Of a stretch of DNA of 58,903 bases, positions 1 through 58,903 are shown piece after piece. Source of the stretch: Chiloscyllium plagiosum (taxonomy: Eukaryota); assembly GCF_004010195.1 (NCBI RefSeq), contig NC_057719.1, forward strand, positions 34,089,981-34,148,883. The letters run 5' to 3'. The notes beneath the pieces are model-generated. The model searched no databases and had not been told where the DNA came from. It worked only from the letters and a program-made list of their open reading frames with translations. A program made the position numbers and the translations under genes. Each line of letters begins with the position of its first letter. Position 1 is the stretch's first letter.

Positions 1-55
1 AAGCTTTCACTGTACGTAGGTACATGTGACTGCAATAAATCAAATCAAATCAAAA
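1..55 (+). mobile_element. Rex1/Babar-type LINE 3' tail
   Basis: aagctttcactgtac...gtgactgcaataaatcaaatcaaatc matches the tail of the Rex1-like copy at 14320-14373 and the tail at 55070-55300. Confidence 0.7.
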
Positions 56-3000
56 ACATGTATCCAACCCTGGGATTTAACATATCAACACTAGTTCATT
101 ATATTCTGGACAATAGGGTCAATTAGTGCTATCTTCTGCCTTACTTGATCGCTCTGTGAAACCCATACATCCCACCCTGTTCTTTGGCTGCTGTACCAGC
201 ACAGGGTCAAATATTACAAATCACTGAGTGCAGCTTAAAGGCACCCTGAATCTCAAGTGCATATATATGACATATATATGCAACAGATTTCTGGAGTAGT
301 TTGACAGTTATCTTTACACTCAATACTCCACGAGCCAATAGACTTATGTCACAATCATTGCTAATAGCCCAGAAAGTTTTCTTTTCCCTCACACCAATGC
401 ACTGGTTCTGAGTCCCTGGTTGCAGCCACCTGAAATCTGCCCTGCCTAGGCCATACACGCCAGGAGATGGAGAAGAGGGAGTAACATTGCAGCCCTAATG
501 AAGAGCCCCATCAATTGATGTGACCATGGAAACTACTAGATTAGAGACAGCTACTGCATGGGGGCAAGCTTAGAAATTGAATCAGCATATGATGAGTCAT
601 CTGAGCATGAAGTGGTCTTCAACCAAGCCACAGGTAAGAGAGAGTTTCATTGCCCGCTCAGGGTGATTTGCTAGATTGCTCCACATTTGATATGGACAGG
701 TCGAGGTGTGACAGAGGAGTTGGTGACCTATCCACATAAACCTGCCACATTTGTAAAGTCTTTAGATCTGTGACATGATGTGGAGATGGAGTAGAGGCTG
801 CAGAGAGGTTAGGCTCTGTGCCATCTCTCTACCAACTTGAAGTCAGACTGGTGCTTGTGCTTTCCAAGTGACAAGAGACTGTTTAGTAGCCTTGTCATTT
901 TGATCTGCATGATCATTCAGTACTCCTGATCAAGGTCCTGACTACTGGCACCAGAGCGAATATTCAGAATTCTATAATCCAAACTGGAACTGTGGCAGGA
1001 GGGACATATGTAACTATACAGCTTGAACAGGAGTTGAGATAACAAAACGGCTCAGTTCTACTTATCTTGAGTCCTTCTGTAATTGCAGCCAGCAACGTAG
1101 ATGGTGATATTCATTCACTGCGTAATTTGTGAGGTGAGGAGACAAGACTGATCTGACTGATCTGTTTTAGTAAGTGCTGACAGTCTAGAGGAGTATGGTA
1201 TGATCCTGTCGATCATCATCTCTGGCGAAGAGGACATTGGTGCACTTTATCATGTTTGAGTTGGTTACTAATGACCAATGAAGAACATTACCCACTACCT
1301 GACTGCCCACTCCTGGATGTCCTGAGCTTGTTCATTATTGAAGGTGTTGTGAATGGAGTCCAATATTGTGGACTTGCCACCAGACAAATGGATTTCTGAC
1401 CTTATCCCAACACAAAACTGCATTATGTATAATGAATAGAATTACCTGGTGAACAAGCTGTTTTATGCTTGAATAATGTGAGAAAGTGGGAAAAATCAGC
1501 TGATTCTCAGCAATTATGTGTTAGATTATGTGATGTTCCAGTGACCAGGCAATGAGACAAGAGCAATACTAAATAAATCAGTCACTGAAATATTTATTTC
1601 TTTTTCTGATAATTACAAAGTTTTCCTTCCTCAGTATATGCTTGTGGAATGATGCAAAGAAAATGTTTCAAAAACTTTTACCAAGTAAAGTTTGGAATCA
1701 GTTTTGACAATTAAAATAAAACACTGCAAATTCACAACTAAGAATCTAGCATTACCTTTCCATAGTTGCTGTTGTAAATTACATTGGTGACCCCTTCCGA
1801 TGATGCAGACTTTGCACAAACACATTGTAACTGCATTATATTCCTCAAATGCTCTCCTTCCTATTTGCAGTGCAAGTCAGTACTTCCTTAATTATTGACT
1901 ATCCACTGCATCCAACCCTTTGAAATCCCTGAGGTTGGGTTTCAGAGAGCACTTGTATTCCAGTTTTCAGATATGCTACAGGAGGCACTGAGTCCAGATG
2001 TGATCACACCGGTCACCTCTGCCACAGCCTTCACAGTTCAAGTTCAGTTTGTTTTTATGATCCAGGTGGGGCTAGGAGAAGTAGGTCTGCCTGTTTAGGC
2101 TCCACAAGGGAAATCTTGCTGTAGCTACTTGACTGCAAGACCGTCTTTGTTCGAGAAAACAGAAATATCTAATGGCCAGATCTTTCCCCAGCCTCATATC
2201 TGCATGGTGCTGGTGGACAACAATGTGCCAAATGGAAGCAAGAAATCTGGGTGAATGAATTTATCGTTTAGAAGGAGCACTTGGTTTGGATTGCCGTTGA
2301 CCAATTTTATTTCTGAATCTTACCAGTTCTATTATCTTTAGCCACCCACTTAACGCAAGGTAAAATACATGAAATAACTCACATAGAGCATATGGGATGT
2401 TGTTTTCTATGTGCTTTTATTGGTCTCATTATATTTTAACTGCAGTCTTGAACAAATACTTGTTTGTTATATTTACCTTGTGTTCTTCTGAGTCAGTAAG
2501 ATGTTTCTTTCTTTTTTCTCTCTTCACGTTGTTCTTTTTCCTCAGGGTTTAACTTACAGACTAGGAAGCATTCCATCTCTCACAGTGGGGGCTGGGTAGT
2601 TGATTCACTGGCTGTAATGATTAGCTGATCAGTCCAAGAGGGGATTGTGTGCAGCTGTAATCCATTACTGTGTACTGTGCCTCAATGTTACATGGTAAAC
2701 CCCAGAGACTCTCATATTGATCTGAAGGGCTGAAATCAGATTGTTGTCTTTAACTTTGCGAAACTAAATTTTACAGTCTCTAAATCAAAAACTAGAAAAG
2801 CAAACATCCTGTCAAATATATGGATGGATATAAGAGTGAGATAAAGGTAGAGACCGTGGATGTCTATGTAATGGTCTGATAGCAAGGTTTGTTAGCTTCA
2901 TCCAGGCAAAAACCAAACATGAGGTCTATGTGGGAGAGTTCATTTGCAATAAAAACCAGAAACGATTATTTAAATTAAAAACTCAGCAGCATTATTCTGC

Positions 3001-3224
3001 TCATTCCGCCCAACATTCTGAATTTGCTTTAAATACCCAACTTCCATCTCCCTTCCTCTCCCATTTTCTTTGCAAGTGGTGAACATAGTCATTAGTACAT
3101 TCTTCCATCTCTTTATAACTATTACAGTGCCTCCCACTCATATTCTGACATCCCATCAGTATTTAATACTGAGATAACCACATGACAATTTTGTCAATCA
3201 AACAAATAGGTTGAACATCAAATC

Positions 3225-3490
3225 TTTTTTAATTGTTCTTTTAGTGGGATGTGTGCCCCATTGGCATGGCCAGCATTCGTTGTCCATCATTGATTGCCCT
3301 TGAAATTAATGCTTTGCTACATCATTTAACAGAGCAGTTAAGATTAGACTAAATGGAATTGGAGTCATTTATCGACCAAACCATGACAGATTTCATTCCT
3401 TAAAGGCCATGAGTGAACCAGATGGTTCTTTCACAACAATTGATAAAAATTTCATAATTACCATTGTTGAGACTAGCTTTCAATTCCAAC
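3225..3490 (-). mobile_element. Old tRNA-derived SINE with L2/CR1-group tail
   Basis: Reverse complement of the tail shared with 34356-34780 and 14680-14737 (gtgggatgtg..cattggc.tggccagcatt); internal gtgaaccagatgg motif. Confidence 0.6.
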
Positions 3491-3559
3491 TATACTGATA
3501 ACCACAAAAGGAGTTCTAGAGTTGTGTTGTGTGACACGAGGCAAATTTTCCAAGATTAT

Positions 3560-5666
3560 GGGCTGAATCTTAACAGAAATCAGCTCGTATAAAGTTTAGT
3601 GAGTTTCATGGAGGGTTTCTCTCTGTGAGGCTGAGCATTTTTATACTATCTTCCCAAACTCACCTCACACCTATGTACCACAGAGTCATGTCACCCACTT
3701 GTTGTGCTTGCCAGCAATGGAGGTAGTCACCACTGTCACGCTATCCCAGGATTCCTGGTGCTGGCACCACCTTGAAATCCCAATTGTGCCCCCAGTTTGT
3801 GAGCCTTGAGCTGCTTGTTGCCAAGCAAATAGGGGTACAACGATGAAAAACCAAGGCTTCTGAGAGTACATTAGTGACACAGTTTGACACTTCATTGCAT
3901 GTACAAGTGCACATTCTTACATCTATTGCCATTTAAGAACCAAGCCAGACAGGAACATGAATGCACATTTTGCCTTTCAAGGACCAACAAATTTACAAGA
4001 ATATGCTCACTGTACCCAGCTCACATCCACTGGAACTGAGTGCCAATCAAATTCTGCCTGGCTTGTTGCACTTGACCTTGCTGCACTTTATCATGCACAA
4101 CATAATCTTCCGCTTGCTTAATGCCCTCCTCGTCCTCAGAAGACTGCTACCAATCTCCCAGGTCATCAAAGTCCATCACATCCTTCTCTGTCTGCTCCAG
4201 TTGTGCAGAGCACAGATGCTAGGATTATGAAGCACACTCTGACTGGAGTCTGCAAGGCTCCCCCGCCTCCCGCCACCCCCAAGCCCGATCTGAACATTAG
4301 AACCTCATATTTAAGAGATTGTATTATCTGTTCCACTGTGGCCCTAGTTGAAGAATAAGTTACTTTGTATCCACACTGCATCTCAGTCAGGGGATTGTGA
4401 AATGGAGCCACCAAGATAAGATGGCCACCTCACAGGTCCCAGTCCAGCAGCTGACAGAGCAGAGTTTTGTGACAGTGTCCTGAGACACATTCTCAGTCAG
4501 CAGTGATACTGCACTGCACTCATCTTTCTGGAAAAGGCATCATAAAGAAATGATTCTGCACTTCCATTATCTCCTCCACATCTTGAGGGGACCTTCAGCT
4601 GTGATCTCCTCAGGTATGGTGTATTCAGCAACTGTTAGAGTTTGCTGCTGTTCTGAGCTTGTTGTCACATCTGGGGCTTTTCCATTTCTCTGTGCCTTTG
4701 TTGCCTCGTAGTAACAGTGACGATATCCTCTGCTGTGGCTGGATCCATCAGTCACATTGCAATGAACCTGTGTGCAGAGCAGGCAAAACAGAATGTGAGC
4801 AGTCAGCAGTCACCTCACACATAAATCATGGTTTAATGTACTGTTCCACAAGCGATCTTACTCTGATGAAGGCAGCACAGTGACACAGTAAGGATTGTAA
4901 GTGCTGTATAATTACTGAAGACTTGTACTCTCAGCCCCACAACACCCAAGAAAGACATCATTTGGTGAATACTTCATGTTGGTGAATACTTACAGTTAAT
5001 GGCGTGCAGTCTATGATTGTGGTTTTTTTTTAACTGAAGCCCACAGAGGCCTCTTTTAAGGCTGTCTGCGAATGGCTTCACGGAAATGAATATCTTCAAT
5101 CTACAAATAACCAACGGCATGCTCTCTTTGCTCCTACACAGTTGTACAGGTTACATTCACAATGCCATGATTACAGATGACTTCAACCTGGCCTATGAAA
5201 GTGTCTAATTGATGAACTTGCCCTCAAACATGGATTGTAAGTGTGGTTAGGAGATGTGCCGTAAGAGTATGATGAGACTGGAATGTGTCGAATGCCAAGG
5301 TCCGTGGACAAGAGTTGCTGTCTGTGGAGCGTGTCTTGCACTGTTGGTACCTGTTGCCCAAAATGAAATGCTGGAGGATCAAGCAGCAGGGAGGTATTCC
5401 CAGGTAGCCACTCTGATTGTCTGGAATCATCGCTGTCTCATTTCCATCCAGCAGGTGTGAGAATGGGAAACTGTATACAAATGAGGTAAGATTATGGAAT
5501 AAAATGTTAAAACAACTAATGCATAGAAATAAGCCTCTCATTGCTTAACACTTGTTTAGAAATGAGAGCTCTTGACATCCAAAAATTCCTCACTGACCAC
5601 TTCATGTGATTTTCCCAACATTCTCACCAGTGCCCACATCCTTCAGTATCTAGGAAGATTCCATCC
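3560..5666 (-). mobile_element. Degenerate PIF/Harbinger DNA transposon (HARBI1-like DDE transposase C-terminus at ~4170-4414)
   Basis: Minus ORF 4166-4414 (PFHNPLTEMQCGY..STRATVEQIIQSLK..GGALQTPVRVCFIILA) resembles the Harbinger motif TP..NP.T..E..YN..H..TR..IE..IG.LK.RF..L..SGG.LQY.P.RV..I; putative diverged TIRs gggctgaatctt (3560) and aagattccatcc (5655-5666); boundaries tentative. Confidence 0.6.
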
Positions 5667-6300
5667 TACATTTCTAATCATAGGGACATGATTTTAGCAG
5701 TACATGTTCAATTCATGCTGCTGATGTGGGAAGCTATAAAGAAATTGATTTATCTGCTCCTGCACCATCCTGTAAACTATTCTCTTCTGACATCAGTCCC
5801 CCTTTTTAATTACTCCTCAAATTTGACACCATGATGAGTTAAAGAGTGCTTAATTAACTGTCCCTGGAACTTTTGAAGTATGTTGAGGAGCAGGACTGTT
5901 TTAATATCATCTTAAAAATCATCTACATTCATGTCAATTTGCTAGGTATTTCCTTGCACTTGAGTGACATTTAGGCATTTTCATTGCACAGCCCTTGTTA
6001 AAGGATGATGCAAAACAGAATCTCTGTGAAATTTAGATAACCTAGTTGACGGAGAGTTAGATAAGTTATTTCTTAATCTTGTAAGAGAATGAATAATTGT
6101 TAGAATGTTCAGCATTGTAGGCGAATTCTGAAAATGAAATATCAAATTTGAGAAGGTTTATTAAATGACACTAGCACTTATTTACCATGTGTTCATTTGT
6201 ATCTACAAGGACAAAAAAAAGCCACACTGAAACAAATTTTCACATGAACAACCTTTGTTTAATTTGTTCCCCAGTTTTGGAAAATGCAGTTACTGTCTGT

Positions 6301-6430
6301 CCTTATGAAGGGCTTTTGCCAGAAACGTCGATTTTCCCGCTCCTCGGATGCTGCCTGACCTGCTGTGCTTTTCCAGCTCCGCTCTAAACTTGACTCTAAT
6401 CTCCAGCATCTGCAGTACCCACTTCTGCCT
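6301..6430 (+). mobile_element. Penelope-like terminal repeat fragment (family A) with degenerate hammerhead motif
   Basis: ccttatgaagggcttttgccagaaacgtcg...ggatgctgcctgacctgctg...ctccagcatctgcag; homologous to 37995-38122. Confidence 0.8.
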
Positions 6431-7218
6431 ACTCATGAAAGAAAGACAGTGCTTGACTTAGAGGGTTTCTACAGTAGTTAACAATCCCATGACATTGATG
6501 CAGTTTATTTTTTAAAATGCAAAAAGCTGCAAGACTGGAAGGAGTTGTTGAGGGAAGATTGGTGAAGATCTGCAATGCATTGTTTGCTGTATACAACAGA
6601 CATAATACAGTGCTGTTGGAGCGATTGGCAATTCAGCCGAGTGAGAGGAATGCGAATCAAGCAGTAAAAATTTAACATCCAAACTCGTGTATTAAATTCA
6701 GCTTTTCCTTTGATGAATCTTAATTCTAATCAGCTGCAACTCTGCAAAAGGGAACAGTACAAAGTGAACCTTGCCTCCCGAGCACCGTAAGGGAATAAAA
6801 TACAAAGGTCAGTAGCTTACAAATGGGAAAAACCATGCATCTGATATTTTGCAATTGACAAATAGGAATTGCTGAATTAGGCTGAGATGTGTGAATTCTC
6901 TCTGAGTTTCTTCTCTTTTTCTCTCTCTACTGAAATACCATTGCTAAATGGTGCTTCTGGTTCACACTAACTGAGGTCAGCTAACTAAGCGCAGTCTAAG
7001 TATCAAATCTGGTAATTTTCAAGTCTGACTGGTTCAAGATCTCACTGTTCTCACTAAGCGAAGGTATGGGGAAGCTTCTATCTTGCATGCTAACCACAGT
7101 AACTGTGAGATGATCTTCGGGTGACTTTGGGATAATCTTTCTAAGTAACAAAACAAGGTGCATGGATATAAAAGTTAAGGATAGTTATGAAGGCATAACT
7201 GTGAGAAAAGATCATTAT

Positions 7219-7387
7219 GGAGAAAGTGAGGTCTGCAGATGCTGGAGATCAGAGCTGAAAATGTGTTGCTGGAACAGCGCAGCAGGTCAGGCAGCATCCA
7301 GGGAACAGGAGAATCNNNNNNNNNNNTCTCCTGTTCCCTGGATGCTGCCTGACCTGCTGCGCTGTTCCAGCAACACATTTTCAGCTC
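7219..7387. mobile_element. Palindromic Penelope-terminus insertion (family A), 15-bp TSD, N-gap at centre
   Basis: Arms are reverse complements around Ns at 7316-7326; flanked by agaaaagatcattat at 7204-7218 and 7388-7402. Confidence 0.85.
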
Positions 7388-7442
7388 AGAAAAGATCATT
7401 ATACCAACAGAACATGGAAAGATAAAGACAGTTTATCACTGA

Positions 7443-7918
7443 CTCTCCTTCCTATCAGAAAGATGTTGTGAAACTTGAAAGGGTTCAGACATGGTTTACA
7501 AGGATGTTGCCAGCATTGGACGATTTGAGCTGTAGGGAGAGGTTGAATAGGCTACGGATGTTTTCTCTGGAGCTGAGGGGTGACCTTATGGAGGTTTATA
7601 AAATCATGAGGGGCATGGATAGGGTGAATAGACAAGGTCTTTTCCCTGGGGCGGGGGAGTCCAGAACTAAGGGGCAACTTTTTCACATAGTGGGGTACAT
7701 GAATGGAATGAGCTGCCAGAGGAAGTGGTGGAGGCTAGTATAATTGCAACATTTAAAAGGCATCTGGACACGTATATGAATTGGAAGGGTTTGGAGGGAT
7801 ATGGACTGGGTGCTGGCAGGTGGGACTAGATTGGGTTGGGATATCTGGTCGGCATGGATATGTTGGACCGTAGGGTCTGTTTCCGTGCTATACATCTCTA
7901 TGACTCTATGACTATGAC
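7443..7918 (+). mobile_element. CR1 (HER1-like) LINE 3' fragment
   Basis: LERVQ..FTRMLP..RERLNRL..FSLE..RGDL.EVYKIM ORF2 C-terminus; (ctctatga)n tail. Confidence 0.9.
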
Positions 7919-8171
7919 TTTCATCACCCTTTCTTCCCTTGTCTATATTTCTCTGAGTAACCAGCTAAATTGAAAAGTACAATCCAAGTCTGTGAAGTAT
8001 TTCTCCCATGCATTGACAATTTCTTGACACCATTTTCTTTGTATGCGAACTGCTTTAAAAGTTTACATTATGCACACTAACACTAGGTTTTTGGGGCATT
8101 TATATTTGGTGTCCACAGCTTGGTGATTACTGCATCTTTGGTTTGAAACTAAAGCCAGTAATATTTTTCTG

Positions 8172-8428
8172 AACACTGCTACCTCCCAGCACCAGGGAAG
8201 TGGTTTTGATTCCACACTTGGGTGACTGTGCGGAGTTTGCATATTCTCCCTGTGTCTGCATGGATTTTCTTTGAGTGCTCCAGTTTTCTCCCATAGTCCA
8301 AAGACGTGTGAGTTAAGTGCATTAGCCGTGGGATATACAGGGTTATGGGAATAGGGTAGGGTGTGTGTTGGGTGAGATGCTCTTCAGATAGCCAAATGAT
8401 CTGTTTCCACATAGTAGGGATTCTATGA
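8172..8428 (+). mobile_element. HE1-type V-SINE, degenerate
   Basis: ggagtttgcatattctccctgtgtctgcatgg V-domain; gggattctatga tail. Confidence 0.8.
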
Positions 8429-8913
8429 TCAAAGATGTTCCAAAGAAACCAGCAGCATTCTTTGCTCTAAGGTGATTATTTCTCATCAAAGTGCAGGAAT
8501 AAATATAACTGTATACAGAAAATTCATTATTAAAGACAATATTTTTCAAAGTTTGCCAATGAAGTAAATATCTATACTTGGCTCACATCCAAGGAGTTGC
8601 AAACATACCATCACTATTCTGATACCTTCAAACAGAACACAAAAGAAACAGGGTTATTTTAGCAAACTTAAGACACATATCAATATATTTTCCATTTGAT
8701 AGTGTTCAGCTTATAGTTCAGGGCAGGTAATGATAATGCCCCCTGGCTTTGACACTATAGATCAAGCTGTATGTTTCTTAGAAACAACTAAATACATTGT
8801 TGGTCAAAAAGACAGCTCAATAATTATTTTGTATTCTGCATTCTGGTCTTTGGAACACATGGCAGGGCTTAATACTAGTAATTGAAATGACTTAATTAAT
8901 AATAAACGATATC

Positions 8914-9982
8914 AGCAGAGGGTGGTGGTGGAAGGTTGTTTTTCAGACTGGAGACCTGTGACCAGTGGAGTGCCACAAGGAGCGGTGCTGGGTCCACTGA
9001 TTTTCGTCATTTATATAAATGATTTGGATGTGAGCATAAGAGGTATAGTTAGTAAGTTTGCAGATGACACCAAAATTGGAGGTGTAGTGGACAGCAGAGA
9101 AGGTTCCCTCAGATTACAACAGGATCTTGATCAGATGAGCCAATGGGCTAAGGAGTGGCAGATAGAATTTAATTTAGATAAATGCGAGGTGCTGCGATTT
9201 GGAAAGACAAATCAGAACAGGACTTATACATTTAATGGTCAGGTCCTGGGGAGTGTTGCTGAACAAAGAGACCTTGGAGTGCAGGTTCATAGCTCCTTGA
9301 AAGTGCAGTTGCAGGTAGATAGGATAATGAAGAAGGCATTTGGTATGCTTTCCTTTGTTGGTCAGAGTATTGAGTACAGGAGTTAGAAAGTCATGGTGCG
9401 GCTGTACAGGACATTGGTTAGGCCACTGTTGGAATATTGTGTGCAATTCTGGTCTCCCTCTTACTGAAAGGATGTGTGAAACTTGAAAGGGTTCATAAAA
9501 GATTTACAAGGATGTTGCCAGGGTTGGAGGATTTGAGATACAGGGAGAGGCTGAACAGGCTGGGGCTGTTTTCCCTGGAGCGTCGGAGGCTGAGGGGTGA
9601 GCGTATAGAGATTTATAAAATCATGAGAGACATGGATAAGGTAAATAGACAAGGTCTTTTCCCTGGGGTGGGGGAGTCCAGAACTAAAGGGTATAGGTTT
9701 AGGGTGAGAGGGGATAAATTTAAAAGGGACTTAAGGGGGAATGCTTTCATGCAGAGGGTGGTGTGTGTATGGAATGAGCTGCCAGAGGATATGGTAGAGG
9801 CTGGTAAATTAAAACACTTAAAAGGCATCTGGATGGATACATGAATAGGAAGGGTTTAGAGGGATGTGGGCCAAGTGCTGGCAAATGCGACGAGATTAGG
9901 TTAGGATATCTGATTGGCATGAACGAGTTGGACTGAAGAGTCTGTTTCTGCGCTATGCATCTTTATGACTCTATGGCTCTAT
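8914..9982 (+). mobile_element. CR1 LINE, 5'-truncated, RT pseudogene
   Basis: VTSGVPQGAVLGPLIFVIYINDLD...SKFADDTK RT motifs, with stops and frameshifts; ctctatg tail. Confidence 0.95.
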
Positions 9983-10329
9983 GTCATTCTTAGCCATCAT
10001 CAAGACATAAATCATGCCTGCTGTAGATGTAATTGTACTTCCCAACAGCTTTCTTTGTACAACCTAGTTGTGTTTGATTAGACTTCCGTGTTGCTCAGTG
10101 TCTCTATTCTTAGTTGAGAACACAACTACTTCTCTCTCTGTGTTACATCCTTCCAACCAATTTCCTAAAATGTAACCTTCCAAATTTACTGCATCGGAGT
10201 AGGTTTTTTTGACATTGTTTATAATAGCTGTCCTGAATGATTCTAATGTTTTATACCTGATATGCTGGGAACCATTTAGTCTCACCTGGAACTCTTGGTA
10301 AATACAAAATGAAACCAATGAAGGATGAT

Positions 10330-10757
10330 TTAGAGTCACACAGCACGGAAACAGACCCTTCGGTCTAACTTGTCCATGCCAACCAGGTTTCCTAAGCTAA
10401 CTAGTCCTATCTGCCTGAATTTGGCCCACATCCCTCTAAACCTTTCCTATTCATGTACTTGTCCAAATGTATTTTAAATGCTGTAATTGTACCTGCCTCT
10501 ACCATTTCCTCTGGAAGCTCGTTCTATAGATGCACCACCCTCTGTGAGAAAAAAGTTGCCGCTCAGGTACTTTTTAAATCTTTCCTCTCTGACCTTAAAT
10601 CTATGCCCTCTAGTTTTGGACTCCCCTACCCTGGGGAAAAGAACTTGGCTATTCACGATATCTATACCCCTCATGACTTTATAAACCTCTATAAATTTGC
10701 CCCTCAGCCTCCAGAGCCACAGGGAAAAAAATCCCAGCCTATCCAATCCCTCCAACC
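10330..10757 (-). mobile_element. CR1 LINE 3' fragment
   Basis: Minus ORF LDRLGFFSL..RLRGKFIEVYKVMRG..TRGHRFKVR. Confidence 0.9.
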
Positions 10758-10959
10758 TGGACCAGTTAAGACTGAACTAGTCTTCTGTTCAGATAGGAGT
10801 ATTCTTATTTAAGAACTGTAAATCCATCATTAGCCTTTGTGACCCATTTAGTTTATCAGCTGCCCCAATAGATGAATTGACATATGTGGTTATTTGGTTT
10901 ATAGCTCTGTGGATTGTGTATCTACCGGGTACCAGAGTTGAAGACATCTCCTCAGTGCT

Positions 10960-11360
10960 AGAGAAAAACTTAGGGTAAGCTGCAGGGTGAGATGCAATCA
11001 TTCAATTGGTATGATCCATATCGAAACTAATGCCTTAAAAAGAACTAGAAATGAGATTCTGCTCAATGTGTTGAAGAAGTTTTGATCCAAATTAAAATGC
11101 AGAGCCTCACATGTACTAATTCTTAGGTTTTTATTTGGACCACATGTTAATTGGTAGAGATAAAGAGATTAGAAGATTAAATGATTGGATGAAAGAGCAA
11201 TATGGGAGATAGTGGTTTTAATTCGTGGGGTATTGGCTCTATTGCAGAGGAAAGGGGAAATGGACTTATCCAGTGTTATGGCAAATCAATAATTTGGATG
11301 GTAAACCATGTTATAAACTAATAAAAGGATGAGGGCTGGGGTTGGTGTTGGGAAGATACA
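10960..11360 (+). mobile_element. Very old CR1 ORF1 (SGNH esterase) remnant
   Basis: atccatatcgaaactaatgcc reads IHIETN, resembling VHIGTND; downstream sequence resembles RLNDW..E..G. Confidence 0.45.
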
Positions 11361-12243
11361 AGAAAAAGGTAGATTCAATTTGATTCACCCCACATGATAT
11401 CAAGAAACAGCTGGAGGAATTGGATATGGCAAAGGCTATGGGCTTCGACAATAGTCCATCAATAGTTTGAAGAATTGTGTTCCCAAATATGCTGCTCTCC
11501 AACCAAGCTTTTCCTGAACTGTTCTAAAACTGACATTTACCGCGCACTGTGGAAAATTGCCCAGTTTGGCCTGTACTCAAAAAGCAGGACAAATCCAACC
11601 AGGCCAACTACAACTCCATAAGTCTACTCTGGATTGTCAGTAAAGTGATGGAAGTTGTCATCAACAGAGCTACCAAGCAGCTCAGCAATAACCTGCTCAG
11701 TGACGCCCAACTTGGTTTCCACCAGCTCCGAACTCAGTACGTCCTTGGTCCGAACATGAACAATAGAGCTAAGTTCTGGTGGTGTGGTCAGAGTGACAGC
11801 CCTTGGCATCAAGGAAACATTAAACAGAGTGTGACATCAAGGAGCCTGAGCAAAACTAGAATCAATAGCTATCAGGGGCAAACTCTCTGCTGTTGGAACC
11901 TTACCTGGCACATAGGAAGATGGTTGTGTCAGTCATCTCAGCTCCAGGACATGTCTACAGGAGTTCCTCAGGGTAAAGTCCGAGGCCCAATCATCTTCAG
12001 CTGCGTCATCAACAAACTTCCTTCCAGCAGAAGTACAGAAGTCGGGATGTTCACCAATGATTGCAGAATGTTCAATACCATTCACAATTCATCGAATACT
12101 GAAGCAGTCCATGTTCACATGCAACACAATCTGGACAATATTCAAGCTTGGGCTGACAAATGGTAAGTAACATTTATACTACACAAATGCCAGGCAATGA
12201 CCATCCCCAATAAGAGACAATCTAACCGCTGCCTCTTGACATT

Positions 12244-12587
12244 AAAGGTGATACCAATAGTGAAGGATTCAATAACAAGAGATCATGTTTTCAAGGTGAG
12301 AGGTGAAAAGTTTAAGGGAGATACACGCGGCAAGTACATCACACAGAGGGTGGTAGGTGTCTGGGATGCGTTGCCAGCAGAGGTGGTAGAGACAGGCACA
12401 GTAGATTCATTTAAGATGCATCTAGACAGATGCATGAGTAGCTGGGGAGCAGAGGGATAGAGGTGCTTAGGAATTGGGCAACAGGTTTAGACAGTAGATT
12501 TGGATTGGTTCAGGCTTGGAGGGCTGAAGGGCCTGTTCCTGGGCTGTACATTTTCTTTGTTCTTTGTTCTTTGTTCTTTGTTCTTTG
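12244..12587 (+). mobile_element. CR1 3' fragment nested in the LINE, with (TTCTTTG)n tail
   Basis: TRDHVFKVRGEKFKGD.RGKYITQRVVGVWDALP; tail tandem repeat at 12552-12587. Confidence 0.85.
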
Positions 12588-12899
12588 AATCCTCTGCTAT
12601 CAGCATCCTTGGGGTCACCATTGACTAGAAAATCAATCAGACACACCAGATAAATACAGTGGCTGCAAGAGCAGGTCAAAGGCTAGGAATACTGTGGCAA
12701 GCAACTCACCTCCTGACTTCCCAAAGCCTGTCCATCATCCACAAGTCACATGTCAGTGATGGACTACTCCCCACCTGCCTGGATGGGTGCAGCTAAAACA
12801 ACACTCAAGAAACTTGACACCATCCAGGTCAACACAGCCCACTTGGCTGACACCATATCAACAAGCATGCACTCCCTCCACCTCATATGCTCAGTAGCA

Positions 12900-14373
12900 T
12901 GCAATCAACGTCGATGCTGTCTGGAATCAGCTGATTGGGCGAGTATGCCACCACCATCACAGACTTTCTCAGCAAGTGTGTGGAGGACTGCATACCAAGG
13001 AAATCAATCCGGGTGTTCCCCAACAGGAAACCTTGGATGAATCAGGACACACTGAACCTGCTAAAAACCAGGTGTGAGGCCTTCACATCAGGAGACGCAC
13101 TCAAATATAAGGAATCCAAGTATGACTTTCACAGAACCATTAAGACAGCCAAGGACCAATCCCGACCCAGATGGACACCCGGCAACTATGGCAAGGACTG
13201 AATGACATCACAGGTTCTAAAAAGAGACAGAGCAAGATAGCAGATGATGATGCATCCCTCCCAAATCATCACAATACCTTCTATGCTCACTTTCAGCAGG
13301 ATTTTGAAGGACAGGCAACACTTATTCTGACAAGTCCTGATGAACCTATCCCAACAGTAACTACATCAGAGGTCAGATCAATTTTCCTTCATGTGAATCC
13401 AAGGAAAGTGATGAGACTAGACGGAGTACCAGGCCGGGCACTCAGAGCACACGCAGATCAACTGGCAGAGGTCTTCTCAGACATCTTCAACCTCTCCCTG
13501 CAGCAGACCACCGTCCCTGCCTGTTTCAAAAGGGCCAACAGCATCCCTGTGCCTAAGAAGGCTCATGCAGCATGTGTCAATGACTACCGCCTAGTGGCCC
13601 TAACTTCGGTGGTCGTAAGTGCTTTGAAAGGCTGATCATGGCATTAATCAACTTCAGCCTCCCCACTACTCTTGACCCACTCCAATTTGCCTATCGGACC
13701 AGATCCACGTCAGATGCTGTATCACTTGCCCTTCACTCCTCCCTAAAACATCTTGACACCAAGAAAACTACGTGAGTTTCCTACTCATTGACTACAGTTC
13801 AGCCTTCAACACTATTATCCCCTCGAGACTGATTACTAAACTTAGTAATCTCAGACTAAGCCCCACTCTCAGCAACTGGATCCTCAGCTTCCTGAACCAC
13901 AGGCCACAATCAGTGAAGATTGGGGACAATATTTCATCCTCACTAACACTCAACACTGGAGCCCCCAGAGGTGCGTACTCAGCCCCCTACTGTACTCACT
14001 GTATACCCATGTCTGCATCGCTAAATACCATGCCATTTACAAGCTCACTGATGACACCACCATAGTCAGTCGAATCTCAGATGGTAACGAAACAGACTAC
14101 AGACGGGAAGTGGAAGAACTGGAAAAATGGTGTACTTCTTCTTCCTCAGGCAGCTGAGGAATTTTGGCATGATGGCGAATTCCCTCGTCAACCTTTATAG
14201 GTGTGCCATCAAAAGCATTCTGTCTTGATGTATCACTACCTGGTGTGGCAACTGTACCATTCAAGATCGGAGATTATCTATGCTCCTTAACTCTGTGATC
14301 TGCCTGTATTGCTCGCAAGACAAAGCTTTTCATTGTGCCTTGGTACACATGACAATAAATTCAATTCAATTCA
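12900..14373 (+). mobile_element. Rex1/Babar-type LINE, truncated RT pseudogene, nested
   Basis: [64 protein letters not shown]; (aattc)n tail. Confidence 0.9.
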
Positions 14374-15145
14374 ACAGCAGTGTGTTCTATCTCCAAGACA
14401 CACTGCAGAAATTCACCAAAGATACTCAGACAGCACCTTCCAAACCCATGACCACTTCTAGAAGAACTTGGCAGCAGATACATGGGAATACCACCACCTG
14501 CAAGTTCCCGTCCAAGTCAGTCATCATTCTGACTTGTAAATATATCACCATTCATTCACCGTCGCTTAGTCAACATTTTGAAATTCCCTTCTGAATGGCA
14601 TTGTGGGTCAGCCTACAGCATGTAGTCTGCAGCGGTTCAAGAAGACAGCTCACTACCACCTTCTCAAGTGCAACCAGCGATGGATAATAAATGCTGGCCC
14701 AGCCAGCAATGTGCACATCCCACAAATATTATTTTTTAAAATGAGCTTCAGCTAGTGTCCTGGTAAATCAATAACTTGAGTGGTAAACCAGGTTCTAAAC
14801 TAATCAAAGGGTAAGGACTGGAGTTGCTGGTGGGACAATTCAGGGTAAAGTTCATTTGAACAAAGTAAGAAAGCTGTCAAACAATTGAGTAGACCAGTAA
14901 ATTAAGTTAAAAGATTAAATAGAATGGCTTATAAGGGCATAAGGAACTTCACAATCTTATACAATTTAAATGACTAAGGCAACATTCGTGAAAAATAGAA
15001 AAACAATTAAGGCTTAAGACACAGTCAGCTCAATATTACTGCCCCCTTGGGGTAAAGTGTTAAGTGAAGGTGATGGACCTTAAATTGTGCATGATGCACC
15101 TACCCACTGACTTCAACTGCAATTTTGCCAATTTTACTGATGGTT

Positions 15146-15458
15146 TTAGATTAGATTACTTTACAGTGTAGAAACAGGCCCTTCGGCCCAACAAGTCCAC
15201 ACCGCCCCGCCGAAGTGCAACCCACCCATACCCCTACATTTACCCCTATACCTAACACTACGGGCAATTTAGCATGGCCAATTCACCTGACCTGCACATC
15301 TTTGGACTGTGGGAGGAAACCGGAGCACCCGGAGGAAACCCACGCAGATACAGGGAGAATGTGCAAACTCCACACAGACAGTCACCTGAGGCAGGAATTG
15401 AACGTAGGTCTCTGGCGCTGGGAGGCAGCAGTGCTAACCACTGTGCCACCGTGCCGCC
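15146..15458 (-). mobile_element. HE1 V-SINE, full length
   Basis: tRNA-like head ggcggcacggtggcacagtggttagcac with B-box gttcaattcc, V-domain, (aatct)n tail. Confidence 0.95.
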
Positions 15459-17312
15459 CAAATTCATTGAATATTTTTGTCTATTACAGCATGATGCTCC
15501 TCTGCAATCTCTTCTCACTAGTAATAGTGGTGTTACATCTACAGTTTTCTAATCCAAGAGTAGGTAGCATAGGCCACATGCCTGATATTGAAAAACTGAC
15601 AGCAGATTCATGTGGTCCCTGCGGACAGGTGAACAGCTGCATGAAGTACATGGCCTACCACTTGTGTGCTCTTTTCCAGCATCACTGAATTTCTGTGTCA
15701 TTTACTTTCCACTAATAATGCTATGAAGAAACATTCGGTTGCAAGACAATCAACCTCTTCATAATTTTGTAAATTTCTTTGACAAACCTAATCTAAATGA
15801 TGAGTTGTAATTGTAATTTGACCAGATTATCCTATTAGATGCACATGTAATTAGTAATGAATGGCACTAACAGATTTTAGATCCTAAGGCTCCATATTTA
15901 ATTAATGACTCTTGCACATATTAAATTGATAATTACATTCATCATTGCATCTCAGTAGCATTGCGTTCTAGACACAGGTAATTGTGACCAAAAGCTTCTT
16001 CAGAATCTTTTCAAGCAAGCAAGTGATTTTTATTTTGGTTCACGTTAAAGTTCTTTTTTCTTAGTAGTTACTTTATAGTTTCCAAATGCATCAAAGAAAA
16101 CAGTATGCTAAACATCCAACTTATATCGACACCATTGATTCAATTACTTTACAAAATACATCATTGTGTATTGGAGATAATAGTTTTGACTTAAAAAATA
16201 ATTGTGGACACCAAAACAGACAAAGTAATCTTACTGAGAGTTATTTGAATGCATACCTTTGCACATTGTGATTTACCATATTCATGTAAAGCTTTCTGTC
16301 ATGATTTGTATGAATATGCTTTTGGGCAGTAACCATTTTGCACACACACACGTACCAAGCTTGCTGTGCAAGAGCTCTGATTTTACAAAGTACAGAAAGA
16401 AATACATCCCCATGAGGTTTCCAGTCATTCTTATACACGGTTAAACATTCTTAAAACCCATTTGATCCTCCTCAGCCTTTCTTTAAAAGAAAAAGAAAAA
16501 AACATTAAAATATAAACAAATGGATTTTCTTGCCAAACAATAAAGAGCTAGAAACAAATCCTCATTCACAGCAACATAGTTGGATGTAAGATTCCAGGCA
16601 CCATGTGTATTGCTGGTATGGAACCTTAGTGAGGAATTGCGTTTAAAGTGTTGATAATCAAGAAATTTTCCAAATTTGGATGAAGCTGTCATCGTGATGA
16701 CAAATTTGGATGAAGCTGTTATCGTACGCGCGTCAGACATATTGCATAACATAAATACTGCCTTCTAGTCTAATGGGATTAAAATAACGCAAGGGTAAAG
16801 GTCTTAAGTTACTTAAATGTTTCTGTGAATGGAGGGCCATTTTCCTATAACAAGCATTATTGAGAGAATGTCTCTAAAACACTGTAGGCAGAAATTGGAT
16901 CTTGCTTTGAGGGGGTACAATGAGTGCAATGCACATTCATTCCTGATGTTGAATCTTAAAGATTATTCAACCACATGCTCGGATGAGACAATTTATTGAC
17001 ATCCCTCACAGCTGTACAAGCCCCTAAGTCTTTTGTAGTATACAAAATGCCTATTGACTGTTTTAGACCTCCTTGCAGATATGGCTCATAGGTTTGATTT
17101 GTTCAAGTTTCTTCAGCAGTTGCTCTGCCTAACGACCTCTAACAACTGATAAATTTTCTGAAAGCAAATTTTCTGGAACCAGTTAATCAGAGTGTACCAG
17201 ATACCATGGCCCTTGCAATATTGGCCTTCCCCTACTACCACTCCAATTCTCCTTCAGATTTACCTTTGACTCTCTTCTAGTACCTGCCATATGGCTTTCC
17301 ATGCAAAGAGAG

Positions 17313-18392
17313 TACTTGATCTTGATCAAATGGGTCAATGGGCTGACAAATGCCAGATTGGAGTTCAATCTGGATAAATGCGAGATATTGGATTTTGAAA
17401 CAAGGGTATGAACAGAGGGACCTAGGGGTTCAGGTACATAATTCTTTGAAGTTTGCAGGACATGTAGATAGAATGGTTAAAAAGGCATTTGGTACACTTG
17501 CCTTCATTGCTCAGTCCTTTGAGTATTGGAATTGGGAAGTCATGTTTAGGTTGTACAGGACATTGGTGAGGGTTCTTCTTGAATAATTTGATCACTCAGT
17601 TATAGAAAGTACAGGGTTCAGAAGATATTTCCCAGGATGTTGCCAGGTATGGAAGGTTTGAGTTATAAAGAAAGGCTGGATCGGCTAGGACTTTTTCACT
17701 GGAGCATGGGAGGTTGTGAGGTGACTTGATAGAGGTTTATAAAATAATGAGAGGTATAGATAGATGGCAGTTGTCTTTTCCTTAGGATGGGGGATTTCAA
17801 GACTGGAGACACATTTTTAAGGTGAGAGGAGAGAAATTTTAAAAAGACATGAGAGACAAATATTTTACACAAGGTGTGGTTTGTATGGGAAATGATCTTC
17901 CTGAAGAAGTGGTGGATAGATTACTTACAGCATGGAAACAGGCCCTTCAGCCCAACAAGTCCACACCGACCCACCAAAGCACAACCCACCCAAACCCATT
18001 CCCCACATTTACCCCTTCATACCTAACACTACAGGCAATTTAGCATGACCAATTCACCTAACCAGCACATTTTTGGACTGTGGGAGAAAACCGGAGCACC
18101 CGGAAGAAACCCACGCAGACACAGGGAGAATGTGCAAACTCCACACAGTCAGTCACCTGAGGTGGGAATTGAACCCAGGTCTCTGGCACTGTGAGGTAGC
18201 AGTGCTAACCACTGTGCCACCGGATGTGGACATAATTATAACAGCTGAATGACCTTTGGATAAGTACATGATTAGATTTGAAAGGAAATGGGGAAATAGC
18301 AAACAGGTGAGACTAATTTAGTTTGGGGTTATGTTTGGTATGGACTGGTTGGACTGAAGGTTCTGTTTCCGTGATGTATGACTCTGTGACTA
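17313..18392 (+). mobile_element. CR1 LINE 3' part interrupted by an HE1 SINE
   Basis: EQRDLGVQVHNSLK..VKKAFGTLAFI..RLYRTLVR; resumes after 18222; tatgactctgtgact tail. Confidence 0.9.
17917..18222 (-). mobile_element. HE1 V-SINE nested in CR1
   Basis: Closely similar to 15146-15458. Confidence 0.95.
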
Positions 18393-19243
18393 TATATAAA
18401 GCTTATTGAATAAAACTGGAGCAGCCTCAGGCCTCTTGATTTATCCATGCTGATAGTGCATGCACGTGCTGGAAAAGAATCAACAACCATATATCACTCC
18501 TTTGCATCACTAGAGCTATTCATTGTGGTAAATTTTGCATTTGAATAAACTAATTAAACAAAAGCAGTATCCAAAATTGATGAATGAGAACTTCAGAAAT
18601 TTGAATACCTGAATTGAATATTAAGTATTATGAACATGAAATGTGGCCTATCTCCATCGCGATAATTAAGCCAATTGGCTGAAATGTCATAGCAGTGAAA
18701 CCAATTTTCAAATACTCACCATATTTAGTGGCTTGTTTAACAAGCTGTGCTGTGAAATTGTGTTCATGTGAAAAACATTAATACATTTCAGATTTTTAAA
18801 CCGCCTCATTGCTGTTGTAGTACAGGGGAGCTGTTAGGAATAATGAAAGGATTGCGAGAAGTGAGTTTATATAGGGCCTGATTTTAACTCTGTGTAAGTG
18901 AATTGGTTTGGCTGGGTTGAAATTGTGCCAAATAAAAGTACCAAATTCCATTCTCTTAAAGCCTCCCATTCCTGAAAAATACTGACAAATTGAAATGTAC
19001 CTAAACCATTCTAGCACAGATCATCATGTGGCATTCTTCATTTTATTTTGGCATGTTTCACTTTATTCTCTTTCAGCTATTAAATTATTACATAGACTTC
19101 CTGTGACAGAACTACCTGTCTTCTTGGAAATAAATGAAATTATATTTTATTATTATTAAAAATGTGGGAACTGATTCTAAATTGTCATTGTTGCTATTAG
19201 AGTGGAGATAATTGCCTCATATGTGAGATCAGTGGGTATATTA

Positions 19244-20538
19244 TCTTATGAAGATGTTGGTGTACCTTTAAGAGAGTTAAAAGCAGCAGAGCTACCTGAC
19301 ACAGCACCAAATGTTCTCAATGTCGCACTTGGTCAAACAACTCAATTAGCTTGTTGCCTGGAGACAAAAACAAATTTGAAATCAGCCAATCAGTTTAAAT
19401 TATATCCCCAAAAAAACAATTTCCAATCAAGTTTGAATTGAGTATACAGTGGAGACTCGATTATCCGAACATGATGGGCGGGCACTATTTCGTTCGGATA
19501 ATCTATTATTCGGAAAATTGATTAAATGCCTTCCCTCTGAGGCTCGGAGTTTTAAAGTCTGCTCCCTATTCAGGAGACTGCAGCAATGCACAGTGTGAGG
19601 AAACACCCACGTCTAACCCCGCCCCCCTCCAATCCGGTCCAACACCGCCCCCACCCCCAGCACAAAGCGCGGATGCACTTTGGAGGGGTCAGTATGGACT
19701 CAATGGGCTAAATGGCCTGCTTCCGCACTGTAGGGATTCTATGTTCAAAGATATAAAAGTTAGGGTCCAGGCTATTTCCTTGATATATCTGCAGGGTGGA
19801 GGAGGTTGGTCTGGTCCATGACAAATGTCAGATCAGCTCTGATCCTATTGAATAGCAGATCAGGCTCAAGGGGTTGAATGGCCTCCTGATGTTCCTATTT
19901 CTTTTGCTGTTATAGGAACACATTGCCTGGAAATATGGTTCAATTGAGGTATCCAAAGGTGGTTTGGATATTCGTGGTTTGGAGGGATATGGGAAAAGGC
20001 AGAAAATTGGCACTAGTTAATATAACTGGATTAGATAATAGAGCCAGCACAGGAACGATGTGCTGAATGGCCTCCTTCTGCACCATATTACTTCTGTGAC
20101 ATTGAACAGTTGAGAGGAGTACTGCCAAGTCCTAGCATGTAACAGACTGCTTGACAAAAATCTCTCTCTTAAAAGTACCCTTTCCATCAACAACCTGTGA
20201 CACATAAATTCCTAACAAGGAGAAAAGACACAGGAGGATCCAAAGACAAGAACCTACAGTTGCCTGGTTTTGAGATAAGATGTGTTGTTTTGTATGTCTT
20301 AAATGGGAGTTTTATCAGACTAGTATTAGAGAAGGGAAGGTAAAAGATAGTTTAGAGAAAGAAATTGTAAATAGTGGTTAGTTAATTATTCTCTGTTATA
20401 CTTTAAGAAATAAAGTTGTTAATTTTTACTTTATATAGTTCTTGGCCACTTGAACTTTTATAGATTACTGCATAGGATAAATCTTTTCTGTGTTGCTGGT
20501 TTTAAATTAAGCAGGAGAGTTTACCTCATGTTGTAATA
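19244..20538 (+). repeat. 5' LTR, interrupted by ~650 bp of insertions at ~19447-20095
   Basis: tcttatgaagatg...ttgtaata aligns by eye to 25913-26591 on both sides of the insertion. Confidence 0.9.
19447..19660. mobile_element. Tigger/pogo-type MITE end inserted at TA in the 5' LTR, followed by SINE/CR1 tail debris to ~20095
   Basis: ta-cagtggagactcgattatccgaac resembles the TIR of the 55089-55262 element. Confidence 0.6.
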
Positions 20539-20541
20539 ATT

Positions 20542-20559
20542 TGGGGGCTCGTCCAGGAT
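20542..20559 (+). promoter_or_regulatory. Primer binding site, tRNA-Pro
   Basis: TGGGGGCTCGTCCAGGAT is 17/18 identical to the canonical tRNA-Pro PBS TGGGGGCTCGTCCGGGAT, 3 nt after the LTR end. Confidence 0.9.
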
Positions 20560-20721
20560 TTGAACTGGTTGAGACAGATTTGAATAGTTTTGGGGGTACA
20601 GAAAAATCCCAGCAGATTTAAACACTTGCAGGTTAGTGTCCTAGACCTTTAAGTAAAACACAAGTGAGACAATTTGTTTAATTTTGCTGACGTATGGTTG
20701 ATTAAATTAAAAGAGAGAGAA

Positions 20722-21950
20722 ATGGCTCCTCAGATTGCAAAAGAGGTTCTGAGATTTGAAAATCATTCTCAGATTTGTCAAGAAAATTTAGATGGAAAGA
20801 AAAAGGCCATACTTTCCAAATTAGAAAAGAAGTTAGATTTGGGTTTAACCAAGGACAAAAGTGAAGCAGAAATTGCAAAGGGGTTACTCAAACACTTCGG
20901 TGTCAGAGAAACAGACAAGTGCAGTAGAGGTAGAAAATATTAAATTACAATTGAGGAAAATGGAATTAGAAGATAAACAAAGGGAGACAGAGAAGGTTCT
21001 TGGCTGACCAAAGGAAGAGAGGAGAGAGAGAAGAGAAAGAAAGAGAGAATTTGAACTTGAGAAATTGTGACTTCATCAGTAAAGTCAAGTAAAGAGGATG
21101 GAGATTAAAAGTGAAGCTAGTGATATATATAAATATGTCAAATCTCTGCCACATGAAAAAGACGTTGAAGCTTTCTTTATTTCATTTGAAAAAAATTGGT
21201 TAGGCAGATGGAGTGGCCTGAGGATTTGTGAGTAGTGCTAGTTCAGACTAAATTGGTAGGCAGAACTAGTGAGGCATTTGCCGCATTGTCAGATGAAGTG
21301 TCAAGAGATTACGAAGAGGTTAAACGGCTATTTTAAGTGCTTATGTGTTAATACCAGAAGCATATAGACAGTGGTTCAGAAACACAAAGTAGGAACCAAG
21401 ATGGTTATGTGCTTTACAAATAAACAGGACATTTGAGGCTCTAAGAGATTATTCTGCTGGAGAAGTTTAAAACCTCACTTCCAAATATGGTAAGAATTCA
21501 CGTGGAGGAACGGATGGTTCAGGAAGTGAAAGGGCAGCATAATTAGCAGATGAGTATATGCTGGTACATAAGACAAGCTTCCGACCAGAATTTCATCCTG
21601 CGAGGGATAAAATTTGGGAGAAGGGAAGATCCTACACCACAAAACCAAGAGTCAAGTACACTGGTAAGAATTTACCACAGGTTAAAGAAGCCCAAGAGGA
21701 TGGATAGAAGGTGAAATGCCTCAGGTGTTTTCACTGTAATAGGACACAGAAAATTACAATGCTGGTGATTTCAGAAGGGCACAGGGAAAAGATGTTTTCA
21801 CTGCCAGAAGGTGGGACATGTAAAGATATGTGTCATTAAAGAAAAGCACTGTGGGGAAAGATGTGGTAAAAGAAGCTAAGCCAGTGGCATTAATGAAGGT
21901 AGTAGAGGAGACCCTAAGAAGAGCCAAGGAGCTGCAAGAGTGCACAGCCT
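20722..21950 (+). pseudogene. gag: gag with SCAN-like capsid domain and CCHC knuckle remnant
   Basis: EKDVEAFFISFEK..QMEWPEDL..LVQTKLVGR..EAFAALSDEVSRDYEEVK...PEAYRQWFRN...LADEY; CFHC near 21725; frameshifted. Confidence 0.85.
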
Positions 21951-22389
21951 GAGCACATAACCATCTTGGTTCCTACTTTGTGTTTCTGAACCACTGTCCA
22001 TATGCTTCTGGTATTAACACATAAGCACTTAAAATAGCCGTTTAACCTCTTCGTAATCTCTTGACACTTCACCTGACAATGCGGCAAATGCCTCAGGCTG
22101 GGCTCCTTGGATGCTGCCTGAACTGCTGTGCTCTTCCTAATCCAGAATCTGGTTTCCAGCATCTGCAGTCATTGTTTTTACCTCATGGAGTTAGTACCTG
22201 ATCTCTACAAAGAATTTGCCTCTGTGGGTAAAGTTTACTCAGAAAGAACAGGGGAGAAGGACAACCAGAATCTGGTTTCCAGCATCTGCAGTCATTGTTT
22301 TACCTCATGGAGTTAGTACCTGATCTCTACAAAGAATTTGCCTCTGTGGGTAAAGTTTACTCAGAAAGAACAGGGGAGAAGGACAAGAA

Positions 22390-25300
22390 ATGATATAGAA
22401 TCTAATCAGTCACTGATAGTAAGAGATGAATGAATATGCACACTTGCTGATCTGTTACCAGAGAGTGTGGTATTTTTTGTGGGATAGATGGACAGAAATT
22501 TAGCATTCCCGTATGTAAGATCAGGTTGGAGTGCCAGCTCAAGACTGGGGAAGTTACAGTGGGAGTGATAGACAGAGTGTCAGTTCCAGGAATTCAGTTT
22601 GTTCTTGGGAATGATTTGGCAGAATCCAAGGTAGGAGTGCCACCCCTTGTTGTGGAGAAGCCCAAGGAAGACCAAAAAACTGAAGAGTTAAAACAGAACT
22701 ATCCCGGTATTTTCCTAGATTGTGTGGCAACCAGATCCCAATATCATAAGACACAATACAAAGTGAAAACTAAAGAGAAAGATGAAGGAGTTGAGGTTCA
22801 GTTAGCAATACCCTGTTTGACATAGTGATGCAGGAAAAACCTGACCAGGCAGAGGGTCAGACAGAAGTGTTTAATCCTGAAAGGCTAAGAAGTGTGCAAC
22901 AGCAAGACAAGATGATAAGGGATATGTGGATGCGTACTCTGAAAAGGAGGCAGAGAATATTCCAGAGGGTTACTATCCAAAAGATAGAATCCTAAGACAG
23001 AAATGGAGATCATGGCAGGTTGGTGCAGGGAGAAATGGGCCGAAATGCACTAGATTGTGTTGCCAGTAGCATACAGACAGGAAGCATTATGGATAGCACA
23101 TGGACTACCTAGGGTTACGAAAGATTCAGGCTATGGTACAAAAACATTTTTATTGGCCTGGAATGCACAAGGATGTGGCTAACTTTTGTCATACATGTCA
23201 CACATGCCAAATGGTAGGTAAGCCATAGGCGGTAATAAAACCAGCCAATTCCCACATTTGAAGAACCTTTCCCACGGGTTATAATTGATTGTGTCGGTTC
23301 CCTCCCAAGAACTAAAAGTGGGAACCAGTACTTATTAACCATGTTGGATATGTCTACCAGATTTCTGGAGGCAATTCCATTATGGAGTCTAAAGGCAAAA
23401 AGGGTAATAGAGAAGTCAGTAACTTTCTTCACATGGTATGGGCTACCCAGAGAGATTCAGTCAGACCAGGGTCAGATTTTACTGCTAGGTTGTTTAAGGA
23501 GGTTGTGGATAGTTTAGGTGCGCAGCACTTTAAATCCAGTGCGTATCATCCTGAATCCCAGGGAGCTTTAGAAATGTGGCATCAGACCTTGAAGTCCATG
23601 TTGAGAGCATACTGCCAGGATTACCCGAATGACTGGGATAAAGGTATCCCATTGGTATTGTTTGTCATTAGAGATGCCCCAAAAGAACCTATTCAGTTCA
23701 CTCCCTTTGAGTTAATATTCGGTCTTGAAGTGAGAGGCTGTTTGAAATTAATGAAAGAAAAATTGACAGGACCAAAGTAAGAGATCTCACAATTAGATTA
23801 TGTGAAGGATCTGGGGGAGAGATTAAATTGAGTAGGTGAGTTAGCTAAACAGTACCTAAAGAGGGCAAGGTATAAAATGAGGAGAAAGTGAGGACTGCAG
23901 ATGCTGGAGATCAGAGCTGAAAATGTGTTGCTGGAAAAGCAACACAGATTCCTGAAGAAGAGCTCATGCCCAAAACGTCGATTCTCCTGCTCCTTAGATG
24001 CTGCCTGACCTGCTGCGCTTTTCCAGCAACACATTTTCAGCCAAGGTATAGAATGAAGCAGGTGGCAGATAAAAACTCTGAGACGCAGACGTTTTCCCAA
24101 GGGGTTAAGGTTTTAGTACTGTTACCAATGGTAGGGGGTCTCTTCAAAGCCAGATTTAGTGGCCCCTATCAAATTGAGGAAAAAGTAGAGTCAGGTGAAC
24201 TATCTAGTAAAGATGCCAAAAAAAATGTATTGAGTATATCACATGTACATGTTGAAACCATATTACATTAGAGAGAAAGAACAGGAGAAACAGGTGTTAG
24301 TTACTGCCCCACAGAGTGAGGAATCAAATCCAGATGATATGGATTTTGAGGTGCCTCAAAATAGATTGAAAAATGAAGAAGTCCTTGAGGAGTGGGATAG
24401 GGTAGTAAGCTATCTGTCTCAGGAGCATAGAATGCAGTTGAGAGCTTTGTTACTACAGTACAAGGACATATGTAAGAATCAGATGAGGAGGACTAACATG
24501 AAGTAGACGAAGGGAATAATGCTCCGATAAAACAACACCCCTATCAGCTTAATCCTCTCAAAGCCAGACAGATCCAGATGGAGGTGGAGGCCATGTTCGA
24601 TGAGAGCATCATTGAACCAACCCAGAGCGAGTGGAGTTCGCCGATTGTCTTAGCTCCCAAACCAGACGGGACTCAACGATTCTGTGTGGATTATCAGAAG
24701 GTCAACGCCATTACAAAATCGGACACATATCAAATTCCTAGATCGGAGGACTCTATCGAGAAAGTCAGACAAGCCAGTTACAAGATCAAGTTCGACTTAA
24801 TATGTGGTTACTGGCAGGAATGTTTATCCGAGACAGTGAAAGAAATTTCTGCGTTTGTGACCCCAAAAGAGCTATATCAGTTTGAAGTGATGCCCTTTGG
24901 AATGAAGAATGCCACATTACAAAGGCTCATGAACAGAGTTGTGGCTGGGTTAACAAACTGTGCAGTCTATTTGAATGATGTATGATCTTTTGTAAGTCCT
25001 AGAAAGATCACATGGTACAGTTGGCAGAGCTGTTTGTACAACTACGAGAAGCAAAAAAGATAAACTTAAACAAAACAGAATTCATGAAAGCAGAGGTGAT
25101 GTTCTTGGGACATAACATCGGTCATGGAAAGTTGATCCCATGGAAGACAAAGACGAAGGCTATCAAGGAATTTCCATGATCAACCTCGAAGGAAGACGTG
25201 CTTCGATTCTTCAGATTCAGTGGATTCTATCGGAAGCGTGTTCCAAACTTTAGCAGTGTCGTGGCATCATTAACCAATTTGCTGAAGAAGAACACAAAAT

Positions 25301-25745
25301 TTCAGTGGACAGAACCATGCCTGGAGGCATTCGACCATTTGAAATCGATATTAACCACCAAACCTTTCAAATCCTTTAAAGTCGACATTGATGCTAGTGA
25401 CATTGGAGTTGGAGCTGTACTCCTACAGGAAGATGAGGATGGGATTGAACTGCCAGTTGGTTACTTTTCAAAGAAGATCAACATTCACAGAGGAAATACT
25501 CCACAATCAAAAAGGAAATATTGAGCTTGGTACTGGCCTTACAGCATTTTAATGTTCGTGACATACACAATGTGTCGGAGACGATTGTGTGCACTGACCA
25601 CAATCTGTTTATATTCTTAGAATGTTTTAAAGATAAGAATATGAGACTATTTCATTGGAATCTTATGTTACAGGCTTTTAATTTAAAAATTATACATGTT
25701 ACAGGTCAGAAGAATGTAATCGCAGATGCGTTATCGCAGATTTAA
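22390..25745 (+). pseudogene. pol: pol: protease remnant, integrase (~23040-23800), RT (~24578-25150), RNase H (~25198-25745)
   Basis: FYWPGMHKDVANFCHTCHTCQ, IIDCVG, QSDQGS, SSAYHPESQGALE (IN) lie upstream of [38 protein letters not shown] (RT) and DASDIGVGAVL, TDHN, NVIADALS (RH). Confidence 0.92.
23881..24041. mobile_element. Palindromic Penelope-terminus insertion (family A) inside Gypsy pol, 15-bp TSD
   Basis: caaggtata(a/g)aatga at 23866-23880 and 24042-24056; contains ctgaagaagagctcatgcccaaaacgtc, a hammerhead core with G>A in GAAA. Confidence 0.85.
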
Positions 25746-25912
25746 CTGAAAGTTTAGATGAGATTTGTCTTTATTTCATGTTATACAGGTATATGGAAAA
25801 AAACTTAAGGTGAACTTATATTAAAGTTATCTATATGCTTGGGTAGTGTGTTTTAAAAGGTTAAAAAAAAGCCATCTTCTCATTATGATAATGCATTTTC
25901 TTAGAGGGGATG

Positions 25913-26591
25913 TGTTATGAAGATGTGGGTTTGAGAGTTCAAAGTGGCAGAACTACCAGATACAGCACCAAGTGTTCTCAGAAAGGTAACAATGTAACGC
26001 TCAATCAAACAACTCGATTAGCTTGTGGTCTGGAGACAAAAGGAAATTTGAATTTGGCCAATCAGTTTAAATTATACCCTGAAAAAATACCCAATTCCAA
26101 TCAAGTTTGTATTGAGTATATTGACAGTCTTAAAACCCAATGACACAATCCAATGCTCTGGGGTATAAGACCGGGGAACATTGAACAGTTGAAAGGATGT
26201 ACCAGACTGCTTGTAAAAACACCTCTCTTAAAAGTCCCTCTTTGATCAGTAACCTGCGATGATGCAGAAATTCTTAACAAGGAGAAAAGAAGACACTGGA
26301 TGGTCTGAAGACAAGAACCTGCCGCTGCCTGGTTTTGAGATAAGGAAAAGTTGTTTTGTAAATCGTAATTGGGGGTTTTATCAGACTAGTATTATAGAAG
26401 GGAAGATAAAAGATAGGTTAGAGAAAGAAATAGTAAATAGTGGTTAGTTAATTATTCTCTGTTATGCTTTAAGAAATAAAGTTGTTCATTTTTACTTTAC
26501 ATAGTTCTTGGCCATGAATTACTGCATGGGATAAATCTTTTCTGTGTTGCTGGTTTTAAATTAAGCAGGAGAGTTTACCCGGTGTGTAACA
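25913..26591 (+). repeat. 3' LTR preceded by a polypurine tract
   Basis: agagggga PPT at ~25903-25910; TGTTA...TAACA termini; aataaa at ~26475. Confidence 0.92.
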
Positions 26592-26644
26592 ATTAACATC
26601 AATACTTTGCCTGCTGTCATTTCATAGGTGTCTTTTTTGTTTAA

Positions 26645-26815
26645 AATCAGAAGTCTCATGACACCAGAGCGCGGCTCCTTCACCAGGATTCCACCTGATG
26701 AACAAGCAGAAATCCAAAAGCTTCTGATTTCAAAAAAACCTGTTGGACTACAAACTCGTGTTGTATGACTTCTGACCTTGTCCACCCCAGTCCAACACTA
26801 GCATCTCTACATCAT
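26645..26815 (+). mobile_element. Penelope-like terminal repeat fragment (family B-related), degenerate hammerhead
   Basis: cacctgatga...aaagct...gttggacta...caccccagtccaacac is homologous to 49247-49372; short inverted front piece. Confidence 0.75.
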
Positions 26816-28755
26816 CCTTCTTGTTTGTTACTTACTTTTTCGATATTTTCCTCTGAACAACCGAGATATTTCAGATGAAAGTCATCTTACAATGTGCAGA
26901 TTAGAGTCCCCTGACATAATTAGGCTTAGTCAATGTTTCCTGAACCTGAATCTGTTGACCAACATCATGATCCCAGTTCTGTGTGAACAGCTATAAGAAT
27001 TATTTTTTAATGTTGCTGGAACGAGAAAGTTGTTGTCATGTTCTGCCATTTGCTAATTAAACTCAAATCTTATAGCACAAAGACCAAACTGGAGCAATGA
27101 AATTTCAATTATGTATCCTAATAATTGAGCTAGACTGTCATAGACAAAATAGATGGTGTTACATTTTCTTGCATCTTCAACCAGAAAACATTTGATTATT
27201 GAAAATGAGGTGATCATTCATTCTACCTGAAACATTGATTTTACCCTTGACATTTTCCCTACATTCATGAAGAAAACTTTTTCCAGGGTTGGGGGTATTT
27301 GGAATTGGCTGTCCAGAAACCCTCATCTCCTCAAAAAATTCTGGATTAGCATCTGTTATCAACAAGGCTATGGACAGGTGCTGGGTGTAGAATTAGGATG
27401 GATGGCTAATTTATTCAGTCAGCACAAGCAAAATGCCTTTTTCTGTGCTGTACCTTTTCTATGTTTCCTCTCTGGTGGGAATACATCATAATCCTCACTG
27501 ATGGTAAAACTGAGTAAGTCAGGATTGCAGTGTGAAGCCTGACTTGTGAGACCGTAAGTTTTATTTTTGCAGCTTGTTTACAGCAATTGTCAGTCAATGA
27601 ACATATTGACAAGAGGATGCCCATATAATTACGACTAATGGACATCAAGGTTCATTCCAAAGAGAAATAATACCAACTATATTAGACTCTACATGAACTA
27701 GTTGAAGCAATCTTTGTCCTCAATAACAACCTCACAGGCACTTAGACCAAGTGGAACCAACAGCTCATTCTGCAAGAATGTGGCTGTTAGCACCTGGCCA
27801 GGCAGTTCCAGGCCTGATTCATTCCACATCTGTAGATACTTGTATCTTGTCATTCTTAGATATGTGCTATACTTTTAAGGAACATGCTCTTGATGTCATC
27901 ACTGCATCATGATGGTATAAAGGTCTCAGTATCCATCTGACTGTGTTATGTTCTTTTGCAGCATGACACACTAAGGGGAGTCTGCCCCAGTATATCGGAA
28001 GTGCTTAGCATGAGGACAGACACGCAAGTGCCTGTGATTCTGCTGTACAAATGTAAATATCCGATGTTGTCATAAGCATTCATTGAATTCTTCACTATTA
28101 CATGAACTATGTCATCATTCTGTGGTCAGGTGACCAATGACCTACAAGATTGGATAGATTTTCATAAGCATGGATACAAATCTCAATGTGGAAGTCAAGT
28201 TTAAACCTAGCTGGACTCTGCAATTCGCAAACTGCAGAGCTCGACCACAGTATTCATAAAGCCACGCCTTAGACAATCAACTTCCCATTGAAACCAGACG
28301 GGCCTGGAACTGCCTGGCCAGGTGCTAACAGCCACATTGTTGCAGAATGAGCTGTTGGTTCCACCTCCAGTGAAGTGTTTTGTTAGAATGCTACACAGAC
28401 TTGGTGGTGCCCAGCTCGGTAGGTGGCCAGAGGTAGACTGTGACAAGGAGAGTGTTGAAGGTTCAAAACTGTGTTCCATAACCGCCCAATATGGAAAGTA
28501 GTCACCTCATTGGATTTTCCTGCCTTCACCCAATGCTAATATTGGACACAGGTTACAGAATATTCAAGAAGGGCACAAAGAAGGAATAAAAGGGCAACTG
28601 TGAGCCCCATCTCTCTCTGTTTTTTTAACTTCTTCAATAGCATCTCCAGAGAGCACCTTCAACTGGCAGCGCAGCATCTGCAGCTCCCTGTACCTCATAG
28701 TTAGCATCATCAGATTGGCCTGACCCAGAGACAACCTCAGTGAGACCACCAGAAG

Positions 28756-28789
28756 TTGATCTCCAGCATCTGCAGACCTCACTTTCTCC
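28756..28789 (+). mobile_element. 34-bp Penelope-terminus (family A) stub between 36-37 bp direct duplications
   Basis: gatctccagcatctgcagacctcactttctcc; flanks 28719-28755 and 28789-28825 are identical. Confidence 0.8.
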
Positions 28790-28872
28790 CTGACCCAGAG
28801 ACAACCTCAGTGAGACCACCAGAAGGTCAGAACCAGCCCTAAATGAGAAAGAGAGCCCAAATCAACAACTTG

Positions 28873-29166
28873 GGCGGCGTGGTGGCTCAGTGGTCAGCAC
28901 TGTTGCCTCAACGCCAGGGACCCAGGTTAAATTCCAACCTCGGGCAACTGTCTGTGTGGAGTTTGCACGTTCTCCCTGAGTTTGCGTGGGTTTCCTCCCA
29001 CAGTCCAAAAATGTGCCGGTCAAGTGAATTGGCCATTCTAAATTGCCCATAGTGTTAGGTGCATTAGTTAGAGGGATATGGGTCTGGATGGGTTACTCTT
29101 CTGAGGATTGATGTGAACTTGTTGAGCCGAAGGGTCTGTTTCCAAACTGTAGGGAATCTAATCTAA
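28873..29166 (+). mobile_element. HE1 V-SINE
   Basis: ggcggcgtggtggctcagtggtcagcac head, V-domain, aatctaatctaa tail. Confidence 0.93.
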
Positions 29167-29532
29167 CTGCACATCCTGAAACACCAACCAGTCCTCAAAG
29201 ACCAAGGAATAACCTATCCCAGCTTTAAGGAATGGGTATTACTAATCCTTTCAGGGGAAAAAACAGTTCAAATACAGTAGTGAGACTGATGGATAGGGTG
29301 TAGTGAATCCTTGGAAGTGCTAATCAGAATTGGATAACTGGTATAGATTTGAGCTTTAGAGATTTAAGACGGTTTACTGAAGAATCCTATGAAGAGAGAT
29401 AGAGTTTGATAGAGTTTAGTTAAAGTACAATATTAAAGTATGATAAAGATTGATTTTTCCTTGATAAAGTGTTCATCAAAGGTGTATTGAACTTTCCATT
29501 TGCTCTTGTCCCCTTTGTCTATCGAAACATAT

Positions 29533-30235
29533 TGTTATGACACTGGGTAAACCCTCCTGCTTAATTTAAACCAGCGCCACAGAAAAGATTTATCCCGTGT
29601 GGTCATGTGAAAATTCAAGAGGCCAAGAACTATTTAAAGTAAAAATTAACAACTTTATTTCTTAAGGTATAACAGAATAATTAACTAACAACTATTTACA
29701 ACTCCTTCCTCTAACCTATTTTTTACCTTCCCTTCTACAATACTAGTCCGATAAAACCCCCGGATTAAGATTAACCAAAAATTCCAGTTTTCAAAACCAG
29801 CCAGATGTCAAATCTTCTTTTTCTGTCTTTTCTTCTTCTTCTTAGGGATTTCTGTTTCACAGGTCACTCATCGAGAAAGGTACATTTAAGAGAGCTATTC
29901 TCTGGGCAGTCTGCACATGATGGTGACTTGGCAGTTTTCCTTCAACTGTTCAAGCTTTCCTGGTCTTATACCCCCAAAGCATTGGATTGTGTCAATGGCT
30001 TTTAAGATTGTCAGTATACTAAATTCAAACTTGATTGGAGTTTGGTATTTTTGGGATATAATTTAAACTGATTGGCTGAATTGTAATTTGTTTTTGTCAT
30101 CTCCATGCAACACAGCTAATCTAGCTTTCGACCAAGTTGTTATATGTTCCTTTATTCAGAACACTTGGTGCTGTCAGGTGGTTCTGTTAGCTTTTAACTC
30201 TCTTAAAAGTACAGTACACCCACATCTTCATAGCA
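29533..30235 (-). mobile_element. Solo LTR of the Gmr1-like family
   Basis: Reverse complement homologous to 25913-26591 end to end; TG...CA termini; TSD ATAT at 29529-29532 and 30236-30239. Confidence 0.92.
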
Positions 30236-30299
30236 ATATAATGCAGCTAAGTTTTGTCTTCCCTCTAGATCACAATACCAAACAACACCAGCCTGCATC

Positions 30300-31550
30300 A
30301 CAGTTGCCACTTGGGCTTAGAGCAGTCTCAGCCTCCAGTGAGAATGCCCGACAATTGAAGATCAATATCCTTCTCCACTTCACCAGCGTAAGTGCCACCA
30401 TTTTTTCTCTGATATCTCACACTCTCACTATTTCTACTAGTATACCTACCCTCACCTAGGCTCATACCTTATCACTATTTCTATTGCATGCAAAATCTGC
30501 TCCACTCTCCTTCATCCACCCCAATCTGCGAACCTACCAATCCTGCATGCCCTCTGCATGGCTTGCTCACTCAAGCCCCACCTCCAACAACAATGAGAGC
30601 TGTGCCACCCACTTCCATCTTCTATGATAGTTGCCTTATCTCATTCCAGAAGCAAAACAGTCCACAATTGGTCAGAAAGAGTTTGGATTAGTGGAGTGCT
30701 GCCTGTCAATTTACACCTCACCTCATGTAGCAGAGGATCTTGACTCTCACTGCCCTGAGCAGAGCCTGGACATGTACAGGATCCTGAACCTTGATCGACT
30801 GTGGTGCTGGAAATCCCCAAACAAAAGATATCCCTTCGACTCCACTAAGACCTGCTGACAACCATGGCAAGCCTCCTGACTTTGTGACTGTGCTAAGTGG
30901 CGCTATATGAACCTGGTAAAGAGGGCATCTCTGGCTAAGAGGACAATGCGCAAAAAGGCATGGTAATGCAAGACAGAAAAGCTGCAAACATCCAGCTACA
31001 CTCAGCATCAGTGAGAGTAATGACAGCAAGTGAAGAGCCCAGAGATGCAGCCTGATCCAGTTCATGAGCTGGGTGTGTCCCCCTGAGTGCAGCAGCCTTG
31101 TTGCACATTACAACGATAGTCGCCTTTACAGCCCGAGATGCAGTATTGAAGCTCAGAAGCAACTTGTAAGTGGATCGGAGATGTGCCATGAGAATTCAGT
31201 TTGGTACATGTCTGATGCCAATGGTCATGGGGTGCGTATGGCCAGTGCCCATGGAGTATGCCTGAGATATTGGTGCCCAGTGTACAACATGGAGATCTTT
31301 TGGAGCCAACAGTGAGTTGAACCTGTCAAAAATCATGTGAGTTCCCATATTGAGTTTTCTCAAAGGTTAGACGACAAGCTATGGTAAGATGGACTGTAGC
31401 AAGAATCTCACCATGCCACCTGAGCAAAGCATAAAACATGTGGCAAGATGATCTTGATATTAAGATGGGCCTTTTTGAATATCTTGCCTAATTCTGCCTC
31501 ACAGCTCACTGTAGCCTATATCGCTCAGAGCTGAAACAATTACCCTCTAT
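30300..31550 (+). mobile_element. PIF/Harbinger remnant (Myb/SANT-like ORF exon near 30650-30790)
   Basis: After acceptor ctcattccag: KTVHNWSERVWISGVLPVNLHLTS, resembling the K.AHNRRE...TGGG.P....LT motif of Harbinger Myb-like proteins; heavily decayed. Confidence 0.45.
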
Positions 31551-31667
31551 ATCTTTCCTAACATACACAATATAGAAACACAAATCAAACTTAAAGCTAC
31601 ACATGGTTCTGCCCAATTTTGAATGCAAGTTTCAAGTTAAAACAAATAGCATATAATAAACTTTTCT

Positions 31668-31840
31668 TGAGGGTGTGATGGCGTAATGATATTATCATGA
31701 AACTATTAAACTCAGTTAATGCTCTGGGGAACATTTCTTCCAGGTTCAAATCACACCATGGCAGATGGTGGAATTTGAAAACAATGAAAAATCTGGAATT
31801 AAGGGTCGAATGAAGATTATGAAACCATTGTTGATTGTTA
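31668..31840 (+). mobile_element. 5' half of a tRNA-derived SINE (3' half at 34356-34780)
   Basis: B-box-like ggttcaaatc, then accatggcagatggtggaatttgaa; breaks at attgttgattgtt. Confidence 0.65.
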
Positions 31841-33720
31841 GTGCCAAATCTAATGTGGCCTTGCCCCTTGTTAGCCTGTCTACATACTGTGTCAGGAAAT
31901 CCTCCTGCACACATTGAACAAAAACTGACCCATCTAAAGTACTATTACCAGTCAATATATGGAAAGTTAAAATTCCCCATAACAATTACCCTGTCACTCT
32001 TGCTCCTATCGAGGACCATCTTTGCTATCCTTTCCTCTACATCTCTGGAACTATTCGGAGGCCTATAGAAAACTCCCAACAGGGTGACTTCTCCTTTCCT
32101 GTTTCTAACCTCAGCCCATACTACCTCAGTAGAGGAGTCCTCCAACCGTAATACAATCCTTGACAAACAGTGCCACACCATCCCCTCTCTTACCATCTTT
32201 ACTGTTCTTACAGAAACATTTAAATCCCAACAACATTCCAGTCCCTGCTCTATCCATGTCTCTGAAATGGCCACAACTTCGAAATCCCAGGTACCAACCT
32301 ATGCTGCAAGTTCACTCACCTTATTCTGGACGCTCCTGGTATTGAAGTAGACACATTTCAGACCAACTTCTTGCCTGCCAGTGAACTCTTACGATCTTGA
32401 AATCTTCATCCTGACTTCACTACTCTCATCTTGCAGTATACTCGGACTATAGTTTTGGTTCCCATCCCCCTGTTAAATTGGTTTAACCCCAAGCAAAGAG
32501 CATTAGCAAATCTCCCACCCCCAGGATATTGATACTCCTCTGGTTCAGGTGAAGACCATCCTTTTTGTAGAGGTCCCACATACCCCAGAAAGAGCCCTAA
32601 TTATCCAGGAATCGAAAACCCTCCTTCCTGCATGACCCTTGTAGCCAGTGTTCAACTCCTCTCTCTCACTATTCCTCGCCTCGCTAGCATGTGGCATGGG
32701 CAACAAACCAGAGATAACAACTCTGTTTGTTCTAGCTCTTAGCTTCCACCATAGCTCCCTGAATTTCTGCTTTAAACCCCCATCTCTCTTCCGACCTATG
32801 TCGTTGGTGGCTATGTGGACCACAAATTGGGGCTGCTCCCCCGACCCATCAAGGATCCCGAAAACACAATCAGAGTCATCAAGAACCCTGGCACCTGGGA
32901 GGCAACACACCAACTGTGAGCCTCTCGTTCCCACACAATTTCCCATCTGTTCCCCTAACTATGGAGTCTCCAATGTCTAATGCTCTGCTCCTCTTCCCCT
33001 TTCCCTTCTGAGCAACAGGGACAGACTCTGTGCCAGAGACTTGTACCCCATGGCTTACTCCTGGTAAGTGGTCTCCCCCAACAGTATCCAAAATGGTATA
33101 CTTATTGTTGAGGGGAATGGCCACAGGAGATCCCTGCATTGCCTGCCAGTTCCCTTTCCTACCCCAACAGTAACCCATCTACCTTCTTCTTGTACCTGAG
33201 GTATGACTACCTCCCTGTAACTCCTCTCAATAACCCCCTCCATCTTCCAAATGATCAGAAATCCATCCAGCTCCAATTTCAGTTACATAACGCGGTTTTC
33301 AAGGAGCTGGAGTTGGGTGCACTTCCCACAGATTCAGTCAGCAGGGACACTAGTCATGACCCTTACCTCCCACATTTTATTCAACTGCCCTAACATCCAT
33401 TCCCACTATTCTAAATTCCCAACTAGACTATTGAAAAATTAAACAAAAAAGAAATCATTCACCTTACCAATCTGCACACGGAACCTTTTTTTTGGTTAGA
33501 GGAGAAGGACAGGTGGGTGACACTACCCGATTGGTGTTTCCAGTGAAGCAACCACCCAAATATAAAGCCTCACTTACCCAGCAATCCTGTGTCCACTCCT
33601 GCTCAGTGTGTACTCCGCCTATACATGAGGTAAGCTTTTATAACTTATAACATTTACCTTCCAGTCAGGCCTCTGGTCCTTGCTGTCACTCCTCCCACTC
33701 CAACTGCCACCGAAAAAAAT
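31841..33720 (-). mobile_element. CR1 LINE 5' portion: ORF1 SGNH esterase and ORF2 APE endonuclease start
   Basis: IGDSIVRGTD, VCCLPGARV, VVHIATNDIGRK (ORF1); AISETW, LLGVFYRPPNS, VMGNFNFPYIDW (APE). Confidence 0.9.
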
Positions 33721-33786
33721 ATGAAGGACCAGGCTAGCCCCCTCAAAACATTTCAAGAAGGTAACCCAGACTCTAACCTTGTTAGT

Positions 33787-34355
33787 TGTTTTAAGCAGGT
33801 GTATGGTTGATATTCCAGGGGAGAATCGGCTGGTCAAACCACATAATTTCAAACAAAACAGCATTTATTTACAAGATTAATGAATGAAACACAAACAACA
33901 GAAGACCAAATAACTTAACCTCGCTGAAAACCCAACAGACCATCCCAATGTCATGATGCTGTTCCAAATATTTGCAACAATCCCCATAAACACCCCTTGG
34001 CACAAAAGATAAAATCAAACATAGGGTCTTACAGGGTAAAAGTCACAGAGAGAGAGTACCAGCCTATACCTGTTTCTTTGGATCCAGCAGCTTTTTCCAC
34101 TTTACTTTAAAAACCAAACCAAAACCAGAGTAAAGCCAAGCTGGGAAAACTAGCCAGTTCCCCTTTCATTGTACAAGTGTTTTTTTTTCCTTAAAACTGG
34201 AAAGCCTTCTGCCTGAGCCAGTATCTGTTGGCTATTATCAAATTAGCTGTGAAACCCTTTAACCCCAGACTTTTCAGAGTCTGTGTTATTTAGAACCTCT
34301 CTGGAAAATAACACCAAGGTCAACATAACCTTGTCAAAGAAGCAGCTTTATCACA
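33787..34355 (-). mobile_element. Probable solo LTR of a second family
   Basis: TGT...ACA termini, ~570 bp non-coding, minus-strand aataaa at ~33864-33869, located inside a split SINE; no clean TSD seen. Confidence 0.45.
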
Positions 34356-34780
34356 TATAAAAACTAATCTGGATTCACTGATGTTGTTTCGAGAAGCAAA
34401 CTGCCACTTTTACTGGACTTGGCCTACAATGATTCCACAGTGGAGAGTGTGGTGCTGGAAAAGCACAGCAGTCAGGCAGCACTGAAGAGCAGGAGAATCG
34501 ATGTTTCAGGCATATGCCATTCATTAAGAATGAGGCTCATTCCCGATGAAGAGCTTATGCTGAAATGTTGATTTTCCTGCTCCTCAGATGCTGCCCGACC
34601 TGCTGTGCTTTTCCAGCATCACACTCTTAACTCTGATCTCTAGCATCTGCTGTCCTCACTTTCTCCTACAATGACTCCAGACCCACAGCTATATTATTGA
34701 CTCTTATCTGGGCAATTATGGATGATGAATAAATGCTGGTGTAGCCAGAGATGCCCATATCCTATGAGTGAATAAAAAAA
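34356..34780 (+). mobile_element. 3' half of the split SINE (L2/CR1-group tail)
   Basis: aaaactaatctggattcactgatg...gactccagacccacag...aataaatgctgg..gcc..agatgcccatatcc..gaataaaaaaa. Confidence 0.7.
34438..34665. mobile_element. Palindromic Penelope-terminus insertion (family A), 14-bp TSD
   Basis: ctacaatga(t/c)tcca at 34424-34437 and 34666-34679; two inverted arms, each with a decayed hammerhead core. Confidence 0.85.
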
Positions 34781-35719
34781 ACACAGGGTCATAATGTAGA
34801 TGTACAGCAGCACACAGAGGCTTTACTGCAGATGTTGTGGGCCATATGTTACTGCTCTCGTAATAAAGCTGCTAAGCCTCATTGGATTAGCAATCGATGG
34901 TTTGCTGCATGTTTCTTTAACACTAATGAGAAAAATTGACCAACATAGCTCAAATAAATGTAAATTGGCCACTTCTTTGACATTTAATGCCTATGCTTTC
35001 ACATCGTTACAAATGAAGGCACGACTGAGGAAATGGAGCTGGCTCTCATGTGGACATGGAAGAAGAAAATAACCACAACCACAGATAGAACTATGCCTGT
35101 GAAAGACACCTAAAAGGAAATATCAAGCTATTGTTCAATTAAGGTACAGATTTTACAGATACGTTATTACCATTGGAGTACTTTCAAATATATAGGTGTA
35201 AAAATGCAGTTAACTTTGACAGCCTTTCACTATAATTGAAGTTGTTAAATTTGATGTCGTTTTTAAGTAGTTTTCTATGTTTTCTGTGATCTGTAACAAA
35301 GATTAACCTGAACACATCTGTGACTCATTACAAATCTGGCAATCAAAGGATGGAAAGTGGCCCTGGGGAGCTGGTTTTTAGCTGATCACCGGACTGTATT
35401 TCTTTTCAAATTTCTCCCAACTCCAAAATAGGTAGGGGAATAAAGAACGCACAGAAATATATTAATGTCTATTAAACAAAACAGATGGAAAAATAAATCT
35501 TATTAATAAAAATCGAGAAAGAAACCAGAGTTAACTTTGGAAACAGAGCTAAATGTTTACAATGATTTAATTTTGTTTCAATAAGTAAAAGCAAAGATTT
35601 GGTGTATTGATGTGTGCAATAACATTAACAATGCATTTTGAATGCCTTTCCAGTATTGTTACAGTGATTAGTTTAGAGTTGCAGAATTAATAAATATGAA
35701 CATAAGAACTGAATTCCAG

Positions 35720-36808
35720 AGGTGAGGTGAAAATGACTGCTTTTGACATCAAGGTAGCATTCAAAACTGAATGGGAATCAAGTGGAAAATGATTGAAGTC
35801 ATATTTGGCACAAAGGAAAAGGCTGTGGTGGTATTTAGAGGGCAGTCATCCCCACTCCAGGACATCTCTACAGCAGTTCTTCAGGGGAATGTCCTAGGCC
35901 CACCATCTTCAGCTGCTTCATCATAAGGTCAGAAGTGCAGAGGTTCGCTGATGATTGCACAATGTCCCACACTGTTTGCAACTCTTCAGATAATGAAGCA
36001 GTCAAAGTCCAAAAGCAGCAAGACCCAGACAATATCCAGGATTGGGGTAACAAGTAACTTCATGCCACACAAGTGCCAAGCAATAATCGTCTCTTATAAA
36101 AGTCAGTCTAACCACCACCGTTGACAATCAATAGCATTACCATCACTATCCCACTATCAACATCCTAGTTGTTACCATTAACTGGAAACTGAACTGAACC
36201 AGCTACATAAATATTGTAGCCACAAGAGCAGATGATAGGCTCGGAGTCTTGCAGTGTGTAACTCATCTCCTGATTCCCCAAAGCCTATCCATCAACTACA
36301 AGACAGGAGTGTGATAGAATATTCCCCTCTTGCCTGGATGAGTGCAGCTTCAACAGCCCTCAAGGATCTTGACACCACTTAGGACAAATCAGCCAACGTG
36401 ATTGACACCACATCCACAAATATTCATTCCATCAACCACCAATGGTCAGTGTGTCCCATTTACAAGGTGAACTGTAGAAATTTACAAAGGATCCCGCGTC
36501 AGCATTTTCCATAACCATGACTACTATCATCTACAAGGACAAAAACAGCAGGCAGGTAGGTATGCCACCACTTACACAATCTCCTCCAAGTCATTCACCA
36601 CCTTGACTTGATAGTATGTCACCATTCAGTGTCACTGGCTCAAAGTCATTGAACTCCTTCCTTAATGGCATTGTGAGTGTACTCACAGCACATGGATTGT
36701 AGCAGTTCAGAAAGGCAGCTCATCAGCACCTTCTCAAGAGCAACTAGGGGCATGCAATAAATTCTGGCCCAGGCAGCGATGCCTACATCTCAAGAGTGAA
36801 TTTAAAAA
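35720..36808 (+). mobile_element. L2/CR1-group LINE 3' part, degenerate
   Basis: Homologous to 11800-12900 and 14374-14737 (FADDCT-like ttcgctgatgattgcac; same tail). Confidence 0.8.
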
Positions 36809-37484
36809 TACACAAGTCTACTGCTCTATTAATGCCATTTTTGGATTTTGGTTTTGCAAAATAACCTGTGAGGTAAAAGAAAATCAAGAGAATGGCAGGG
36901 TTTTTCTGAGAGAATTTTCTCGAATTGTCAAAAATGTGGAGGCCAAGATATCTGACTATCTGTCATCTTGCTGATGTCTGATCATTTTGCCTTGTTGTAC
37001 AACCTCAGCTTTTATTCCCTTCACTTAGAAAATTCCAGGATGATCCAGTGAAGATGTTTAACATGTGGAAGGGAGTCAATGATGCGGTCGACTGACAGTT
37101 TTGCAATTGGATCAAAGTGAAATGAACCTCACCCAAAATGAGCTCCTTCCAGTTGGCATACTGATCCAAGGGGTGGGAGAAATTGCAGGTCAGCTGCATA
37201 CTCAAAACCAACTTGTGGTGGGAGTTAAAATGATTGCCTGGTTTCTGCCCCAGTGGTCAGCATTAAAAGCATCTCTAAAGCTTTCCAGAATTAATGCTGT
37301 TTATAAATAATCCAATGCACTAAAAGCAGAATGTCACCTTCATACATTGAGATCATTGTCATAGAAGAGCATCAGGATAAATCCAGATCACAGAAATAGC
37401 AGCATTTTCTTTTAACTCTTGGATCGAAATATCAATGTAACCGCTGCAAAGGGTTTGAAGAATCATTTGATTTCTCATCAAGTA

Positions 37485-38122
37485 GTTGAAAAGTGTGACA
37501 CTGGAAAAGTCCAGCAGGTCAGGCAGCATCCAAGGAGCTGGACAGTCAACGTTTCTGGCATAAGCCCTATATCAGGAATGTGATGAGGGGAAGGAGCTGA
37601 GAGATAAAGAAAAATAGGGTGGGGTGGGGGTGGGGCTAGAGGGAAGATAACTGGGAAGGCGAGAGGTAGCTACACTTGGGGGTTGACCCGACTACTGGAG
37701 GAAGAACCACTCATTTTCTGCCTTGGGACCCTCAAACCACACAGGATTAATGTCGATTTCACTAGTTTCCAAATCTCCCCTCCCTCCACCTCATCCCAGA
37801 TCCAACCCTCCAACTCAGCACCAGCCTCTTGAACTGTCCTACCTGTCCATCTTCCTTCCCACCTATCCGCTCCACCCTCTGCTCCAACCTATTACCATCA
37901 TCCCTCCACCTGCATCTACCTATTGCCTTCTCAGCTACCTTCCCCCAACCCCAACCCCACTCTCTTATATATTTCTCAGCCCACTTCCCCACACCTGATG
38001 AAGGGCTTTTGCCCGAAACATCGACTCTCCTGCTCCTCGGATGCTGCCTGACCTGCTGTGCTTCTCCAGCACCCCACCTTTTGACTTTGACTCTCCAGCA
38101 TCTGCAGTCCTCACTTTCTCCC
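37485..38122 (+). mobile_element. Penelope-like element 3' end (family A): inverted terminus, GIY-YIG C-terminus, pseudo-LTR; 14-bp TSD
   Basis: LEEEPLIFCLGTLKPHRINVDF at ~37695-37760; TSD tttctcatcaagta at 37471-37484 and 38123-38136. Confidence 0.85.
37991..38027 (+). ncRNA. Minimal hammerhead ribozyme-like motif (family A)
   Basis: CTGATGA-A-GGGC tttt GCCC-GAAAC-ATC; stem I weak, and GTC has become ATC. Confidence 0.55.
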
Positions 38123-39307
38123 TTTCTCATCAAGTAATCTGTTACTAAATATTGAGTGGTATTCATATAACTAAATTTAGTCTAAGAATGGCAAAATACT
38201 GATTTTCCTTTTGTGTTGAATTTTTGAATACTATGTCTAGAATCTAACTCACACAAAGCAACAGATTTATTGACACATGCACTTAAAGGCAACATCAATG
38301 AATGAAAGTAAGGTATACCTTTACACTGTAAGTGGTACATTATTACAATTATAGTTAATTGCATGTTGTAATGACCTTCTTTCTCTTGTACTTGACATGC
38401 ATACATTAAAATCATTTGGCAGACATTTAAAGAAGTATTATTCTGCATCATAAGACTGCAAAAGTCCTCAATTCTTTTTATAGAAGTCACTAATGGATGT
38501 TTTATGATCAGTTAACTACTCAATCTATTATGAATTCATTTGGACTAGCAAAAGGCTATGACAGAAAAGCACTTAAGGGTTCTTTAGATTTGTCGCAGTA
38601 ATCTTATCAAAAGTAGCCAGCAATTAACATTTGGAATCCTTGCTTAGAGTCACAGAGGTAAAAGTAAACAATCTGCTGATTAAACATTTTAATTTATGCA
38701 GCAATCTTGAATTAAACATTCAGCAACTGGCGATTTATTTAGTGGCTTCCAATTGCTGTGACTCTTGTTATAATTGTGTGATTGATTCATTTTTATTATT
38801 CAATCTCTGCCATTATAAATGGGATTTTACTTTCATGCTGATCTTTATTGTAACATTTATCAGTCCATGCAATTAGTTTTGCACCCACCCATGTTATTAA
38901 CATGACTTGAAGCAAAATTGCAGAAACTGGCTGCAAAATTCAGTTTTCTAGCCATTAGTATCACTGCCAAGGGAATGATAGTAAAAGAAAAGTGTAAGGA
39001 ATTGGGGCCACTCCAATTCAGTTCTGATGAGGCCTGTACCCAATGTCATATTGTGCAGAGAAGGCAGAACACAATGCTATTCAGCATCTAATGCTGATTT
39101 AGACCCCACCTGCCAATTTTGGGCATGGCTACTCCTATTCACACTCTCTTTTAAGCATATACAACATGGTTAAACATGTGTAACCTCCTGTTAGTCCCGG
39201 CAAAAGGCATTCCCATCTAAATTCCAGATGAGGTATATTTGCACTCTCTACTATAGAATTCGAAGAGACACTGGGTTGATACAGGAGTTATGTGAAATTG
39301 TTCATCA

Positions 39308-39585
39308 TAGATTCCCTACAGCATGCAAACAGACCATTCAGCCTACTGAGTCTGCACTGACCCCCCGAAGAGCATCCCACGCAGACCCACTCCCAACCCT
39401 ATACCTGCAACCCTGCATTTCCCATGGCTAATCCACCTAGCCTGCACATCCCTGGACACTGAGAGGAAACCCAAGCAGAATGGGGAGAATGTGCAAACTC
39501 TACACAGGTAGTTATCGGAGGCTGGAATTGAACCCAGATACTTGTGCCTATGAGGCAGCAGTGCTAACAACTGAGCCACTGTGCT
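39308..39585 (-). mobile_element. HE1-type V-SINE
   Basis: ggggagaatgtgcaaactc, ggaattgaaccc, gaggcagcagtgctaac. Confidence 0.88.
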
Positions 39586-39899
39586 ATGATGGCACTGGAT
39601 GGTTGAAAGAAGTTGTGTTCTTTTGAAACATCATACTTGCTGTTCCCTGCCATGCAGCTGGAGTTTGGCTGCTGCCTCAAATGGAGCTGAGGAATAAAGA
39701 AAGCAGCAGAGCTCCCATATCTACAGTATGAGTATGGTGTTTGGGAGCATATCATCAAACCCCTCCTCCCCACAGACCCTGGATGCTTTAAACCTTTCCA
39801 ACATAGCATTCCTCTGTTAGAGACAGTCACAGCATCCTGTTGACTACAATCTTGATTTTTTTTTAAATGCCACAAACTGCACAATTCCACTTGCTGGCT

Positions 39900-40470
39900 C
39901 ATGGAAAGTTCTCATCTGAGTCCTGTGCAGCAGAACTTGACTGTGACTGTGCCTTCTGGAGAACAATTGCTATCCTTTCTCCTGGCCTTACTATAGACCT
40001 CTTATGGCCCTTAACTCATCACATGCTACTCTCAGTACTAGAATCTAAAGTATGTCCAATGCCAGTATCTGAGCTGATGTGTGAGGTGAAACTCTAGTGC
40101 TGTTCCCTCTGAGATTTTGCCCTTTCTCTGGCTCTCCAGCTTGAGGCATCATCAACTACCTAGCTGCAGTTCTTGATGATCTGAAATCATAAATACAAAG
40201 AGGACACATCAGGTGAAGGTAAAAAATGTGATGGAAAGGAAGACATACAAGGTTACACCATCTGCAGCTTATACTTCATACCAGATTTCTAAATGAAGAT
40301 GAAGTGGAATTGCATAAACAGCATAAGACAGGAACATACCATCATCCCAGATGGCTTCATTGGCTCCACTCGCAAGGGCCTCTGTGTTAGCTGCACCAAT
40401 AATGCTGAGCAAGGTGGTGAGGACAGCTGCTATTACCAAATGGTTCTTTGTTACTTCCACTTGTTATTGG
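39900..40470 (-). mobile_element. PIF/Harbinger Myb/SANT-like gene remnant with retained splice sites
   Basis: Exon-like 40340-40459 (VLTTLLSIIGAANTEALASGANEAIWDD), GT-AG intron 40181-40339; the next exon hits a stop after DHQELQLGS. Confidence 0.5.
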
Positions 40471-40874
40471 AAAGAAAGATGAAAAAATATCATTGCTATA
40501 ATGCCCGGCTTGAAAACATTATAGTTCAAACCACTGCAGTTCACATAGTAATGTCATTGAATTGTCTTGTAAGATGTAGGGTGTCATACTCTCAGCAAGA
40601 GATCTGGCTGGAGACAAAGATCTTCTTTAAAAATAGTCATTATTTACATGCTCATAACCATACACAGGATTTCTAAGAACAATATCAGAGCTACTGTTCC
40701 CCTTTCAGATTTTCCACGTTTATTTTGCTCTGACATCATTAGAAGAGAGTTCCTTACACAGCACTCATTAGCTATTGCTGATTAATATTAGAGGTAACTA
40801 TTTATTCGACGTATAGGTTCCAGGATGTGGAAGCTGTGAGGTGGCAGTGTGAAGTGTGCAGCACTGATAGTGTA

Positions 40875-41509
40875 CAGATAGCTGTCCTATAACACGGTAG
40901 TTGCATTCCTGTGTGACATTGTGTTATCGAAAATTGTGCAATCTAAATGAAGGAGAGTATGGGAAAAACAGGGTTGTGGTGAAGCACCAGACATACCAGT
41001 AAAAATCAAAACAAAGATAGCAGTTAGCCTAACACAAAAAATAGCACAGTCTTAGTAAAGATTAAATCAATTATTTTAATGAAATAATACAGTAAATGTA
41101 ACACTTTAACACTAAAATCACTGACTATAGCACTGTACCTTCCATGAAGCTCTTCACCAGAAAGTGTATGAGCCAACTGACCATGTGATGCTGAGGCAGA
41201 ATGTCCAGTCCTCATCACGATTCTCCCTGTTTGAAATATAGTTCCTTCTAAATGTAGACAACATTCCCAATTTCGAACTAAGTTTCAAGGCTTGCAGAGC
41301 TGATTGCATTCCTGCTTTAGCTGAACACACTGAATTTCCATTTTGCAGAGAGAGGATCCTCAGGCTGGGCTTTACCGTACAGCTGGGGCTGGGGATGGAA
41401 TCGCGTAACAGCGAACGGGAGTTTGCTTTATTAAAAAAGGTTCACAATTCACAAATCGCATTACAACCAAATCGCGTTTAATAAACACACTTTACAGGAG
41501 AACTACCTG
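40875..41509. mobile_element. Tigger/pogo-type non-autonomous DNA transposon
   Basis: TIRs cagatagctgtcctataa and ttacaggagaactacctg (reverse complement caggtagttctcctgtaa), each flanked by TA. Confidence 0.75.
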
Positions 41510-41524
41510 TATGAGATTCTGTAT

Positions 41525-42150
41525 AATCTTATAGAGGTTTATAAAATCATGAGGGGTGTAGATAAGGTGAATAGTGAAGGTCTTTTCCCAAGGTTAGGGA
41601 GTCCCAAACTAGAGGGCAAAGGTTCAAGGTGGGAGGTGAAAGATTTAAGAGGGACCAGAGGAGTAACTTTTTCATGCAATGTGTGGTGCATATAAAGAAC
41701 AAACTGCCAGAGGAAGTGGTAGAGGCGAGTACAATTACAAAATCTAGGCAGCTACGTGGATAGGAAATGTTTAGAGGGTCAAACGCAGGCAAATGGGACT
41801 AGGTCGGTTTAGGAAACCTGGTTGACATGGACGAGTTGGGCCGAAGGGTCTGTTTCTGTACTGTATGACTCTAAGACTCCATGTTGACATGTGAGTGATG
41901 GGGATGTGGGGCACTGAGCTATATATAAAGTGCAGTACTGGTTGCCACACTAGAGGAAGGATTTCATTGGAGGGAGTGCAGAGGAGATTCACCAAGATGT
42001 TGCCTAGGTTGGAGTATTTTAACTATGAAGAGAGACTGGATAAGATTTACTTATGGCAGAGAATGCTAAGGTGGACCTGACTGATTTCTATAAGATTATG
42101 TGGGGCATGGACAGGGTGGATAGGAAGCAACTGTTCCCTTAGCTGAAGTG
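41525..42150 (+). mobile_element. Two CR1 3' fragments
   Basis: gaggtttataaaatcatgagggg...ctgtatgactct to ~41878; LEGVQRRFTKMLP..YEERLDK at ~41965-42150. Confidence 0.85.
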
Positions 42151-42156
42151 TCTCTT

Positions 42157-42840
42157 TTTTATTCACTCATGAAACATGGACGTCACCGGCTGGCCAGCAT
42201 TCATTACCCTTGAGCCCCTATTTGCCCATGTGAAGGTGATGGTGAACCGCCTTCTTGAACTGCTGCAATTCATATGCTACAGGTTGACCCATAATGCACT
42301 TAAGGAAGGAATTCCAGGATTTTAACTCAATGATAGTGAAGGAAAAGCAAATATTTCCAAGTCAGGATGGTGAGTGGAGGGGAACTTGCAATCGTGGGTG
42401 TTCCCGTGTATCTACTGCCCATATCCTTGTAGACAGAAGTGGTAATGGGTTTGGAGGGTGCTGTCCGAGGATCTTTGGTGAATTTCTGCAGTGTATCTTA
42501 TGATAATACACACTGCTGCTCCATGCATCAGTGGTGGAGAGAGTGGATGTGTGTGGATGTGGTGCCAATCAAGTGGGCTGCTTTATCCTGGACGGTGTCA
42601 AGCTTCTTGAGTGTTGTTGGAGCTGCACCCATCCAGGTAAGTAGGGAGTATTCCAACACAATCCTGACTTGTGCCTTGCAGAGAGTGTACAGACTTTGGG
42701 AGTCAGGAGGTGAATTATTCACAAAAGTATTCCTAGCCTCTGATCTACTCTTGTAGCTACTTTGTTTACATGGTGAGTCCAATTAATTTTCTGGTCAACA
42801 GTAACCCCCAGAATGTTCATAGTGGGGTATTCATTGATGA
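42157..42840 (-). mobile_element. L2/CR1-group LINE 3' end
   Basis: Minus ORF PQSLYTL.KAQVR..LEYS.L.WMGAAPTTLKKLDTVQDKAAHLI; tail present. Confidence 0.85.
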
Positions 42841-43092
42841 AAAATATCAGCTGATACCCACATTAAGGTGTCATATAAGTATTGCTCATAAAACCCAGTG
42901 GTGTGTGTTTTCTGTAAAATTTGAAGTCTGCAATGTGAATGAAAAATAATCTATTGATAACTGAATTGTAATCCCAATGAACAGAGATCACTTTAACTTC
43001 TGTACTGGAGTTTAAGCAGCAGTTAACGCTAAAAATTCAAAATCTCTAATGGAAACTTTACTTAACTGAGTGTGTAACATCTAATATTCATT

Positions 43093-43648
43093 TGGAAGCA
43101 CTAGCTTTCAGAGCGCTGCTCCTTCATCAGGTGGTTGTGGAGTAGACACAGAATTTGTAGCAAAAGTTTGCAGTGTGATGCAACTGAAATTATATATTGA
43201 AAATTACCCAGATTGTTTGTTAAGTCTCTCATCTTTTAGAATGACCATGATGGTTTCAGTTCTTTCATATGTAAAAAAATGTTACATTCTCAAGTGAACT
43301 TTAACAATTGGTGCTATGTCGGCCCAGATAATGTATTGAAGGTGTGAGGTGCCCTGTGTGAGGCTGTCTCTGTCAGTTCAGACAGATTCTAATCTAAAAA
43401 AGGATTAACAGAATCTTACATGGGTTCATGCAGTTTTTGAGCAAAATAAAATGTAATTCTGCAAGTACATAAGTCTGTGGGGTGATTTTGTACTGGAAAG
43501 AATTACATTTTATTTTTAAAAGCATTGAGGTTTACTCCCAAGCCTGCAAGTACAAATTCACCCCACACACATAAGTCTGTGGGGTGATTTTGTACTGGAA
43601 AGAATTACATTTTATTTTTAAAAGCATTGAGGTTTACTCCCAAGCCTG
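43093..43648 (-). mobile_element. Penelope-like 3' UTR/pseudo-LTR (family B) with fold-back end
   Basis: Homologous to 47600-47754; ends in an inverted, duplicated gaattacattttattt segment. Confidence 0.8.
43099..43133 (-). ncRNA. Minimal hammerhead ribozyme motif (family B)
   Basis: Reverse complement: CAC-CTGATGA-A-GGAGC agc GCTCT-GAAA-GC-TA-GTG; stem I cac/gtg; palindromic AGCT stem III. Confidence 0.7.
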
Positions 43649-44177
43649 TCAGCAGTATATAATAGTGGTCTTCAATAACATTTATGGATAAATTGTGACA
43701 TTTAAATATAAATTTGATGTTAATTTTTGTACAACCTAATGGAAAGAATTGGATTGTCAGCTTCCAAAGAAAGGCCACTTTAAGTGGATGATTGCTTTTC
43801 AACATTTCATTTATAAATAATTAAACCTTGCAAGAGTTTAACTTCTATGTAAATCTATGACTCTTATTTAACTTATTAGGGAACTAGAAATAACATTTCT
43901 CATTAAGTAATCAATTGAGGAAGGAATTTGATGTTAAAACATATCAGGAAGTACATTTTAAATTATGATAATGTAAGTTATTGCAGGGAGTTCCTCTCAC
44001 AGGCTCAAATCAATAACAATTTCAGTGTTTCGCAGCTTCGTTACTTTTTTTGAAAGCTGCCTGTAATGATAATTAAAAATAGGTAGTAAGTGAAATAAAT
44101 GCTATTATAAGGAGGAAAAATTGATATTGTCACAAATGAAAAATGAAATATGCCATTACCTTATACCGTATCATTCC

Positions 44178-44714
44178 TCTGCATTCAATTCTGGTCTCCT
44201 TGCTATAGAAACGATGTTGTGAAACTTGAAAGGGTTCCAAAAAGACTGACAAGGATGTTGCCAGGGTTGCAGTGTTTAAGCTATAGGGAGAGGCTGAATA
44301 AACTGGGATTACTTTCCCTGAGATGTCGGAGGCTAAAGCGTGACATTATAGATGTTTATGAAATCATGAGAAGCATGGATAAGGTGAATTATCAAGGTCT
44401 TTTAGGGGTGTCCAAAACTAGAGGGCATAGGTTTAAGGTGAGAGGGAAAGATTTAAAAGGGACCTAAGGGATAACGTTTTCACACAGAGGATGATGCATC
44501 CATTGGAATGAGCTGCCAAAGGAAGTGGTGGAGGCTGGGTACAATTACAATATTTAAAAGGCATCTGGATGGGTACATGAATAAGAGGGTTTAGAACAAT
44601 ATGGACCAAATGCTGGCAAATGGGACTAGATTTATTTAGGATATCTGATCAGCATGGACGAGTTAGACTGAAGGGTCTGTTTCTGTGCTGTGCATCTGTA
44701 TGACTCTGACTCTG
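44178..44714 (+). mobile_element. CR1 LINE 3' fragment
   Basis: CIQFWSPCYRNDVVKLERV..RLTRMLPGL..YRERLNKLGL. Confidence 0.92.
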
Positions 44715-45383
44715 AATAGAAAGAAAGTGATTTTGCATTTGTTTTAGCATAGAGGTCTTGTATGACCTGGAGCAAACATTGCCTCAGCAACTAAATTATA
44801 TAACCAGATTCTACCATTTAAGTACTCATAAGGCTGCCACCCTTCAACGGGTACTATTCCTTTATCAGAATAGGAGTGTTACAGTGGGCAATGCACACAT
44901 TGAGAACATCGCAGCAAGTGGATAACCAGATTCTAGTCACCTGAGATCATAGCCCTGCCAGATGAGCAGGACTAGACTTGGCCCTCATGATATTTAATTC
45001 CAGCTCAAAATTCATTCCTCTATACCGTTCCTTTGAGAAATGTGTTTGCACAGTCTGTAAATCCGGATGGGCATGGGGCCAAAGACAAAAGGCTTTGTAA
45101 ATTGCACAAATAAATGATCAACTAAATTAACTCCCTGCAACCCAACAGCACCAACAGAAGATGAAACACAGCTTAAAGGCTATAAATTGGCCAATTTCAT
45201 GCTGCTTCAGTTTGGGAGAGTTGGTTTTTCAAGCTAGAGTTGGAACAGATTGGTTTGATGGCACACAGGGCATCTAGTTCCACATCTGCTTGTGCTGCAC
45301 TCATACCAAGGAGTGCTCCATTCTGAAACTGAGTGCCATCAAATAAAATCATACACTTCCTGAGTACAGCAAAACTAACTTGT

Positions 45384-47324
45384 TTAAAGGTACAATACAC
45401 CCATATCTTCATAACACCTCCCCCATAAGAAAAAATGAGCCATCATAATGAAAAGATGGCTTCATTTTTTTTCTCTATTCTTCAAACATATTACCCTAAG
45501 CTACAGATAACTTTAATCTAAGTTCACCTCTACTTCTTCCTATATAACTGTACGTATGTAGATAATATTAAATAAAGATAACTCTCATCTAAACTTGATC
45601 AGTTAAATCCACAATAACACATCTGCGATTACGTTCTTACGACTTACAATATGCATGATTTTGAAATTGAAAGTCTGTAACATAAGACTCCAATGAAATA
45701 GTCTCATATTTTGTATTTAAAGCATTCTAAGAATGTAAGCAGATTGTGATCCTTGTACACAACCGTCTCCAACACATTGTTCGTGACATACACATTAAAA
45801 TGTTGTAAGCCGGTACCAAACTCAATGGCTTTTTTTGATTGTGGAGTATTTCCCCTGGTGGATGTTGAGTTTCTTTGAAAAGTTACCAACTGGCAGTTCA
45901 ATCCCATCCTCATCTCCCTGTAGGAGTACAGCTCCAACTCCTATGTCACTTGCTTCGATGGTGACTTTAAAAAGTTTTAAAAAGTTTGGTGCAGCTAAAA
46001 CTGGTTTGGTGGTTAATATTGATTTCAAATGGTCGATGGACTCCTGGCATGGTTCTGTACACTGAACCTTTGTGTTCTTCTTCAGCAAATTGATTAACGA
46101 TGCCACTACACTGCTGAAGTTTGGAACAAACTTCCAATAGAATCGTGACTTTAAAAAGTTTTAAAAAGTTTGGTGCAGCTAAAACTGGTTTGGTGGTTAA
46201 TATTGATTTCAAATGGTCGATGGACTCCTGGCATGGTTCTGTCCACTGAAACTTTGTGTTCTTCTTCTGCAAATTGATTAACGATGCCACTACACTGCTG
46301 AAGTTTGGAACAAACTTCCAATAGAATCTGTTGAGTCCTAAGAATTGAAGCACCTCTTTCTTCGAGGTTGGTCATGGAAATTCTTCGATGGCCTTCGTCT
46401 TTGTGCTCAGTGGGGTCAACCTTTCATGACCGATGTTATGTCCCAAGAACATCACCTCTGCTTTCCCGAATTCCATTTTATTTAAGTTTATTACCAGTTT
46501 TGCTTCTCATAATCATTCAAAAAGCTCTGCCAACGGTACCATGTGATCTTTCCAGGAGTTACTATAGATCACCACATCGTCCAAATAGACCGCACAGTAT
46601 GCTAACCCAGCCACAACTCTGTTCATGAGACTTTGGAAGTTGACAGATGTGTTTTTCATTCCAAAGGACATCACTTTAAACTGATATGGCCCATCTGGGG
46701 TTACAAACACAGAAATTTCTTTTGCTGTCTCTGATAAAGATACCTGCCAGTAACCACACATTAAGTCGAACTTGGTGATGTGACTAGTTTGTCTGACTTT
46801 CTCGATATAGCCCTCCAATCTAGGAATTGGATATAAACCAGATTTTGTAACGGGGTTGACCTTCCAATAATCCACGCATAATCGTTGAGTCCCGTCCGGT
46901 TTGGGAACTAGGATGATCGGTGAACTCCACTCGCTCTGGCTCGGTTCGATGATGTTCTCGTCGAGCATGGCCTCCACCTCCATCTGGCTGTGAAAGGATT
47001 AAGCAGATAGGGGTGCTGTTTTATCAGAGCAGTATTCCCTACGTCTACTTCATGTACAACAGCATTAGTCCTACCCATCTGATTTTCACATGTCCTTATA
47101 CTGCAGTAACAAATCTTTCAACTGTGTTCTGTGCTCCTGACGCAGATAGCTTACTAACCTATCCCACTCCTCAAGGACTTCTTCATTTTTAATCAGGCAA
47201 CCCAGCTAATCTAGCTTTCAACCAAGAGTTACATTGTTACCTTATTGAGAATACTTGGTGCTGTCAGGTAGTTCTGCGAGCTTTTAATTCTCTTAAAGGT
47301 ACAGTACACCCACATCATCAAAAC
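45384..47324 (-). mobile_element. Internally deleted second copy of the Gmr1-like element (LTR start, RT, RNase H, PPT, LTR stub)
   Basis: Minus ORFs SEWSSPIILVPKPDGTQRLCVDY..VYLDD and EASDIGVGAVLL; gggggagg PPT then TGTTATGAAG at 45415; first ~130 bp of an LTR at 47196-47324. Confidence 0.88.
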
Positions 47325-47754
47325 ACATGTCTTTCAATATACCATTACCACCAAATAAAGGGAACGACTCTGGGTAAATGAAGTGTGCAAGTAAGTAAGT
47401 CTGGAGCAGGACCAGACACATTTAAAAATGAGGCATCAAACTGGAGAAGATAATGCACAAGACTGTTTGCACATCAAACTGGAGAAGCAGTATGTGATAG
47501 ACAGAACTAAGCAAGCCCTCAACCAATGGGTAAGGTCAAATCATTGCAGTGCTGCCATATCCAGAGTTAAAAATTACACAACACCAGGTTATAGTCCAAT
47601 ACATTTAATTGGAAGCACACTAGCTTTTGGAGCATCGCTCCTTCATCAGGTGATAGTGGAGGGCTCAGTCCTAACACACAGAATTTATAGCAAAAATTTA
47701 CAGTGTGATGTAACTGAAATTATTCATTGAAAAATTGATTGTCTGTTAAGTCTT

Positions 47755-48909
47755 TGCACCCCAATATGCCAACATTTTTATGCACAGGTTCGAACAAGAC
47801 TTCTTCTCTATGCAGGATCTCCAACTGATATTGTACACCAGATACATTGACAACATTTTCTTCCTCTGGACCCATGGTAAGGAGTCACTGATAAAACTAC
47901 ACAGCGACATCAACAAGTTCCATCCCACCATCAAACTCATCATGGACTACTCTCCACTGTCTGTCTCATTCTTGGACACATGCATCTCCATCAAGGATGG
48001 ACACCACAGCACCACACTCTACCGCAAACGCACAGACAACCTCACAATGCTACACTTCTCCAGCTTCCACCCAAAACATATTAAAACAGCCATCCCCTAT
48101 GGACAAGCCCTACGCATACACAGGATCTGCTCAGATGAGGCGGAATGTGAAGGACACCTGGAAGTACTCAGGGATGCCCTCACAAGAATGGGGTATGGTG
48201 CCCAACTCATTGACCACCAGTTCTGATGTACCACAGCAAGGAGACAGACCTCCTCAGGAGACAGACACGTGCTGCAACCGACAGGGTATCCTTCGTTGTT
48301 CAGTGTTTCCCAGGAGCTGAAAAACTACGCCATGTTCTTCATGACCTGCAACACATTATCAATGAGGATGAGCACCTCACCAAGACCTTCCACACATCTC
48401 CACTATTTGCCTTTAAACAACCACCAAACCTCAAACAGATCATTGTTCGTAGCAAGCTGCCCGGCTCTCAGGACAACTCCATACAACCCTGTCACGGCAG
48501 GCGCTGTAAGACGTATCAGAATGTGGACATAAATAACACCATTACCCGTGGGGACACTTCCCACCTTGTACATTGCAGGTACTCATGTGACTCAGCCAAC
48601 GTTTTCTATCTTATACGTTGCAGGCAGGGATGCCCTGAAGCATGGTACATTGGGGAAACTGAGCAAAGGTTACGACAACGGATGAATGGGCACCGCACAA
48701 CAATCAACAGACAGGAGAGTTCCCTCCCAGTTGGGGAACACTTCAGTGGTCTAGGATATTCGACCTTGGACCTTCGGGTGACCATCCTCCAAGGCGGACT
48801 TCCGGACAGGCAGCAGCGAAACGTGGCCGAGCAGAAGCTGATAGCTAAGTGCAGTACCCATAGGATGGGCCTCAACCGGGACCTTGGGTTCATGTCACAT
48901 TACAGGTGA
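47755..48909 (+). pseudogene. PLE reverse transcriptase C-terminus and GIY-YIG endonuclease
   Basis: APQYANIFM, RYIDNIF (YIDD>YIDN), FLD, LYRK.TD, SFHP; NVFYLIRC..C...YIGET.QRL.QRMNGH; stop and frameshift at ~48226. Confidence 0.93.
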
Positions 48910-48924
48910 CCACCATTGCATTAG

Positions 48925-49046
48925 ACACATACACAGACACTCATATATATATATATATATCTTATACACACACACACACATCCACAGACGCACTCACAGA
49001 CACCCACGCACACCCTTACAGACACACACACCCCCACACTCACACA
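48925..49046. repeat. (CA)n/(TA)n degenerate microsatellite in the PLE 3' UTR
   Basis: Direct inspection. Confidence 0.9.
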
Positions 49047-49246
49047 TGCTTGTTAACAGCTAACCTGAGAATGCAACTTTTTAAAAAAAGGTTTTGTGAT
49101 TTACACATGAAAGAAGTGAAACTATCATAGTATTCAAACAGATGAAAGACTTAACAGACAATCAATTTTTCAATGTATAATTTCAATTACATCACACTTA
49201 AATGTTTGCTATGAATTCTGTCTGTTAGGACTGAGCCCTCCACTAT

Positions 49247-49281
49247 CACCTGATGAAGGAGTGATGCTCTGAAAGCTAGTG
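49247..49281 (+). ncRNA. Minimal hammerhead ribozyme motif in the PLE pseudo-LTR (family B)
   Basis: CAC-CTGATGA-A-GGAGT gat GCTCT-GAAA-GC-TA-GTG, in sense to the RT ORF. Confidence 0.7.
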
Positions 49282-49724
49282 TGCTTCCAATTAAATGTAT
49301 TGGACTATAACCTGGTGTTGTGTGATTTTTAACTTTGTACACCCCAGTCCAACACCAGCATCTCCTAATCATGAGTGCCATATCCAGTCATGTAGAATTG
49401 TGATCAATCAAACATCTAACCTTGAGACTCGAGTTCACTAATAACTCTATCCTCTATGACAAGGACTCTCAGAGCATCAGTACAAAAGACAAGGCAGAAT
49501 CCTTTGCAGCCATAATCTGATAGAAATTCCAAGTGGATTATCCATCACAATCTGTTGAAAGGTCCAGCATCACAGATACTAATCTTTTGCCAATTCCATT
49601 CACTCCACGTTGTATGAGAAATCTGCTGAAGGCACTGGATGCAACAAAAGTCATGAGCCTTAACAACATCTTACTAGTATGCAATCTTTATATCCTTAGG
49701 TTACACACTATTAAACTCTAACAG

Positions 49725-50066
49725 TTTAGATGCAGGACGGGTGGTCCCAATTGTGGGAAAGTTCAGAACCAAGGATCATAGTTTAAGGATAAGGGGTAAA
49801 CCATTTACACTGAAATGAGAAGAAATGTCTTCACCCAGTGACTGGTGAATCTGTGGAATTCACTACCACAGAAAGTGGTTGAGGCCAAAACATTATGTGT
49901 TTTCAAGAAGGAGGTAGATATGGCTCTTGTGGCCAAAGGAATCAAGGGAAATGATGAGAGGATTAAGGTAATGACCTTGATAATCAGCAATGGTCATATT
50001 GAATGATTGGAGCAGAATTGATAGGTTATATGGCCTACCTTTGCTCTTATTTCTTCTATGTTTTTA
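49725..50066 (+). mobile_element. CR1 3' fragment (older subfamily)
   Basis: gaaatgagaagaaatgtcttcacccag..gtgaatctgtggaattc; ttctatgtttttatg tail. Confidence 0.8.
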
Positions 50067-50189
50067 TGCTACATTGTGAATGTTATCACGTGTCTTTTAA
50101 AGGTAAACTGATGTACAGTGCCTCTTAAACATACATTGACTGTGAAATGCGACACAAAAAAAAATTGAGCTCCAGAATTAGCCAAACCA

Positions 50190-50489
50190 TGTGAAACAGT
50201 GTGAAATAGGCCTTTTGGCTCACCAAATCCACACCGACTATCCCACCCAGACTCACAACCCTACCCTATCCCTGGATTCCCCATCACTAACCTGCACATC
50301 CCTAGACACTGTGGGCAATTTAGCATGGTCGATCCACCTACCCTGCACATGTTTGGACTGTGGGAGGAAACCCATGCAGACACGGGGAGAATATGCAAGC
50401 TCCACACAGACAGTCGCCAAAGGCCAGAATCAAAACTGGGCCCCTGGTGCTGTGAGGCAGCAGTGTGAACCACTGAACCACCATGCCTC
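50190..50489 (-). mobile_element. HE1 V-SINE
   Basis: ttggactgtgggaggaaaccc..ggggagaatatgcaagctccacacagacag. Confidence 0.88.
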
Positions 50490-51417
50490 CCGTAGCATCT
50501 CTACCATCTGCCTGACAATGCAGAAATTGCCCAGACATATCCTGGCCACAAAAGCAGGAGAAGTGTAGTCTAATGCCACCCCATCAGTCCACCGTCCATC
50601 GTCAGGAATGTGATTAGCCTTTAGTTCTTAGGGACAAGGGAATCAAATGGTATGGGGAAAATATTGGATCAAGGTGTTGAGTTGGACGATCAACCGTGGT
50701 CACACCGAATGGCGGAGCAGGTTCGAAGAGCAAAAGGGCCCACTCCTCCTATTTTCCATGTTTCTGTTGATGTAATGCGTCACAGACAGTGCTTTCAAGT
50801 GACACTGACATGGCAAAAAACCTGCCCACCTTGTGTTCCACGAGGGCGATTCAGCTCCTGACCAGGTATAATTTTGGGCCAAACATGGACAAAAGAGAAG
50901 TGTCCCAGAGGTGAGGTGGAATTAACTACCTTTGGCATTAACTGAGCGTGGCATCAAAGAGCACTATCATTTTAAAAAATCATGTTAACAAGGTAATTGA
51001 AGTTTTGCAATGGACTTGCCTAATATGATAACAAAAAATAACTGGGTCTAAATATTTTGTAGAGTTTTGATGAACGTGATTGATATAGAAAGCAGGAGGG
51101 ACACAAACCTCTGTTGAAATGACTGCAGGGCGGTAAAGCAATGAATGATTTAATGGATATTAAGAAACCTATTGTCAATGTTGAAAATACATTTGAAGTT
51201 CAGAGCAAGTAATTGCCTCACGGTATCACAGGACATGAATTGCTTCTGCAAAAGATCTAATTTGTTACGGTTTTGAGAAAGGAATTGGAAAGGCTGCTGA
51301 CTTGTAAGCAATAAACAGATAGTGTGGCAAACAGCAGCAGTAGCCATCACAGGATTTGTGATCTCAAAGGATTTTCTTCTGAAATATTTGATTGTTGAAG
51401 CTTACAAAAATTGAGAA

Positions 51418-51737
51418 TGATAGAATCCGTACAGTGTGGAAAGATGGTATTCGGCCCATTGAGTCTGCACTGACCCTCCAAAGATAATTCCAGCTAAGCC
51501 CCCTCCCTAACCTCACATGGCTAATCCACCTCACCTCCACATCCCTGGACACTACAGTACAATTTAGCACGACCAATCCACCTAACTTGCAGACCTTTGA
51601 ACTGTGGGAGGAAACCAGAGCAAACCCACACAGACCAAGGGGAGAACATGTAATCTCCACATAGACAGTCTCCCAAGGCTGTAATCGAATCTGGATGCCT
51701 GGTGCATGGACACAACAGTGCTAGCCACTGTGCCATC
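51418..51737 (-). mobile_element. HE1-type V-SINE
   Basis: V-domain and tRNA-head reverse complement; tagaatcc tail. Confidence 0.85.
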
Positions 51738-52554
51738 CTAAGTGCTGTTGTTTGCTTACTCAGATGTAATTTCTGGATAATGTGGAATGAGATAACAATT
51801 CTATTAAACCTTTAAAAAAGGGGGCACATTGAAGAAAACCAAAAATGCATTAAGAATAAAGGAATTAAGAAACCTTATCCTCAAAAAGATACTTATGTTG
51901 GGACAACATACTGTGAACCAGAGCAATTTCACTCCATGTTGCGGTTTAACCCAAGTGGTTTTGTAATTATTTGATTACTTGTGATTTTGCTACACATAGC
52001 AACCAGACTTCCGCCATGGATACTTAATGGCCAAAAGCATTAACAACCTCCTTAGAACTCCAAATTGTGGTTTTAAATACCGAAGGTAATGGCTTTTTAC
52101 AATGGAACAATATCTTACATATTAAAATCACAATGAAGCTGCTACAGCAAAGAGGTCCAGGAAAGCAAGGTTAAACAGGAAAGCATGAAAGGGACCTGAG
52201 GGTGATTCACACAGGAAGGAACTTTAAATTCAGCAATGCCATTTGACCTCATGCTGAGTTCAAACAGATTCCAGTTTAGCTGTTGCAAAGGTCTTAATCT
52301 ACAGTTTGGGAGTCACAAATGTATTTCATGGATGTAAATTTTTTGAATGTGAGGCAAGGTATATTTGACTGTAAAGTTCTTTCAATTATCACCCCTTAAA
52401 AATGAAATAAAAGCTGGCAGAGTCATGACAGTTAAAAATATCACTAAAGCATTTTCAATAATTGTTCCTTAACAATTCCATAATAAATCTTTATGAATGC
52501 TTGGGTGATTTCCAAAGATTAGCTCAGCAGATGGTTCTCAGTTCTCATTTTAAT

Positions 52555-52870
52555 TTTTTTTTACTCACTCATGAGATGAGGACATCGCTGGCTGTGTGGG
52601 CATTTAATGCCAGTTCCCAGTTGAACTTATGAAGGTGATGGTGAGCTGCTTTCTTCAACCATTGCAGTCCATGTGTTATAGTTCGACCCACAATGATGTT
52701 GAGGTGAGAATTGCAGATTTTGACCGAGCGATACTGAGAGAATAACCTCGTATTTCCAAGTCAGGATAGTGAGTGGCTTGAAAGGAAACTTGCAGATGGT
52801 GGTCAACCCATGCATTTGCTGCCCTGTCCTTTTAATTGGTAGTGGCCATGGGTTTAGAAGCTGCTGTCTA
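52555..52870 (-). mobile_element. L2/CR1-group LINE 3' end
   Basis: Homologous to 42157-42460. Confidence 0.75.
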
Positions 52871-54171
52871 ACTGCTGGCAGTTTAAAGAGCTACTAAAGG
52901 ATTAGTTAGCTTTGATATGAGTAATGAATTGAAGAGTGTCTGTTTTAAAGGAGATTAAGCAATTAAAAACAAAATTTTTGAATGACTTCCATGAGTAAGT
53001 GCCTTTTTTTGTTTTATTATCAAGTTCATATCATAAAATTAGTATGAAATTTTTAGAACCTGGTTTTGCTTCATTACCACATGGCTCCTGAGGTTTGCCC
53101 AGTTGGATACTGGCTGAGTTAACATAGGCACAATTTCACATGGGAGTGCAAAGGTCAATGGTGCGGAGGAGCATAAATTAACATGGGACTAAAATGGAGC
53201 CTTGGAGATGGATGGTTGTAGGGTGATGAGAGGTGCAGTTTTATATTTTAAACAGAATAAAGGATTATTTTATTGCACATCCTTTTCTGGAAGTTACCTA
53301 AATAGGAAGTGATAGGTTAGAAGCAGGGGCAAAGATTTAAAATAAGTAAGGCAAAAAGATACATATAAATATGAAACTGAGGCCAGTCTCTTCTATCGCT
53401 GCAGGCCCAGCTCACTTGAAGACTCTGTTTCTAAAATGTAAATGTTGAAAAATTGATGTTTGATTCAGTAGCTGCAATGAGTTCTTAATCAAATAGTTAA
53501 AGGTTGCTCCCATAGGTGGACAGAGTGGAATAGTTCTGCACTGTAGGTTGTGTTTCTTGATAACTTGATTCAGTACAACAGTCTTGGATGGCGCGCTGTA
53601 TTTCACCATTGAGATGTCTATTTTTATGATGATCAAATGATTCTCCTCAAAACAGCCTTTTCCAGTCTGTTTTGCCACACCGCAGCCACTCTCGGAATGT
53701 GTTAATATTGCTGTAGCATTGCCTCACAAAGAAAGGCTGATTGGCAGGGATTCCTTGCGATGGCCTTCTGTTCCACACTACTGAAGCTTTTGAGTGTTCA
53801 ATGCACAGTCCTGGAATCCTTGAATGATTTCCTGACCCTTAGTGACAGACTTTGAAAATAGCACAATCTGATTGTCCATATATTGTTGATGGCCGTTGAA
53901 TCAAAAGGAAAGAAATATGGCATTGGGGTCCATTTTGCAAAACCTTATATTCATTTTAAAGATAGATGAGCTTTCTTTATGAAATATATAAGAACTGCAT
54001 GCTGTCACCAGCATCATTCAGCCACGGAAGAATAATGCACCAGCAACTCTTTACATACTGCTGGCATTCATCTTCAATGCCTTATACAAATATACAAACA
54101 AGGAACATGTGTAGGCCACTCAGCCCTTCATGCCTGCTCCGCCATTGAATGAGATCATGGTTGAGCTTTCC

Positions 54172-54863
54172 CAGGTTCATGGCTTCTTGAAAGTGGAGTC
54201 ACAGATAGATAGGATAGTGAAGAAGGCGTTTGGTATGCTTTCCTTTATTGGTCAGAATATTGAGTACAAGAGTTGGGAGGTCATGATGCGGCTGTACCAA
54301 ACATTGGTTAAGCTACTGTCGGGTCTCTTTCCTATCAGAAACTTGAAAGGGTTCAGAAAAGATTTACAAGGATGTTGAAAGGGTTGGAGGATTTGAGGTA
54401 TAGGGAGGGGTTGAATAGGCTAGGGTTGTTTTTCCTGGAGCATCAGAGCTGACCTTATAAAGGTTTATAACATTATGAGGGGCATGGATAGGATAAATAG
54501 ACAAAGTCTTTTCCCTGGAGTGAGGGAGATAAATAGACAAAGTCTTTTCCCTGGAGTGAGGGAGTCCAGAAATAAAGGGCATAGGTTTAGAGTGAGAGGG
54601 GAACGATATAAAAGAGACCTAAGGGGCAACTTTTTCACGCAGAGGGTGGCACATGTATGGAATGAGCTGCCAGAGGAAGTGGTGGAGGCTAATATAATTG
54701 CAACATTTAAAATGCATCTGGATGGGTATATGAATAGGGAGGGTTTGGAGGAATATGGGCCGGGTGCTGGCAAGTGAGACTAGATCCAGTTGGGTTTTCT
54801 GTTCGGCATAGACAAGTTGGACCAACGGGTCTGTTTCTATGGTGTACATCTCTATGACTCTAT
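54172..54863 (+). mobile_element. CR1 LINE 3' part with a 36-bp internal tandem duplication
   Basis: QIDRIVKKAFGMLSFIGQ; RGNFFTQRVAHVWNELPEEVVEA; duplication at 54492-54563. Confidence 0.93.
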
Positions 54864-55088
54864 GCTAACTCATCACATAGCTTCTTCCCTATCATTATTA
54901 GACTAATGAATGGATTCTCCAACTTCAAATAATGCTGATCTTGTTCATGTTGATCTTGGCTGGCACACATCCTATGTGGTGTAACCTGTACACCTTACTC
55001 TGGCCAAGTTTGTTTTCACCCTACGATCTGTATGTCTTTGCTTACTAAGATCTACCAGTACTGCTCACAAACAAAGCTTTTCACTGCA

Positions 55089-55262
55089 CAGAGGAACCTC
55101 AATTATCCGGCATTTGATTATCTAAACATCGGATTATCTGCCAAGATCACAAGGTCCCAATGCTTGGCTAAACCATGTTATCCGACATTTGATTATCCAG
55201 AATTCAATTAACCAAACAAAATACTCCCCCATCGTGTCCTTTGGATAATTGAGGTTCTTTTG
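55089..55262. mobile_element. Tigger-type MITE inserted in a Rex1/Babar tail (tail ~54870-55300)
   Basis: TIRs cagaggaacctcaattatcc and ggataattgaggttcttttg; removing the element restores aaagcttttcactgTActttggt..cgtgacaataaatcaaatc. Confidence 0.85.
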
Positions 55263-57043
55263 TACTTTGGTCCACGTGACAATAAATCAAATCAATCAAT
55301 ACCATTGTGCTACAGAGCTCACAAATCTCCTTTCTATTCTAGATCTAAGTAGATTAAATTGGTAAAGGACGAACCACTAGTGAGTCTTAACAAGAAGAGT
55401 CACTGTCTTAACAAGAGGTAGTCTCTTGCATAGTAACAATAGGTACAAGTAACAAAGACTATTTAGAGATAATTACTAAAAAAATATCAGCAGCCACCAA
55501 TGACATGTCTGACCCCATAGAATCATGAGCCAGATGCAAGATTTTTCACCCAAGACTGTGCAGCATCATCACATTAGTGGAGCTTAATGCAATTTTCAAC
55601 ATGAACACTCTTGGAAGCATTACGTACACAACATCTCCCCACATGCTAATCCTTCCACATATTTGCATTTATACATTTAAGTATATAATTAGTTTTACAT
55701 TTTCCACTGCTATATCTTCCACCAAACCTCTGATTTCACAAATTCAAGAATTCTGGATGCCCCCAAATTCTTTCAGAATATGATTGTTTCCGTCTTAGAA
55801 GCCTGGTAGGTCTTTGGCTTGAGATCTACTGACTTTGATGCAGATTGTCAGCTGATTGATCTGAAAACTATTCCTCCTGTGGAGGAGGATCTTTCATTGT
55901 CTGGATGTCATTGCAGCTAATCCGAGCAGTGCTTTCTTGTTTGCAAGATCCTGGATTTTTAGACCAGGCCCTTTCATTATCTTGACCCTACCCTAAACAT
56001 GTGGATGTTGGTCCGTCTTCCATGAAGTCGCACGCAGCTCATTTCCATTTTGTTCAAACAAATCTTCATTCTCAATCTCCTGTTACACCTGTGCTGAAGT
56101 ATGTAAGATATGTCCCTCAACCTGTTGAGTAGATTAAAGATTTTCATTTGCCCTCGGAGCATATGTTTTTGGTGAACTAAATATTTTCATATCCGCAATG
56201 ATGTTACTGGGGATTCCTGTTTACTTAGCATTATCTTAGTCACCAGTATTTATAATTCATCTGAGAAAGGCTGTTGAGCCTGTGTCTGTGCATCATAGTA
56301 TCAAGGTCAAATCTGCTTATCAATTTCTCCAGCATACTGTATTGCTGTCTGAACAATTTCAATTAAAATTTCCTCAATGCACTCAAGTGGCACAGTTTTA
56401 ATAACTTTCTCCAAAGTCAAATCTCTATAGATAGCAATAAATCTGACAAAGACTCATCAATAATACCAATGAAAATTCTCTCTCTTAAAAATTTGATTTC
56501 AAAGCTCTATAGACCCAGTTTTCATTTAATCTGTTGTAACCATCAATGGAATAATATATAGATTCCCTAAGTGCTAAACTTTTCTGTTAAATTGTGTGCT
56601 TTCAAGAATTTTGTTTATTCTCAGACAAAAGTAGTTCCAAAAGCTTGAACAACTTCTATAAAATGTCTGTAGTGTGCCTGCCTCTTTATTCTGGCAATTT
56701 ATGAGGTAGTCAGATCTCGGTCCAACTGAATATAATAGTTCATTCAATTCTTCGACTTCAATTTTAAAACAATTCTACAAGTTGAGAATGGCTTTCCCCT
56801 GGATGTCCAATTTATATTCAGTCTAGCACATCTTTCTAAAAACATCATTGGGAAATGTGGGCTTTGCTGGTGACCTTAAGATAGTGAAGGTGTGCTGCCT
56901 TTTGAATCGCTGCAGTCCATTTAGTGTAGGTGCACACACAGTGTTGTTAGAAAGACAGTTAAATGATCATTACTCAGGAACAGGAAAGGAATGATGATGT
57001 ATTTCCAAATCTGGATAGTGACTAGACTGAGGAGAAATTGCAG

Positions 57044-57150
57044 TCAAGATTAGAGTGGTGCAGGAAAACACAGCAGGTCAGGCAGCATCGAAGGAGCAGG
57101 AAAATCTAATCTTTACTCTAATCTCCAGCATCCACAGTACTGACTTCCGC
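57044..57150. mobile_element. PLE-terminus insertion (family A variant), 17-bp TSD
   Basis: ctgaggagaaattgcag at 57027-57043 and 57151-57167. Confidence 0.85.
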
Positions 57151-57224
57151 CTGAGGAGAAATTGCAGGCAATGACATACCCATGTTTCCGCTGCCCTTGT
57201 CCTTCTAGATGGCGGTGGTTGTAA

Positions 57225-57349
57225 GGAGAAAGTGAGGACTGCAGATGCTGGAGACCAGAGTTGAAACATGTGGTGCTGGAAAAACACAGCAGGTCAGGCA
57301 GCATCCGAGGAGCAGGAGAATCGATGTTTCAGGCATAAGCCCTTCTTCA
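57225..57349 (-). mobile_element. PLE-terminus insertion (family A), 14-bp TSD, ends at the hammerhead core
   Basis: ggc(g/a)gtggttgtaa at 57211-57224 and 57350-57363; reverse complement ctgaagaagggcttatgcctgaaacatc. Confidence 0.85.
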
Positions 57350-58206
57350 GGCAGTGGTTGTAAGTTTAGAAGGTGCTTTCCAAGGAGCTATGGTTAATTT
57401 CTGTAGTGCATTTTGTAAATGGCACATATCCCTGCTCCTGAATGCTAGCATTGGAGTAAGTGATGTTTGAGCACGTGGAACCAATCAAGTCGTATGATTT
57501 GTCTAAGAAGATGTCAAGCTTTTAGAGTGTTGTTGACATTGCACTCATCCAGGCAAGTGCAGGCAGGTGCAGTTCATTTCCTGGTTAATGGTAACCCTAA
57601 GGATGTTGATAGTAGGGGATCATGAGATGATAGTGCCATAGAATATCAAGGGGCAATGTTTTAGACTCTCCTTTGTTGGAGACGGTTATTGCCTGGCATT
57701 TGTGAGCATGCATTACCTGAAACTTATTTAGACCAACCTGGATATTATCAAGTCCTGCTGCATTTGGATGTAGACTTCTTCAGTATCTAAGGAGTTGTGA
57801 ATGGCACCGGACATTATGCAATTGTTGGTGAAATATCCCCTCTTCTGACCTTATGATAGAGGGTAGGTCATTGATGGAGTGGCTGAAGACAGTTGGGCCT
57901 AGGACACTACCATGAGGAATTCATGTAGAGACATACTGGAACTGAGATGACTGCACTTCAATAACCACAGCTTCTTGCATTTGACTCCAACCAGTGAGAA
58001 TCCTTCACATTGACATTAGTTTTGCTCAGGGTCCTTAATGCCACATCAATCGAGAACTGCCTTGTGGTCTGGCACAGTCACATTCACCTCACCTCTGGAG
58101 TTCAGCTGTTTTGTCCATGTTTTAATCAGGCTATATTGAGATCAGGAACTGAATTTTTCTGGAAGAACCCAAACTAACCATTAGGGAGCTGTTTACTAAG
58201 CATGTG

Positions 58207-58745
58207 CATAGAGTCATAGAGAGTCATAGACCCTCATACAGCATGAAAGGAGGCCCTTTGTGTCCATGCCAGTCATCAAACATCCATCTTCTCTAATCCC
58301 ACTCTCCATCACTTGGCCCAGAGCCTTGTGTGCCACAGAGTTTCAAGTGCTCATCTAAATGATTCTTAAATGTCTTGAGGGTTCCCACCTTGACCATTAT
58401 TTAAGGCAGTGAGTTCCAGATAATCTCAACTCTCTAAATTAAAAAACACAATCTTTAAGTCCCCCCCCAAATTTGCTGCTCCTTACCATAAAACTGTGCC
58501 CTCTACTTCTTGATCCTTTTACTAAGAGGAAAGGTTTTTTTTTCCTATGAACCCTGTCTATTTTCCTTAGAATTTCATACACCTCAATCAGAAATCCCTC
58601 AGCCTTCTCTGCACTAATCTCTCTCCACAGGTGGATAACTCCATCCATGCAAGTGAATCTTTTCTGCACCCGACTGCAATCACATCCTTCCTTAATGTAG
58701 CAAACAGTGCAAACAGTGTTCCCACTGTGCCATAACTGATGTCGC
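58207..58745 (-). mobile_element. CR1 3' fragment, degenerate
   Basis: RVQKRFT..; SRSRGHSFMVRSSKF; catagagtcataga tail. Confidence 0.8.
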
Positions 58746-58777
58746 ATACAGCTCAGTCATCACCTCCTTACTCTTAG

Positions 58778-58903
58778 GTAAAAACAATGACTACAGATGC
58801 TGGCAACCAGTTTCTGGATTAGTGGTGCTGAAAGAGCACAGCAGTTCAGGCAGCATCCGAGGAGCAGTAAAATCGACGTTTCAGGCAAAAGCCCTTCATC
58901 AGG
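58778..58903 (-). mobile_element. PLE terminus (family A variant) with intact hammerhead core, truncated by the window edge
   Basis: Reverse complement of 58871-58903: cCTGATGA-A-GGGC tttt GCCT-GAAAC-GTC-gatt. Confidence 0.8.

Follow-up and report, generated by a model that had tools for sequence, protein, structure and literature searches.

Penelope-like elements (PLEs) that encode an endonuclease leave insertions of a recognizable layout, which the short shark insertions analysed here share. Canonical copies are strongly truncated at the 5′ side, carry an inverted 5′ copy beside a direct copy, are extended by 30-40 bp at one end (a tail on one of the two inverted pseudo-LTRs, pLTRs), are enclosed as a unit by a target site duplication (TSD) and encode a C-terminal GIY-YIG endonuclease upstream of the pLTR (PMC3846280; PMC8557442). 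In Poseidon of Anolis carolinensis (PMC11167929), an element of another family and another host, the tail likewise arises from two fixed 3′ ends, mapped to two RT start sites, a hammerhead lies about 100 nt upstream, and both target strands are cut and extended in vitro; reads ending at the hammerhead cut site were absent, and the element could dispense with cleavage in vitro. The main text of that paper describes neither clustered 5′ ends nor joints at hammerhead stem I.

The minimal hammerheads of metazoan PLEs (PMC4209133) have features also found here: a type I core, an unpaired base before stem II, a G-C closing pair, palindromic positions 15.2-16.2 and, in the shark copies by prediction, a short stem I. 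As here, most are solitary and some form opposite-strand pairs 100-700 bp apart; no shark is named in the main-text sections consulted. PLE hammerheads are described as cleaving as dimers in a review (PMC6765202). Animal non-LTR retrozymes, which have been reported from one cartilaginous fish genome, are also short hammerhead-bearing repeats related to PLE pLTRs (PMC7229834; bioRxiv 10.64898/2026.07.22.740005). Their 150-450 bp units are arrayed head-to-tail, as a rule with hammerheads of the canonical form and with circular RNAs, whereas the shark inserts are solitary or head-to-head, bounded by TSDs and linked to an ORF. Compared with canonical PLE insertions, the shark copies mostly consist of the end module only (34-230 bp) and are present in very high copy number, and their TSDs measure 12-17 bp against 8-10 bp for the rotifer examples described in PMC3846280 and PMC8557442. 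The inverted pLTR, the tail, the TSD and the minimal hammerhead have each been published, and the original prediction of a poorly described system is not supported.

Ten short insertions and their link to a PLE endonuclease

The window, that is the whole stretch of 58,903 nt of Chiloscyllium plagiosum DNA that was analysed, was searched with a profile built from the arms of the insertions. All 16 matches at E ≤ 2.5e-5, one of which duplicates part of the 22102 copy, fell inside ten loci; the next match had E = 0.87 and the best in the reversed window E = 8.8. The claim of at least ten copies with one common fixed end is therefore upheld. The copies are:

6301..6430, plus strand: single-arm copy from hammerhead edge to tail; no TSD found
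7219..7387, minus strand: two-arm copy with the tail at 7219 and an inverted arm (7327-7387) lacking 33 nt; TSD 7204-7218 / 7388-7402 (15 bp, 0 mismatch)
22102..22183, plus strand: single-arm copy starting 3′ of the hammerhead, with an internal deletion; no TSD
23881..24041, minus strand: two-arm copy with a short tail-bearing arm (23881-23941) and a longer inverted arm (23948-24041); TSD 23866-23880 / 24042-24056 (15 bp, 1 mismatch)
28756..28789, plus strand: tail-only insert of 33-34 nt between 36-37 bp direct repeats (28719-28755 / 28789-28825)
34438..34666, plus strand: near-palindromic copy, both arms beginning 7-8 nt before the hammerhead core; TSD 34423-34437 / 34665-34679 (13-15 bp, 1 mismatch)
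37485..38122, plus strand: longest copy, with inverted arm 37485-37686 and direct arm 37687-38122, the latter comprising ORF end, 3′ UTR, hammerhead core from 37995 (predicted cut after 38022) and tail (about 38089-38122); TSD 37471-37484 / 38123-38136 (14 bp, 0 mismatch)
37686..37790, plus strand, within the longest copy: last codons of a PLE GIY-YIG endonuclease ORF
57044..57152, plus strand: two-arm copy in a LINE-like repeat, inverted arm 57044-57106 starting exactly at the predicted hammerhead cut site; TSD 57027-57043 / 57151-57167 (15-17 bp, 0 mismatch)
57225..57352, minus strand: single-arm copy from hammerhead edge to tail, in a LINE-like repeat shared with 57044; TSD 12-15 bp, 1 mismatch
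58776..58903, minus strand: the 58778 copy, ending with the window at the hammerhead edge; the sole arm with all core letters intact

At least three end variants of the family occur within the window. In shark sequencing runs the family reaches about 100,000 contig pieces per run, a very high number that counts pieces rather than copies; no RNA run is listed as carrying it among the indexed runs. Exact-pattern scans of viral, metagenome and prokaryote collections returned no family copy.

The 35-residue peptide at 37686-37790 connects the family to PLEs. A HMMER search matched it to five proteins at 61-74% identity, and the longer of these align with full-length PLE proteins over the endonuclease at their C-terminus (E = 3.5e-13 in a set of 130 proteins). 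With a profile of 82 PLE C-termini it scored 14.2 bits, the next piece 6.1 and the best reversed control 8.1; among 3924 six-frame pieces it ranked directly behind two pieces of the coding PLE in the window. The peptide was not placed by a word-index search, Atlas (best 0.86) or pairwise comparison, and was missed by a narrow profile from eight sequences, one of them an unrelated septin stretch. The inserts are thus 3′ end modules (pLTR and tail) of an endonuclease-bearing PLE. A purely non-coding family, as originally described, is rejected, as the 638-bp copy at 37485-38122 ends an endonuclease ORF. Within the window, no full-length element or RT of this family was seen. The layout of the inserts is the same as that of the following element:

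47565..49375, plus strand: coding PLE of a different family with a 12-bp TSD; inverted arm to 47755 without the tail of about 38 nt; frameshifted RT-endonuclease ORF 47750-48909; minimal hammerhead at 49250

Pfam did not recognise the PLE ORF pieces of the window. The Neptune clade of PLEs has a Zn-finger-like motif between RT and endonuclease (PMC8557442); a Cys motif is found in the coding PLE and its relatives, and the region is absent from the copies of the short-insert family.

Inverted arms, tail and target sites

Copies had been described as often palindromic, and an inverted arm is indeed present in five of ten. The other end had been called variable; instead, all five inverted arms stop at a fixed point, 33-36 nt before the tail end, so that each two-arm copy has the 33-36 nt tail at one end only, and one further insert consists of nothing but the tail.

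TSDs enclose both arms in 5/5 two-arm copies. The 58778 copy was left out of the count as the window ends inside it; among the nine assessable copies, seven have a TSD of some kind, of 12-17 bp in six and of 36-37 bp in one, and two (6301 and 22102) have none. Only one in 1500 random boundary pairs scored as high as the observed TSDs. Lengths are given as ranges where terminal bases of the element also form part of the repeat. Six clean TSDs had originally been listed (15, 15, 14, 14, 17 and 14 bp); the six of 12-17 bp found here include three with one mismatch, and a uniform 14-17 bp for all copies is rejected: the word overstated the case because of the 36-37 bp, TSD-less and window-cut copies. 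The proposed staggered cut by a GIY-YIG endonuclease is plausible, but the TSD range is less uniform than was claimed.

Hosts were said to be LINEs, SINEs and a Gypsy pol. At 57044 and 57225, paralogues of the LINE-like host run colinearly through both sites and contain the target a single time (four paralogues were tried, and not every flank aligned to each). The hosts of 22102 and 23881 belong to a Gypsy-like region, recognised by an RT match and an integrase read from the sequence, a piece without a Pfam match. SINE hosts are rejected: no copy in the window was found inside a SINE, and the nearest approach to a SINE-like repeat noted is that of 28756, at a distance of about 40 bp. The 22102 copy adjoins an inverted 144-bp copy of nearby DNA, and several further local duplications occur in the window.

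Such duplications, together with the 11-N gap (7316-7326) that masks the centre of the 7219 copy between arms identical over 61 positions, could indicate that misassembly, or later rearrangement of ordinary truncated copies, produced the palindromes. This origin is rejected as very unlikely: TSDs surround both arms in every two-arm copy, the arms of older copies have diverged, and the same inversion joints recur in three runs from two organisms.

Alternatively, with the PLE origin unchanged, the first cDNA might snap back, often via stem I, and copy itself as far as the inner tail site, with RT stalling at a pyrimidine-rich tract or at RNA structure producing the clustered 5′ ends described below. 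Self-priming was previously proposed for head-to-head PLE junctions. The arms of 7219 and 23881 are identical with common private variants, the two youngest copies (0/61 and 0/25 differences between arms) fit this explanation equally well, and 34438 has a 7-bp hairpin at its centre. It gives, however, no ready reason for a second arm that stops at the RT start site known in vitro, and is at odds with the very unequal arm lengths of 23881 and 37485, with the sequence in the 23881 inverted arm that is missing from the tail-bearing arm, and with tail-only arms. The arms of 37485 differ at 25/101 positions, like unrelated copies, despite a perfect TSD, which is suggestive only. We regard self-copying as improbable.

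Hammerhead core, 5′ ends and inversion joints

Six of the ten insertions span the whole hammerhead core; in 7219 the centre falls in the N gap and three copies lack the core. Most copies had been said to contain it; CTGANGA, GAAA, ACGT and GTC are all intact in only one of the eight core-spanning arms (58778), the others having 1-3 changes. The minimal PLE features are present: core CUGANGA / GAAA / NUH, an extra base before stem II and a palindromic stem III. Stem II has 4 bp and the predicted stem I four positions with one U-U mismatch. The coding PLE of the other family has the same core and a different palindrome. Judged by these letters, the predicted hammerhead of the short inserts is of the minimal, dimer-type PLE class. 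Rfam at E ≤ 1 gave two chance matches and no hammerhead in the window. Single-strand folding gave no hammerhead fold and no significant z-score in 7/7 cases, as expected for a dimer-type motif in decayed copies; stem I was absent from 7/7 predicted lowest-energy folds and from 3/3 dimer folds.

Breakpoints are non-random, in line with the original prediction: 5′ ends cluster before the core, and inverted arms stop 33-36 nt short. Five of the 12 informative arms in the window start 1-8 nt before the core (4 nt in the 23881 inverted arm) and one, in 57044, at the cut site. This clustering is modest (P = 0.0004-0.05 per arm; P = 0.007-0.23 with the 34438 arms counted once, the range depending on the choice of null). 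A putative initiator-like match lies just before the core.

In three DNA runs and one RNA run from related sharks, the largest loose end among those listed (best 24 of 2173 rows) is at 37994, with at least 2142, 1875 and 2176 contigs in the DNA runs and at least 584 reads in the RNA run; the run reference departs from the family at 37992-37993 and is a poor match over 37952-37985, which would force clips at 37994 even for longer copies. The DNA runs gave an agreement of 0.35-0.37 at 37994. A true end has a similar value (0.35 at the tail end, X9), whereas clips continuing into family sequence reach 0.64-0.71. Read starts and ends showed no pile-up in one polyA single-cell RNA run.

Among the inversion joints listed (best 15 of 729 rows), the commonest connects the upstream edge of the hammerhead to 3-6 nt past the cut site: opposite-strand joints run from 37994 to 38026-38029 in 60/71, 50/56 and 41/60 contigs. 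Tail-only joints are also among those listed. A joint from edge to past the cut is what pairing of stem I would give. It is visible in 0/5 two-arm copies of the window, where the 7219 gap may hide one, and stem I is predicted not to form in naked cDNA (terminal base paired < 0.01).

The module of about 135 nt from hammerhead to tail could instead be an independent non-autonomous element, SINE- or retrozyme-like, whose copies, solo or in tandem, would be transcribed in their own right and depend on a PLE enzyme in trans for their mobility. RNA read depth is about 2400 over the module against at most 85 upstream, although this step is confounded by reference divergence upstream and the reads fall about equally on both strands, as from passenger transcription. 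Head-to-tail joints from tail end to hammerhead edge occur as a minority, in at least 19, 14 and 24 contigs, but none of the ten window copies is tandem. In a rotifer, pLTRs alone suffice for mobilisation in trans, and animal retrozymes have been argued to derive from PLE pLTRs. Against this, the module is continuous with the endonuclease ORF in 37485-38122, and the three or more end variants in the window imply that there is no single master. We consider an independent element unlikely; the retrozyme-like system first suggested is not supported in the window, with 0/10 copies head-to-tail and a hammerhead of the minimal PLE type. A separate retrozyme is not needed to account for the inserts, though a short self-propagating RNA is conceivable.

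A proposed integration pathway

Our preferred reading is that the inserts are short integration products of the end module of an endonuclease-bearing PLE, copied from two sites about 33 nt apart with run-off at the 5′ terminus of an RNA whose start lies just upstream of the hammerhead. We hold this to be probable. The single fixed end with its 33-36 nt tail, the tail-less inverted arms, TSDs, ORF continuity and clustered 5′ ends are observed, and such two-site internal priming with run-off is the likely mechanism. ORF continuity and the published layout of inverted pLTR plus tail also favour extreme 5′ truncation with inversion during PLE integration, the other mechanism first put forward.

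By analogy with the Anolis work, the PLE enzyme would nick both target strands about 12-17 bp apart; one strand would prime at the outer tail site, yielding the tail-bearing arm, and the other at the inner site, yielding the tail-less inverted arm. The shark copies suggest the further steps. Priming on the 5′ module of the transcript, where a mere 135 nt or so would separate the start sites from the transcript 5′ end, would leave a stump ending at the hammerhead edge; the 5′ ends tend to lie just before the hammerhead, likely because the template RNA begins there. Rarely, the stump would end at the cut site of a self-cleaved RNA. Priming on the downstream pLTR of a tandem transcript would give longer copies such as 37485-38122. 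The cDNA ends would then be joined via short homology, often hammerhead stem I.

A bolder version, which we put forward tentatively and think rather doubtful, is that the PLE template RNA physically starts at the hammerhead, that DNA-copied stem I joins both cDNA strands and that the module of about 135 nt is possibly self-propagating. In the open-access literature we found no paper on the shark family, on clustered 5′ ends or on twin priming in PLEs, and did not find a published account of the stem I joint.

The origin of PLE inverted ends and tails and the in vivo role of the hammerhead are stated as open in the literature, and this family serves as a test bed: with many short TSD-bounded insertions, breakpoints, TSD lengths and arm origins can be counted from an assembly alone. 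From the stem I joint follows a specific prediction that the in vitro PLE system already established could address. If the hammerhead is indeed the RNA 5′ end, shark genomes would have recorded in vivo run-off, with occasional self-cleavage, in six-figure numbers, and run-off followed by stem I joining would explain the long-puzzling head-to-head inversions of PLEs.

Identity of the ten-copy family

A profile built from the arms (direct or inverted pieces of the inserts) gave 16 matches in the window at E<=2.5e-5, every one inside the ten predicted loci, which confirms all ten copies; the next match had an E-value of 0.87, and the best in a reversed-window control 8.8. The copy starting at 37485 reaches 38122, and its direct arm opens with 35 codons matching five database proteins at 61-74% identity. 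Two of these five are long enough to be aligned with the C-terminal endonuclease region of full-length Penelope-like element (PLE) proteins, with a best E-value of 3.5e-13 among 130 proteins compared. When a profile of 82 PLE C-termini was run against 3924 six-frame pieces, the peptide ranked right after two pieces of the window's coding PLE; four further searches with so short a query gave no match. The repeat is thus the 3' terminal part of a PLE with an endonuclease, in which the ORF end is followed by a pyrimidine-rich 3' UTR, the hammerhead, a stretch of about 65 nt and the tail. The insertions are not all non-coding as had been proposed, since the longest copy (37485-38122) carries the ORF end. 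No RT of this family was seen in the window.

The whole hammerhead core is spanned by six insertions, but all core letters are intact in only one of eight core-spanning arms; an Rfam search of the window did not detect the motif. The hammerhead corresponds to the minimal, dimer-type form known from pseudo-LTRs (pLTRs) of metazoan PLEs, for which earlier work found single copies to be the rule and pairs on opposite strands an occasional arrangement (PMC4209133; review PMC6765202). A second PLE family in the window, whose hammerhead has a 3-bp stem I and a stem III palindrome unlike that of the ten-copy family, includes a coding copy laid out in the same manner as these insertions. The DNA comes from a shark: the closest named relatives of the window's coding PLE ORF are in Heptranchias, Mustelus, Scyliorhinus and Chiloscyllium.

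Second PLE family, and target site duplications (TSDs) of the ten-copy family by copy start
47565-49375: second family, coding copy; frameshifted RT-endonuclease ORF; inverted arm without about 38 nt; minimal hammerhead; 12-bp TSD
43086-43400: second family, non-coding piece
7219: TSD, 15 bp
23881: TSD, 15 bp, one mismatch
34438: TSD, 13-15 bp
37485: TSD, 14 bp
57044: TSD, 15-17 bp
57225: TSD, 12-15 bp
28756: duplication, 36-37 bp
6301 and 22102: no TSD found at either
58778: copy cut by the window end

Of 1500 boundary pairs drawn at random, one reached the score of the observed TSDs. Duplications do flank most copies, but the predicted uniform 14-17 bp gives way to a spread of 12-17 bp, with one of 36-37 bp and two copies without. 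LINE-, SINE- and Gypsy-like repeats are densely packed in the window. Insertion into LINEs is borne out by 57044 and 57225, whose flanks are colinear in paralogues of their LINE-like host, where the target is single; no SINE host was found for the window copies, contrary to the original prediction. At 6301, 7219, 22102, 23881 and 34438, the tail-side flank has an A/T-rich ATG- or ATT-like motif no more than a few bases away from the tail end, which may reflect a weak cut preference.

Other rearrangements and repeat remains lie in the window. A 144-bp Gypsy-like stretch (21270-21413) recurs inverted and 99% identical at 21952-22095, directly before the 5' end of the 22102 copy, as if local DNA had been captured at the insertion junction. 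At 22142-22386, a 123-bp tandem duplication begins inside that copy; an alternative reading is a tail-only insert of 41 nt flanked by direct repeats of 81 bp, comparable to the tail-only 28756 with its 36-37 bp repeats. Remains of a Gypsy-like LTR retrotransposon occupy 21270-26000, in the unusual order of an integrase-like frame (23316-23780) upstream of RT (24497-24985), and 45399-47194, the second piece being inverted and about 80-84% identical. Near-identical local inverted or tandem duplications occur at 27751-27814/28301-28364 (64 bp), 43467-43648 (80 bp) and 45958-46328 (187 bp).

Ends of the arms

The end described as variable is in fact fixed in inverted arms, which stop 33-36 nt before the fixed end in 5/5 cases, and the 28756 insert consists only of the piece that they lack. 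This piece is the PLE tail, known from earlier accounts as an extra 30-40 bp carried by one of two inverted pLTRs (PMC3846280; PMC8557442). In the Anolis PLE, the tail is bounded by two RT start sites inside the element, and both target strands are cut and extended by the enzyme (PMC11167929). Together, the endonuclease ORF end and the inverted pLTR/tail layout support the proposed 5' truncation with inversion at PLE integration.

Three of the 15 arms carry no information on the 5' end, since two enter the 7219 N gap and one the window end. Among the other 12, five have their 5' end 1-8 nt ahead of the hammerhead core and one (57044) begins precisely at the predicted cut site; one consists of the tail alone, three begin at more 3' positions and two at more 5' ones. 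Clustering within the window is modest (P 0.0004-0.05, depending on the null; 0.007-0.23 when the two arms of 34438 count once). Four of 24 listed runs, three of DNA contigs under two organism labels and one of RNA, were also mapped to 37680-38160. Each DNA run gave 97,581-120,452 matching contig pieces, which is not a copy count and shows that the family is very abundant. Among the 24 of 2173 loose ends listed, the biggest in all runs falls at 37994, the base preceding the core (2142, 1875 and 2176 contigs; 584 RNA reads), close to where the reference departs from the family (37992-37993, with a poor fit at 37952-37985) and clips are thereby favoured. Letter agreement is 0.35-0.37 past 37994 in DNA and 0.35 past the tail end. 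Among those listed, loose ends at 38071-38077 run on in sequence resembling the family until about 38087, beyond which the letters are random, matching the inner tail site.

RNA reads split about equally between strands, with a depth near 2400 in the module (the hammerhead-to-tail piece of about 135 nt) versus at most 85 upstream, a pattern that looks like passenger transcription; independent transcription of the short module is a less likely alternative. No pile-up of read ends was seen in this polyA single-cell library, which cannot test cleavage.

Inversion and a proposed mechanism

The two youngest copies show no difference between their arms (0/61 and 0/25); in two older ones the arms are as far apart as unrelated copies (16/93 and 25/101). 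These figures do not decide between fold-back and two primings. The 23881 copy is not a simple fold-back, because its inverted arm contains sequence missing from its tail-bearing arm. Just before the 5' end of this inverted arm, at 23947, stands a non-family G, as a reverse-transcribed cap would leave; this is a single case, and the G may instead belong to a templated filler of 6-7 nt at the junction.

Among the eight opposite-strand joints listed, 37994 is joined to 38026-38029 in 60 of 71, 50 of 56 and 41 of 60 contigs (15 of 729 joints are listed, two runs counted in part). In the predicted stem I, 37991-37994 pairs with 38023-38026 at only 3 of 4 bases. We infer that such a joint would result from a cDNA that ends at 37991 and folds back through stem I, or from two cDNAs, one made from uncut and the other from self-cleaved RNA, that anneal through it. 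Against this, the pairing is incomplete and does not form in naked DNA, contigs may contain too few of the perfect hairpin joints, and the joint is not visible in any window copy. The joints listed also include tail-only ones and head-to-tail ones from the tail end to the hammerhead edge (19, 14 and 24 contigs).

By analogy with Anolis, the most likely mechanism is that the PLE protein would nick the two strands at positions about 12-17 bp from each other and start copying at the outer as well as the inner tail site. Such two-site priming resembles L1 twin priming. Since the PLE transcript starts within the pLTR according to PMC2377424 and PMC6765202, the tail priming sites would lie near the RNA 5' end. 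Only the module would then be copied, ending at a common point; priming in the downstream pLTR would yield longer copies. The bases right before the core are a putative match to an initiator consensus.

The family agrees with canonical endonuclease-positive PLE insertions in five tested features; it works like them and belongs with them. The proposed retrozyme-like system is not upheld in the window, two defining features of animal non-LTR retrozymes, as described in PMC7229834 and bioRxiv 10.64898/2026.07.22.740005, being absent. In the open-access literature we found no paper on the shark family, clustered 5' ends or PLE stem I joints, and supplements may list shark motifs. For the question of how PLEs form their ends, the breakpoint pattern offers a workable starting point.
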